Positions 1 through 64,000 of a DNA stretch of 64,000 bases are shown in pieces. The notes below the pieces were generated by a model, which was not told the DNA's origin, made no database searches, and saw only the letters and a program-made list of their open reading frames with translations. The first letter of the stretch is position 1; each line of letters begins with the position of its first letter. A program made the position numbers and the translations under genes. This DNA comes from Rebecca billardiae RCC1528 (Eukaryota > Protista > Haptophyta). The stretch is from assembly GCA_965240325.2 (NCBI GenBank), contig OZ251224.1, forward strand, positions 2,790,001 through 2,854,000, in the 5' to 3' direction.

Positions 1-1
1 C

Positions 2-964
2 GCCTCCTTTGCGCTCGGCATGACCGGCGGCCATGCTGACGAGCAGTACGAGCCGCTCGCGGCCGTTGACAACGCGGGCGCGAAGAGCGTGTACGCGAAC
101 GGGTACACCGGGCTGTGCGACGGGCCGGCGGAGTGCGTGAAGCGCACGCGCGAGCAGCTGCGCGCGCAGGCCGACGTGATCAAGGTGATGGCCACCGGCG
201 GCGTCCTCTCGGCGTTCGACTCGCCCACGGACCAGGAGCTCTCTCGCGCGGAGGTGAGCGCGATCGTCTCTGAGGCGGCGCGCGCGCGGCGCGTGGTCGC
301 CGCGCACGCGCACGGCGCGCTGGGCATCGTCAACGCGATCGAGTCCGGCGTGCACACGATCGAGCACGGCTCGTACGGCAACGCGACGATCTGGCGCCTC
401 GCCAAGGCCAAGGGCGTGCTGTACACGCCGACCATCGCGATCACGCAGACGTTCAACGGCACGCGGCCGGCCGCGTACAATGAGCGCCAGTGGGCGAAGG
501 GCGTGGAGGTGCTGCAGCACCACAGCGCGTCGGTACGCGCGGCGCTACGCGAGGGCGTGACGATCACGACGGGCACCGACTGCCCCTTCGGCTCGTGCGC
601 CCACGTCGGCTCGGAGCTCGTGTACCTGCATGAACTGTTTGGCGTGCCGCCGCTCGACGCGATCCGGATGGGCACGGCCAACGCGCCGCTCGCGCTGGGT
701 GAGCTTGGCATGGCGCCGCGCACGGGGCGGCTCGCCGCGGGGTACGTGGCGGACATGATCGGGCTCAGCGAGTCGCCGCTCGAGCGCATCCGCGTGCTCG
801 CCGAGCCGCGCAGCGTCACGCACGTGTGGAAAGCTGGGCGGCTCGTCAAGCACCCGCGCACGGACGTGTGCGCGCCGGTCGCGGACGGGCTGGCCGACCC
901 GCGCCGCGCGGTCGCCTCGGCGAGCAGCGCGCTCGCGCACGTCACCGCCGCGAGCTCGTACTGA
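2..964 (+). CDS. Amidohydrolase-superfamily enzyme (prolidase/Xaa-Pro dipeptidase-like, ochratoxinase-like subgroup), 5'-truncated by window edge
   Basis: Frame is open from base 2 (ASFALGMTGGHAD). Motifs TGGHAD, ADVIKVMATGGVLS (carboxy-Lys), AAHAHG, TIEHG, GTD and G-x-L-x-x-G-x-x-AD are typical of this subgroup. Ends with TGA at 962-964. Confidence 0.88.
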   Translation, partial: ASFALGMTGGHADEQYEPLAAVDNAGAKSVYANGYTGLCDGPAECVKRTREQLRAQADVIKVMATGGVLSAFDSPTDQELSRAEVSAIVSEAARARRVVAAHAHGALGIVNAIESGVHTIEHGSYGNATIWRLAKAKGVLYTPTIAITQTFNGTRPAAYNERQWAKGVEVLQHHSASVRAALREGVTITTGTDCPFGSCAHVGSELVYLHELFGVPPLDAIRMGTANAPLALGELGMAPRTGRLAAGYVADMIGLSESPLERIRVLAEPRSVTHVWKAGRLVKHPRTDVCAPVADGLADPRRAVASASSALAHVTAASSY

Positions 965-1180
965 CGATCGTACATACGAGACATCCGGCCGGCTTTGGCA
1001 TCGTCTGGTTGATGGGCTGCCGCGGTGCCGCCGAGAGGCGAGACGCAGCAGGCAGCAGCACAACAAGTGTGACGATATGATGATGGCGCCTGCTGCGCTT
1101 ACATCAATTATTGGTCACATCATCCGCCGCTGTGCGCCATTAGCGTCTGTCTATCTATATATCTATCTATCTAGATCTAT

Positions 1181-2514
1181 GGGTGGAATTCCCATTTTCT
1201 GGCGCACTTCCGCACTGGGGAGGCGGAAAAGCGCGCCATTTAATACGGAAATAAGCTAATAAAAAGGCATTTGTTATAAAAGAAATAAGCGCGCACGCAG
1301 TGCGAAGAAATTTTTTCGGCGGTGTAGTATGCGAATATCACCATACATCTGCGTACGCGGCGTCCCGAGCACCCTCGGGGCTCAGCTGCGGCTCGGCCTG
1401 CGCACGCTCAGCAAGCTCGCGTGCGGCAGCCTTTCCCTTGCCCCGCCTCGAGCAAGACTCACTATGAGGATTGACGTATGACTATGAGTGAGCGTGTGCC
1501 GCCGAAAGCTGCTGTCCGACAGCCACCCGCGGCTGCAGCCGCTGGCCGCGGTGCCTGGCCTCGGCGCGGGCCCCGCAGGCCTCCTCCTCCTGCGCGCCTC
1601 CTCCAGGCGTTTGGGCCGCCGCCGCCTTGGCCGCCTCGTCCTCGTCGATCAGCTGAACGGCGGGAGTGATGTCTGTGCTCAGCTGACTGCGACTTGACGA
1701 GCGAGGCGACGAGCGACAGCAGCCCGATGACCAAGCCGACGAGCTCGTCGTACGAGCCGTCACGCGTGCGCTCGTGCTGTGTCTGAGCTGGCTCGCGCTC
1801 GTACGCCGACCAGGCTTTGCTCGGACTGAACGCGTCTTCTCAGGCGTCTTTGCGTGTGCGCTTGGGCGGCCGCGGGCCGTCATCTGGTCCGACCGCGCGC
1901 AGCTCGAGCTCGGAAGCGTTGAGCTGCTCCACGGTCGACTCGCTTTCTGCCTCAGGCTCGACCACGGCAGCAGGCCCCGCAGCAGCCGCCTGATAGCATC
2001 GGCAGGGGCCCCTGCGCCACCCGCCGCCGTCCGCACATCGGCCAGCTTGGCGCACACGCGCTGGACCACGGCCTCGCCGCGCTTGACGCGGATGTGGTGC
2101 CAGGTCGTCGTGCCAATCGCTTGGCGATTGGCAACGGGTGCGGGCACCTCGATCACGACAACGCCTGTCGCGTAGGCTGTGTAGCGATGACCGTCCACGA
2201 CTCCGTCGCGGGTGGACGGCGCCATGCACCGGTGGGCACGCCATCGCGGCCGTGGACGCAAGTGAATTCATGAATTGTTTTTGAATTCACTAATTCGCCC
2301 AGGCCGCTACGTTGAACTCGAGCACGGACAATCCAGGTTACAACCGCGATCTTTTGACTGTGTGAATGGGGCGCCGCCCCATGCTCAAATCCGAAGAGAA
2401 CGAAGTTGTAACATTGCCTGGTCCCTAGATACTATGCTGTCCGGGTCCAGTCCGGGGCGGATCTGAGCAGCCGGATTTTCCGCCCGGACAGGCCAGAAAA
2501 TGGGGTTTTCACCC
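1181..2514. mobile_element. Non-autonomous TIR DNA element (1334 bp) with 23-bp TIRs and 4-bp CTAT target-site duplication
   Basis: Left end GGGTGGAATTCCCATTTTCTGGC (1181-1203) vs reverse complement of 2492-2514 GGGTGAAAACCCCATTTTCTGGC (20/23 identical). CTAT lies at 1177-1180 and 2515-2518. Interior holds only broken ORFs. Confidence 0.7.
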
Positions 2515-3288
2515 CTATCCGTATCATTCTATATATCTGCTATCTGTAACTATATATGTGGGGTTATTGGCACAATAACTGATATTGTCTAAGAGGACGG
2601 TGGGAGCGCAATGCGCCGTATCAACACCTGCCTGCCATTCGGCCCGAGCCAGGCGGCCGAGCTCAAGTCGGGCTGCCATCTTGGCCACCCTCGCGATCTT
2701 CTCGTGCCACGAGGGACTTTCGAGCCTGCTCTGTGCGCTCGCACAACGACCCCGAACAACCTACTTTGCTGTGATGCTCCTGGGCCTTAGGCAAATAGGC
2801 AAGGTTGGCGGCGGCACAGGACGGCCAATTGGTGAACTGGGTTTTATCATCAGGCGCCGAGCGAACCGACGCAGTCCAGTGCCTCTCGCTCACTCGCAGC
2901 AAACGCCCTTCGGAAGTGCCCACTGGCATGATGGCTGCAGCTGTTTCCGGCCCGCATCTTCGCGATGCCCTCTGCACGATGGTGCTTCGTGCCTTGCTCT
3001 CGTGCGGCTTGGCGGCTCTCGAGCTGCGCCTTCCAAGCTGCCCCGCCCGCCCGCCCCTGCTGTTGCCAGCTTGTTGCCTGGCACTTTTGCTGCTGCGTCG
3101 GCGCGGTGCGCCCTCCGCCGTCGATGCTGCTCCTCGGTTTGGCATGCTGCTCGCTCTCTCAGTCTGCGGGCCGGCGCGCGGAGATCCATCACACCGCGCG
3201 TCTGTCGGCGTCGAGCGGCCAGTCCTGCCGCGCGCTCGGCCCGAGCGCTGGCTGCCGCTCGCACTTTGTTTCCGAGGAACAAAATCGT

Positions 3289-3326
3289 CTATCTATCTAT
3301 CATATATATATATATTAACGACGTGG

Positions 3327-3410
<84 letters not shown>

Positions 3411-3510
3411 ACAGTAGCTATAAACGGTAGCTTACGGATCTCAATCTATAGATCGACTATCTGCATCAGATCTAGATCTAGATCTATAGATCTAGATCTA
3501 GATCTATCTA
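3289..3510. repeat. Compound microsatellite: (CTAT)n/(TA)n, TTAACGACGTGG core, (GA)n to 3408, then AGATCT-type palindromic repeats
   Basis: Read directly; the (GA)n tract produces the spurious RERERE ORFs. Confidence 0.95.
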
Positions 3511-3605
3511 CAGCAGTATATCTATATCATATCAATCGACGATCGATCGATGATCGTCTACTGCTACCTTATCAGTGTTGATTATTGTGCCCGCCCGTAG
3601 TATTT

Positions 3606-6600
3606 TCATGAGCGCGCACCCGCGCCGCTGGCTGTGCGCGCGCGCCGAAGCAGCGCGCCACCTGCGATGCGGAGCGCAACGATCGGCGCATCCTGCACGG
3701 CGAGGGTCGCGCAGAGCGAGACGCCCCACGAGAAGAGCATCGCCACCGTGCGCCGCTCGCCGAGGCCTGTGCCGAGCACTACCACGAGCACGCACAGCCC
3801 GGCGAAGCTGCCGAGTGCCGCCGCCCACACGAGCGCGAGCCGCATGTGGAGTGGGTGGCTTGGCTCTGGCTTGAGCTCGGATGTCGCCTCCTCAGAGTCA
3901 GGCCGGCGGCGCGCGTCGGCGGCCTTAGCGCGCGCGTACCACACACACAGCGCGTCGCGGTCCACGCGCGGCTGCCCGCCCGCCACGCGGTCCGCGCGGT
4001 CCGCGGCCGCGGCGGCGAGCGTGCGCAGCAGCGCGCGCAGCTCGTGCGCCGTCATCGGGTCTCGCAGCTCGATCGTGAGCAGCCGAAGCGCGCGCAGGCT
4101 GAGGCAGCCGTCGTGCTCTGACTCGAAGAGGCGGATGAGCGTGCGCAGCGCGTGCAGCTCAACGTCTCCCAGTCCGGGGATTGGCGACGAGCCGCGGTGG
4201 GAGGGTGCAGCGCGCGGCGGCGGAGAGACAGGTACGGCAGCGGCGGCCGTCGAGGTCGCGTCTGTGCCCGGCGCCGCGCGCATGCTGGCGAAGCGGCGCG
4301 CTGGCAGCTGGGGCTGGGCGGCCGTGGCGGCGCCGATGGCTTGGTCGGCGGCTGGCGTCGACGCGAGCCCGTCGCCCTCCGCGTGCTCTTCGCCGTCTCG
4401 TGACGGCGCAGGTGCGGCCGCCGTTGCGGGCAGGATCGCTTGATGGCTTTCCGCCTGTGGCGGCGGTACGCTCACCGTGCGCAGCGAGCGCTTGTCTGCG
4501 GCGGCGGGTGGCGCCGCGGCCGGCATGTGCGCATGCGGCAGCGCCGGAGACTCCGTGGTATCCGGCGGCTCGGGCGTGGGCGTGCCATGCGCGGCGCTAG
4601 GCTGCGTGGCGCCCACGCCCGCGCCCGCTGGCGCCGCGGCCGGGCTGGACTGCGCCGGCTCGGCGGCAGGCGGTTCAGAGTCGCCGACCGGGGCGGCGCG
4701 GCAGCGAGTAGCGGCCGGATTCGGCCCGTCCGGACTTCCGTGCCCAGGGTCGACGCGCGTGCGGCGCGGAGCGAGCGGCGCGCTGTCTGCGGCCTCGGGC
4801 CGAGGGCCAGCCGGCGCTGCCGCTGGCGCCGCCGCTGGCGCAGGGCACGGCGCGCCAGGCGCGCGGGATGTGTCCGCCTTTGCCGCCGCGTCGTCACGAG
4901 CGCCGCCGCGCGGCGAGCCGACGTCGGCGGCCGCGCGCGGCGCAGCTGGCGTCGGCTGCAGCCTCGCCTGCGACGCCGTCCGCGTGGGCCCGCAGAGTGA
5001 GCCGCGCCGGGACCCAGGGCACGAGCCGCGCCTCGCCCCAGGAATGAGCGCCTGGGCGGTGGACGGGTCAGGCTCGGGCGTCGAGCCCTCTGCTGGCGTC
5101 GGCTGCAGCCTCGCCTGCGACGCCGTCCGCGTGGGCCCGCAGAGTGAGCCGCGCCGGGACCCAGGGCACGAGCCGCGCCTCGCCCCAGGAATGAGCGCCT
5201 GGGCGGTGGACGGGTCAGGCTCGGGCGTCGAGCCCTCTGCTGGCGTCGGCTGCAGCCTCGCCTGCGACGCCGTCCGCGTGGGCCCGCAGAGTGAGCCGCG
5301 CCGGGACCCAGGGCACGAGCCGCGCCTCGCCCCAGGAATGAGCGCCTGGGCGGTGGACGGGTCAGGCTCGGGCGTCGAGCCCTCTGCTGGCGTCGGCTGC
5401 AGCCTCGCCTGCGACGCCGTCCGCGTGGGCCCGCAGAGTGAGCCGCGCCGGGACCCAGGGCACGAGCCGCGCCTCGCCCCAGGAATGAGCGCCTGGGCGG
5501 TGGACGGGTCAGGCTCGGGCGTCGAGCCGTGCGCGGCAGCGGGCAGGGGACGCTCCTGCTGGGTCTGGTCCGGCAGGTCCGGCTCATTCAGGCCGGCAGC
5601 GTGCGGCGTGGTGCGCGCGCGGAGGGCACATGTGCGCGCATCCTCGCCGCCCTCCCCGTCGGCGGCCATGACCGTCGCGCCGGCGGTGGTCGGGCGTGCC
5701 AAGGCGCGTGGCGGCGGCTCGGCCGCGGGCGCGGGCGCTGCCTGAACCAGCGCTGCCAGCACCGCCGCAGCCGACGTGCACGCGTCGGGCGTGGCGTCGG
5801 CCGGCGCGGTAGCACCTGCCATGTTCCACGCCGTGCGCGCGGGCAGCGTGAATGCCGGCGCCCTCCAGGGCGTCTCCTGGCGGCCGCGGGGCGCGGGTCT
5901 GGCTGAGGCCACCCCCGCGCGTGAGCGCGGCGGCTCGTGCGGCGGCGGCGCACGTGGCGGCGACGGCGGCGGTGACGGTGGCGGCGCGTCGCCCTCGGCG
6001 GTGTGCCTGCTGTCACTCGACAGCCCGCCGTCACTCAGCCGCGCAGGGCGCTTGAGCGCACGCTCGGGTGAGACAGCGCAGCTGTGCTCCGCGCTGGTGT
6101 CGTGCTCCGAGTCGCTGAGCCGCGGGTCGAGCCGCGGCGAGCTCGGCAAGAGCAGCGCGCGTGCGGCGCCCGCCGCGGCGCGCGCGCTCGCGCTCCCAGG
6201 CCGCACGCGCGCCGCCCGGCAGCATGCACTTCCGGGCCGATCATGCGCGCGGCCGACGTCGGCATTCTCACCGCCCGCGGCGGCGGAGCGGCGCAGAGGG
6301 TCGGCTGCATCGCTGCTGCGCGGCCGCGGGCGGCGCAGCGCGGCCGTGCCTGAGCCTTTCTCCGCCTCCTCCGCCTCCGCGTCCGCCGCGCGCCGCGCGC
6401 GCTCAAGCTGCGCTGAAGCCAGCCGGTCAGTAAGCGCACTGCGCGGCCGCTGGAGAGGCGCCACGATCGAGCCGCCGCTCAGCGCGACGCTCGCGCCCGC
6501 CGAGGATGGGCGGCTCGGCGGATGCGGGGCGCGCGACACGCTCGCGGGTCGCCGCTCCGCCGAGCCACCCTGCGCGCCGCCGCGGGCCGCGGTGGCGCCG

Positions 6601-9600
6601 TCGCTGTCAGCGAGCCCAGGCGAGACAGGCGCGGGCGGGCGCGCGCGCTGAGCGCGCGTGGGCAAGACCCGCCCCGCCCCGCCACCCAAGTCTGCAGCCG
6701 GCGGGCTCCGCGCCGAGCGCTCCAACCGCCCCGCCGCCGAGACCTCGCCGCCAGCCCACGACGGCTGCGCCGGCGGCGCGGCTGGAGGTGACATCGGGAG
6801 CGTGCAGCCGAGGTTGCCTGGTCGGCGCGAAGCCGCGCCGGCGCTCCCCGGAGCGTGCGCCTGTGCCTGGCGGGCCTCCGCCCAGCCGGACACGTCCGCC
6901 GGGGACACAAGGCCGACGGAGCGCGGCGCGCTGTCGTGTGCGGATGTAGAATATAGACTCTCCTCCACGGACGCCGCACCGCAGGTGCCGTGGCCGCCGC
7001 CGCCGCCGCCGCGCGCAACGTCCGCTGGCTGCCGGCTGCACGACTCGACCATCGACTCAACGATGGAGGACAGCCGGGCGGAGCGGACGCCGGACGCGAG
7101 CAGCAGCTGGCCGTCCAGCGCGGCGCGCAGCGCGCGGTACAGCCGCTGCGGCGGCGTGCATTTCTCGTGCGCGTGCGCGAGCGCCCACGCCGCGCGGCAG
7201 CCGTGCACGCCCGCCGTTCCGACCGCCAGCCCCAGCAGTGCAACCAGAGCGATCGCGCCCGGCGAAGGGTCCGGGCGCCCGCCGGTGGCGCGCGAATCCT
7301 CCTCGTACAGCGCGGCCTCCGCGGCCAGCTGCAGCGCCGCCGCCCAGAACACCGACTGCGCGAGCTCCGCGCGGCGGACGGTGCGCGCGAGAGGCGCAAA
7401 GAGCAGCAGCAGCAGCAGGTGCTCGTCCGCGCCGCGCTGCGCGATCGCGCGCGCGCGCGCGCGCCACTCAGTGCGCCACGCGGAGCGGGTGGTGTCCGCG
7501 CCATCCGGCTGAGCCGGGGTCGGCGCGGCCGCCACGGGCGCGGCCCGCGGCGCAACGCTCGGGCCCGTGTCCGCCACCGATGTGTCGCCGCCGCCATCCG
7601 CAGCCGAGCGGCAGCTTGCGGCGGCGGGCGGGGCGAGCAGGCCGTTGGCGCCGCGCCGCGCCTCGGCAGTGTCCGCCGGGGCGGAGGCGCTCTCGGCGGC
7701 CCCAGCGGCGGCGGCGGCGGCCTCGGTGGCGACGGCCGCGGCTACTCGCGCGTACGCCTGCTCCGCGCGCCGGCGCTGTCGCACGGCTTCGAGCGTGCTC
7801 GGCTCATCAGGGCCGGGCGGCGCGCGCAGCGGCGAGCGCGCCGCCGTGCGTGTCGCGTCGTCGGCATGGCCAGCGCCGCTGCTGCTGTTCAGCCGGCCGA
7901 GCACGCCCGCGCACGCACGGAGCGCGGCGGCGGAGGGGAAGGAAGACACAGGCAGCGCCAACGACCGGCGAGATGCAATCTCGGCCGCTCGAGATGCAAT
8001 CTCGGCCGCCGGCGCCACCCCGCTCGTCTTGAGCTCGGACGCGTGCCACCGCGCGTACTCCGTGCGCATGCGGCGGTCGGCGAGCAGCGCCAGCACCAGC
8101 GCTAGCGCGTGCGCGCCGACGAGCAGGTACACGAGCCTTGTGATCGTCTCGTTGAACGGCACCCGACCTCCGGGCTGCTCGAGCAGAGCTGACGCGCCGC
8201 TGCCGGCTGTGAACGGGCCGGGCGGCGTGGCGTCGGCGTCGAGGGCGGCGTCGGCGGCGGGATCGCGCGGGACGAGCCCCGCGAACGTGGTCAGGTGATC
8301 GCACGCGCAGTAGAGCGCGGCCGGGTCGCGGCCGGCCGGCGCGTCGACCGCGACGCAGCCGTCCGATCGCCACAGGCGCGCCGCCTCGTCGAGGAAGCGG
8401 CAGCCGACGGCGGTGGCGGCGGCGGCGGGTTGCACGCTCGCGCGGCCGAGGAGCGGAGGGAGCTGCAGCAGCACTGGCTCGGGCAGCGCGCGCACGGTGA
8501 GCGCCGCCGCGCCCGCACCCGCACCCGGCGCGTACAGCGAGGCGGAGATCACGGCCGTGGAGATCTCGCCGCCAGACTCGCTGGACGCGGCGCCAACGGC
8601 CGCCGCCAGCTCGGCCGGGTGGTCCGGATGGTCCGGATGGTCCGTCGCGTTGCGCAGCGCCATGTCAACGTCCACCTCGCGCGTCGCGATGGCGCTGATC
8701 ACCACGTCGACCGAGCCGTCGGGGCCGAGCGCGGCGGCGGGCTGCGCGAGCACCGCCGACGCGGGCACGCGCACGCCGCCGCCCGTGCGGCGCAGCTCGA
8801 CCCACTCGGTCCAATCGGCGGCGCCGCGCGCTTCAGCGTCGGCGGCGCTAGCCGGCGGCAGCGTGCCGGCGCGCACGCGCGCGGCGGCGACGCTCACCGC
8901 GACGCCCGCGAGCTGCACGGGCGGCTCACCCGGCACGGCGCCGACGAGCATTGCGCGCGCCAGCGTCGTCGCCAGCTCCAGCGTCGCGACGCCCACCGCC
9001 ACCGACTCGTCCGCGCTCACGCCGCGTGTCGCGTTGGCAAGCAGCGATCGGTCGGCCGCGCGGACGAGCGCCTCTGCGGTCGGGCCGTCGATGCCGAAGC
9101 CGGCGTCGAGCGCGGCGCGCGCGAGCGAGGCGGCCTGCGCGAGCGTCTCCGCCTGCGCCTCGCCGTCGTAGTCCAGCGACGCCCACGACTCCGCCACCGC
9201 GGCGAGCGCGGCCGCGTGCTGCGCGCGACCGTTGGTGCTCGGCGGCGCCAGATCCGACGCCGCGCGCACCACGGCCAGCAGCGCGCGCGCGGGCGCGGGC
9301 GCGGCGGCGTCGAGCTGCGCGATGGCGGTGACGAGAGTGAGCGCGGTGGACGCGTCGGAGCGCTCGAGCGCGTCCTGCGCGCGCGCCACCAGCGCCTCCA
9401 CCGCCGCCGCGTCGAGCTCGGCGCGCGGCGGCGGCAGCACGTCGACGGCCGCGCCCGTGCGCGCCTCGGCGCCATGCGCGTCCGCGACGCGCGCCGCGAC
9501 AACGAGCGCGCCCGCGGGCAGCAGCACGGCTCTGAGCGTCGGGCTGTCCACCGCGGGCGCGCCCAGCGGCACCGCGCGCCCGCCGCCCGCCTCGGCCGCC

Positions 9601-12600
9601 AGCCGCTCGAGCGGGTCGCCGCCGTACCCAGCTGGGTAATGTGAGTACTCGAACGCGTAGCTGAGCGGCAGGTCGTCTGCGCCGCCGTCGTCCGTCCAGC
9701 CGGCGGCGAGCAGGTCGACGGGCTCGGCGAGGCGGATGGTGGGGAGCGTGGCCGAGGACGCCGCCGCCGCCGCCGCGCGGGGCCACACCGCCAGCGTGCC
9801 GCCGTGCGGAGGGCGGTTCACGCGGACGGCAACCGTCGCCACGCCCGTCGGCGCCGCGCCCTGCGCGCCCGGCGCGCCCGCGCCTGCCGCGACACTCGAG
9901 TCCCCCGCGCGGCGCGTGACGCTGAGCTCGAAGAGATAGTGCGCGCCGGGGTGGAGCGCGCCGCTGCGGAAGGCGAGGACGGGCTGCGCGGCGCCCGTGC
10001 TCGTCGTGCCCACCGCGTCGCTCAGCTCGAGCGCCGACTGCACCCACAGCCCGCCGCCGCCGGGCGCGGGCTCGAGCGCGCGCCACGCGTAAGCATACGC
10101 GGCCGTGTCGAGCGGCGAGCGCGCGCCGATGGCGAGCCGCTCGGCGGGCAGCCGCCAGGTGGGGTTGACGACGCCGCCGCGCGGCAGCGGCTCGAGCGTG
10201 ACGGCGGGCGGCTCGCCGTGCGCCAGCACCTCGAGCCGCATGCTCGCGCTCGCCGCCAGCCCTGCGCCGGCCGCGGACGGCCGCACAGACACGGTCAGGG
10301 CGAGGGTGTATGTGCCACCGCCGAGCGAGGCCGGCGGCAGCGTGAGCACGGGACCGGCGCAGCAGCCGTCGTCGGCTCCGTCGGCGTCGGCGGCGCTCGT
10401 GAGCGCGGTGGCGGCGGCGGTGCTCGCGTTCGGCGGCAGCGGCAGCGCCACGCCGCTCGCGCCGTCGCGCAGCGCCCACGCGTACGACAGCGCGCCCGCA
10501 CCCTCGGCCGCGTTCGGGTCGAAACTTCCGGAAGCGTCCGCGACGATGGGCGCGGCGGGGCCGACGCGGAGGCTGGCGGCGGCGAGGCGCGCGACGGGCG
10601 GCTGCGGGGCGCGCACGCGGAGGGTGGCGCGCGCGCTCGACGCGGCGGCCGGATCGTCCGCCATCGCGGCCACCACCTCAAGAGTGTACGCGTGCGCAGG
10701 CGTGAGCGTGTGCGGTGGGAACGAAAGCGATGCGCCGCGCGCGTGCGCCCGGAGGTCGAGCGACGCGGCCGCCGCCTCCGCCGCGGCGAAGTCGGCGTCG
10801 GTCGCGGCGGCGGCGTCGAGGGGCGCCACCGCGACGACGCGCCAGCCGAATGTGACGCGGCCCGGCCGCCCTTCGCCCCAGCACGGCGCGAGCCGCTCGA
10901 TGCGCGCGCGCAGCGCGACACCTGCTGCGGCGCGCACGGCGCTCGCCGGTACTCCGTCGATGGCGACCGTCGGGCTTGGTGTGCGCGTGCGCCGCACCTC
11001 CGTCCACGCGAGCACGGAGGGCACGCCGAGGAAGGAGATGACGCGGAGCGCGACCACGTACCCACGCGTCGAGTCCGCGGCCGGCAGACCGTCTAGCCTT
11101 GCGCTCGACGCCGACGGCGGCAGCGCAAGCAGCTCGCGCCCAACTCGCTCCGCACCCGCGCCCGAAGGACCGAGGTCCAGGCCCCAGCGAAATGTGGGTG
11201 CGCCGGCGCCGCCGCGGCTTGACGCGAGGCCGTCGAGGGCGAGCGTCTCGTTGGCGCACGCCGAGAGGGCCGCGGGCGCGCGCAGCACGGCGACGGGCGT
11301 CGGGCACGGCGCGTCGCCGCACGGCGCGTCAGGATCGACACTGACCGCGGTCGCGTCGTTGCCGCCCGCGCTGCCGCCCGCGCACCCGCCTGTTGCGAAG
11401 CAGTCTGCGGCGCGGACCGCGCCCGCGCGCACGCCCACGCGCGCGCCCGGGCCAGCGCGCGTGCCCGCGCCAAGCCGCGCCTCGAAGGTCGAGGCGTCGC
11501 GCCAGCGGCAGCTCAGCGGCGGGTCGGACGGCGCCGCGTCGCCGGCGAGCAGCTCGAGCGTCTCGTCGTCGAGCACCGCGCCGCACTCGCCGAGGCCTTC
11601 GCCCATCCGCGCGCGGTCGGTCGGCTGCGCGTCAAAGTGGACGAGCAGCGACGCGCCGCTCTCCGGGTCGAAGCGAGCGCGCAAGAAGACCGGCGAGTAC
11701 GGCTCGTCGTCGATTGTGTAGTAGACCGCTCTCGACCCGCCCGCCTCGCGCGGCGCGAACTGCTGCCCGTTGAGCGCCACGCGCACCTGCACGGGGCCGC
11801 TGGCGCCGGCGGCGTGCAGCGCGTACGCGGAGCGCTGGAGCGCGCTGCCGCTCCCGTCGGTCGAGAGCGCGAGCGGTCGCTCCGCGACGGCGTCGCCAAA
11901 GGCGAAGCGCACGTAGCTGCTGCCGAGCAGCGTGCCCGCGCCCGCCACAGAGCAGACGACGGCTGTGCGCGGCGGCCCGCGCGCCGGGCTGATGCGGAGC
12001 ACGCTCACCAGAGTCTCGTTGTAGTACTCAAAGAACAAGGGCGATGAGGAGGAGGAGGAGGAGGAGGAGGAGGAGGAGGGGTCTGGTGAGCCGGTGCTGC
12101 CGTCGTCGGGGTCGGCGCTGTTGGCGGACGGCGTGGCGGGGGTTGTAGTGCGCTGCGCCACCACGCGCGGCGCGCCGCCGGCCTCGTCACCAGCCGCCGG
12201 CGCCGCCACGCGGCCGAGCGCAAGGGCTACCAGCCCCGCGCCTGCCCTCGAGGGCGGGGTGACGCAGCGCGCGCGGCTCGTGCCGTTGAGAGGGCGCAGC
12301 AGCGTGGCGGCTGAGACGCACGCCTCGCCGTACAGCGCGGGCGCGACGCAGCACAGCCAGGCGGCGGCGCTCCCCGCGCCATCGCTGCCCTCGCCCGTAT
12401 CGTCAGCCGAGCCCGAGGCGCCAACGCCGGCGTCGGCGTCGGCGGCGAGGCCCGCTGCGAGCTCGAAGCCGCGCCCCTCCAGGGTGACCACCGTGCCGCC
12501 GTCCAGTGGCCCGAGCGGCGGGCGCACCGCCGTCACGCCCACCTCGGCCGAGAAGTCGTACAGTCGCACGGCCGGCGGCCCGAACAGCGTGGGCACGCGC

Positions 12601-15600
12601 AGCGCGCCGCCCTCGAGCCACACGCCCACCGCGTACCAGCCCGCGCCGAGGGCGCGCAGCGGCGAGCGCCGCGGTGCGCCGCCCGCCGACGCCGTCGCCT
12701 CCTCGCCGCCGCCGCCGCCCGGCAGCTCGCAGCTGAGCGTCTCGTCGTCCCTGATTGTGGCGTTGAGGATAAGTTCGGCGCCGTGTGCGGCGCTGGCGAG
12801 CGCACTCGGCACCTCCGAGGCGGCGTGCAGCGTGCACAGCGCGCCGCCGCCCAGATCGGCAGCGAGGGTGAACCCGCGGCCGCGCACGGTGAGGAAAGTC
12901 ACGCCGCCGCCTTCGGCTGCGCCGCCGCTCGAGCTCAGCTCGCGCAGGCGCGCCGACGCGGGCGGCGGCGGCGGTGGCGGCAGTGCCACAGCCGTTGGCG
13001 AGATGTCGACGATGAGAGCGCGCAGCAGCGGCGGCGGCGGCGGCGGGGAGGAGGGCGGAGGCGGCAGCGGGCGCGGTGGCGGCGACGGCGGCGGTGGCGG
13101 TGGCGCCGACGATGGCAGCGGCGGCGGGAACGGCTCCGTGCGCGGCGGCGGCGGCAGCCGCGGCGGCGGCGAGGGCGGCGGCGGCGCGCTCGGCGGCGCG
13201 CGCGGCGGTGGATGCGGCGGCGCGCTTGGCGGCGCGCTCGGCGGAGGCGACGGTGGCGGCGGCGGCGATGACGGCGGCGGCGGCGTGGGCGGCGGCGAGG
13301 GCGGCGAGGGCGGCGGGAACGGCTCTGTGCGCGGAGGCGGCGGCGGCAACGGTGGCGGCAGCGGTGGCGGCGGTAGCACAGAGGGCGGCGGGGGTGATGG
13401 CGGGGGCGGCGGTGACGGCGGCGGCGCCGATGGCGGCGCGCTGGGTGGTGGTGGGCGCGGTGGCGGCGGCGGTGGCGGTGGTGGTGACGGCGGCGACGGC
13501 GGCGGGAACGGCTCCGTGCGCGGCGGCGGTGGCAGCCGCGGCGGCGGCGAGGGCGGCGGCGGCGCGCTCGGCGGCGCGCGCGGCGGTGGATGCGGCGGCG
13601 CGCTTGGCGGCGCGCTCGGCGGAGGCGACGGTGGCGGCGGCGGCGATGACGGCGGCGGCGGCGTGGGCGGCGGCGAGGGCGGCGAGGGCGGCGGGAACGG
13701 CTCTGTGCGCGGAGGCGGCGGCGGCGGTGGCGGCTGCGAGGGCGGCGGCGGCGGTGGCGCGGGCTTCAGTGGTTGGATGCTCGACGGCGATGGTGGCGGC
13801 GATGACGGCGGCAGCGGTGGTGGGCTGGGCGGCGGTGACGGCAGTGGACTCGGTGGCGGCGATGGGGGCGGGCTCGGCGGCGGGCTCGGCGGCGGGCTCG
13901 GTGGCGGCGATGGCGGCGGGCTGGGTGGTGGCGACGGTGGCGGGCTTGGCGGTGGGCTCGGCGGCGGGCTGGGCGGCGGCGATGGGGGCGGGCTCGGCGG
14001 CGGCGACGGCGGCGGGCTCGGCGGCGGGCTCGGTGGCGGCGATGGCGGCGGGCTGGGTGGTGGCGACGGTGGCGGGCTCGGTGGCGGTGATGGCGGCGGG
14101 CTGGGTGGTGGCGACGGGGGCGGGCTCGGCGGCGGCGATGGCGGCGGGCTCGGTGGCGGTGACGGCGGCGGGCTGGGCGGCGGCGACGGTGGCGGGGTCG
14201 GCGGCGGCGATGGCGGAGGGCTTGGCGGTGGGCTCGGCGGTGGTGAAGGTGGTGGGCTAGGCGGTGGTGATGGCGGCGGGCTCGGGGGCGGCGACGGCGG
14301 CGGGCTGGGCGGCGGGCTGGGTGGTGGCGACGGTGGCGGGCTTGGCGGCGGGCTTGGCGGTGGCGACGGCGGCGGGCTGGGTGGCGGCGATGGGGGCGGG
14401 CTCGGCGGCGGCGATGGGGGCGGGCTCGGCGGTGGGCTCGGTGGCGGTGACGGCGGCGGGCTCGGCGGCGGGCTCGGCGGCGGCGAGGGCGGCGGGCTTG
14501 GCGGCGGGCTCGGCGGTGGCGATGGGGGCGGGCTTGGCGGTGGGCTCGGCGGCGGTGACGGCGGTGGCGAAGGCGGCGGGCTTGGCGGCGGGCTTGGCGG
14601 CGGGCTCGGGGGCGGCGACGGCGGCGGGCTGGGCGGCGGCGATGGAGGCGGGCTCGGCGGTGGCGATGGTGGCGGGCTTGGCGGTGGGCTCGGCGGCGGT
14701 GATGGCGGCGGGCTTGGCGGCGGGCTTGGCGGCGGGCTTGGCGGTGGCGACGGCGGCGGGCTGGGTGGCGGCGATGGGGGCGGGCTCGGCGGCGGCGATG
14801 GGGGCGGGCTCGGCGGTGGGCTCGGTGGCGGTGACGGCGGCGGGCTCGGCGGCGGCGATGGGGGCGGGCGTGGCGGCGGGCTCGGCGGCGGTGACGGCGG
14901 TGGCGAAGGCGGCGGGCTTGGCGGCGGGCTTGGCGGCGGACTGGGTGGCGGTGACGGCGGCGGGCTGGGTGGAGGCGACGGTGGCGGGCTGGGTGGCGGG
15001 CTCGGCGGCGGCGATGGGGGTGGGCTCGGCGGTGGGCTCGGTGGCGGTGACGGCGGTGGGCTCGGTGGCGGGCTCGGCGGCGGCGATGGGGGCGGGCTCG
15101 GCGGCGGGCTCGGTGGCGGTGACGGTGGCGGGCTCGGTGGCGGTGATGGCGGCGGGCTGGGTGGTGGCGACGGTGGCGGGCTCGGTGGCGGTGATGGCGG
15201 CGGGCTGGGTGGTGGGCTCGGTGGCGGGCTCGGCGGCGGCGACGGTGGCGGGCTTGGCGGCGGGCTCGGCGGCGGCGATGGCGGCGGGCTCGGCGGTGGG
15301 CTCGGCGGCGGCGATGGGGGCGGGCTTGGCGGTGGGCTCGGCGGCGGTGACGGCGGTGGCGAAGGCGGCGGGCTTGGCGGCGGGCTTGGCGGCGGACTGG
15401 GTGGCGGTGACGGCGGCGGGCTGGGTGGCGGCGACGGTGGCGGGCTGGGTGGCGGGCTCGGCGGCGGCGATGGGGGTGGGCTCGGCGGTGGGATCGGTGG
15501 CGGTGACGGCGGTGGGCTCGGTGGCGGGCTCGGCGGCGGCGATGGGGGCGGGCTCGGCGGCGGGCTCGGTGGCGGTGACGGTGGCGGGCTCGGTGGCGGT

Positions 15601-18600
15601 GATGGCGGCGGGCTGGGTGGTGGCGACGGTGGCGGGCTCGGTGGCGGTGATGGCGGCGGGCTGGGTGGTGGGCTCGGTGGCGGGCTCGGCGGCGGCGACG
15701 GTGGCGGGCTTGGCGGCGGGCTTGGCGGCGGCGATGGCGGCGGGCTCGGCGGTGGGCTCGGCGGCGGCGATGGGGGCGGGCTTGGCGGTGGGCTCGGCGG
15801 CGGTGACGGCGGTGGCGAAGGCGGCGGGCTTGGCGGCGGACTGGGTGGCGGTGACGGCGGCGGGCTGGGTGGCGGCGACGGTGGCGGGCTGGGTGGCGGG
15901 CTCGGCGGCGGCGATGGGGGTGGGCTCGGCGGTGGGCTCGGTGGCGGTGACGGCGGTGGGCTCGGTGGCGGGCTCGGCGGCGGCGATGGGGGCGGGCTCG
16001 GCGGCGGGCTCGGTGGCGGTGACGGTGGCGGCGATGGGGGAGGTGATGGCGGCGGGCTGGGTGGTGGCGACGGTGGCGGGCTCGGCGGCGGCGACGGTGG
16101 CGGGCTTGGCGGCGGGCTCGGCGGCGGCGATGGGGGTGGGCTCGGCGGTGGGCTCGGTGGCGGAGACGGCGGTGGGCTCGGCGGCGGGCTCGGCGGCGGC
16201 GATGGGGGCGGGCTCGGCGGCGGGCTCGGTGGCGGTGACGGTGGCGGGCTCGGTGGCGGTGATGGCGGCGGGCTGGGTGGTGGCGACGGTGGCGGGCTCG
16301 GCGGCGGCGAGGGCGGCGGGCTTGGCGGCGGGCTCGGCGGCGGCGATGGGGGTGGGCTCGGCGGTGGGCTCGGTGGCGGTGACGGCGGTGGGCTCGGTGG
16401 CGGGCTCGGCGGCGGCGATGGGGGCGGGCTCGGCGGCGGGCTCGGTGGCGGTGACGGTGGCGGGCTCGGTGGCGGTGATGGCGGCGGGCTGGGTGGTGGC
16501 GACGGTGGCGGGCTCGGCGGCGGCGAGGGCGGCGGGCTTGGCGGCGGGCTCGGCGGCGGCGATGGGGGTGGGCTCGGCGGTGGGCTCGGTGGCGGTGACG
16601 GCGGTGGGCTCGGTGGCGGGCTCGGCGGCGGCGATGGGGGCGGGCTCGGCGGCGGGCTCGGTGGCGGTGACGGTGGCGGGCTCGGTGGCGGTGATGGCGG
16701 CGGGCTGGGTGGTGGCGACGGTGGCGGGCTCGGCGGCGGCGAGGGCGGCGGGCTTGGCGGCGGGCTCGGCGGCGGCGATGGGGGTGGGCTCGGCGGTGGG
16801 CTCGGTGGCGGTGACGGCGGTGGGCTCGGTGGCGGGCTCGGCGGCGGCGATGGGGGCGGGCTCGGCGGCGGGCTCGGTGGCGGTGACGGTGGCGGGCTCG
16901 GTGGCGGTGATGGCGGCGGGCTGGGTGGTGGCGACGGTGGCGGGCTCGGCGGCGGCGATGGCGGCGGGCTCGGTGGCGGTGACGGCGGCGGGCTGGGCGG
17001 CGGCGACGGTGGCGGGCTCGGCGGCGGCGATGGCGGAGGGCTTGGCGGCGGGCTCGGCGGCGGCGATGGCGGCGGGCTTGGCGGCGGGCTTGGCGGTGGG
17101 CTCGGCGGCGGGCTCGGCGGCGGCGATGGGGGCGGGCTCGGCGGCGGGCTCGGTGGCGGTGACGGTGGCGGGCTCGGTGGCGGTGATGGCGGCGGGCTGG
17201 GTGGTGGCGACGGTGGCGGGCTCGGTGGCGGTGACGGCGGCGGGCTGGGCGGCGGCGACGGTGGCGGGCTCGGCGGCGGCGATGGCGGAGGGCTTGGTGG
17301 CGGGCTCGGTGGCGGCGATGGCGGCGGGCTTGGCGGCGGGCTTGGCGGTGGGCTCGGCGGCGGGCTCGGCGGCGGCGATGGGGGCGGCGACGGCGGTGGG
17401 CTCGGTGGTGGTAACGGTGGCGGGCTCGGTGGCGGTGATGGCGGCGGGCTGGGTGGTGGCGACGGTGGTGGGCTGGGCGGCGGCGATGGCGGCGGGCTCG
17501 GTGGCGGTGACGGCGGTGGGCTCGGCGGCGGCGATGGCGGCGGCGATGGGGGCGGGCTCGGCGGAGGGCTTGGTGGCGGCGACGGTGGCGGGCTCGGTGG
17601 CGGTGATGGCGGCGGGCTGGGTGGTGGTGACGGTGGCGGGCTGGGCGGCGGGCTTGGCGGCGGGCTCGGAGGCGGCGACGGCGGCGGGCTGGGCGGCGGC
17701 GACGGTGGCGGGCTCGGTGGCGGCGATGGCGGAGGGCTTGGCGGTGGGCTCGGCGGCGGTGACGGTGGTGGGCTCGGTGGCGGTGATGGCGGTGGGCTTG
17801 GCGGCGGCGATGGCGGAGGGCTTGGCGGTGGGCTCGGCGGCGGTGACGGTGGTGGGCTCGGTGGCGGTGATGGCGGTGGGCTTGGCGGCGGCGATGGCGG
17901 CGGGCTTGGCGGCGGGCTTGGTGGTGGGCTCGGCGGCGGGCTTGGCGGCGGCGATGGGGGTGGTGACGGCGGCGGGCTCGGTGGCGGTGACGGCGGCGGG
18001 CTCGGCGGCGGCGATGGTGGCGGGCTGGGCGGTGGTGATGGTGGCGGGCTCGGCGGTGGGCTCGGCGGCGGGCTTGGCGGCGGCGATGGGGGCGGTGACG
18101 GCGGCGGGCTAGGTGGCGGCGATGGCGGCGGGCTTGGCGGTGGGCTCGGCGGCGGGCTCGGCGGTGGTGATGGCGGCGGGCTCGGCGGCGGCGATGGGGG
18201 CGGGCTCGGCGGCGGGCTCGGCGGCGGTGATGGCGGCGGGCTCGGTGGCGGCGATGGCGGCGGGCTGGGTGGTGGCGACGGTGGTGGGCTCGGCGGTGGG
18301 CTCGGCGGCGGCGATGGCGGCGGGCTGGGTGGTGGCGACGGTGGCGGGCTCGGCGGTGGGCTCGGCGGCGGTGATGGAGGCGGGCTGGGCGGCGGCGATG
18401 GGGGCGGGCTAGGCGGCGGGCTTGGCGGCGGTGACGGCGGTGGGCTGGGCGGTAGGCTTGGTGGTGGTGACGGCGGCGGGCTGGGCGGCGGTGATGGGGG
18501 CGGGCTAGGCGGTGGGCTTGGCGGCGGTGACGGCGGCGGGCTTGGTGGCGGCGACGGCGGCGGGCTGGGTGGGGGCGACGGCGGCGGGCTCGGCGGCGGG

Positions 18601-21600
18601 CTTGGCGGCGGACTCGGTGGCGGCGACGGCGGTGGGCCGGGGGGCGGCGACGGTGGCGGGCTCGGTGGCGGCGACGGCGGCGGGCTGGGCGGCGGGCTTG
18701 GCGGTGGGCTCGGTGGCGGCGACGGTGGTGGGCCCGGCGGTGGTGACGGCGGCGGGCTCGGCGGCGGGTTCGGCGGCGGCGACGGTGGCGGGCTCGGCGG
18801 CGGTGACGGCGGTGGGCTCGGCGGCGGCGATGGTGGCGGGCTTGGTGGTGGCCTTGGTGGCGGTGACGGCGGCGGGTTCGGGGGCGGCGACGGGGGCGGG
18901 CTTGGCGGTGGGCTGGGCGGCGGTGACGGCGGTGGGCTTGGCGGCGGGCTTGGTGGCGGTGATGGTGGCGGGCTGGGTGGCGGCGATGGCGGCGGGCTTG
19001 GCGGTGGGCGTGGTGGCGGGCTCGGTGGCGGCGATGGCGGTGGGCTCGGTGGCGGCGACGGCGGTGGAGATGGAGGTGGGCTCGGTGGCGGCCTCGGAGG
19101 TGGGCTTGGCGGCGGTGACGGTGGAGGGCTCGGTGGTGGGCTTGGCGGCGGGCTCGGCGGCGGACTTGGCGGCGGGCCTGGTGGTGGAGAGGGCGGAGGG
19201 CTCGGCGGCGGTGACGGCGGAGGCGACGGAGGAGGTGATGGCGGCGGCGATGGCGGGGGTGGCGATGGCGGAGGGCTCGGCGGCGGCGACGGCGGGGGGG
19301 AAGGCGGCGGGCTCGGAGGTGGTGGGCTTGGCGGTGGGCTCGGTGGCGGGGATGGTGGTGGCGACGGCGGTGGCGAGGGTGGCGGCGATGGCGGTGGTGA
19401 CGGCGGTGGGCTTGGTGGAGGGCTTGGCGGTGGCGACGGTGGAGGGCTCGGCGGAGGGCTTGGGGGAGGGCTTGGTGGCGGCGGCGAGGGCGGTGGACTC
19501 GGCGGCGGGCTGGGCGGCGGTGAAGGCGGCGGGCTTGGCGGTGGCGAGGGCGGCGGGCTCGGTGGCGGGCTTGGTGGCGGGCTGGGCGGTGGGGGAGAAG
19601 GCGGTGGCGAGGGCGGCGGGCTTGGCGGTGGCGAGGGCGGCGGGCTCGGTGGCGGGCTCGGTGGCGGGCTCGGCGGTGGGCTCGGCGGCGGGCTTGGCGG
19701 TGGCGGAGATGGTGGTGGGCTTGGTGGTGGGCTCGGCGGTGGGCTCGGTGGCGGGCTCGGCGGTGGGCTCGGGGGCGGGCTCGGCGGTGGCGACGGCGGT
19801 GGGCTTGGCGGTGGGCTAGGTGGCGGTGACGGCGGAGGCGAGGGCGGCGGAGATGGCGGCGGTGGGCTTGGTGGCGGCGAGGGCGGTGGGCTCGGTGGCG
19901 GCGAGGGCGGTGGCAATGGCGGTGGGCTCGGTGGCGGGCTCGGTGGAGGCGATGGCGGTGGCGATGGTGGCGGCGGGCTCGGCGGGGGCGAGGGTGGTGG
20001 CGACGGCGGTGGGCTCGGCGGCGGGCTCGGTGGCGGCGAAGGTGGTGGGCTCGGTGGCGGCGATGGCGGCGGGCTCGGCGGTGGGCTCGGCGGCGGGGAT
20101 GGCGGCGGGCTCGGTGGCGGGCTTGGTGGCGGCGGGGATGGCGGTGGGCTTGGCGGCGGCGATGGCGGCGGGGATGGCGGTGGGCTCGGCGGAGGACTTG
20201 GGGGGGGCGAGGGTGGTGGTGAGGGCGGCGGAGACGGCGGTGGCGGGCTCGGTGGCGGGCTCGGCGGCGGGCTCGGTGGCGGCGATGGCGGCGGCGATGG
20301 CGGCGGGCTCGGCGGTGGGCTCGGCGGTGGCGAGGGCGGCGGCGATGGCGGTGGGCTCGGCGGCGGGCTCGGAGGTGGCGACGGCGGCGGCGATGGAGGC
20401 GGCGGGCTCGGCGGCGGGCTTGGCGGAGGCGAGGGCGGCGGGCTCGGCGGCGGGCTTGGCGGGGGCGAGGGCGGTGGGCTCGGTGGGGGCGAAGGTGGCG
20501 GGCTCGGCGGCGGGCTCGGCGGCGGGCTCGGCGGCGGGCTCGGCGGCGGCGACGGTGGCGGCGGGGACGGCGGCGGGCTCGGCGGAGGGCTTGGTGGTGG
20601 CGACGGTGGGGGACTTGGTGGTGGCGATGGCGGAGGGCTCGGCGGAGGGCTTGGTGGCGGCGATGGCGGTGGGCTTGGTGGAGGCGAGGGCGGAGGCGAG
20701 GGCGGCGGGGAGGGCGGTGGTGGGCTCGGCGGCGGCGAGGGAGGCGGGCTCGGTGGTGGCGACGGTGGTGGCGACGGCGGCGGGCTCGGTGGCGGGCGTG
20801 GCGGCGGGCTCGGAGGGGGCGATGGCGGCGGCGGGCTCGGTGGTGGGCTGGGCGGTGGCGATGGCGGTGGGCTTGGCGGCGGGCTTGGTGGCGGCGAGGG
20901 TGGCGGGCTCGGCGGCGGCGATGGTGGCGGGCTGGGCGGCGGGCTGGGCGGCGGACTGGGCGGCGGGCTGGGCGGTGGGCTGGGTGGTGGTGGGGATGGC
21001 GGCGGGCTGGGCGGCGGCGACGGTGGAGGCGAGGGCGGCGGGGACGGCGGCGGCGGGCTGGGTGGTGGACTCGGCGGCGGGCTCGGTGGTGGCGACGGTG
21101 GGGGCGATGGTGGCGGGCTCGGCGGCGGGCTTGGGGGTGGCGACGGCGGCGGCGATGGTGGCGGGCTCGGCGGCGGGCTCGGTGGCGGCGATGGTGGTGG
21201 CGACGGTGGCGGGCTGGGCGGCGGGCTCGGTGGCGGCGACGGCGGGGGCGATGGCGGCGGCGGGCTCGGTGGTGGGCTGGGCGGTGGCGATGGCGGTGGG
21301 CTTGGCGGCGGGCTTGGTGGCGGCGAGGGTGGCGGGCTCGGCGGCGGCGATGGTGGCGGGCTGGGCGGCGGGCTGGGCGGCGGGCTGGGCGGCGGGCTGG
21401 GCGGTGGGCTGGGTGGTGGTGGGGATGGCGGCGGGCTGGGCGGCGGCGACGGTGGAGGCGAGGGCGGCGGGGACGGCGGCGGCGGGCTGGGTGGTGGACT
21501 CGGCGGCGGGCTCGGTGGTGGCGACGGTGGGGGCGATGGTGGCGGGCTCGGCGGCGGGCTTGGGGGTGGCAACGGCGGCGGCGACGGTGGCGGGCTCGGC

Positions 21601-24600
21601 GGCGGGCTCGGTGGCGGCGATGGTGGTGGTGACGGTGGCGGGCTGGGCGGTGGGCTCGGTGGCGGCGACGGCGGGGGCGATGGCGGCGGCGGGCTCGGCG
21701 GTGGGCTGGGGGGTGGCGACGGCGGTGGGCTCGGCGGCGGGCTTGGCGGCGGCGAAGGTGGTGGGCTTGGCGGCGGCGATGGTGGCGGGCTCGGCGGTGG
21801 GCTGGGCGGCGGACTGGGCGGCGGGCTGGGCGGTGGGCTCGGTGGTGGTGGACTCGGCGGCGGGCTGGGCGGTGGCGACGGCGGAGGCGATGGCGGTGGG
21901 CTTGGGGGCGGCGATGGCGGGGGGCTCGGAGGAGGGCTCGGTGGTGGCGACGGCGGCGGGCTCGGCGGGGGCGAGGGTGGCGGTGAGGGCGGCGGAGATG
22001 GCGGCGGGCTCGGCGGGGGCGATGGTGGCGGCGATGGTGGCGGAGAGGGCGGTGGTGGGCTCGGCGGCGGCGAGGGCGGCGGACTCGGCGGCGGCGATGG
22101 CGGCGGCGATGGCGGCGGGCTCGGCGGTGGGCTCGGCGGTGGCGAGGGCGGCGGCGAGGGCGGCGGGCTGGGCGGCGGGCTCGGCGGTGGCGACGGCGGC
22201 GGCGATGGAGGCGGCGGGCTCGGCGGTGGGCTCGGTGGAGGCGAGGGCGGCGGGCTCGGCGGCGGGCTTGGCGGAGGCGAGGGTGGTGGGCTCGGTGGTG
22301 GCGACGGCGGCGGGCTCGGCGGCGGGCTCGGCGGCGGGCTCGGTGGCGGCGATGGCGGTGGGCTTGGTGGGGGCGAGGGTGGCGGCGAGGGCGGTGGAGA
22401 GGGCGGTGGTGGGCTTGGCGGAGGCGAGGGCGGCGGACTCGGCGGCGGCGATGGCGGCGGCGATGGCGGCGGGCTCGGCGGTGGGCCAGGCGGTGGCGAG
22501 GGCGGCGGCGAGGGCGGCGGGCTCGGCGGCGGGCTCGGTGGCGGTGATGGCGGCGGTGATGGTGGTGGCGGGCTCGGCGGTGGGCTTGGTGGCGGCGAAG
22601 GTGGTGGGCTTGGCGGCGGCGATGGTGGCGGGCTCGGCGGTGGGCTGGGCGGCGGGCTGGGCGGCGGGCTGGGCGGCGGGCTCGGTGGTGGGCGCGGCGG
22701 CGGGCTCGGTGGCGGGCTTGGTGGTGGCGGGGATGGCGGTGGGCTCGGGGGCGGCGACGGCGGTGGCGACGGGGGTGGGCTTGGCGGCGGGCTCGGCGGA
22801 GGGCTCGGCGGTGGCGAGGGCGGCGGCGATGGCGGCAGGCTCGGCGGCGGGCTCGGTGGCGGTGATGGCGGGGGTGATGGCGGCGGCGGGCTCGGTGGAG
22901 GGCTTGGCGGCGGGCTCGGTGGCGGTGACGGCGGCGGGTACGGCGGTGGGCTTGGTGGTGGGCTCGGTGGCGGCGAGGGCGGCGGCGACGGCGGTGGGCT
23001 CGGCGGCGGGCTGGGAGGTGGCGAAGGCGGCGGCGATGGCGGCGGCGGGCTGGGCGGTGGGCTAGGCGGTGGCGAGGGCGGCGGGCTCGGCGGCGGGCTC
23101 GGCGGCGGGCTTGGCGGTGGGCTCGGCGGCGGTGACGGCGGCGGGCTCGGCGGCGGCGGGGATGGCGGCGGGCTCGGCGGCGGGGACGGCGGCGGCGACG
23201 GCGGTGGGCTCGGGGGCGGCGATGGCGGAGGACTCGGAGGAGGGCTCGGTGGTGGCGATGGGGGAGGGCTGGGAGGCGGGGATGGTGGTGGGCTCGGAGG
23301 TGGGCTCGGGGGCGGCGGGCTCGGCGGCGGGCTTGGTGGCGGGCTCGGGGGCGGCGAGGGCGGCGGGCTTGGCGGCGGGCTCGGCGGCGGGCTCGGCGGC
23401 GGGCTCGGCGGCGGTGACGGCGGCGGGCTCGGCGGCGGCGGGGATGGCGGCGGGCTCGGCGGCGGGGACGGCGGCGGCGACGGCGGTGGGCTCGGGGGCG
23501 GCGATGGCGGAGGACTCGGAGGAGGGCTCGGTGGTGGCGATGGGGGAGGGCTGGGAGGCGGGGATGGTGGTGGGCTCGGAGGTGGGCTCGGAGGCGGCGG
23601 GCTCGGCGGCGGGCTTGGTGGCGGGCTGGGCGGCGGCGATGGCGGTGGAGAGGGAGGCGGGCTCGGCGGCGGGCTTGGCGGCGGGCTCGGCGGCGGGCTC
23701 GGGGGAGGCGGGCTGGGCGGCGGGCTGGGCGGTGGGCTGGGCGGCGGTGACGGCGGTGGGCTCGGCGGCGGCGGGCTCGGCGGCGGGCTCGGCGGAGGCG
23801 ATGGTGGCGGAGACGGTGGTGGCGAGGGCGGCGGCGATGGTGGCGGCGAGGGCGGCGGGCTTGGAGGCGGCGGGCTCGGTGGCGGCGATGGCGGTGGCGA
23901 TGGTGGCGGGCTTGGCGGCGGGCTCGGAGGTGGGCTTGGCGGAGGCGAGGGCGGCGGGCTCGGCGGCGGGCTCGGCGGCGGGCTCGGCGGTGGTGACGGG
24001 GGCGGCGATGGAGGCGGGCGTGGTGGGGGCGCTGATGGCGGCGGCGATGGTGGCGGGCTTGGTGGCGGGCTTGGTGGTGGCGAGGGCGGCGGGCTGGGCG
24101 GTGGCGACGGCGGTGGGCTGGGCGGCGGCGATGGTGGTGGCGAGGGCGGCGGCGAGGGAGGCGGGCTCGGTGGCGGAGGGCTCGGGGGCGGCGAGGGCGG
24201 CGGGCCTGGCGGCGGCGAGGGCGGTGGGCTCGGCGGCGGCGAGGGCGGCGGGCCTGGCGGCGGCGAGGGCGGTGGGCTCGGCGGCGGCGAAGGCGGCGGG
24301 CCTGGCGGCGGCGAGGGCGGAGGGCTCGGCGGCGGCGAGGGCGGCGGCGAGGGCGGTGGAAGAGGTGTGGGCGGCGTCAGCCCGACAGAGGGAAGGCTAT
24401 CCCCCATCGTCGCAGCGTTCGAGCCGCGCTGCACGGAGTCACCCGTGCCCAGCTGCCCGTTGGCCGGGTCGCCAAAGCTGCGCAGCGCGCGCGCGCCGCG
24501 CGGCCACGTGCATGCGAAGGTCAGGAATGTGCTCGCAGGCGCAGGTGGCGCGCTTGCACGTGGTGCGCGAGCCAAGCAGTGCGCGCCTGGCGCATGCCCC

Positions 24601-26724
24601 CCACTCGCCTCGCCGTGCGGGAGCTGCCAGCCGCGGCCGCAGCGGCCGGCGCGCTGCGCGGCCGCGCGCACCGCGCCGCAACGCACACACGCACGCGCGG
24701 GCGCGCGCGGGCTCACACCAGCGGATGCCGTTGTCGTCTGTGACTGCGCATGTGAATATGTTGCCCGTACTCACGAAAAGCGTGGTCCGGCCGGTCCCGA
24801 GGTTGACCGGCTTGAGCGCGTCGCCCATCTCGCCTGCGTTGTCGCCACGGGCTGACGAGTCGCCGGAGCCGATCTGCCCCGAGGATGCATCCCCCCAGCT
24901 GCTCCAAGTCACCGAGCACCGGAGCGCCCCGCGGCCGCCCGCACGCATGGCGGCAAGGGCGGGAGCGTGCACGCGCGCGCGGCGCGTCCACGGAGCGCGC
25001 GCCGACCGGCCGGGTTTGCGAGAGGCGAGGGGGGGCGAGGGGGTGTCTGCGGTGAGCTGCACGGCGGGTGGATCGGCTCGGGCGGCGTGCTGGCCCGGGC
25101 CGGGGCCGCGTGGCGCGATGTGGCGAGGCAGTGCGCGCCGCACGCACCACTTGAGCACGCCGCCCGTTGCGACCGCACAGCCGTGCGTGGACCCGAGGCT
25201 GAGCGCGGTGGGTGCGAGCCCTGAGCCGAGCGTGAAGCTCGACACCGTCGACGGGTCGTTCTCAAGCGAGCCGGCGCCGTTGCCCAGCTCCCCGTTTGCG
25301 CCATCGCCCCAGCACTTGATGCCGCCGGCGGTCAGCCGTGCGCACGAGTGCAGCAGAGCAACTGCCACCTCATCCGCCGAGCCTGCCGGTAGCGCCGCGG
25401 GCAGGTTGTCACCCATCGTGTTGGACGAGTCGCCGTAGGTGTCCTCGTTGGCCGTGCCGAGCTGACCTCCGCCGTTCTCGCCCCAGCTGCGCGCGGGGCC
25501 AGGCGCGTGGGGCACGCGCGGCGCGAGCGCGTGAGGGCCGAGGCACGCACGCGCGGGCCAGCCGGCAACGCGCACACACAGGCCGCCAGCCGCCCTTGCC
25601 GGCCAAATCGTTGCCATGTGCATCCGTGCGACGGATGCGCGCGCCCGGATGCCGGAGGCGGTTCGTGCGACGTGCGACGTGCGCTGCCCAATGCACCGCC
25701 ACACCCACGCACTCGGCCCGAGGCGCCCGGCGCGCACGGCCCGCGCGACAGCCGCCGCGCACTGCGCCGCGCGCGCACGTACGCAACACGCTCGCTCGCG
25801 CGCCGCACGTACCACTTGACCGAGCCGTCTGAAAAGAGCACGCAGCCGTGCGTGCCCAGGTGCACGTCGATGGAGCTGACGGTCAGGCCGCTGCCGAAGG
25901 ACAGGTGGCTCCCGGGCGTCTGCAGGCTGTCCCCATTCTCGTACCCCAGCTGGCCTTTGTTGCCCCTGCCCCAGCACTGCACGCCGACCACGGATGAGAT
26001 CGTTGTGAGCGCGCACGTATGTGAGAGTCCGCAGCGCACGGTGTGCGGCGTGGCTGAGCCGCCGAGGCTCACCGCCGGCAGCGTGTTGCCCATCGCACGG
26101 CCGCTGCCATCTCCGGCGCTCGTGGTATCGCCCGTCCCGAGCTGCCCGTCGTCGTTCCGCCCCCAGCTGCGGCGGGCGGTGGGCGTCACGCCATGCAATC
26201 CCGCACGGGCGCGGGGCGCGTGTGAGGGCGTCGTTTGGGCAACATGCGCGCCGGCGTCGCGCGCGGCCGCTGGTGCACGACGCGCACCATCGGATCGTTG
26301 CGTCCGAGAGCACCGCGCACGAGTGTGAACCGCCTGCCGAGAGGTCGGTGATCGTGGTGCTGGTGGGCATCGTGAGGAACGGGAGGCTGTCGCCGAGCTC
26401 GTTGGGATTGTCGCCGATGGCGGCGGTGTTGTCGTAGCCCAGCTGGCCGTTGTCGTTGCGCCCAAAGCTGCTCGTCGCCGCGGGTGTCCCCGCGCGGCCG
26501 GCGCGTGAGCGCAGAGCGCGTGAGCGAGCGGGGCGAGCAGAGGCGCCGCGCGCGCGCGGCGGCGCGGCGCACCACTTCGCGAGGCCAGTGTCGTAGAGGA
26601 CGCAGGTGTGCTGCGTGCCACTCGATATGCGCGAGACGCCACCCGCGCTACCCACGCGCAGCAGCGGCCCCGGATGTGGCGCCGCCGTCGCGACGAGCGC
26701 GAGGAGGCCTACCCCAAGGGACAT
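3606..26724 (-). CDS. Giant polycystin-1/REJ-like surface receptor: signal peptide, 7 RCC1-like repeats, (SPPP)n stalk, IPT/TIG, REJ-like region, GPS, about 5 TM segments; ~7,358 aa
   Basis: Exons 26724-26573, 26467-26288, 26166-25813, 25486-25148, 24898-24719, 24477-3606 joined by five GT-AG introns; total 22,077 nt, in frame. N-terminus MSLGVGLLALVATAA. RCC1 motifs HxC...C[WF]GxNxxGQLG. IPT motifs VRPPLGPLDGGTVVTLEGRGF and VRVALNGQQF. REJ-like DASGSFDP, VNRPPHGG, GWTD..DLPLSYAF. GPS CRFLDEAARLWRSDGC...CACDHLTTF at ~8281-8405, followed by hydrophobic helices. Extra introns in the low-complexity 3' part cannot be excluded. Confidence 0.85.
4945..5528 (-). repeat. Four near-identical 147-bp (49-aa) tandem repeats in the predicted cytoplasmic region of the giant gene
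   Basis: Units start at 4945, 5092, 5239 and 5386; they encode GSTPEPDPSTAQALIPGARRGSCPGSRRGSLCGPTRTASQARLQPTPAE. Confidence 0.95.
13820..24360 (-). repeat. Coding minisatellite of 12-bp (SPPP) units, about 10.5 kb, with occasional SPPPP units and higher-order blocks
   Basis: Continuous open frame in the ORF track. Higher-order periods of 456 bp (14905/15361/15817) and 216 bp (16309/16525/16741) are visible. Confidence 0.97.
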
Positions 26725-26896
26725 CTGTTGGTGCGAGTACAACCTGGTAGTGCAAGCCGTACCCACGCGCGCGCATCACCTCGGCGAAGGAACTAGATAG
26801 ATAGGCAATCAAGGAACCGCGCCGCGGCAAGTGAAGACTGACCAGCAGGTGTTACCCGCAGCCTATTCGTGGTCGGTCAGCATGAGTAATACCGCA

Positions 26897-27175
26897 GAGT
26901 ATGCAAGGGGAATCTCAGCGGCTCGATGTAATTAAGGCAAGGCGATGTGGAATGTGAGTACTTTATGTAATATGTACTGTAACCAAGTGTGCACGTTAAA
27001 TCATAGTTAACTGTAAAGCGCCGATGAGTATGCAAGGAATCTCAGCGGGCCGAAGTGAGGCAAGTACTGTTTTGTGGCGGTCTCTTTGTGCAGTGTTGGA
27101 TGGCGTCAATCACGCCTTAACCAAGTGTGCACGTTAAAACATAGTAAACGGTAAGGCGTGATTAACGCCATCCAA
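26897..27175. repeat. Two degenerate ~130-bp direct repeats plus a 24-bp inverted repeat upstream of the giant gene
   Basis: GAGTATGCAAGG..AATCTCAGCGG and AACCAAGTGTGCACGTTAAA each occur twice. TTGGATGGCGTCAATCACGCCTTA (from 27096) pairs with TAAGGCGTGATTAACGCCATCCAA (to 27175) with 1 mismatch. Confidence 0.75.
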
Positions 27176-30100
27176 GGACCATCAAAATACCTATAGGAGA
27201 GAAACTCCGGGTTTATTCGTCGGGTTGACACAGTGGTTTTTGGTTAGCGTCGCTGTCGTCGTCGGAGCTGGTGGTCGACGAAACCCAGGGTGCCGATCAG
27301 AAGCGAGGTCGGAATGGCGAGGAGGCGGCCCTCTCCGCCACGACCCACGATCCGCGTGTCTTCAGCGGGCACATGGGCACCGCCGTGCTCTCGGACGGGG
27401 CTCGCTTGAAGGGGACACCCGACCGACACACCAGCACCCCTCTCGCGTGCCTTGCTTCACCTCCTCCGTGCCGTTAGTGGGAGCACGCGCCTTCCGGTTC
27501 CATGCTCCCATTTGGCGTGCACGGCGGCTCCGCGACTCGTGCGCAGCACTGCGCGGGCGACCAAACGTGGGTGAAGTGCCTTGGTACCGCGGGGTGTGGT
27601 GTGTTTGGCACGCCAAACGAACTTCACCCACGTTTTCTTGCGATTTCGACGCCACATACATGTTGCCTTGCGTTGTGCCTGGGCGCGCATCCGGGAAGTG
27701 GCGAGCACACCCTCAGGAGAGGTGAGGAGGGCATCGTGATGGCGTGTGCGGGCGCACAGCAACGTTCTGGAGCACGTGCGTGCACGTGCGAGCGCTGGTC
27801 GACGGACCGTGCCTACCTGTGGCACGCGCGCGCGCGCTCAGCGCTGCGGTGAGTCCACCGAGGTTGGCATACAGGCGGTTACAACGCCAGTTGGCGCCTG
27901 CTCGCGCTGAGGCTAGTGCCGGCACAGGTTCAGGCATGCATGCCAACAAGCCCGTCAGATGGCCTGCGCCGGCAACGTGGATGAGCCAGCAGCAGCGCGC
28001 GGCGCAACACGAGCAGCAGCCGCGCGCCCGGGCTCGCGCTGTGAGTGTGATCAGCTTGTGTGGCTGCCGGTGGCTGAGCTGGTCTCGCTAGAGGGCCTGC
28101 TGGTGAGTGATGACCGACTCTGTGACTGCGAGCACCAGGCTAGGACCGATTACTATTATTCAGGGGCGCCGCACGCCCGCCGCACTTTCACCATCACTGC
28201 CAAGTCAGACTCCGCCGCCGAGATTGTGCCGCAGCGGCCCCGCGGCTGACTACGCCGCTGCGCTGTCACGGCGGTGTCCCACTGCGCGGTCGAGCAGGGT
28301 GTGTGGCTGGCCGGCGACTCTGCTAATAGGCTATTGAGCCGGGGCCATCACACTGACGAGCAGCTACTTACTGATCGGTGGGCGGGTCGACCATGCATAC
28401 CGTGCTGTTTGACTCTTACAGCGCGCCCACCAGACTGCCCTTTGACCGCGCGCCAAACTCAGGAGGGGGCTGAACGGCGCAGCACTCGGCCTGTGCCGAC
28501 AGCGCATTACGTGCAGCACTGCCTGGGCGACCAAACGCGGTGGAGCGCGTTGGCGCAGCGGCGTAGGGTGTTCATGGCCTGCACAACGTGTTCCAACCGC
28601 GTCTGTGCGCGAACGCGCCCTTGCAAGTGCAGCGCCGCTCAAGCCATTTCACCACGCTGGTCGGGTGGGAAAGATTAGCGGCGCGTGAGCGCGCGCGTGT
28701 CACAGGTAGGCACGGTCCGTCGACCAGCGCTCGCACGTGCACGCACATGCTCCAGAACGTTGCTGTGCGCCCGCACACGCCATCACCATGTCCTCCTCAC
28801 CTCTCCTGAGGGTGTGCTCGCCACTTCCCGGATGCTCGCCCAGGCACAACGCAAGGCAACATGTATGTGGCGTCGAAATCGCAAGAAAACGTGGGTGAAG
28901 TTCGTTTGGCGTGCCAAACACACCACACCCCGCGGTACCAAGGCACTTCACCCACGTTTGGTCGCCCGCGCAGTGCTGCGCACGAGTCGCGGAGCCGCCG
29001 TGCACGCCAAATGGGAGCATGGAACCGGAAGGCGCGTGCTCCCACTAACGGCACGGAGGAGGTGAAGCAAGGCACGCGAGAGGGGTGCTGGTGTGTCGGT
29101 CGGGTGTCCCCTTCAAGCGAGCCCCGTCCGAGAGCACGGCGGTGCCCATGTGCCCGCTGAAGACACGCGGATCGTGGGTCGTGGCGGAGAGGGCCGCCTC
29201 GCCATAGTAAGGTTCGGGGGGCGCCCCGGACTGCAGTCTGAAAGCTGCCCCTTCAACTTTAGTGGGCACGCTGTGGCCGCATGGCGGCCGGCCGCCCGCC
29301 GCCCACGCGAACAAAAGTCCGTGCGCGGGCGTGATGGGCACGCGCGTGTCGATGGCGTAGGCCTGGCAGGTCCGTATGTGTCATGGCCGATCCCCAGGCG
29401 CGTTTTAGACCCCATCCCCGGCGCCTGAGGCACCACACATGCTGGCGATGACAGATGTCGTGTTCAGCACAGGTTGCTGTGCACGCGCCGGTACGGCGGG
29501 GTGGTGCACACGGAGAGAGGGCCTAGAAAGGGGTGGTGTGCGTTCTCACAGGTCTGGTCTCTACTGACGTCGCCCAGCGCGCGCGTCGTGTGTCCCAGTA
29601 GGCTTGGAAGCTGCTTAAACACCGCTTATTCCACTATACCACGAACACTCTTGCTTTTAAAACAAACATTACGCAACTGAGAGTTTTGTGTGTGGCAGGT
29701 GGCGATGGGGCAGAGCCATGGCATGAGCTCAATTCCAGGGCACAAGTAGCCGTCAAGTAGCCGGTGGAGCTGTCAGATTGCCCACGCAGGACACACAAGA
29801 CCTAATGGGCTCCCTCTCTGCGAACTCTTCAGCCTGAACGCCTCGCTGAGGGTACACGCCCAAGTGGTGCGTGTGTCAGAACAGTGAGCATGCTTTACCG
29901 TCAGCCAACAAGAAGCACTGAACAGGCCGCCCATCCTTATGACGCGCGCGCCGGGCGACGGCAGTGGAGACCAGACCTGTGAGAACGCACGCCACCCCTT
30001 TCTAGGCCCTCTCTCCGTGTGCACCACCCCGCCGTACCGGCGCGTGCACAGCAACCTGTGCTGAACACGACATCTGTCATCGCCAGCATGTGTGGTGCCT

Positions 30101-30414
30101 CAGGCGCCGGGGATGGGGTCTAAAACGCGCCTGGGGATCGGTCATGACACATACGGACCTGTCAGGCCTACGCCATCGACACGTGCGTGCCCATCACGCC
30201 AGCGCACGGACTTTTGTTCGCGTGGGCGGCGGGCGGCCGGCCGCCATGCGGCCACAGCGTGCCCACTAAAGTTGAAGGGGCAGCTCCCGGACTCGGCCCC
30301 CGAACCTTACTATTCCGACCTCGCTTCTGCTCGGCACCCTGCCGCTGGGTTTCGTCGACCACCAGCTCCGACTGACGAAACCAACGAGTTTCTCTCCTAG
30401 GTATTTGATGGTCC
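27176..30414. mobile_element. Outer foldback (long-TIR, non-coding) element whose left arm is interrupted by a second element
   Basis: Left arm = 27176-27315 + 29206-29587; right arm = 29941-30414 in inverted orientation (ends GGACCATCAAA.. / ..TTTGATGGTCC); ~350-bp centre. No obvious target duplication (flanks CCAA | TTTGG). Confidence 0.75.
27316..29203. mobile_element. Inner foldback element with ~520-bp TIRs, inserted at an AT dinucleotide
   Basis: 27316-~27840 is the reverse complement of ~28680-29203. Both ends are bordered by AT (27314-15, 29204-05). The empty site GGTCGGA-AT-AGTAAGG survives in the other arm of the outer element (~30305-30320). Confidence 0.82.
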
Positions 30415-31100
30415 TTTGGGGGAACTGCCCAAGCGCCCGGCTGGGGAGGGGAGGACGAGCTCAACCAGAACTACCAGGCCCAGCAGAGACACGACCATCC
30501 CCCACAAGTACCGGAACCAGTCCCCGACGGCGAGTCCAACTACTAAATAACTGGCGGCCACTCAACTAATCCACCAGCTGCTGACCAAGTCCAAGATAAC
30601 AGGCTTGAGGCTACACCATCGTCCGCCATGACCAGCCACTGACCAAGTACGGGCGACGACATCATCCACCAGCTGCTGACCAAGTATGAAGTAGGGGGCG
30701 GCCTTGCCGACGGCGACGGCGACGCCATTTATTGTCGCCAACATGCGACTCACTCAGCCTTTGATTTGGACTTTGGTACCCATGAATAGAGAGGCGGGCG
30801 CGCCTCACTCTCCAAGACCCTATTCTGCAGCTGCGCGCCGCTTGGCCGGCGCGCGGCGACGCGCACTAAGCTACGACCTCATCCTCATCCAGGCGGCCCA
30901 CGCGGGCGCACGGGGGCGACAGCAGCGGCTGCCGCTTGCCGGAGCTGCTCCGGCCGCTAGGTCGGCGGGCGGCGACATCGACTACGACCTCACCCTCTAT
31001 CCAATTGCTCCGGCAAGATGCTACTGTGAGAATGGGCGGGACGAGCAGCATCCCGGCGTACCGTCATGCGCGAAGTCGCCGATGGCGGGAATGATGCTGA

Positions 31101-31860
31101 TCATGCTCGAGCATCAAACGCTTCCTTCTCCGACGTCCCTCTATTGCTCAGCGATGACGACGTCGACGACGAGGCCACTGATGATGATGTCGTTAGATGC
31201 GTGAGGTAGGAAACCACCGTCAACCAAGCAAGGGAGACGGAGGCGGCGAAGCCGATCCTGAGCGGAGGCGGCACGACGGTGAACATGAGCATATTGGCAG
31301 GTACCCATATCGAGTAGTACTTGCCGCACATGTCGACAGCCTCCGTGGAGTAGCGCTGGAGACCGGCCATGGCGCCGTCGCCATCGTAAAATGTGTGCTT
31401 GTACGCGTAGTACACGGGAAACACGACAAACGGCACGTGAACGACCGAGTCAAAGGCCACTTTCCGCAGAGCGTTAGCAACCGTCGCCGCGCTGCCGAAA
31501 AGGTGCGTGTAGAGCACATTGTACACCCCGTGCTGAACGAGCCCGCAGTACCAGCCACCATCTGCCACCGCGGGCGACGCACCATCAGGGTGATCTCGCG
31601 TCAGTTTGAGGAGTGCAGTGAGTTCCGCGCGTGTGCGAAGCGGGACGAGGGTAGGGTGCATGCCGGACGCGCGTACATGCGCTGAACACAAGATTGCGGC
31701 GCACGTCGAAGGTGCTACCCTCAGGGTGCTTCCCCTTCTCCACGATGAGCTGGCTCGCAGCGTCTGCGACACACCCCTTCACCCAGCACGTGCCAAAGGC
31801 CACGCTCCACGGGTGTCGTGCCGACCAGCGCTTGTACGCGCCGAGCGCCATCGACGCCAT
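31101..31860 (-). CDS. Mpv17/PMP22 family membrane protein (~214 aa, one intron 31676-31562)
   Basis: HP..VAF...KGCVADAASQ and DVRRNLVF|YGGWY after splicing; KVAFD..VHVPF; IWVPANMLMFTVVPPPLRI..VSLAWL..VSY. A GT..AG intron restores the frame. Confidence 0.88.
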
Positions 31861-31966
31861 GCCGCGGTCGTGAACAGTCGTGACCCCTCACAGGACAGGT
31901 GGGGGGCCGGACGCCTGCCGTTCAGAAGTAAAAACGACAACCTCTCCGCCCTCCGGTCGCGTCATC

Positions 31967-32944
31967 ATGCTGCACGGGCTCTTGCAGCGGCTCCATGCGG
32001 GCACGACGATGTTCATCTCGGGCTCGTCGGCCGGGGAGCTGCAGAACGAGCCGTGCGCCGTCGAGCGCTTCGACCGAGAAACGTCCAGGTGGATCGTCGT
32101 GCTGAGGCGCCCGGCGCATGGCGGCAAGAAGCTGGGCGTCCCGGAGGACGCGCTCTCGTTCGGCTTTGCGATCCTGCCGCAGAATGTGACGGCGTCTTCG
32201 GCGCGCGCGCGCATGGTCGCGTCCCAGGGTGGCTGTGGGCGTGGCCTGGTTGCAACCGCTGCAACCAAGCGCGGCACCGAGCTCTACACTGAGGAGCCCA
32301 TGTTTGTCTCGCCGACCGGTGTGGCGCAGATGTGGAGCGTGCGTTGGCGCGCGTACCTGACCATGCAGATGGGCGCTCAGTCCAACCCGATGATGGGCGT
32401 GGCGGCGCACGCCTTCGACGAGCTCACCGAAGGCGACGACTCAGACGAAGGCAAGGCGAAGGTGCGCGCCGCAGCCGAGCGCATCTTTGACGAGGCCATC
32501 GCCGCCAACCCAGCGGCGGGAGCGGACCCAGCTGTGCGCGAGGAGCAGGTTGGCCGCGTGTTCTCCGTGCTGATGCGGTGGCAGTCCAACCAGTTCCGCT
32601 TCCCCAACGGCACGGGCCCTGACGGGGCGGCGGCCGCTATCTATCGGTACACCGCCTCGATGAACCACGCGTGCGCGCCCACCGTCGTGCTCGAGCCGCA
32701 GTGGTCCGCGCAGCAGCCAGGGGAGGCCGTCGTGGGCGACGGTCGGATCATCGCGAGGGCGCTTGCAGACCTCCAGCCGGGCGATCCGCTCACGATCAAC
32801 TACGGGCCCAGGGACCTCGTGGGCTGGCCCCTCGACAAGCGCCGCGAGTACCTGCGCGCCAAGCACGGGTTCGTGTGCGGTTGCCCCCGGTGCGAAGCCG
32901 AGTCGCAATACGCCGAGCAGCAGCAGCAGCAGCAGGCGGCCTGA
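31967..32944 (+). CDS. SET-domain (SMYD-like) lysine methyltransferase
   Basis: GRGLVAT..E.P, ASMNHACAPT, ALADLQPGDPLTINYG, RR..L...HGFVCGCPRC post-SET. Start codon tentative. Confidence 0.85.
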   Translation: MLHGLLQRLHAGTTMFISGSSAGELQNEPCAVERFDRETSRWIVVLRRPAHGGKKLGVPEDALSFGFAILPQNVTASSARARMVASQGGCGRGLVATAATKRGTELYTEEPMFVSPTGVAQMWSVRWRAYLTMQMGAQSNPMMGVAAHAFDELTEGDDSDEGKAKVRAAAERIFDEAIAANPAAGADPAVREEQVGRVFSVLMRWQSNQFRFPNGTGPDGAAAAIYRYTASMNHACAPTVVLEPQWSAQQPGEAVVGDGRIIARALADLQPGDPLTINYGPRDLVGWPLDKRREYLRAKHGFVCGCPRCEAESQYAEQQQQQQAA

Positions 32945-33051
32945 CACGCACACTGACTGACAGTGACAGCGTGACTAAGACTAAGTCTAATTCATGCACT
33001 CGGTCCGCGAGTGTCTGACTGTCACACTCATCAGCATATATCAATAATAAT

Positions 33052-35215
33052 GACCGCGTTCCGCGGTCCTTCCGTAGAACCAACGCAGTTAGGGGCCCGC
33101 GGTGCACCCTCCGTCGGCTGCTGTCTCAGTCGGACATGTGTAACAGTTCGTTTGCCTCGGAGCTGCCACCGCCACAACTCAGTTACCGCCCACCGGGCCG
33201 GCGGGCCGAGGACTGTCGCCGGCGGGCCGCCGCGCGGGGAAGCGGCCGCCGCGGGGCGGCGCGCGCGCGCAGGCAGGGCGATAGGCGCCGCGCGGCGCGG
33301 GCCAGCGCGTGCGCGCGTGCGGGCGCACAGTCTGCTTGACGTGCTCGCGCGGCGCCATGCGCTCGACGACGGGCCGCTGGTCGCTCACTCAGCCGGCGCA
33401 CCTCGTGCCGGCAGACGGAGCGAGAGCGCGCGCCGCGCAGTGCTGCCCCGGCCTGCGCTGCCGGCAGCCGCGCACCGAGACCGAGCGGAGCTCGGGGTGG
33501 AACGAGGCGAGCGGCGCGTCGCGCCTGCCGCCGCGCGTGCGCGCCTGCTCCACCGCGCCGCCGTGCTCGCCCGCCGCCTCCTCCGCCGCGTCGGCCTCGA
33601 AGACGGCTGCGGCGGCCCGAGCCAGCGGCACGGGCTGAGCCCGTGCGCGCTGGCGCCCGGCGCCGATCGCCTCGACGGCCGTCTACTCCACAGCTGGCTG
33701 CTCGAGCTGCTGCACGGGGCGTCGCGACGAGGGCGCCACGCGCGCCCAGCGCGTCCGTCTCCGCGTCGCGCAGCGCGTCGAGCTCGGCGCCGCGCTTCGC
33801 CAGCTCGGCGCCCAGCGCCTCCGCACTCGCAGTTGGCATGCGCGAGCGTGCTCAAGCTGCTCGCGTGTGCCGCGTGTGCACTGGGCGCGGTGGCGGGTGC
33901 GCTGTGCGCCGCCGACACGTCCGCAGCGCGCGCCGCGCTCGGCGCCGCGCTCGGCGCGCTGCACGCCGCGGGCGCGGGCGGGCGCGCGGCGGCGTGGGCA
34001 CGAGGGCTGTCCGTGCTGTGCGCGGAGCTCGGCGCCGCCGGCGCGGGCGCGTGCCACGCGGCGCTGCTCGAGCTGCCGGCGGGTGCGCAGCTGCGCGCGC
34101 TCGGCGGGCTGCTCGGCACCGCGCTGAGCGCCGCGCGCCCGCCCGCCGGCGCCACGCCGGCCGGCGCGCTCTGGCGCCGTCGCGCTGTTCCGCGAGCACC
34201 TGCGCGGCGCCGCGCTGGCGGAGGCGCTGGCGCACGGCGGCGGCGCGGACGACGAGGAGGATGAGGAGACGATGAAGATGAGCAGGGCGAGGGCGGCGGA
34301 CCGTGGGCCGGCACGCCACACGTCTACCGATGATGCTCGGGCGCCGAACGAAGGCCAGCGCCAGAACGCATATGCCTGCGGGTTGAAGGCCAAAGCTCCT
34401 TTCGCCCGCTCGAAAGTGAAGGTTGTCTCGTTTGCTGTGTGCTGATTGGTGGTCGTCTTTCTATGGGTCGTAACCAAGCCGCTGCGTTTTTGTCAATAGC
34501 AAAGTTGGCATGGGCGAAGAGCAAACATCATAGTAAATGCGTGAGTGATTCTCGGTTTTCGAGTCTCTCCGCTCGCTGCGCGCTGATTGGTCGTTGTGCA
34601 GCTAACCCAAGGTTTTTAGTACACAGGTTGGTAGGAGTTGTGTTGTGTCGATATGGAATTGTGGACATAGAATGCTGAGCGTTTGACCAATCAACGTCTC
34701 GGGAAAAAGGACGAAACATGACTCACACGTGTGAGTACTCCCGATCTCCGGGAGATATGGCCATTTCCGCCCACTGGGGTCATTCAGGTGTAAAGTTGAG
34801 TAATTTGGCACCGCGCAATAAAGGTTCGTCGTTAGTAAAGTTGAGTACTTGACGAAGACTTTTTGCCAGGAGCCCAGGACCTCCAGCGCACGCGCTGGGT
34901 CCTCGTCCTATTTGGCAATATGCTATGAAGATTTACAACAAATCGCAGATTCGTTCACCCAGATATACTGACAAATGCACGTCCGTCCATCGACATATGC
35001 GAAATGGCCCGGGCGCGGCTATTTCGTCAATCGCGTCTTGCTAATGCAGAGCAATGGGCGAATGTACCCCTCGAAAAAGCGAAAACTCACCCTCCAACAG
35101 CCCTCAAAATCGTCCCCCGTCCCCTTTTCTTTGATCAAAAGATCTGCTTTTTGACAACGTAGTGAGGGCCCCCGGCGGGGCTCCACGCTACGCGCTCCGC
35201 CCTGCACCGCGGGCC
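33052..35215 (-). mobile_element. Family A copy 1: ~2.2-kb non-autonomous element with asymmetric IR and terminal hairpin (Helentron/Helitron2-like)
   Basis: Terminal GGCCCGCGGTGCA (35215-35203) has an exact inverted copy at 33094-33106. Hairpin GACCGCG-TTC-CGCGGTC at 33052-33068. AT on both flanks. Both ends are homologous to copies 2 and 3. Confidence 0.75.
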
Positions 35216-35233
35216 ATAATTTTAACACGCGAC

Positions 35234-35988
35234 TCAAAGTTCATCAGCAGCAGCATGATGACGAGGACTATGCTTTGCTCCCACCGGGATCTTATCGCCT
35301 GTGCGCAGCAAAGGGGAGATGCACGCGCCCGTGTTGTTGGGGGCGCATGCACTGGCGATGAGCTCGGCGTGCTGCGCGCGTCGGGCCTGAGTCCCAATGG
35401 TGCTCGGGCAAGTGCGACGCTGCACATCTAGTGACATCAACATACCGTGAATTTTCACCAGCTCGAGGCGGAATACCAGGGCATCGCCAGGGCCGATGGG
35501 GGGTAGATAGCGTCCTTTCTCTCCGTAGCCGAGCTCCGATGGGACGAAGAGTTCCCACTGATCTCCCTCAACCATGAGCTGCAGTGCCTCGCCCCAGCCT
35601 GCGCATCAGCGAGTGAGTTGCGCACCGCATGGTTAGGAGCGGGCGCGCGCACGCGCACGGGAAAGGTGCGGTCGCACGCACCCTTGATCACGCGGCTAGG
35701 GTTGAAGAGCATCGGAATCAGCTTCCCTTCCGAGCCATCGAACGTCATGCCATCCGGGAATTTTTGCGCGATCCAGCCTTTGTACGAGCACTCGCATGGT
35801 GAATCTTCCGTCGGTTGGAAATTCCCTTCACCTTTGCGAAGCACTCGGTACTGGAGGCCTGATGGTAGCACGACCACACCCTCCTTCTTCGCATTCTCCT
35901 CCAGGAGCTTCGTGCCCACCTCATTCGTCGCGAGAGTCGTTGCAAGGAGGAGAGCCGCGGCCACGCCGAAACGCCCGACGACCGCCAT
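35234..35988 (-). CDS. FKBP-type peptidyl-prolyl isomerase, signal peptide and C-terminal ADEL (probably ER lumen), ~174 aa
   Basis: Exons 35988-35682, 35598-35446, 35298-35234 (GT-AG). Motifs LPSGLQY, YKG, FD.S, VIKGW.EALQLM.EG..WELFVPSELGYG, LVF.LEL. The second intron (147 nt) is in frame without stops, so it is less certain. Confidence 0.9.
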
Positions 35989-36256
35989 CGCACCAAACCC
36001 ACACAATCGATCTCGACTCTCGAGCGCCGAGATTCTCAGGATCGTCAAAACACTCAAACGGACGGACGCGCGCCGGTCGCCAGCTTTTCTCCTGGTCGTC
36101 ATCACTTACCTTACCCGGGCCCGTCCGCGGCTCCGCGCGATACGGCCGGCCGGCACCATCGCCTGCACGCCCGGCAGCAGCAGCGCCGCCAGCCGCGAGG
36201 GCGAGAGCCTGCCAAACACGAGCCGCACGTCGACGAACTTCTGGAGCGTGTCGACC

Positions 36257-37619
36257 ATGCGCGTCATGATGCTCTCGCCGCGCATCCGCTCACGCCTGTT
36301 CCGGACGTCCGCGGCCGCTCGTGCCAAAGTGCTGTGCGCGCTGTACCCCGACCCCACCTCTGGCTTTCCACCCAAGTACGCGCGCGACGCGCTGCCTACG
36401 CTCGACGCCTACCCCGATGGCATGACGCTGCCGACGCCCAAGGGCATCGACTTTGTGCCGGGCGAGCTGCTGGGCAGCGCGAGCGGCGCACTTGGGCTGC
36501 GCCCGTTCCTCGAGCGCGAGGGCCACCAGCTCGTTGTCACGACCGACAAGGACGGCGAGGGCTGCGAGTTTGAGCGCCACCTGCCCGACGCCGAGTACGT
36601 GATCTCGCAGCCCTTCTTCCCCGCGTACATGTCGCGCCGCCGGCTGGAGATGGCGCCCAAGCTGCGCGCGTGCATCACCGCGGGGATCGGCTCGGACCAC
36701 GTGGACCTGCAGGCGGCGATGGACCGGCGCGTCGACGTGTGCGAGGTCACGTTCTGCAACTCGATCTCTGTCGCCGAGCACGTCGTGATGACGATTCTAG
36801 CGCTCGTGCGCAATTTCGTCCCCGCGCACGAGCGCGCGCGCGACGGCGGTTGGAACATCGCGGATATCGTGCAGCGCTCTTACGACCTGGAAGGGATGCA
36901 CGTGGGCACGGTGGCCGCCGGTCGGATCGGCCGCGCGGTGCTGGAGCGCCTCCGCCCGTTCGGCGTGCAGCTACACTACTGCGACAACCACGCGCTGCCG
37001 CCGGATGCGGAGGCCGCGCTCGGCGCGCGCCGCTGGGAGAAGTGGACGGAGATGGCTGCGCAGTGCGACGTCGTCACGCTCAACTGCCCGCTGCACCCGG
37101 CAACCGAGCACATGGTCAACACCCAGACCATCGGCTCCTTCAAGCGTGGCGCCTACCTCATCAACACTGCACGCGGTGCGTAGCGCGCGCGGCGCGCCCG
37201 GCGCCGCGCGCGAGTGCGCATGGATGCGGCCCCCCCTCGGCTGAGTCGGCGGCGCCTTGCGTCGTGCCGCTCCCCGCCGTGGCATGCGCCCCGCAGGCAA
37301 GCTGTGCGACCGCGACGTGATCGCCGCCGCGTTGCGCAGTGGCCAGCTTGGCGGGTACGCAGGCGACGTGTGGTTCCCGCAGCCGCCCGCAGCCGACCAC
37401 CCGTGGCGCACCATGCCCAACCACGCCATGACGCCACATGTCTCAGGGACGTCACTCTCCGCCCAGGCGCGCTACGCGAGCGGCGTGCGCGAGATTCTTG
37501 AGTGCTACTTCGAGGGGCGGCCCATCCGTGAGCCCTACCAGATCGTGACCAACGGGGCCCTTGCAGGCGCCGGTGCCCACGCCTACACGGCCGGCGACTC
37601 CACCAAGGGCGCGCTGTGA
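36257..37619 (+). CDS. FDH: NAD-dependent formate dehydrogenase with probable mitochondrial presequence (~413 aa, intron 37176-37296)
   Basis: ISQPFFPAY, TAGIGSDHVDL, NSISVAEHVVM, GTVAAGRIG, NCPLHP, NTARG|KLCD, GYAGDVWFPQP, MTPHVSGTSLSAQARYA. Arg/Ser-rich N-terminus lacking acidic residues. Confidence 0.95.
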
Positions 37620-38166
37620 GGGCGTATTTCACCAAGCAGTTCAAGTTGCGCTCCGAGAACGTCGCCGAATGAGTAACGACCGAGCCTACTATACTAGCTG
37701 TCTAGCAGCGGTGACTGCGCGTTGTTAGAGCAGGACAGATACGATTGCACTCGATACAGCACGTGTGGGCTGCAGTCCGCCTGGATCGACCCCGCTGAGA
37801 CGACGGCGCTCCATCCGTGAGCGCCGGCGGCCGTTCGAGTACTCATGTCAATGCGTCGCAACCATTACCAACGGGCGCGCGCTGAAACCGTCATCACCGA
37901 TCACTCCGGGGCCAACCTTCCGAGACTCCACTGAGCTTCGGACTCTGGTTGTCCGGACCGTTCTGCAGCGCCCTCAATGGCTGTGAGCTTGTCCGTGCGG
38001 GTAGATGAGCGTGTACAATCAGCTCGTAGTGCATCAGTGCCAGAATACTGCTCTGACACGCGTGTCTTTCCATCGCCATCGCGCGGCGTAAGGCTGCTGC
38101 ATTGTCATCGCCATCGCAGGAAACAACACTACGTGTCACATGTCCATGGGCATGATGACAATACAT

Positions 38167-38167
<1 letters not shown>

Positions 38168-38249
<82 letters not shown>

Positions 38250-38260
38250 TAACGACGTGG

Positions 38261-38330
<70 letters not shown>
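38168..38330. repeat. Palindromic compound microsatellite (CA)n(TA)n-TTAACGACGTGG-(TA)n(TG)n
   Basis: Read directly; the arms are reverse complements around the 12-nt core at 38249-38260. Confidence 0.95.
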
Positions 38331-39146
38331 TATATATATACGATATATATATATATATATATCGTATACTATACACATATATGTACATATGTGTGACAAT
38401 ATACACACACACACACACATACTTATGTGTATATGATCGGCTACGCCGATCTTCGGGTAGTGAACAACTAAGTTGAGGGCGCACGGCCCTAGTTGTCGTC
38501 GCGTTCCGTTTGACACGATGCCCGGAAGCACAAGCAGGCGAAGCACGTCGCACCCCAGCAGCCGGCTACAGTAGCGTCGTACAGCACCGTGACAGCGTCG
38601 CGCGCACTGGTCACGTAGACGCCACCGTCGTAGCGGGCAGCCTGAGGCCATTGATGATTTGACGATGCGATGATTGCAGGCCGCTGGTGACACTGTCTCT
38701 TATTCTTACAGTAGTAATTTATATAGTAAACTGTAGTCTGTACTCTGTAAGACTGTATAGCCGATTCATCACATTCACATGCGAATCAGTAACTCAGGTG
38801 ACTCCCCTGACCGTCATTGGGCATGAGTCGTTACTCATAGTATTATTAATTATAACGTATTTTACGAAACTGTTAACCTTGAACGACCCTGGCCGTTGGA
38901 GTCGCCGCCGCCGTGCCGTGGGCGGTCGCTGCTTGCTCAGGCTCCATGGACGGCTATCGGACGCCGCGTCCGCCGCTGCCGCAGTCGCTGGGCGCCGCTG
39001 GGGGCTGGCGCCGGCACGCTGCTGAGTGAGTTCACGGGCGGCCGCCTCGAGCGAGGACGGGTGTGCGATCAGCGCAGGAGGCCCCTGCGCCGCCGACTTG
39101 TTACGGTCATGTTGGCAGCCCGGACCAGGGCGCTCACGGACCCGTA

Positions 39147-40210
39147 CTAACACTGGCTGCGCTGGTGCCGAGTGCGAGTCCAAACGAACGCTGCCGCCGC
39201 CAACGTGGCAATCACCACCACAGCAAGTCCAGCGAGCACAGCGGTGGCCACGACGGGCCCGACATCGTCATCGACCAGCAAGAAGCGCGAGTGCCCGGGC
39301 CCATCATCGTCGCCATCGAACATCACCTTCTCGATCATCCTGTGGGCCGAAAAAGCCACCTGCGCGCGAGGAAGGTGCGGGAAACGGTGGCATTTGCGGA
39401 ATGCGGATGGTGAGGGCTCAGCGTGCGAGGGCGCCAGGGGTGCGACACTCGATGGCATGGGCGGGAGCGCACTGCGCGTGTAAGGCCCGCCGCGCACGCA
39501 GTACGCACCGTGACGAGGCAGATTGGGCCGCACTTCACGTACGGCGGCGGCGACGATGGTGGCGGCGATGACGGCGGCGACGGCGGCGAGGGTGAGGGCG
39601 AGGGTGAGGGCGGCGATGGCGATGGCGGCGGCGATGGCGATGGCGGCGGCGATGGCGATGGAGGCGGCGGCGGCGAAGGCGGCGGCGAAGGCGGCGGCGA
39701 AGGCGGCGGCGAAGGCGGCGGCGAAGGAGACAGCGCAGTGCAATCAGACACTCGAAAGCCATCGCAGCTGATATCCGCACAGGCCCACGAACCATCACAC
39801 TCGAACGTCTCGTCAACTTCGTCGAGGCGCCGACGCGTGTAGGAGTAGCTGTACGAGTACGAGTAGTAGTATCCTCCGCCAAGGCTGGGCTCGGTGCAGG
39901 TCGCCGAGCATGTTATGGGGTCGAGCCGGCGACCGTGCGGACCAAGAGACGACGCTCGCTCCTCGTCGCTCTCTTGCGCCAGCACGCGCCGACGGGTGCA
40001 CCCGGTTGATCCGACCATCACATCGCAGCTGCTCGCGTCGCACTCATACCAGCACCCAGAATCTGGTGGGCACTCGTGGTAGACGGTCGGGTCGCTCGTC
40101 AGCGCCAGCACGTCTGCCGCCAACGCGCTGATGTCACACGTCGTCGCGATGACGAATGCCGGCAGCTGTAGCAGCAGTGTCGCGACAAGCGCGATCGGAG
40201 AGCGCAGCAT
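39147..40210 (-). CDS. Predicted type I membrane/surface protein (~304 aa): signal peptide, Cys-rich modules separated by RRL-type motifs, YSYSYS tract, SP-rich stalk, C-terminal TM
   Basis: Exons 40210-39509 and 39359-39147 joined by a phase-0 GTGCGT..CAG intron. N-terminus MLRSPIALVATLLLQLPAFVIA; C-terminal VVATAVLAGLAVVVIATLAAAAFVW followed by basic residues. Confidence 0.78.
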
Positions 40211-40402
40211 CGTGCACACACTACGACACAGTAGCCGAGTAGCGTGTACAGCTAGTCGTTCGGCGCCGGTCGGCGGCGCAAGAATTGAAGTGACAGAAGT
40301 TGGTGCCCTCCGGGATCCGTACGTCTTCCACAGACGACCATCGACGTCGTGCTATTAATTACCGGGTAGTTGGCGCGCCGGTGGCGACGTCGTCGTCAAT
40401 AA

Positions 40403-40484
40403 TAAATTCCCCTTTATAACGGGCTCCGGGTGATCAGACTGGCGGCCGAAGCCTCCAGCCCTACCCTGGCCAGCCCCCAACCAA
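40403..40484 (-). repeat. 82-bp dispersed repeat forming a C(UUCG)G-capped hairpin; one per 2184-bp unit and one inverted copy at 53345-53426
   Basis: 53345-53426 is the exact reverse complement of 40403-40484; flanks are unrelated. Confidence 0.85.
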
Positions 40485-40754
40485 GGGCGGTACTCGACAA
40501 TGCAGCGCGCGGCGCTGCAGGGAGTGCATGGGATTGTCCTATTTGCAAATACAGCAGAAGACCATCAGCAGTCCCCGCGGTTGACCGCACCGCGCCTCGA
40601 CCGATGGCGGCGGGATTGGCGGCGGCATCCCCTTGACGTCAACGCCGGCTGGCGGTGTGCGGGCGACTCGTCGTCGCGTGAGAGCCGAGTGTGCGCGTAG
40701 CGCGTCAGCTCCGCTGCGCAAGAGAGCCAGCTCGCTCGTGTGAACTCGCAGGCG

Positions 40755-42128
40755 ATGCCGTCAAGGCCTCGGAGCTGGACGACCTTTGTTGCGCTCACGA
40801 CTGCGGCGATGCTGAATGACTCGAAACTCGAAGCGGAGCTCGAAGCGCGTCGCGCCGCGACGACGCGCGGCTACGCCACGCCCACCAGCGCCGAGCGCGC
40901 GCGCTGGCACCAGCTTGGGCTCGACCGGGTGCCGCACACGACGGACAAGCGCATCCTACATGCCGAGCGCGCGCTCGGCGGCGCGCGGCACGTGCTGGGC
41001 TTCGTGCAGTGGCAGAAACCGGCCTGCCATCAAGAGCTTCACGCCGTTGGCCGCCGCGTGTACCATCAAGCCGGCGGTAGCCTCGATGCCGCCCTGGGCG
41101 CATGTGGCTGGCGATGCGCAGCTGGCTGCTTCCACGGTGTTGCGAGCGCGCACATCCGAGCGCTCCTTGAGGCCGTGTCGCCGAATGGCTCATCGCCCAC
41201 AGCGCTGAGACACTTGGCAGACTCACTCGCCGCTTTCGTCCTCGACGAGCGCATCCCCGCGCTCGCGCTCTACCCGCAGATCGGCGTGATGCACGCAGTC
41301 GGTCACGGCCTGCTGCAGTCGGGACGGCTCTCGCTCATGGGCGCGCTCGAGCTGTGTGCGGGTGCGCTCGCGGCCCGGCTCCCAACGCCGCGCTCGATGA
41401 CGACCGCGTGCGCGAACGGCGTGCTGATGGAGGCCTTCCAGCCTCAGGTCCGCCACGGTGTCGCACGCGCGCCCGACGATCGCTCGATCAGCGCTGCAAA
41501 GCTCACGTACGACGAGGCGGTGCAGCTCTGCGCGCGCGCACCGATGCCCGCGCTCGCGCGGCGAAGCTGCTTCTACTATGGCGTCGCGCGCCTGTGGGCG
41601 CGCTGCGCCAAGTGTGGCCTGGCGCCCGCCTGCCTGCGCACGCCGCTCGGCGCGCCGGTGCGCTGCGAGCCCGGGAATGCCACGGCACGCCCCGATCCGC
41701 TGGATGCGCACACGCTCGCGGACCTGTGCTCAGAAGCCACGTTTGCAGCGACGGCGGCCACAGTCGCCAGCTGCTGGAACACGCTGGGTCATTACGTGGG
41801 GAACGTGCTGAGCTCCGTGTTGCACGCCGACGGGCGGCATTGCGCTCTCGCGCCCACCGTCGCCTCCCGCCTCGCCTGCGTCGACGGCTACGCCACGCGA
41901 CGCGGCATCATGGTATCTGCATCGGGCATCGATCGTCGACCCAAGTTGATGGCCGAACTGTGCGGCAAACTCCCCGACCCGGCCTCCCGCACGCTGTGCG
42001 CAGCGATCAGTGCCGCGGGCAGGTACGCGCCCGCACGGGAGTACACCCTGATGGACCTGTACGACGATGAGGCGGAGACTGCGAGCGCCGACAAGCCGCC
42101 GGCCGTCCATCCGGCCGATGAGCACTGA
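40755..42128 (+). CDS. Uncharacterised Cys/His-motif protein, 457 aa, intronless (copy 1 of 4)
   Basis: Long ORF with motifs CHQELHAVG, CAAGCFHGV, MHAVGHGL, CANGVLME, many further Cys and a hydrophobic N-terminus. Confidence 0.75.
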   Translation: MPSRPRSWTTFVALTTAAMLNDSKLEAELEARRAATTRGYATPTSAERARWHQLGLDRVPHTTDKRILHAERALGGARHVLGFVQWQKPACHQELHAVGRRVYHQAGGSLDAALGACGWRCAAGCFHGVASAHIRALLEAVSPNGSSPTALRHLADSLAAFVLDERIPALALYPQIGVMHAVGHGLLQSGRLSLMGALELCAGALAARLPTPRSMTTACANGVLMEAFQPQVRHGVARAPDDRSISAAKLTYDEAVQLCARAPMPALARRSCFYYGVARLWARCAKCGLAPACLRTPLGAPVRCEPGNATARPDPLDAHTLADLCSEATFAATAATVASCWNTLGHYVGNVLSSVLHADGRHCALAPTVASRLACVDGYATRRGIMVSASGIDRRPKLMAELCGKLPDPASRTLCAAISAAGRYAPAREYTLMDLYDDEAETASADKPPAVHPADEH

Positions 42129-42166
42129 GCGTATAGTCGCTGCGCCACCGTAGTCCGTACACCGTC

Positions 42167-42394
42167 TCATGACCCCGAATCGCACCCGGTTGATCCGACC
42201 ATCACATCGCAGCTGCTCGCGTCGCACTCATACCAGCACCCAGAATCTGGTGGGCACTCGTGGTAGACGGTCGGGTCGCTCGTCAGCGCCAGCACGTCTG
42301 CCGCCAACGCGCTGATGTCACACGTCGTCGCGATGACGAATGCCGGCAGCTGTAGCAGCAGTGTCGCGACAAGCGCGATCGGAGAGCGCAGCAT
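42167..42394 (-). CDS. Truncated duplicate of the 39147-40210 gene: 75-aa signal peptide + 6-Cys module (also at 44351-44578 and 46535-46762)
   Basis: Duplication junction adds DSGS-stop after VMVGSTGC; upstream DNA is identical to the parent gene. Confidence 0.5.
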   Translation of the reverse strand: MLRSPIALVATLLLQLPAFVIATTCDISALAADVLALTSDPTVYHECPPDSGCWYECDASSCDVMVGSTGCDSGS

Positions 42395-42938
42395 CGTGCA
42401 CACACTACGACACAGTAGCCGAGTAGCGTGTACAGCTAGTCGTTCGGCGCCGGTCGGCGGCGCAAGAATTGAAGTGACAGAAGTTGGTGCCCTCCGGGAT
42501 CCGTACGTCTTCCACAGACGACCATCGACGTCGTGCTATTAATTACCGGGTAGTTGGCGCGCCGGTGGCGACGTCGTCGTCAATAATAAATTCCCCTTTA
42601 TAACGGGCTCCGGGTGATCAGACTGGCGGCCGAAGCCTCCAGCCCTACCCTGGCCAGCCCCCAACCAAGGGCGGTACTCGACAATGCAGCGCGCGGCGCT
42701 GCAGGGAGTGCATGGGATTGTCCTATTTGCAAATACAGCAGAAGACCATCAGCAGTCCCCGCGGTTGACCGCACCGCGCCTCGACCGATGGCGGCGGGAT
42801 TGGCGGCGGCATCCCCTTGACGTCAACGCCGGCTGGCGGTGTGCGGGCGACTCGTCGTCGCGTGAGAGCCGAGTGTGCGCGTAGCGCGTCAGCTCCGCTG
42901 CGCAAGAGAGCCAGCTCGCTCGTGTGAACTCGCAGGCG

Positions 42939-44312
42939 ATGCCGTCAAGGCCTCGGAGCTGGACGACCTTTGTTGCGCTCACGACTGCGGCGATGCTGAA
43001 TGACTCGAAACTCGAAGCGGAGCTCGAAGCGCGTCGCGCCGCGACGACGCGCGGCTACGCCACGCCCACCAGCGCCGAGCGCGCGCGCTGGCACCAGCTT
43101 GGGCTCGACCGGGTGCCGCACACGACGGACAAGCGCATCCTACATGCCGAGCGCGCGCTCGGCGGCGCGCGGCACGTGCTGGGCTTCGTGCAGTGGCAGA
43201 AACCGGCCTGCCATCAAGAGCTTCACGCCGTTGGCCGCCGCGTGTACCATCAAGCCGGCGGTAGCCTCGATGCCGCCCTGGGCGCATGTGGCTGGCGATG
43301 CGCAGCTGGCTGCTTCCACGGTGTTGCGAGCGCGCACATCCGAGCGCTCCTTGAGGCCGTGTCGCCGAATGGCTCATCGCCCACAGCGCTGAGACACTTG
43401 GCAGACTCACTCGCCGCTTTCGTCCTCGACGAGCGCATCCCCGCGCTCGCGCTCTACCCGCAGATCGGCGTGATGCACGCAGTCGGTCACGGCCTGCTGC
43501 AGTCGGGACGGCTCTCGCTCATGGGCGCGCTCGAGCTGTGTGCGGGTGCGCTCGCGGCCCGGCTCCCAACGCCGCGCTCGATGACGACCGCGTGCGCGAA
43601 CGGCGTGCTGATGGAGGCCTTCCAGCCTCAGGTCCGCCACGGTGTCGCACGCGCGCCCGACGATCGCTCGATCAGCGCTGCAAAGCTCACGTACGACGAG
43701 GCGGTGCAGCTCTGCGCGCGCGCACCGATGCCCGCGCTCGCGCGGCGAAGCTGCTTCTACTATGGCGTCGCGCGCCTGTGGGCGCGCTGCGCCAAGTGTG
43801 GCCTGGCGCCCGCCTGCCTGCGCACGCCGCTCGGCGCGCCGGTGCGCTGCGAGCCCGGGAATGCCACGGCACGCCCCGATCCGCTGGATGCGCACACGCT
43901 CGCGGACCTGTGCTCAGAAGCCACGTTTGCAGCGACGGCGGCCACAGTCGCCAGCTGCTGGAACACGCTGGGTCATTACGTGGGGAACGTGCTGAGCTCC
44001 GTGTTGCACGCCGACGGGCGGCATTGCGCTCTCGCGCCCACCGTCGCCTCCCGCCTCGCCTGCGTCGACGGCTACGCCACGCGACGCGGCATCATGGTAT
44101 CTGCATCGGGCATCGATCGTCGACCCAAGTTGATGGCCGAACTGTGCGGCAAACTCCCCGACCCGGCCTCCCGCACGCTGTGCGCAGCGATCAGTGCCGC
44201 GGGCAGGTACGCGCCCGCACGGGAGTACACCCTGATGGACCTGTACGACGATGAGGCGGAGACTGCGAGCGCCGACAAGCCGCCGGCCGTCCATCCGGCC
44301 GATGAGCACTGA
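42939..44312 (+). CDS. Cys/His-motif protein (copy 2)
   Basis: Same translation as copy 1. Confidence 0.75.
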   Translation: MPSRPRSWTTFVALTTAAMLNDSKLEAELEARRAATTRGYATPTSAERARWHQLGLDRVPHTTDKRILHAERALGGARHVLGFVQWQKPACHQELHAVGRRVYHQAGGSLDAALGACGWRCAAGCFHGVASAHIRALLEAVSPNGSSPTALRHLADSLAAFVLDERIPALALYPQIGVMHAVGHGLLQSGRLSLMGALELCAGALAARLPTPRSMTTACANGVLMEAFQPQVRHGVARAPDDRSISAAKLTYDEAVQLCARAPMPALARRSCFYYGVARLWARCAKCGLAPACLRTPLGAPVRCEPGNATARPDPLDAHTLADLCSEATFAATAATVASCWNTLGHYVGNVLSSVLHADGRHCALAPTVASRLACVDGYATRRGIMVSASGIDRRPKLMAELCGKLPDPASRTLCAAISAAGRYAPAREYTLMDLYDDEAETASADKPPAVHPADEH

Positions 44313-45122
44313 GCGTATAGTCGCTGCGCCACCGTAGTCCGTACACCGTCTCATGACCCCGAATCGCACCCGGTTGATCCGACCATCACATCGCAGCTGC
44401 TCGCGTCGCACTCATACCAGCACCCAGAATCTGGTGGGCACTCGTGGTAGACGGTCGGGTCGCTCGTCAGCGCCAGCACGTCTGCCGCCAACGCGCTGAT
44501 GTCACACGTCGTCGCGATGACGAATGCCGGCAGCTGTAGCAGCAGTGTCGCGACAAGCGCGATCGGAGAGCGCAGCATCGTGCACACACTACGACACAGT
44601 AGCCGAGTAGCGTGTACAGCTAGTCGTTCGGCGCCGGTCGGCGGCGCAAGAATTGAAGTGACAGAAGTTGGTGCCCTCCGGGATCCGTACGTCTTCCACA
44701 GACGACCATCGACGTCGTGCTATTAATTACCGGGTAGTTGGCGCGCCGGTGGCGACGTCGTCGTCAATAATAAATTCCCCTTTATAACGGGCTCCGGGTG
44801 ATCAGACTGGCGGCCGAAGCCTCCAGCCCTACCCTGGCCAGCCCCCAACCAAGGGCGGTACTCGACAATGCAGCGCGCGGCGCTGCAGGGAGTGCATGGG
44901 ATTGTCCTATTTGCAAATACAGCAGAAGACCATCAGCAGTCCCCGCGGTTGACCGCACCGCGCCTCGACCGATGGCGGCGGGATTGGCGGCGGCATCCCC
45001 TTGACGTCAACGCCGGCTGGCGGTGTGCGGGCGACTCGTCGTCGCGTGAGAGCCGAGTGTGCGCGTAGCGCGTCAGCTCCGCTGCGCAAGAGAGCCAGCT
45101 CGCTCGTGTGAACTCGCAGGCG

Positions 45123-46496
45123 ATGCCGTCAAGGCCTCGGAGCTGGACGACCTTTGTTGCGCTCACGACTGCGGCGATGCTGAATGACTCGAAACTCGAA
45201 GCGGAGCTCGAAGCGCGTCGCGCCGCGACGACGCGCGGCTACGCCACGCCCACCAGCGCCGAGCGCGCGCGCTGGCACCAGCTTGGGCTCGACCGGGTGC
45301 CGCACACGACGGACAAGCGCATCCTACATGCCGAGCGCGCGCTCGGCGGCGCGCGGCACGTGCTGGGCTTCGTGCAGTGGCAGAAACCGGCCTGCCATCA
45401 AGAGCTTCACGCCGTTGGCCGCCGCGTGTACCATCAAGCCGGCGGTAGCCTCGATGCCGCCCTGGGCGCATGTGGCTGGCGATGCGCAGCTGGCTGCTTC
45501 CACGGTGTTGCGAGCGCGCACATCCGAGCGCTCCTTGAGGCCGTGTCGCCGAATGGCTCATCGCCCACAGCGCTGAGACACTTGGCAGACTCACTCGCCG
45601 CTTTCGTCCTCGACGAGCGCATCCCCGCGCTCGCGCTCTACCCGCAGATCGGCGTGATGCACGCAGTCGGTCACGGCCTGCTGCAGTCGGGACGGCTCTC
45701 GCTCATGGGCGCGCTCGAGCTGTGTGCGGGTGCGCTCGCGGCCCGGCTCCCAACGCCGCGCTCGATGACGACCGCGTGCGCGAACGGCGTGCTGATGGAG
45801 GCCTTCCAGCCTCAGGTCCGCCACGGTGTCGCACGCGCGCCCGACGATCGCTCGATCAGCGCTGCAAAGCTCACGTACGACGAGGCGGTGCAGCTCTGCG
45901 CGCGCGCACCGATGCCCGCGCTCGCGCGGCGAAGCTGCTTCTACTATGGCGTCGCGCGCCTGTGGGCGCGCTGCGCCAAGTGTGGCCTGGCGCCCGCCTG
46001 CCTGCGCACGCCGCTCGGCGCGCCGGTGCGCTGCGAGCCCGGGAATGCCACGGCACGCCCCGATCCGCTGGATGCGCACACGCTCGCGGACCTGTGCTCA
46101 GAAGCCACGTTTGCAGCGACGGCGGCCACAGTCGCCAGCTGCTGGAACACGCTGGGTCATTACGTGGGGAACGTGCTGAGCTCCGTGTTGCACGCCGACG
46201 GGCGGCATTGCGCTCTCGCGCCCACCGTCGCCTCCCGCCTCGCCTGCGTCGACGGCTACGCCACGCGACGCGGCATCATGGTATCTGCATCGGGCATCGA
46301 TCGTCGACCCAAGTTGATGGCCGAACTGTGCGGCAAACTCCCCGACCCGGCCTCCCGCACGCTGTGCGCAGCGATCAGTGCCGCGGGCAGGTACGCGCCC
46401 GCACGGGAGTACACCCTGATGGACCTGTACGACGATGAGGCGGAGACTGCGAGCGCCGACAAGCCGCCGGCCGTCCATCCGGCCGATGAGCACTGA
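45123..46496 (+). CDS. Cys/His-motif protein (copy 3)
   Basis: Same translation as copy 1. Confidence 0.75.
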   Translation: MPSRPRSWTTFVALTTAAMLNDSKLEAELEARRAATTRGYATPTSAERARWHQLGLDRVPHTTDKRILHAERALGGARHVLGFVQWQKPACHQELHAVGRRVYHQAGGSLDAALGACGWRCAAGCFHGVASAHIRALLEAVSPNGSSPTALRHLADSLAAFVLDERIPALALYPQIGVMHAVGHGLLQSGRLSLMGALELCAGALAARLPTPRSMTTACANGVLMEAFQPQVRHGVARAPDDRSISAAKLTYDEAVQLCARAPMPALARRSCFYYGVARLWARCAKCGLAPACLRTPLGAPVRCEPGNATARPDPLDAHTLADLCSEATFAATAATVASCWNTLGHYVGNVLSSVLHADGRHCALAPTVASRLACVDGYATRRGIMVSASGIDRRPKLMAELCGKLPDPASRTLCAAISAAGRYAPAREYTLMDLYDDEAETASADKPPAVHPADEH

Positions 46497-47306
46497 GCGT
46501 ATAGTCGCTGCGCCACCGTAGTCCGTACACCGTCTCATGACCCCGAATCGCACCCGGTTGATCCGACCATCACATCGCAGCTGCTCGCGTCGCACTCATA
46601 CCAGCACCCAGAATCTGGTGGGCACTCGTGGTAGACGGTCGGGTCGCTCGTCAGCGCCAGCACGTCTGCCGCCAACGCGCTGATGTCACACGTCGTCGCG
46701 ATGACGAATGCCGGCAGCTGTAGCAGCAGTGTCGCGACAAGCGCGATCGGAGAGCGCAGCATCGTGCACACACTACGACACAGTAGCCGAGTAGCGTGTA
46801 CAGCTAGTCGTTCGGCGCCGGTCGGCGGCGCAAGAATTGAAGTGACAGAAGTTGGTGCCCTCCGGGATCCGTACGTCTTCCACAGACGACCATCGACGTC
46901 GTGCTATTAATTACCGGGTAGTTGGCGCGCCGGTGGCGACGTCGTCGTCAATAATAAATTCCCCTTTATAACGGGCTCCGGGTGATCAGACTGGCGGCCG
47001 AAGCCTCCAGCCCTACCCTGGCCAGCCCCCAACCAAGGGCGGTACTCGACAATGCAGCGCGCGGCGCTGCAGGGAGTGCATGGGATTGTCCTATTTGCAA
47101 ATACAGCAGAAGACCATCAGCAGTCCCCGCGGTTGACCGCACCGCGCCTCGACCGATGGCGGCGGGATTGGCGGCGGCATCCCCTTGACGTCAACGCCGG
47201 CTGGCGGTGTGCGGGCGACTCGTCGTCGCGTGAGAGCCGAGTGTGCGCGTAGCGCGTCAGCTCCGCTGCGCAAGAGAGCCAGCTCGCTCGTGTGAACTCG
47301 CAGGCG

Positions 47307-48680
47307 ATGCCGTCAAGGCCTCGGAGCTGGACGACCTTTGTTGCGCTCACGACTGCGGCGATGCTGAATGACTCGAAACTCGAAGCGGAGCTCGAAGCGC
47401 GTCGCGCCGCGACGACGCGCGGCTACGCCACGCCCACCAGCGCCGAGCGCGCGCGCTGGCACCAGCTTGGGCTCGACCGGGTGCCGCACACGACGGACAA
47501 GCGCATCCTACATGCCGAGCGCGCGCTCGGCGGCGCGCGGCACGTGCTGGGCTTCGTGCAGTGGCAGAAACCGGCCTGCCATCAAGAGCTTCACGCCGTT
47601 GGCCGCCGCGTGTACCATCAAGCCGGCGGTAGCCTCGATGCCGCCCTGGGCGCATGTGGCTGGCGATGCGCAGCTGGCTGCTTCCACGGTGTTGCGAGCG
47701 CGCACATCCGAGCGCTCCTTGAGGCCGTGTCGCCGAATGGCTCATCGCCCACAGCGCTGAGACACTTGGCAGACTCACTCGCCGCTTTCGTCCTCGACGA
47801 GCGCATCCCCGCGCTCGCGCTCTACCCGCAGATCGGCGTGATGCACGCAGTCGGTCACGGCCTGCTGCAGTCGGGACGGCTCTCGCTCATGGGCGCGCTC
47901 GAGCTGTGTGCGGGTGCGCTCGCGGCCCGGCTCCCAACGCCGCGCTCGATGACGACCGCGTGCGCGAACGGCGTGCTGATGGAGGCCTTCCAGCCTCAGG
48001 TCCGCCACGGTGTCGCACGCGCGCCCGACGATCGCTCGATCAGCGCTGCAAAGCTCACGTACGACGAGGCGGTGCAGCTCTGCGCGCGCGCACCGATGCC
48101 CGCGCTCGCGCGGCGAAGCTGCTTCTACTATGGCGTCGCGCGCCTGTGGGCGCGCTGCGCCAAGTGTGGCCTGGCGCCCGCCTGCCTGCGCACGCCGCTC
48201 GGCGCGCCGGTGCGCTGCGAGCCCGGGAATGCCACGGCACGCCCCGATCCGCTGGATGCGCACACGCTCGCGGACCTGTGCTCAGAAGCCACGTTTGCAG
48301 CGACGGCGGCCACAGTCGCCAGCTGCTGGAACACGCTGGGCCATTACGTGGGGAACGTGCTGAGCTCCGTGTTGCACGCCGACGGGCGGCATTGCGCTCT
48401 CGCGCCCACCGTCGCCTCCCGCCTCGCCTGCGTCGACGGCTACGCCACGCGACGCGGCATCATGGTATCTGCATCGGGCATCGATCGTCGACCCAAGTTG
48501 ATGGCCGAACTGTGCGGCAAACTCCCCGACCCGGCCTCCCGCACGCTGTGCGCAGCGATCAGTGCCGCGGGCAGGTACGCGCCCGCACGGGAGTACACCC
48601 TGATGGACCTGTACGACGATGAGGCGGAGACTGCGAGCGCCGACAAGCCGCCGGCCGTCCATCCGGCCGATGAGCACTGA
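47307..48680 (+). CDS. Cys/His-motif protein (copy 4)
   Basis: Same translation as copy 1; one silent SNP at 48341. Confidence 0.75.
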   Translation: MPSRPRSWTTFVALTTAAMLNDSKLEAELEARRAATTRGYATPTSAERARWHQLGLDRVPHTTDKRILHAERALGGARHVLGFVQWQKPACHQELHAVGRRVYHQAGGSLDAALGACGWRCAAGCFHGVASAHIRALLEAVSPNGSSPTALRHLADSLAAFVLDERIPALALYPQIGVMHAVGHGLLQSGRLSLMGALELCAGALAARLPTPRSMTTACANGVLMEAFQPQVRHGVARAPDDRSISAAKLTYDEAVQLCARAPMPALARRSCFYYGVARLWARCAKCGLAPACLRTPLGAPVRCEPGNATARPDPLDAHTLADLCSEATFAATAATVASCWNTLGHYVGNVLSSVLHADGRHCALAPTVASRLACVDGYATRRGIMVSASGIDRRPKLMAELCGKLPDPASRTLCAAISAAGRYAPAREYTLMDLYDDEAETASADKPPAVHPADEH

Positions 48681-48751
48681 GCGTATAGTCGCTGCGCCAC
48701 CGTAGTCCGTACACCGTCTCATGACCCCGAATCCGCCCGACGATCAGTTAT

Positions 48752-50563
48752 GGCCCGCGGTGCAGGGCGGAGCGCGCAGCGTGGAGCCCGCACCAGCGGG
48801 CCCGAACCACGTTTCAAAAAGATCTTTGATCAAGAAAAAAGGGACGGGGGGGCGATTTTTAGGGCTGGCGGAGACCGAGTTTCGAGTTTTTGAGATCGCA
48901 TAGAGAGGTCTATTAGGCCGAAAAAAAGCGCGTCCAGCTGATTCCCTTAAGTAAAGTGCGATCTGGACGTCAGCTGGACGTGACATTAGTGTAACGGTTC
49001 GTTACGAGCGCGATTTTAAGTATGAGATTGCCGCCAACCGCCAACCGATAAAAACGGCAAGGCAAGGGCTCGGGAAACTTGATCACTTCTAAATGTGAAT
49101 AGTAAAATGCTCTCCCCGAGCGCGCCTGTCGCCTCGCAGGCCGCGCGTCTAGCCCTCTCGCTCCGCTCTCCCCGAGGCTGAGCTCGCGGCCCGCCTGTCA
49201 CCTCGCAGGCGCGCGCCACGGACTCACATGCGCGACGAGATCGCGGCGGGGGCGGCGAGATCGCGGCGGGGGCGACGGGCGGGATCGGGAAACTTGATCA
49301 CATCTAAATGTGAATAGTAAAATGCTCTCCCCGAGCGCGCCTGTCGCCTCGCAGGCCGCGCGTCTCGCACTCTCGCCCTCTCGCTCCGCTCTCCCCGAGG
49401 CTGAGCTCGCGGCCCGCCTGTCACCTCGCAGGCGCGCGCCACGGACACATGCGCGACGAGATCGCGGCGGGGGCGGCGAGATCGCGGCGGGGGCGACGGG
49501 CAACAACCTGCCCGCGGGCGCGTTCGTCACTCGAGGAGCAGCGCGCAAGGGCGAGCCGAGTCCGGAGCACGCGAGCTCGTCGCTCGCCGACCGGAGCAGA
49601 GCGCGCCGCCCGCCGCCGCCGAGCGAGCGGCGCGGCAGAGCTGATGAGCCGGATGCGCCCGGAGCTCGCGCGGCTGAAGGGCGAGCTCGAGCACGCGAGC
49701 TCGCGCCTCGACGCCGAGCCCGAGCTCCTCCTCAACTCGGTCGACGGCGGCGCGGAGGTCCGGCAGCAGCGTGAGGACTCACAGACAGTGTGAGTGAGCC
49801 GCGCGCAGCTCAGCCTGCCGCTGGCAGCCGCCGTCTTCGAGGCCGACGCGGCGGAGGAGGCGGCGGGCGAGCACGGCGGCGCGGTGGAGCAGGCGCGCAC
49901 GCGCGGCGGCAGGCGCGACGCGCCGCTCGCCTCGTTCCACCGCCCCGAGCTCCGCTCGGTCGGTCTCGGTGCGCGGCTGCGCAGCCGGCAGGCCGGCGGG
50001 CCAGCAGTCTGCAGTGGCGCGCGCTCTCGCTCTGCCGGCACGAGGCGTGCCGGCTGAGCGACCAGCGGCCCGTCGTCGAGCGCATGGCGCAGGGCGAGTA
50101 CCTCAAGCAGGTGCGCCCGCTCGCGCGCACGCGCCGGCTCGCGACCAGCGGCCCTTCGTCGAGCGCATGGCGCAGCGCGAGCACCTTGCAAGCAAGCTGA
50201 AGCAGGTGCGCCCGCACGCGCGCACGCGCCGGCCCGGCGCCGCGCGGCGCCTCTCGCCCTCTTGCCCTGCGCGCGCCGCCGCCCCGCTTCCCCGCGCGGC
50301 CCGTCCGCGCCTCTCGCCCTGCGAGCGCGCCGCCCCGCTTCCCCGCGCGGCCCGTCCGCTGGTGTCCCATGCCACCCTTGGCCGTGCGCGCCCGCATACT
50401 CGCGCCGAGTCCGAGACTCGGTCTCGGGTCTGACTCTCCCTCTCAGAGTGGCTGAACTGTCTTTCTGACTCGGACTGACTGACTCGTCAGTCTCATTCTC
50501 AACCACTGCGCCGCGGGCCCCGAACTGCGTTGGTTCTACGGAAAAGGACCGCGGAACGCGGTC
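48752..50563 (+). mobile_element. Family A copy 2 (1.8 kb)
   Basis: Starts AT|GGCCCGCGGTGCA. Subterminal inverted copy TGCGCCGCGGGCC at 50507-50519. Hairpin GACCGCG-GAA-CGCGGTC at 50547-50563, then AT. Internal ~215-bp duplication at ~49070-49500. Confidence 0.78.
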
Positions 50564-51594
50564 ATATATTAACGACGTGGTATGCAGCGGTCATATATAT
50601 ATATATAATAATACTAATAATTAAGACCAGTTGCACGCGTGAGCGCCGAAAAAACGACACTTTGGCAGTGATAGTCACAGTCGCCGCCTCGGGCATGCCG
50701 CTGCCGCCGGCAGCAGCGGCAGCGGGAGCGTGGCAGCGGGTCTACCGCCTTCTGCGTTACACGCTGCGTCGTGCGCGCCAGGTGGCAGGTGTCCCCTGTC
50801 TGCCGCGCGGACTAGGCAGCGGTCGGCGAGCGCAGAGGTGAGAAGGAAGGCGCGCACGCATCGTGGGAGCTTCAGCAGCTTGCCCATGCGCTTCACGTAG
50901 GCGGTGCGGTTGCGTGCGCACGCCTTCTGTACCCGTACACGCGATCGCAGCGTGAGCCACTCCAGCCTGCCTGCGCATCGCGGGCCGAGCCGCCGGCGCC
51001 TCGTCTCCTGAATCCTCGTTCACGAGGACAGCACGTGTATGTATCCGTGGCGCGCTCGCTGCCGATGGCGGCTCCCCGTGTCGAGGGCGTTTGGCTGGAG
51101 CCGCATCCAGGGCATATATCGTCACGGTCCCACCCGATGCTGACGCTGAGGTGGCGCGCTTGCCGAAGGCAGCAGCATTGGCTGATGCCTTCTGCATTGG
51201 CCACCTCTGCGCGACCGCGCGTTCACGCTGCCGGCGCGCGGGCGGCGTCGCTTGGTGGGCACCTGCCTTGGGTTTTGTCGTTCGTTCTCAGCGACGGTTG
51301 GGTCGATTGACATGCCGATTGGATTGGGGCATTGCGAATCGGCTTCGCAATGCCCCGTTCCGCTCGGATCGGCGCGGGCGTCAGCCATGCGGCAGCGCGA
51401 GTGACAAAACCGACATTTCATACGCATGTCGTTTTTTCATACGCTCACGGTTTCTCACCCGTGCAACGGGTCTTAAGCTACGACTGACGCTGCTAAGTCA
51501 GTGACTCGCTAGTTGCAGCGCACTGCTAGTATTACATATCACGGTCTATACGCGCATGCATCATGCGCGCGCCGGAATATGACGACGATGATAT

Positions 51595-53707
51595 GACCGC
51601 GTTCCGCGGTCCTTTTCCGTAGAACCAACGCAGTTGGGGGCCCGCGGCGCAGTGGTTGAGAATGAGACCGTGACGTCGTCAATCCGCACGGTCTGGCGTC
51701 TGCCTGGCAGTCAGACAGGCCGAGCCGCACCGTCTCGGAGAGTGAGTGAGAGTCAGACCCGTCCGTCGGACTCGCGGCGCGTGAATGGGCGCGCCGACGG
51801 CCAAGGGTGGCACGGGACACCAGCGGACGGGCCGCGCGGGGAAGCGGGGCGGCGCGCGCGCAGGGCGAGAGGCGCGGACGGGCCGCGCGGGGAAGCGGGG
51901 CGGCGCGCGTGCAGGGCGAGAGGCGCCGCGCGGCGCGGGCCGGCGCGTGCGCGCGCGCGCGCGCACCTGCTAGAGGTGCTCGCGCTGCGCCATGCGCTCG
52001 ACGAAGGGCCGCTGGTCGCTCAGCCGGCGCGCCTCGGGCCGGCATAGCGAGAGCGCGCGCCACTGCTGCCCGCCCACGCTGCGCAGCCACGCGCAGACCG
52101 AGCGGAGCTCGGGGTGGGACGAAGCGAGTGGCGTGTCGCGCCCGCCGCCAGGCGCACGCGTGCCCTGCTCCGCACCGCGCCGCCGTGCTCGCCCGCCGCC
52201 TGCTCCGCCGCGTCGGCCTCGAGGATGGCGGCGGCCAGCGGCAGGCTGAGCGGCGCGCGCTCGCCCACCGTAGCTTCGAGGGCCGTCCACACCTGCTCGA
52301 GCTGCTGCAGGGCGTGGACAAGGGCAGCGCGCGCGCCCAGCGCATCCGTGCCGCGTGACGCAGCGCGTCGAGCTCGGCGTCTCGCTTCGCCAGCTCGGCG
52401 CCCAGCGCCTCTGCGCGCACGCGTCGAGCTCGGCGTCGCGCTTTGCCAGCTCGGCGCCCAGCGCCTTCACGCGCACGTGCTCGTGTATCTGCGCGCGCAC
52501 GGCCTGCGCGCCGCCGCCCATCTGCGCGCGCAGACTCGGACTCGTCGCGGCTGGCTGCTAGGGAGTGCTAGGGTGCGCGCCGCGTAGTCGATGGCCAAGG
52601 CCTGCAGCCAGCGCGCCTGCACCGAGAAAAGAAGGCGCGGCACGCGCGCTATAACCCAGTCCACGCAGACACGCGAGCGCGTGCTGGAGCGGCGCGCCGG
52701 GGCAACCGTCCACGTCGGCCGCGCGGGAGCCGCAGGTACTCTCGCGTGCCTGCGCGACGCAGCGCGCACGCACAGCGAAACGGGCGCGGGGTAGAATTCA
52801 GGAGAGCGCCGCCGCCCGCGCACCACCCCACCGAGAGTGCGCACATGCGCACGCCACGACATGGCACGACATGGCGCACGAGTCGGACGCAACGCCCGAC
52901 AGACAGAAGCCTTCGAAAATCCGCGCGCGCCCGCAAACGCGGCCGCGCGCGCGGGCGGGCGCGCGGGCGGGCGTGCGCCACCCGCGCGGGAGGCGCCCGC
53001 GGCCGCGCGGGCGGCGCGCGCGCGGCGCGCGCTCCGCGCGGTCGTCCACACCGATGGCGGTCGATCGAGGGCGACGAGGGCTCGCCCCGTTTTGGAGCGA
53101 GCGCGTGCCGCGCGCCCCCTGGCCCCCAACTGGGTATGATAATACCCACAATTACCCAAAATGACCTTATGCCCCCAACACCGTTAGCGAGCCAATGTAC
53201 TGATATGATAGACTGAACGAGAGTACCCACAATTACCCAATATACTCCAGTAGTGAATACGACCCCGACGAAGCCAATATATATCGGTTGGTTACTTCAC
53301 TGATCCCGTAAGGACGTGCAAAAATAGCCTCAAAGAAGTGGTGGTTGGTTGGGGGCTGGCCAGGGTAGGGCTGGAGGCTTCGGCCGCCAGTCTGATCACC
53401 CGGAGCCCGTTATAAAGGGGAATTTAGGAGAAGCTGACGCTTGTATTGGACTTGTAACCGTCCTACTTCACACAGAAGTGAACTCTCACGCCCGGCCGTC
53501 CACGATTGATTAGGGGAATGTCGTGGACGCGGTTTTTTTCTCCGTGATGCATCTGTAGAGAGGGTCTCAAAATTCGAAACTCGGTCTCCGCCAGCCCTAA
53601 AAATCGGCCCCCGCGTCCCTTTTTCTTGATCAAAGATCTTTTTGAAACGTGGTTCCGGCCCGCTGGTGCGGGCTCCACGCTGCGCGCTCCGCCCTGCACC
53701 GCGGGCC
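51595..53707 (-). mobile_element. Family A copy 3 (2.1 kb)
   Basis: Hairpin at 51595-51611, subterminal IR at 51639-51651, terminal IR ending 53707 followed by AT. The ~145-bp 5' end is nearly identical to copy 2. Confidence 0.78.
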
Positions 53708-53911
53708 ATGACATCATCACGACGAGCAGTGACACTTACGACGAGTATATAGCAGCATATCGCAATGATGATGCTCGCATATGACGGAATTATTCAGCGC
53801 TGAGTCGCCGGCCGGCGGCGGCCTGGCGCCTCCGCGGTGTGCTCGCGCCAGAATAATTGCGCGACGATGGTCGATGGACGGCGGCGGAGCTTGCACGACC
53901 GCGGTATGGGC

Positions 53912-55219
53912 TCAGCCGACCTTCGCAGTGCCCCCGGCAGCCCCAGCCCGCACACCGTCGCCTTGCAACGTTTGCGGCCGGGGCCGCGCGGCCGGCCCTC
54001 CGGCCTCGGCACCGTCCGCCTCCGCGTTGAGGAACTTGACCCAGCGGTCAGCGATGCTCTCGTTGGGCGTGTACAACGCGTCGTTCGTCTCGTCCAGCCC
54101 AACGCGCACGCGGTCCTCCGCGGTGAACTCCCACCAGTTCGCCATCAGCTCGAGGATCTCGTTCCGGCGGGGCGTGTGCGCGTGCTCGACGAACGTGACC
54201 ACCCAGCTGCGCGCGACGCGCCGGTCGATCGCGTCGCCCGCGCGCCGCGTGGCTGCGCGCAGCGCGGCGCGCTGCTCGTCTGCCTCCGCCACGTGCACCT
54301 GCAGCGCGCTGCTCAGCCGCGCGAGCTGCCCCTCCGCGCCGCGCGCGATCAGCTGCGCCTGCTCGAGCTCGCGCTCGAGGGTCGCGCACCGCTGCTGCGA
54401 CGCGTCGCGCTCGGCGCGCGCGGCGGCAAGCGCGGGCGCGTGCGACACCTCAAGAGCACGCGCGCGCTCGCGGAGGCTCGCCGCCTCCGCCTGCGCGAGC
54501 TCTGCGCGCGCGCGCCAGGTCACGCCGTCCTCACCGTCGCCACCCGCGCCGCCCGCGCCGCCCGAGCCCGCGCCGGACCCGCCGCCGAGGAGGTTGAGGT
54601 CGTCCAGCATCCGGTCGCGCGCGCGCAGCTGCTCCTGCAGAGACACGACGCGTCCTCGCAGCTCGTCCAGCTCGCCGCTCATCGCGTCGCGCGCGGCGGC
54701 CTCGCGCTGCGCGGCCTCGTGCCGGAGCCGGTCGTTCGCCGCCGCCCACGACGCTTCGCGCTCGACCACGGCCGCGCGCACCTCGCGCTCGGTGGCGCAC
54801 TCCGCCTCGAGCTCGGCGAGCTCGGCGGCGAGCGTCGACTCGACCGTGAACTGCATGCCGGACCACTCCTGCAGGAGCCTCCGCTGCGCGCGGCGCACGG
54901 CGTCGTCGACGGCGTCGTGCTGAGGATGCGGCTGCTTCTCGGCGGGCTCGACCTCGGCCTGGCGATCGGCACGCTCAGCGTGTGGTGGCGGCACTCCCGG
55001 CGCGTGCTGCCGCGTCTGCTCGGGCATAGTCTCGGCCGTGCCGCGCGCCCTCTCGGGGGGGCCTCGCTCGTCCTCCTCGCTCGCGCTCTCGTCCTCATCG
55101 TCCTCGTCGTCCTCGTCGTCGTCACCGTCCACCGCGTCGAGCGGCGTGAGCACGCCGGCATCGACGAGCAGGCCCAACACCCCAGCCCCCGAGAGGCGTG
55201 CTGGCTGCTGCGACGCCAT
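53912..55219 (-). CDS. Coiled-coil golgin with GRAB domain (GMAP-210/Rud3-like), 435 aa
   Basis: Long heptad region, then IDRRVARSWVVTF...EILELMANWWEFTAEDRVRVGL and SIADRWVKFLNAEA (GA1-like motif). Confidence 0.78.
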   Translation of the reverse strand: MASQQPARLSGAGVLGLLVDAGVLTPLDAVDGDDDEDDEDDEDESASEEDERGPPERARGTAETMPEQTRQHAPGVPPPHAERADRQAEVEPAEKQPHPQHDAVDDAVRRAQRRLLQEWSGMQFTVESTLAAELAELEAECATEREVRAAVVEREASWAAANDRLRHEAAQREAAARDAMSGELDELRGRVVSLQEQLRARDRMLDDLNLLGGGSGAGSGGAGGAGGDGEDGVTWRARAELAQAEAASLRERARALEVSHAPALAAARAERDASQQRCATLERELEQAQLIARGAEGQLARLSSALQVHVAEADEQRAALRAATRRAGDAIDRRVARSWVVTFVEHAHTPRRNEILELMANWWEFTAEDRVRVGLDETNDALYTPNESIADRWVKFLNAEADGAEAGGPAARPRPQTLQGDGVRAGAAGGTAKVG

Positions 55220-55311
55220 CGATGTGCCTTGAAAGTCGGCCCGCGTCCGGCGGTCCGGGCGCGGCAGCCATCCTCTTCTCGTGCGCACGCCGCGCGCCGT
55301 GGCCGCCGAGC

Positions 55312-57554
55312 ATGAGCAAGCAGGTGCGACGGCGCAATGCGGTGGTGGACGAGGCCGACGAGGCGGAGGAGTCGGATGAGGAGGAGGGCTTGGAGCAGCA
55401 GCTGCGCCGCAAGACGAACGCGCAGCGCATCGCCGCGTCGGGCAAGCGTCCGCGCAGCCTCGCGGCCGAGCGCGAGTCCGACTCGTCCGAAGACGAGGAC
55501 ACGTTCCGCGACGAGTACACGTACAAGGTGCCGGGTGACGCGGGGCTGTACAAGGATGTGAACGACTACAACCGGCTGATGGGCCTCTCCGAGTTCGACC
55601 GCGAGATGGAGATCGCCGAGCGCGAGGAGATCCGCCAGAAGAACCTCGAGCAGTTTGAGCGCCGGCGGGAGATTGCGCGCGAGAAGAAGCGCGTGAAGAA
55701 GCAGGAGGAGGAGGCGCGGGCGAAGCGTGCGCGCAGCACGGGCCGGGCGGCTGAGAAGGCCTCCGCCGGCGCGGCCGACGCCGCCGACCCCGCCGTGCCC
55801 CTCGACCCCAAGCAGCAGCTGCTCGCCGAGATGCGCGAGGCGCGGGAGAAGCGTCAGCAGCAGCAGCAAAAGGGTTCGAAGGAGAAGGACAAGCCGTCGC
55901 ACGCCGCCTCGCGCGCGGCGAGGGCGGCGGGCGCGGACGCGGACGACGAGGCGTACGTGCCCGACACGGGCCGCGCGGACGCCGAGCTCGACGCCGCCGA
56001 CGAGGCGGGTGACGACGACGAGCCCGCCGGCGGCCGCGGCGCGAGGCGGCACGCGCGCGCCGCCGCGGCCGGCCCGGAGAGCGGCGCCGCCGACGATCTT
56101 GGGGAGGATGCGGGGAGCCAGCCCGCGCCGTACGAGCAGCTCGAGCGGATCCGGCTGACGCGCAACCGGCTGGAGGCGTGGCTCGACGAGCCCTTCTTCG
56201 ACGAGGTCGTCGTCGGCACCTTCGTCCGCGTCGGCATCGGCTCGGACGGCGCGGACAACGTCTATCGCGTTGCGGAGGTGACGGGTGTGACGGCCGGCGA
56301 CTCGGGCGCCGCGTACGCGCTCGGGCAGAAGTCGACGCGGAAGCGGCTGATCCTCGAGATCGCGGGCTCGCGCCGGCCGTTCAACATGTCGTTCGTCTCC
56401 AACGCCAACTTCACCCCCGACGAGCTGCGCAAGTACCGCAAGCTGCTCGAGGAGCGCATGCTGCCACGAAAGTCGCAGGCGGCGGTCGACTCCAAGGTGG
56501 CGCGGCTCAAGCGCGCTAAGGACCATGTGTACTCCGAGCAGGCGCGCGCGCGGCGCGGCGCGGGTGGTGGTGCTGCGCGCGTGTGTGGCGCGCGCGCGCT
56601 CGGCGACCTCTCGGCTCGTTCGCCCTCTCACCGTGCCATGCCCCCTCCTCTCGCGCGACCCCGCCGCGCGCGCGCGCCTCACTGGCGGCGGCTCCGGTTG
56701 GTTACCGGTGGGTGCAGGAGGTGGCGGCCATGCTGGAGAAAAAGCTCGACGAGAAGAAGATCATCGGCAGCACGGCGATGCGCCGGCAGGACCTGATCAA
56801 CCGGCGCGACGCCGCGCAGGAGAAGGGCAACACCGCCGAGGTCTCGCGCCTCAACGGCCTACTTTCGGAGATCGACCAACGGGCCGCGGAGCAGCGGCGC
56901 GCGGTCGAGGGTGCCGCGCTGCCCTCTGCGGCCGCGCACGGCATCTCGAGCATCAACGAGCGGAACCGGCGGATCGAGCGGCAGGCCGCGGAAGTGATCT
57001 CGCGCGCGGCGGCGCAGCGCGCGGAGCGCGGCGCCGAGGACGACACGCTCGATCCGTTCGCGCGGCGCGAGACTCGGCCGTCCATGTACTGGCATGTCTC
57101 CGCGCCGCCCAAGCCCGCGGCTGCGGCCGCCGCGCCGGCCGCCGAGCCCGCCGCCTCCGCCGCCGCGTCCACAGCCGACCCGAAGCTCGCCAAGCTGATG
57201 CGCGAGCCGACGAGCGAGTTCTTCGGCGCCGGGAGCGGCGCGGATGGCGCCGGCGCCGGCGCCGACGGCGCGCGCGCGGCGAACGGCGGCGCCGACGGCG
57301 GCGGTCCCGACGCGGGCGCGCGGGCGCACGGATCAGACGTGCCGCCCCTCGTGGCGGCGCACGCCGTCGACGTCGAGATCGAGATCATCGACGCAAAGCC
57401 GGCGCCGGCGCGGGCGAACGCGTCGGCGGCGGGGCTCGCGCCCGACGCGAAGGCGCTCGAGAGCGTGATCGCGCTCATCTCCAGCTCCGCGCTCGGCAGC
57501 GCTGCCAAGCGCATCAGCCTGAGCGACTACCGCCAGCGCCGGATGGGCATGTGA
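55312..57554 (+). CDS. RTF1: RTF1, Paf1-complex subunit with Plus3 domain (~688 aa; probable GC-AG intron 56542-56717)
   Basis: LMGLSEFDREMEIAER; IRLTRNRLEAWLDEPFFDEVVVGTFVRVGIG..YRVAEV..FVSNANFT; INERNR; DPFARRETRP. Confidence 0.9.
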
Positions 57555-57741
57555 GTTGCGACGACCCGCGGGCGGGCGTCAGGCGCGTGGCGCGCCCGCG
57601 GCCCGACCGCCGAGACCCGACGATCATGCACATGACTCAATAGCATGGCACGCTATCTGAAGAGCGCAGCCAGCAGTAGCAGGCTGCTGCCTGCAGGCGG
57701 CAGGCGCGTCGGACTGATGACGACCATATCCCCAAAATATA

Positions 57742-60700
57742 TATGGCGGGCCGTAGGTCCGCCCCTTGTAGTGCCCGGGAAAAAGATAAGAAAAAGAAAC
57801 AGGAAAAAGAAAATCGCCTCGCAAAGAAAAGAAAATCGCCTCGCTCACTGCCGGGTCGCTTCGCTCACTACCGGGCGCCCTCGCAGCTCCCACTGGGGAC
57901 GCTCGGCCGAAAACCATCTGGCGCCTGGCGCGGAGCGCGTGGGCGGCGCGCGCCAGATCCAACGCCGGCGCGGACATCGTGAGAGGACTCCCGAGGGGGG
58001 TTTTCGCCCGATTCGCGATTGCTGCCCTCGTCGTCTCGCGTGCAGGTCGAACGGGGGCCAAAGTCGACGCGTTTGGAGGTACGCTCGACGCGTCGACACG
58101 ATCGTGTGACCTGGGGCGGTCCTCGCCCGACTTGCACGTCGAGCGCTCGCACGGACCATAGCATCACGCGCTGCGCACGATGGCCGCCTCGCTCGATTCA
58201 CCGCCGCGCGTCGAGTTCGGTGCGGAAAGGCCCTCATCACGAGGTGTCTCGCGGGCGGGAAGCGCCATCGCACGCGACGCAAAATTTGGCGCGGCCTTCT
58301 GAACACCATAACCGGAATCCACACACCGGACTGTCGCGTGCCCCGCGGTGACAAGGTCGGGCGCATGCAAATCCGTTTGCTACAGCTCAGCAGCTGTACC
58401 AGTTCCCGGCCAACCGCCGAAGGGCCGGCCCTTGTCCCGCCGGCGATCATCTTTCGCGATCGCGGCCAAAGATATCGCTCGGCGCTCGCGGTCCCTCACA
58501 GCCGAAAGCCCACGTCCGGCCTTCAGCATGGCGTCGACGGTGACCAATGCGACGGAGGCGCAGCGCAAAGCGGCGTACGAGGCGCAGCGAACGCAGCTGC
58601 CGTGTCTGTCGCCGTGGCAGGAACCGCGTCTTGGCGAGTCGGCGGCCCTCGTCGCACAGCGCTATGACCGATCCCAGAGGCGCATCCGCCACGAGCTGAA
58701 ACGCAGAGCGTGCAACATTGTCGCCCCATCCTCCACCATGTCACGAGCGCTGCGGGACGAGGCCGACGTCGTGAAGCCAGTGGCACATGCGCTGCGCTTC
58801 CTGTGCCTGCTCGAGCAGCGCGTGCCCACCCTCGATCGCGAGTGGCACACGCTCTCGCACTGCGCGCGCGCGCACCGCCGACAGCTCCTGATACCGCCGA
58901 ACGTGCGGGTGCCGGACCTGTCGCGCGAAGCGGCGAGCGCCGACGAGCGCTTGGACCTGGACGCGTTGTTGCGCAGCGTGGCGGCCGTGCACGACGCCGA
59001 CGCGACCTTCGCCGAGCCCATCGTGCCCGGAGCGGACATCGGCATCCTCGCGACACACGATCTCAGCTGGCGGCAGGAGGAGATGCTGTCGCGTTATTAT
59101 TCGTCAGTGAGTCAGGTAGCTCACCATCATCTGTGTGTCGCATTGTTATTCGTCATCCTGCCCGTCAAACCGCTAAATAAAAGGCGCGAACCCGCTGGGG
59201 AAATATTGCGACAGCACTGGCACGGCCCGCCGACCCCCCCGCCCGCCAGGGCAGAGTTTTTGCCGCGCCAAAACGTATTTATGGCGGGCCGTAGGTCCGC
59301 CCCTTGTAGTGCCCGGGAAAAAGATAAGAAAAAGAAACAGGAAAAAGAAAATCGCCTCGCAAAGAAAAGAAAATCGCCTCGCTCACTGCCGGGTCGCTTC
59401 GCTCACTACCGGGCGCCCTCGCAGCTCCCACTGGGGACGCTCGGCCGAAAACCATCTGGCGCCTGGCGCGGAGCGCGTGGGCGGCGCGCGCCAGATCCAA
59501 CGCCGGCGCGGACATCGTGAGAGGACTCCCGAGGGGGGTTTTCGCCCGATTCGCGATTGCTGCCCTCGTCGTCTCGCGTGCAGGTCGAACGGGGGCCAAA
59601 GTCGACGCGTTTGGAGGTACGCTCGACGCGTCGACACGATCGTGTGACCTGGGGCGGTCCTCGCCCGACTTGCACGTCGAGCGCTCGCACGGACCATAGC
59701 ATCACGCGCTGCGCACGATGGCCGCCTCGCTCGATTCACCGCCGCGCGTCGAGTTCGGTGCGGAAAGGCCCTCATCACGAGGTGTCTCGCGGGCGGGAAG
59801 CGCCATCGCACGCGACGCAAAATTTGGCGCGGCCTTCTGAACACCATAACCGGAATCCACACACCGGACTGTCGCGTGCCCCGCGGTGACAAGGTCGGGC
59901 GCATGCAAATCCGTTTGCTACAGCTCAGCAGCTGTACCAGTTCCCGGCCAACCGCCGAAGGGCCGGCCCTTGTCCCGCCGGCGATCATCTTTCGCGATCG
60001 CGGCCAAAGATATCGCTCGGCGCTCGCGGTCCCTCACAGCCGAAAGCCCACGTCCGGCCTTCAGCATGGCGTCGACGGTGACCAATGCGACGGAGGCGCA
60101 GCGCAAAGCGGCGTACGAGGCGCAGCGAACGCAGCTGCCGTGTCTGTCGCCGTGGCAGGAACCGCGTCTTGGCGAGTCGGCGGCCCTCGTCGCACAGCGC
60201 TATGACCGATCCCAGAGGCGCATCCGCCACGAGCTGAAACGCAGAGCGTGCAACATTGTCGCCCCATCCTCCACCATGTCACGAGCGCTGCGGGACGAGG
60301 CCGACGTCGTGAAGCCAGTGGCACATGCGCTGCGCTTCCTGTGCCTGCTCGAGCAGCGCGTGCCCACCCTCGATCGCGAGTGGCACACGCTCTCGCACTG
60401 CGCGCGCGCGCACCGCCGACAGCTCCTGATACCGCCGAACGTGCGGGTGCCGGACCTGTCGCGCGAAGCGGCGAGCGCCGACGAGCGCTTGGACCTGGAC
60501 GCGTTGTTGCGCAGCGTGGCGGCCGTGCACGACGCCGACGCGACCTTCGCCGAGCCCATCGTGCCCGGAGCGGACATCGGCATCCTCGCGACACACGATC
60601 TCAGCTGGCGGCAGGAGGAGATGCTGTCGCGTTATTATTCGTCAGTGAGTCAGGTAGCTCACCATCATCTGTGTGTCGCATTGTTATTCGTCATCCTGCC

Positions 60701-62337
60701 CGTCAAACCGCTAAATAAAAGGCGCGAACCCGCTGGGGAAATATTGCGACAGCACTGGCACGGCCCGCCGACCCCCCCGCCCGCCAGGGCAGAGTTTTTG
60801 CCGCGCCAAAACGTATTTATGGCGGGCCGTAGGTCCGCCCCTTGTAGTGCCCGGGAAAAAGATAAGAAAAAGAAACAGGAAAAAGAAAATCGCCTCGCAA
60901 AGAAAAGAAAATCGCCTCGCTCACTGCCGGGTCGCTTCGCTCACTACCGGGCGCCCTCGCAGCTCCCACTGGGGACGCTCGGCCGAAAACCATCTGGCGC
61001 CTGGCGCGGAGCGCGTGGGCGGCGCGCGCCAGATCCAACGCCGGCGCGGACATCGTGAGAGGACTCCCGAGGGGGGTTTTCGCCCGATTCGCGATTGCTG
61101 CCCTCGTCGTCTCGCGTGCAGGTCGAACGGGGGCCAAAGTCGACGCGTTTGGAGGTACGCTCGACGCGTCGACACGATCGTGTGACCTGGGGCGGTCCTC
61201 GCCCGACTTGCACGTCGAGCGCTCGCACGGACCATAGCATCACGCGCTGCGCACGATGGCCGCCTCGCTCGATTCACCGCCGCGCGTCGAGTTCGGTGCG
61301 GAAAGGCCCTCATCACGAGGTGTCTCGCGGGCGGGAAGCGCCATCGCACGCGACGCAAAATTTGGCGCGGCCTTCTGAACACCATAACCGGAATCCACAC
61401 ACCGGACTGTCGCGTGCCCCGCGGTGACAAGGTCGGGCGCATGCAAATCCGTTTGCTACAGCTCAGCAGCTGTACCAGTTCCCGGCCAACCGCCGAAGGG
61501 CCGGCCCTTGTCCCGCCGGCGATCATCTTTCGCGATCGCGGCCAAAGATATCGCTCGGCGCTCGCGGTCCCTCACAGCCGAAAGCCCACGTCCGGCCTTC
61601 AGCATGGCGTCGACGGTGACCAATGCGACGGAGGCGCAGCGCAAAGCGGCGTACGAGGCGCAGCGAACGCAGCTGCCGTGTCTGTCGCCGTGGCAGGAAC
61701 CGCGTCTTGGCGAGTCGGCGGCCCTCGTCGCACAGCGCTATGACCGATCCCAGAGGCGCATCCGCCACGAGCTGAAACGCAGAGCGTGCAACATTGTCGC
61801 CCCATCCTCCACCATGTCACGAGCGCTGCGGGACGAGGCCGACGTCGTGAAGCCAGTGGCACATGCGCTGCGCTTCCTGTGCCTGCTCGAGCAGCGCGTG
61901 CCCACCCTCGATCGCGAGTGGCACACGCTCTCGCACTGCGCGCGCGCGCACCGCCGACAGCTCCTGATACCGCCGAACGTGCGGGTGCCGGACCTGTCGC
62001 GCGAAGCGGCGAGCGCCGACGAGCGCTTGGACCTGGACGCGTTGTTGCGCAGCGTGGCGGCCGTGCACGACGCCGACGCGACCTTCGCCGAGCCCATCGT
62101 GCCCGGAGCGGACATCGGCATCCTCGCGACACACGATCTCAGCTGGCGGCAGGAGGAGATGCTGTCGCGTTATTATTCGTCAGTGAGTCAGGTAGCTCAC
62201 CATCATCTGTGTGTCGCATTGTTATTCGTCATCCTGCCCGTCAAACCGCTAAATAAAAGGCGCGAACCCGCTGGGGAAATATTGCGACAGCACTGGCACG
62301 GCCCGCCGACCCCCCCGCCCGCCAGGGCAGAGTTTTT
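57742..62337 (+). mobile_element. Family B: head-to-tail array of three 1520-bp units (period 1538) with asymmetric IR, 3' mini-hairpin and T-run end
   Basis: Units 57742-59261, 59280-60799 and 60818-62337. An 18-bp spacer GCCGCGCCAAAACGTATT occurs only at internal junctions. 5' GGCGGGCCGT pairs with subterminal ACGGCCCGCC (59222-59231); GCCC-GCCA-GGGC is followed by AGAGTTTTT. The repeat is certain; the mobile-element call is inferred. Confidence 0.65.
58528..59110 (+). other. Coding-like segment (MASTVTNATEAQRK...) inside each family B unit; possible captured gene fragment
   Basis: Coding-like composition for ~190 codons, then runs into AT-richer element end with no stop of its own. No recognisable domain. 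Confidence 0.35.
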
Positions 62338-62760
62338 ATAATTATAATAAACTAAAACGGTCCGCGCGCGCGCCTGGCCCTGGCCCCTGTGGCCTGTGCC
62401 CTGATGGCTGATGTGACTGATGTCCGGTCGTAGCACTCGTAGTGTCAGGCATCAGTAAGCAGGCTATATAGCACTTAGCACGGCGGCAGCACAACCGACG
62501 ATGCACAATAATGGTCCGCCGCCTGCTCTCTGATCATCAGACATCAGATCAGGGGAGACCGAGGTCCGAGGGAATAATAATCTGCTGGCCAGATGCAACC
62601 TGAACTCTGAAGGGCCCATCATCACGCAGAGTGCGGGCGCCTCGGCGACATGGGCATGGCACACGACGGTGACCCTCGATCGATCGCGCAGGGCTTGTGC
62701 GCCATCGGCCGAGCGCCGCCACGGTCAGCCCCGGGTCAGCGGTGCGGAGCAGCCGTCCGA

Positions 62761-63999
62761 TCAGGCCGGACGCTGGGTCGAGGAGCCCGCGCTCGGAGGG
62801 AAGCGCTCGAGCAGCAGGATGAGGCGCGCGTCGATGCGCTCGAGCCGGTCCAGCAGCGCGGTCTCGAAGGGCGTCATCTGCGGCTGCGTCGGCGCGGTGG
62901 CGTGGTCGGGCTTGGCCACGGCGCCCGCAGCGGGCGTGACGAGGCTACCAGGGTGCCGGGGATGGCGTCCGTTGGCTTCAGAGGGCGAGGGCTGCTGCGC
63001 ATGGCTCGGCCGCTTGGGCGTCCACGGCCCACTCGTCCGCTCCCCGCGCGGCGAGGCGCCATGGTGGCGCGCGGCCGCGGGCTGGGCGGAGCCCCGCTGC
63101 GGGCTGCGCGCCGGAGCGCGCGCCCCGCCCGCCGGGGCCGCCGACGCCGTGCGAGCGGCTTCGGAGCCCTGCGTGGCGGCCGCCGCGCGCTGGCCGCCGG
63201 CGGGCGGAGTAGATTGCGGCTGCTGCGCATGCTTGGCGGAGTGGGAGGAGCGACGGCGCCTCTTCTGCTCCGTCGCAGCTGGCGTGCCCGTCGTGGCGGC
63301 CGCCGGCTGCGGCGTCGCCGCCGCCGGCTGCGGCGTCGCCGCCCCCGCCCCCGCTGCGGGCTGCGACGAGGTCACGCCGTCCGCCGTCCGCCGCGGCATC
63401 ACCGGCGCCGGCGTGGCAGTCGTCGAGGCAGCGGCAGGTGTGCACGTCGGCGTGGCAGCCGGAGCAGCGCGCGCGGCGCTCGCTGGCGCGGGCCCGACGG
63501 CAGCGGTTCCCGCCGCCGCGGCTCCGACGCCCGCCTGAGCGGCGGTCGCCGCGGCTCCGGCACATGATGTGCCCTCCGCCACTGCGGCGGTGGCGGCGGC
63601 AGATGGCTGCTTGGCCTCGTGCGCGGTCGAGTTCCTCTTCTGCCGCTTGCGCTTCTTGGTCGACGCCGTGTCCTTGTCGTTACCCGCGGTGGCCACTGCC
63701 GTCACAGGCGCCGCCGCCGCCGCAGCGTTGTGCTCAGCCTTCGGCGGGCTGGGTGCTTCAGGCGGCGTCGAGATCGCATGCGGCTCGCCCGCCTTAGCGG
63801 CTGTCGGCGCTGGCGCGGCGGCATCCGGCGCGGGAGTCTGCCCCTGCGGCACGGCAGGCCGCGACTGCTCCGGCGCCAGCTGCGCGGCCTCGTTCGCCGC
63901 CTGGTCCTTGGCCGCCTTCCGCAGCTTCTTTTCATGCTTGCGCTTGCTCTCGCCGGCAGCGGTGCCGTCGTGGTCGAGCTTCGGCTTCTTCGCGGCTGG
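62761..63999 (-). CDS. 3' part of a low-complexity Ala/Pro/Thr-rich protein with basic NLS-like clusters (5' end outside window)
   Basis: Frame stays open to the window edge (PAAKKPKLD...KKRKRQKR); short C-terminal helix FETALLDRLERIDARLILLLERF. Confidence 0.6.
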   Translation of the reverse strand, partial: PAAKKPKLDHDGTAAGESKRKHEKKLRKAAKDQAANEAAQLAPEQSRPAVPQGQTPAPDAAAPAPTAAKAGEPHAISTPPEAPSPPKAEHNAAAAAAPVTAVATAGNDKDTASTKKRKRQKRNSTAHEAKQPSAAATAAVAEGTSCAGAAATAAQAGVGAAAAGTAAVGPAPASAARAAPAATPTCTPAAASTTATPAPVMPRRTADGVTSSQPAAGAGAATPQPAAATPQPAAATTGTPAATEQKRRRRSSHSAKHAQQPQSTPPAGGQRAAAATQGSEAARTASAAPAGGARAPARSPQRGSAQPAAARHHGASPRGERTSGPWTPKRPSHAQQPSPSEANGRHPRHPGSLVTPAAGAVAKPDHATAPTQPQMTPFETALLDRLERIDARLILLLERFPPSAGSSTQRPA

Positions 64000-64000
64000 G

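What the first reader, a model, noticed from the sequence alone, without database searches (positions are those of the whole stretch)
3606..26724. A ~7,400-aa polycystin-1-like receptor carrying an RCC1 propeller on a micron-scale extensin stalk
Seen: one gene joins a signal peptide, 7 RCC1-like repeats, ~3,500 residues of SPPP, IPT and REJ-like regions, an intact GPS motif (HL|T at ~8289-8297) and about 5 TM helices. I see no PLAT domain and no channel domain. Established: REJ-GPS-TM is the polycystin-1 architecture; GPS motifs autocleave at HL|T; SPn repeats are hydroxylated and glycosylated into polyproline-II rods in plants and green algae (~0.31 nm per residue). Inference: the ectodomain could be a cleavable filament about 1 micrometre long with a binding head, acting as a tethered adhesion or mechanosensing hair or scale component. 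I do not know of a described protein with this full combination and size.
Basis: partly seen in the sequence, partly recalled or inferred. Interest (0 to 1): 0.88.

Follow-up and report, generated by a model that had tools for sequence, protein, structure and literature searches.

The report
Giant stalked half-polycystin-1 surface protein
One intact 22-kb gene of a very GC-rich alga (probably a pavlovophyte haptophyte) encodes a 7,358-residue membrane protein with an RCC1 propeller on about 3,500 residues of Ser-Pro-Pro-Pro, set on a base like the front half of polycystin-1; this suggests a micrometre-long, cleavable surface hair, but no expression or long-read evidence could be obtained.

Summary
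On the minus strand, six exons (26724 to 3606) splice into a stop-free 7,358-aa protein. Its parts, in order:
- a signal-peptide-like start;
- a 7-blade RCC1-like propeller;
- 3,535 residues of (SPPP)n, then about 250 irregular Pro-rich residues;
- three IPT/TIG-like domains;
- REJ (Pfam E 2e-20);
- a GAIN domain with an intact HL|T site at 8289-8297;
- five TM helices.

There is no PLAT and no channel half.

The stalk is under protein-level selection. Pro codons vary only at the third position, Ser uses both codon families, and only 31 of 3,535 residues are not S or P.

The nearest relatives (33-40% identity) are TIG-REJ-GPS-5TM-EF-hand proteins of Pavlovales haptophytes, not green algae. A relative's 5-TM model matches TM1-5 of human polycystin-1 (Z 16.5). 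The window's copy has lost the family's cytoplasmic IQ-like motif and its EF-hand calcium ligands.

My best reading is a single-molecule glycosylated hair of about 1.1 µm held by a GAIN "fuse". It parallels Chlamydomonas MST3/Mstax but has a PKD1-type anchor.

Untested: transcription, array length and hydroxylation. No RNA run was listed and the one run laid was uninformative.

First readers of this scan flagged at least ten similar genes elsewhere in this genome; I did not check them.

The parts
26573..26724 (-). Exon 1: ATG, hydrophobic signal-peptide-like start (MSLGVGLLALVATAA), and the strands that close blade 7 of the propeller
   Evidence: RCC1_2 16 bits, below cut-off; in-frame stop just upstream
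26288..26467 (-). Exon 2: RCC1 blade 1
   Evidence: Pfam RCC1 E 4.9e-7; splice sites read
25813..26166 (-). Exon 3: RCC1 blades 2-3
   Evidence: Pfam RCC1 E 1.8e-8, RCC1_2 24 bits
25148..25486 (-). Exon 4: RCC1 blades 4-5
   Evidence: Pfam RCC1 E 6.2e-7
24719..24898 (-). Exon 5: RCC1 blade 6
   Evidence: blade motif WGDASSGQIGSGD...C; only weak Pfam hits
3606..24477 (-). Exon 6: one 20.9-kb exon holding the first half of blade 7, the stalk, the whole ectodomain base, the TM region and the stop codon
   Evidence: single ORF; 0 stops in 3,387 non-stalk codons against 15-52 in the other frames
13770..24374 (-). (SPPP)n stalk, 3,535 residues. The distal half carries an SPPPP unit mostly every 53 residues; the proximal half is pure SPPP.
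   Evidence: 107 DNA spellings of SPPP; 90% of 151-mers are unique
13017..13769 (-). Irregular Pro-rich linker with about four copies of a 63-residue (189-bp) unit
11667..13016 (-). Three IPT/TIG-like domains
   Evidence: Pfam TIG only 13 bits, but E 1e-34 to the TIG region of D. lutheri P0131, which has Pfam TIG E 4e-22
9330..10742 (-). REJ domain (Pfam envelope)
   Evidence: PF02010 E 2.4e-20, 73 bits, profile positions 38-450 of 452
8271..9410 (-). GAIN domain: a helical subdomain followed by a beta subdomain that ends in the GPS
   Evidence: AF2 model m2cefdd95a8d5; Foldseek top hits are aGPCR GAIN domains
8289..8297 (-). GPS cleavage triad H-L|T (spliced residues 5796-5798)
   Evidence: invariant in 23 family sequences
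8079..8135 (-). TM1
   Evidence: hydropathy 2.48; aligned with the family TM1
7305..7370 (-). TM2 (family motif RAELxQxFW...)
7197..7262 (-). TM3
4173..7196 (-). About 1,000-residue Ala/Pro/Arg/Ser/Gly-rich linker, cytoplasmic by inferred topology. It includes four 100%-identical in-frame 147-bp repeats at 4945-5528.
   Evidence: the relatives also have a variable linker here
3927..4172 (-). Degenerate EF-hand pair. Loop 1 reads E-S-E-H-D-G-C-L-S-L-R-A, with Ala at position 12.
   Evidence: aligned to Pfam-positive EF-hands of relatives; no Pfam EF-hand hit in the window protein
3765..3833 (-). TM4
3672..3743 (-). TM5, followed by a 21-residue tail and the stop codon

Best explanation
This is a real, intact nuclear gene of a GC-rich alga, most likely a pavlovophyte haptophyte. 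It encodes a giant multi-pass surface glycoprotein.

From the membrane outwards, the protein has:
- five TM helices of the polycystin-1 TM1-5 type;
- a GAIN domain whose HL|T site can self-cleave, leaving the outer part held only by a buried beta-strand;
- REJ and three IPT domains;
- a 3,535-residue (SPPP)n chain. If it is hydroxylated and O-glycosylated as a polyproline-II rod, it reaches about 1.1 µm;
- a 7-blade RCC1-like propeller as the binding head at the tip.

It is a divergent member of a family with the base TIG-REJ-GAIN-5TM plus a cytoplasmic IQ-like motif and an EF-hand pair. The family's N-terminal parts are variable.

I read it as a single-molecule surface or flagellar hair. Its length is set by the repeat number, and its attachment is a force-sensitive GAIN joint that allows shedding or release under load. 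In this copy the cytoplasmic Ca2+/calmodulin-type elements are degenerate, so anchoring and presenting the head are more likely than signalling.

Shown here: the gene structure, the domains, the GAIN fold, selection on the stalk, and family membership. Shown only on a relative: the PC1-like TM fold. Inferred: the signal peptide, TM topology, cleavage, hydroxylation and glycosylation, rod geometry, location, ligand binding and force dependence.
For: - Gene model: canonical phase-2 introns at blade junctions and a stop-free 7,358-aa product. Blade 7 starts in the same exon as the stalk, and the stalk runs into IPT-REJ-GAIN-TM in one ORF.
- Coding signal: 0 stops against 15-52 in the other frames, and GC3 well above GC2 in the folded ectodomain and the TM-bearing blocks.
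- Selection on the stalk: all 2,652 Pro codons are CCN, with third bases G 1569, A 765, C 224 and T 94. Ser is coded by AGY 491 times and by TCN 361 times. Only 31 residues are not S or P. The antisense frame would read GGG followed by L, D or E in turn, which is not conserved.
- Domains.
- GAIN fold. HL|T and the Cys residues are invariant across the family.
- Family: 130 relatives at E <= 1e-3. The named ones are from Diacronema lutheri and Pavlovales sp. CCMP2436 and have TIG-REJ-GPS-EF-hand. The post-GPS region is collinear.
- 5-TM fold: a relative's model matches PC1 residues 3063-3610 at Z 16.5.
- Stalks in relatives: P0001's contig is open in a Pro-rich frame from its first base to the called start, at least 280 aa. 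P0004 has a run of about 115 aa.
- Rod length: 429 residues gave a mean 146 nm measured, 133 nm in theory, in MST3 (PMC11015965).
- Topology: five TM helices with the N-terminus outside would put the IQ-like and EF-hand loops in the cytoplasm (inference).
Against: - There is no transcript, protein or long-read evidence. No RNA run was listed. The single run X1 gave only short contigs upstream of the gene.
- Array length is taken from one assembly, and local exact duplications occur (over 500 bp at a 216-bp offset).
- ORF length by itself means little at 80% GC.
- The roughly 1,000-residue linker has a weak codon signal and could hide introns.
- Prolyl hydroxylation and arabinosylation are established in green algae and plants, not shown in haptophytes here.
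- The GPS scores below Pfam's cut-off and lacks the first conserved Trp.
- The PC1-like TM match was obtained on relative P0003 with a model of mean pLDDT 64, and Foldseek did not find it.
- No database relative shows a comparable stalk or an RCC1 head.
Confidence: 0.55

Rival explanations
1. Gene-model or assembly artefact. The repeat is inflated or mis-joined, or head, stalk and base are not made as one protein because of separate transcripts or splicing that removes the stalk.
For: No read or RNA support could be obtained. At 80% GC, long ORFs occur in several frames; one sense-strand off-frame and one antisense frame of the stalk also have 0 stops. Exact local duplications lie inside the array. 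The 15-billion-protein collection holds the neighbouring amidohydrolase of this organism. The 50%-identity representative library built from it returned nothing above 40% identity for this gene's REJ-GPS-TM1 part.
Against: Codon-position-specific variation shows that the stalk is translated in the SPPP frame. 90% of 151-mers in the array are unique, so it is not a collapsed or copy-pasted satellite. Blade 7 and the stalk share an exon, and the propeller needs exon 1 and exon 6 together to close. A relative from an independent sample also has a Pro-rich frame directly upstream of its base. First readers flagged at least ten similar loci in this genome; I did not check them.
Confidence: 0.13
2. 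A true mechanosensory or adhesion receptor that signals like polycystin-1 or adhesion GPCRs. Load on the stalk removes the N-terminal fragment, and the exposed tethered peptide and 5-TM bundle trigger a Ca2+-linked response.
For: GAIN with an invariant HL|T. PC1-type TM1-5. The family base carries an IQ-like motif (AAxxIQRxxRGxxxRK in most of the 11 aligned relatives) and Pfam-positive EF-hand pairs.
Against: In the window's copy the IQ-like motif is gone. EF loop 1 lacks the position-12 Glu and loop 2 carries an insertion, and Pfam finds no EF-hand. The post-cleavage segment (family consensus VPTSAEEL..VNTFS) is diverged. There is no channel half and no 7TM.
Confidence: 0.17
3. Mainly a secreted or shed structural glycofibril for the cell covering, a scale-associated or mucilage fibre, or a free fibril like TLP-4. 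The membrane base would serve only for delivery and release through GAIN cleavage.
For: The repeat is a perfect tetrapeptide [S]-P-x-x. This is the pattern deduced for the free-standing TLP-4 glycofibril, which rises 12.4 A per 4 residues and whose gene is unknown (PMC11725842). The signalling motifs are degenerate. GAIN allows non-covalent release.
Against: A folded propeller head and the IPT-REJ modules are conserved and open. That is more than a delivery device needs. TLP-4's modified residue was modelled as 3,4-dihydroxyproline, with the remaining two residues undetermined, so identity cannot be claimed.
Confidence: 0.12
4. A decaying paralogue of the family that is no longer functional.
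For: Loss of the IQ-like and EF-hand features. Four 100%-identical 147-bp repeats and a greatly expanded low-complexity linker. A GPS below the Pfam cut-off.
Against: 22 kb of intact reading frame with spliced head exons. Strong purifying selection across the stalk. An intact HL|T and Cys framework.
Confidence: 0.03

Closest known systems
Chlamydomonas reinhardtii MST3 / Mstax, the axial protein of the mastigoneme (PMC11015965; bioRxiv 10.1101/2024.12.24.630281)
   Same: It is a giant protein (about 8,000 aa) with its N-terminus at the distal tip. It has sugar- or ligand-binding domains near the tip and a Hyp-rich extended chain hundreds of nm long that acts as a length ruler. A polycystin-family TM domain anchors it, and it has a long cytoplasmic part.
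   Different: The MST3 anchor is a PKD2-like channel domain completed by SIP, with no REJ or GAIN. Its stem consists of 34 complex MHR units wrapped by MST1, not bare SPPP. Its head domains are lectins, not RCC1. It is from a green alga, not a haptophyte-like lineage. No sequence homology was found here.
Polycystin-1 family (PKD1, PKD1L, PKDREJ, sea-urchin suREJ)
   Same: REJ domain, GAIN/GPS with HL|T, and TM1-5 of the same fold in a family member (8z6b_A, Z 16.5).
   Different: There is no PLAT in the TM1-TM2 loop; the relatives have an IQ-like motif there. There is no TM6-11 channel-like half, and there are no PKD, LRR or C-type lectin ectodomain modules. The relatives have an EF-hand pair between TM3 and TM4. 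The stalk has no counterpart.
Pavlovales TIG-REJ-GPS-5TM-EF-hand proteins (D. lutheri KAG8459354.1 and KAG8462819.1; Pavlovales sp. CCMP2436 KAJ1635852.1; all uncharacterised)
   Same: They are collinear from the IPT domains to the last TM, at 33-40% identity over the base.
   Different: As annotated, they have no RCC1 head and at most about 115 Pro-rich residues. They keep the IQ-like motif and functional-looking EF-hands, which the window protein has lost.
Extensins, algal HRGPs and Chlamydomonas sexual agglutinins (own knowledge: Ferris et al. 2005)
   Same: Ser-Pro(3-4) repeats; a globular head on a fibrous Hyp-rich shaft displayed on a flagellar surface.
   Different: The window's stalk has no Tyr cross-linking motifs (one Tyr in 3,535 residues). 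It is roughly five times longer than the agglutinin shafts, by my recollection. It is an integral multi-pass membrane protein with a GAIN joint.
TLP-4 glycofibril (PMC11725842)
   Same: A single linear chain of tetrapeptide repeats of the [S/T]P-x-x type, with a 12.4 A rise per repeat. That equals 4 x 0.31 nm, as expected for (SPPP)n.
   Different: The TLP-4 gene and its source organism are unknown. It is a free fibril with no partner domains seen. The link is a geometric analogy only.
Adhesion GPCRs
   Same: A GAIN domain with autoproteolytic HL|T follows a long modular ectodomain. The best structural matches of the window's GAIN model are aGPCR GAIN domains.
   Different: Five TM helices of the PC1 type, not a class-B 7TM. 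No 7tm_2 hit.

Membership tests
Polycystin-1 (PKD1/PKDREJ) family | REJ domain | tested here: met
   PF02010 E 2.4e-20, 73 bits against a cut-off of 25, covering profile positions 38-450 of 452
Polycystin-1 (PKD1/PKDREJ) family | GAIN domain ending in a GPS with HL|T | tested here: met
   AF2 model pLDDT 80. Foldseek hits: BAI3 4dlo E 3.5e-10, BAI2 8oek, latrophilin 4dlq, CELSR1 8vy2. HL|T is invariant in the family. Pfam GPS is 20.7 bits, just under the 22.5 cut-off.
Polycystin-1 (PKD1/PKDREJ) family | PLAT/LH2 domain in the first cytoplasmic loop | tested here: not met
   No PLAT hit in the window protein, in other frames or ORFs, or in seven relatives. In most aligned relatives that loop holds an IQ-like motif instead.
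Polycystin-1 (PKD1/PKDREJ) family | TM1-5 bundle of the PC1 fold | tested here: inconclusive
   Met for relative P0003 (8z6b_A residues 3063-3610, Z 16.5, rmsd 2.9 A, 195 residues). However, that model has mean pLDDT 64 and Foldseek missed the match. The window protein was only aligned to it, not modelled.
Polycystin-1 (PKD1/PKDREJ) family | C-terminal six-TM channel-like domain (PKD_channel), giving 11 TM in all | tested here: not met
   Only five TM helices, and the stop comes 21 residues after TM5. No PKD_channel hit. Nothing in the downstream ORFs.
Adhesion GPCR | Class-B 7TM after the GAIN domain | tested here: not met
   Five TM helices; no 7tm_2 hit
RCC1-like beta-propeller | Seven RCC1 blades forming a closed propeller | tested here: met
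   Pfam RCC1/RCC1_2 pass on exons 2-4. Seven C|[WF]G-delimited units, the last closed by the N-terminal strands. Closure itself was not modelled.
Extensin / hydroxyproline-rich glycoprotein | Ser-Pro(3-5) repeats | tested here: met
   808 SPPP + 35 SPPPP of 879 units
Extensin / hydroxyproline-rich glycoprotein | Prolyl 4-hydroxylation with Hyp-O-arabinosylation and Ser-O-galactosylation | not testable with these tools
   Needs chemistry. Neither the enzymes nor the modification were examined. No P4H or glycosyltransferase was found among the window's neighbours.
Extensin / hydroxyproline-rich glycoprotein | Tyr-based cross-linking motifs (YXY, VYK) | tested here: not met
   One Tyr in 3,535 stalk residues
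MST3/Mstax-type mastigoneme axis | PKD2-like TM domain lacking S1, completed by SIP | tested here: not met
   No PKD_channel hit; the TM fold matches PC1 TM1-5 instead
MST3/Mstax-type mastigoneme axis | MHR units Hyp11-(X2Hyp)n-Hyp12 that bind an MST1 sheath | tested here: not met
   The stalk is a plain SPPP/SPPPP repeat. MHR pattern taken.
Pavlovales TIG-REJ-GPS-5TM-EF-hand family (unnamed) | Collinear TIG, REJ, GAIN/GPS, TM1, TM2-3 and TM4-5 | tested here: met
Pavlovales TIG-REJ-GPS-5TM-EF-hand family (unnamed) | Cytoplasmic IQ-like motif and a Ca2+-binding EF-hand pair | tested here: not met
   The window has no IQ-like motif. Its EF loop has Ala at position 12, and Pfam finds no EF-hand.

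The most novel reading that the evidence does not exclude
Pavlovophyte-like algae carry an expanded, modular family of 'half-polycystin-1' anchors (REJ-GAIN-TM1-5). Each would present a different binding head (RCC1, LRR, FG-GAP and others) at the tip of a genetically encoded Ser-Pro3 ruler 0.7-2.5 µm long. On this reading each fine surface or flagellar hair is one polypeptide joined to the cell by a GAIN joint. Together with Chlamydomonas MST3, which uses a PKD2-type anchor, this would mean that tethering glycosylated filaments is an ancient, general job of polycystin-family proteins.
Probability: 0.3. Interest if true: 0.85.

Novelty: new variant of a known kind. Interest (0 to 1): 0.65.

Why it matters
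What polycystin-1 senses, and why it has a GAIN joint, is a long-standing open question. This gene is a natural protein in which the REJ-GAIN-TM1-5 module stands alone, without the channel half, and is loaded with a micrometre-long rod carrying a head. That design makes a role in bearing force or releasing under force directly testable in a microbe.

It also extends the 2024 discovery that a Chlamydomonas flagellar hair is built on one giant Hyp-rich protein with a polycystin-type anchor. Here the same design appears in a distant lineage with the other polycystin type.

Two smaller points follow. The gene is a candidate class for the orphan tetrapeptide glycofibrils seen by cryo-EM in pond water. 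And in one relative, P0001, the short-read contig ends inside the Pro-rich stalk, so protein databases built on such assemblies can under-report this architecture.

Tried and rejected
- Word-indexed homologue searches found nothing, both with the 1,671-aa IPT-REJ-GPS piece and with the whole ORF restricted to residues 3900-5560. Low-complexity words probably swamped the candidate lists. The exhaustive HMMER search worked instead.
- A PDB sequence search with the ectodomain base gave 0 hits. With a relative's C-terminal part it gave only calmodulin-type EF-hands.
- Foldseek on the 5-TM model gave only EF-hand hits. The index-free VIA search found PC1.
- I looked for PLAT or a channel domain in other minus-strand ORFs inside and downstream of the gene. 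There was none.
- Reads: one run of unknown type (X1, 10% of sampled words) and no RNA run were listed. Laying X1 on 24380-27300 gave only short contigs on 26759-27300 and fragments of 30-42 nt in the gene. That is neither support nor refutation.
- Organism: the neighbouring amidohydrolase matches only an unnamed Logan contig (ERR14847151) at 100%. The next best hits are 66-68% and unnamed. The species is therefore not named. It is not the published D. lutheri assembly.
- I rejected the green-alga assumption.
- I rejected the antisense Gly-rich reading of the array.
- Three literature searches, for REJ/GAIN proteins in haptophytes and for Pavlovales hairs, returned nothing relevant; a fourth gave one classification paper that held nothing on hairs.
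- I could not model the spliced RCC1 head or the window's own TM region.

Full report
**Observation**

The window is 71% GC. A block of 78-83% GC runs from about 4 kb to 26 kb, between flanks of 61-64%. On the minus strand, one ORF runs from 24716 to the stop at 3606, 7,036 codons. Upstream of it, RCC1-like blades appear in alternating frames.

Reading the DNA gives five GT..CAG introns of 105, 121, 326, 249 and 241 nt. Each cuts a Cys codon as TG|C at the ...C|[WF]G junction between blades. This confirms an earlier first-reader note (s1-339047). Three of the intron lengths are not multiples of three, so the frame is kept only by splicing. The spliced product is 7,358 aa without an internal stop. 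The ATG at 26724 follows an in-frame stop and opens with a hydrophobic, signal-peptide-like segment. I judged that by eye; no predictor was available.

**Domains**

- Pfam RCC1/RCC1_2 pass their cut-offs on exons 2-4. Splitting at C|[WF]G gives six full blades. A seventh has its first half at the start of exon 6 and its closing strands in exon 1.
- REJ is unambiguous (E 2.4e-20).
- GPS scores 20.7 bits, just below the 22.5 cut-off, because the first conserved Trp is Leu.
- TIG is only 13 bits in Pfam. That region nevertheless aligns at E 1e-34 with the TIG region of Diacronema lutheri KAG8459354.1, which is Pfam-positive.
- An AlphaFold2 model of ORF residues 5070-5570, built on a 23-sequence family alignment, has mean pLDDT 80. 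Its best PDB matches are the GAIN domains of BAI3, BAI2, latrophilin-1, CELSR1, GPR126 and GPR110, at E 3.5e-10 to 7e-7. A whole GAIN domain is therefore present, not only a GPS motif.
- In the family alignment, the four Cys, Gly, H-L-T and Phe of the GPS are invariant.

**The stalk**

ORF residues 115-3649 consist of 879 X-Pro(n) units, of which 808 are SPPP and 35 are SPPPP. The SPPPP units lie only in the distal half, mostly 53 residues apart. TRF sees the array as periods of 12, 24 and 36.

The array is not a DNA satellite that happens to be open:
- All 2,652 Pro codons are CCN, and their third base is G 1569, A 765, C 224, T 94.
- Ser is encoded by two unconnected codon families, AGY 491 times and TCN 361 times.
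- Only 31 of 3,535 residues are not Ser or Pro.
- The equally open antisense frame would read GGG followed by Leu, Asp or Glu in turn, which is not conserved.

This is the signature of long-term purifying selection on the SPPP reading. SPPP has 107 different DNA spellings and 90% of 151-mers in the array are unique. A long-read assembly could therefore resolve it. Local exact duplications do exist (over 500 bp at a 216-bp offset), so the unit number may vary between individuals.

A 250-residue irregular Pro-rich segment, with about four 63-residue units, links the array to the first IPT domain.

**Behind the GPS**

Hydropathy and alignment to relatives define five TM helices. The 3,387 non-stalk codons have no stop, while the other five frames have 15-52. 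GC3 far exceeds GC2 in the folded ectodomain and in the blocks that hold TM2-3 and the EF-hand-like region with TM4-5. The signal is weak in the roughly 1,000-residue Ala/Pro/Arg/Ser/Gly-rich linker between TM3 and the EF-hand-like region. That linker holds four 100%-identical 147-bp in-frame repeats. Relatives have a shorter, equally variable linker there. I cannot exclude a hidden intron in it.

With the N-terminus outside, five TM helices would place both long loops in the cytoplasm. This topology is inferred.

**Relatives and lineage**

An exhaustive HMMER search of 1.8 billion representatives with the REJ-GAIN-TM1 part found 130 proteins at E <= 1e-3, and 35 at E <= 1e-10. The best is 40% identical. 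The named ones are from Diacronema lutheri and Pavlovales sp. CCMP2436, both haptophytes. Most of the seven I scanned show TIG, REJ, GPS and an EF-hand pair, in that order, with the same five TM helices.

The window's 71% GC fits the 73% reported for D. lutheri (PMC8379373). The species itself is not in named databases.

The family alignment also shows an IQ-like motif (AAxxIQRxxRGxxxRK) in the TM1-TM2 loop of most of the 11 aligned relatives. The window protein has lost this motif. Its first EF loop reads E-S-E-H-D-G-C-L-S-L-R-A, with Ala where the bidentate Glu should be. Its second loop carries an insertion, and Pfam finds no EF-hand.

**Is it polycystin-1-like?**

PLAT and the channel-like six-TM half are absent from the window protein, from its other frames and downstream ORFs, and from the relatives.

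A model of the compact C-terminal part of relative P0003 (mean pLDDT 64, TM helices 75-95) gave only EF-hand matches with Foldseek. The index-free VIA search of 48,161 chains put human polycystin-1 first: 8z6b_A, residues 3063-3610 (which I take to span TM1-TM5), Z 16.5, 195 residues, rmsd 2.9 A. The next rows, at Z 12.7 and below, are EF-hand proteins. The tool's own caveat puts chance matches for helical bundles at up to about Z 13.

I therefore treat homology of the 5-TM bundle to PC1 TM1-5 as likely for the family. It extends to the window protein by alignment only. The protein is best described as a 'half-polycystin-1': REJ-GAIN-TM1-5 without PLAT and without the pore-forming half.

**Stalks elsewhere**

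As annotated, only one relative (P0004) has a Pro-rich run, of about 115 residues, and no relative of 3,900-12,300 aa was found.

This is at least partly an assembly artefact. The 9.8-kb Logan contig that encodes the best relative (P0001) is open in a Pro-rich frame from its first base to the called start codon, at least 280 residues. Its stalk is therefore cut off by the contig end.

First readers of this scan flagged at least ten other loci in this same genome with the same base. They describe stalks of 2,200-7,900 residues under RCC1, LRR, FG-GAP/RTX or other heads. I have not checked these notes. If they hold, this gene is one member of a modular family.

**Mechanism**

Shown:
- a secretory-type start;
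- a propeller head and a selected SPPP chain;
- IPT-REJ-GAIN with an intact cleavage triad;
- five TM helices.

Inferred:
- The chain is hydroxylated and O-glycosylated into a polyproline-II rod. At 0.31 nm per residue, the value borne out by the free N-terminal PPII filament of MST3 (429 residues, 133 nm in theory, mean 146 nm measured; PMC11015965), 3,535 residues give about 1.1 µm.
- A four-residue repeat on a three-residue-per-turn helix steps Ser by one third of a turn per unit. The 12.4-A repeat equals the rise per tetrapeptide of the orphan TLP-4 glycofibril (PMC11725842).
- After GAIN autoproteolysis, the whole 5,797-residue outer fragment would hang on one buried beta-strand. That makes a joint which can release under load.

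Because the family's cytoplasmic IQ-like and EF-hand elements are degenerate in this copy, I favour anchoring and presenting a binding head (adhesion, capture, hair) over Ca2+-linked signalling here. Signalling remains plausible for the relatives. From my own knowledge, pavlovophyte flagella and cell bodies carry fine non-tubular hairs and knob scales. That makes a hair role attractive, but nothing here tests location.

**Comparison and novelty**

The nearest described system in design is Chlamydomonas MST3/Mstax. It is one giant protein with its N-terminus at the tip, binding domains, a Hyp-rich ruler hundreds of nm long, a polycystin-family TM anchor and a long cytoplasmic part. The anchor there is PKD2-like, the stem is a complex repeat sheathed by MST1, and I found no sequence relationship.

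I found no paper on REJ-GAIN proteins with such stalks in haptophytes. I rate this a new variant of known kinds: polycystin-1-type REJ-GAIN receptors, and HRGP hairs on polycystin anchors.

**Limits**

No transcript, protein or long-read evidence could be obtained. The spliced head and the window's own TM region were not modelled. Modification of the stalk is an extrapolation across lineages.

Noticed in passing
window 4945-5528 (-): Four tandem 147-bp units, 100% identical and in frame (49 aa each, EGSTPEPDPSTAQALIPGARRGSCPGSRRGSLCGPTRTASQARLQPTPA). They lie inside the putative cytoplasmic linker of the giant gene and indicate a very recent expansion.
   Followed up: partly
window 13770-24374 (-): The stalk has two regimes. 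The distal part (ORF residues 179-1818) carries an SPPPP unit mostly every 53 residues. The proximal part is pure SPPP with local higher-order duplications, for example an exact repeat of over 500 bp at a 216-bp offset near 16183.
   Followed up: partly
alignment A2 (relatives P0003, P0131, P0005, P0009, P0011, P0016, P0023 and others): Most of the 11 aligned relatives have an IQ-like motif (AAxxIQRxxRGxxxRK) in the TM1-TM2 cytoplasmic loop, which by my recollection is where polycystin-1 has its PLAT domain. They also have an EF-hand pair between TM3 and TM4. This could be a built-in Ca2+/calmodulin-type switch.
   Followed up: partly
L001:1-841 (Logan SRR30664515 contig of relative P0001): The frame of the called gene stays open and Pro-rich from the first base of the contig to the called start codon. 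In this short-read assembly the stalk of this family member is cut off and the protein is mis-started.
   Followed up: yes
window 40740-48680 (+): Four tandem copies of a 462-aa ORF at exactly 2,184-bp spacing, with no Pfam hit. First-reader note s1-339048 concerns the same gene.
   Followed up: no
window 58348-62341 (+): Three tandem ORFs (390, 390 and 305 aa) at 1,538-bp spacing, with no Pfam hit. First-reader note s1-338896 concerns the same repeat.
   Followed up: no
window 20-964 (+): The 3' part of an amidohydrolase gene (Amidohydro_1, E 4e-35), convergent with the giant gene. Its full 486-aa product is found at 100% identity on a 2.9-kb Logan contig of run ERR14847151. This is the only external trace of the organism that I found. 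Its next relatives are 66-68% identical and unnamed, with a patchy spread (Lacrimia, Prasinococcus, Tetraselmis at 49-56%).
   Followed up: partly
window 31880-32944 (+) and 35618-37183 (+): A SET-domain ORF and a D-2-hydroxyacid dehydrogenase ORF. They are ordinary neighbours. Nothing in the window looks like a prolyl hydroxylase or a glycosyltransferase.
   Followed up: no
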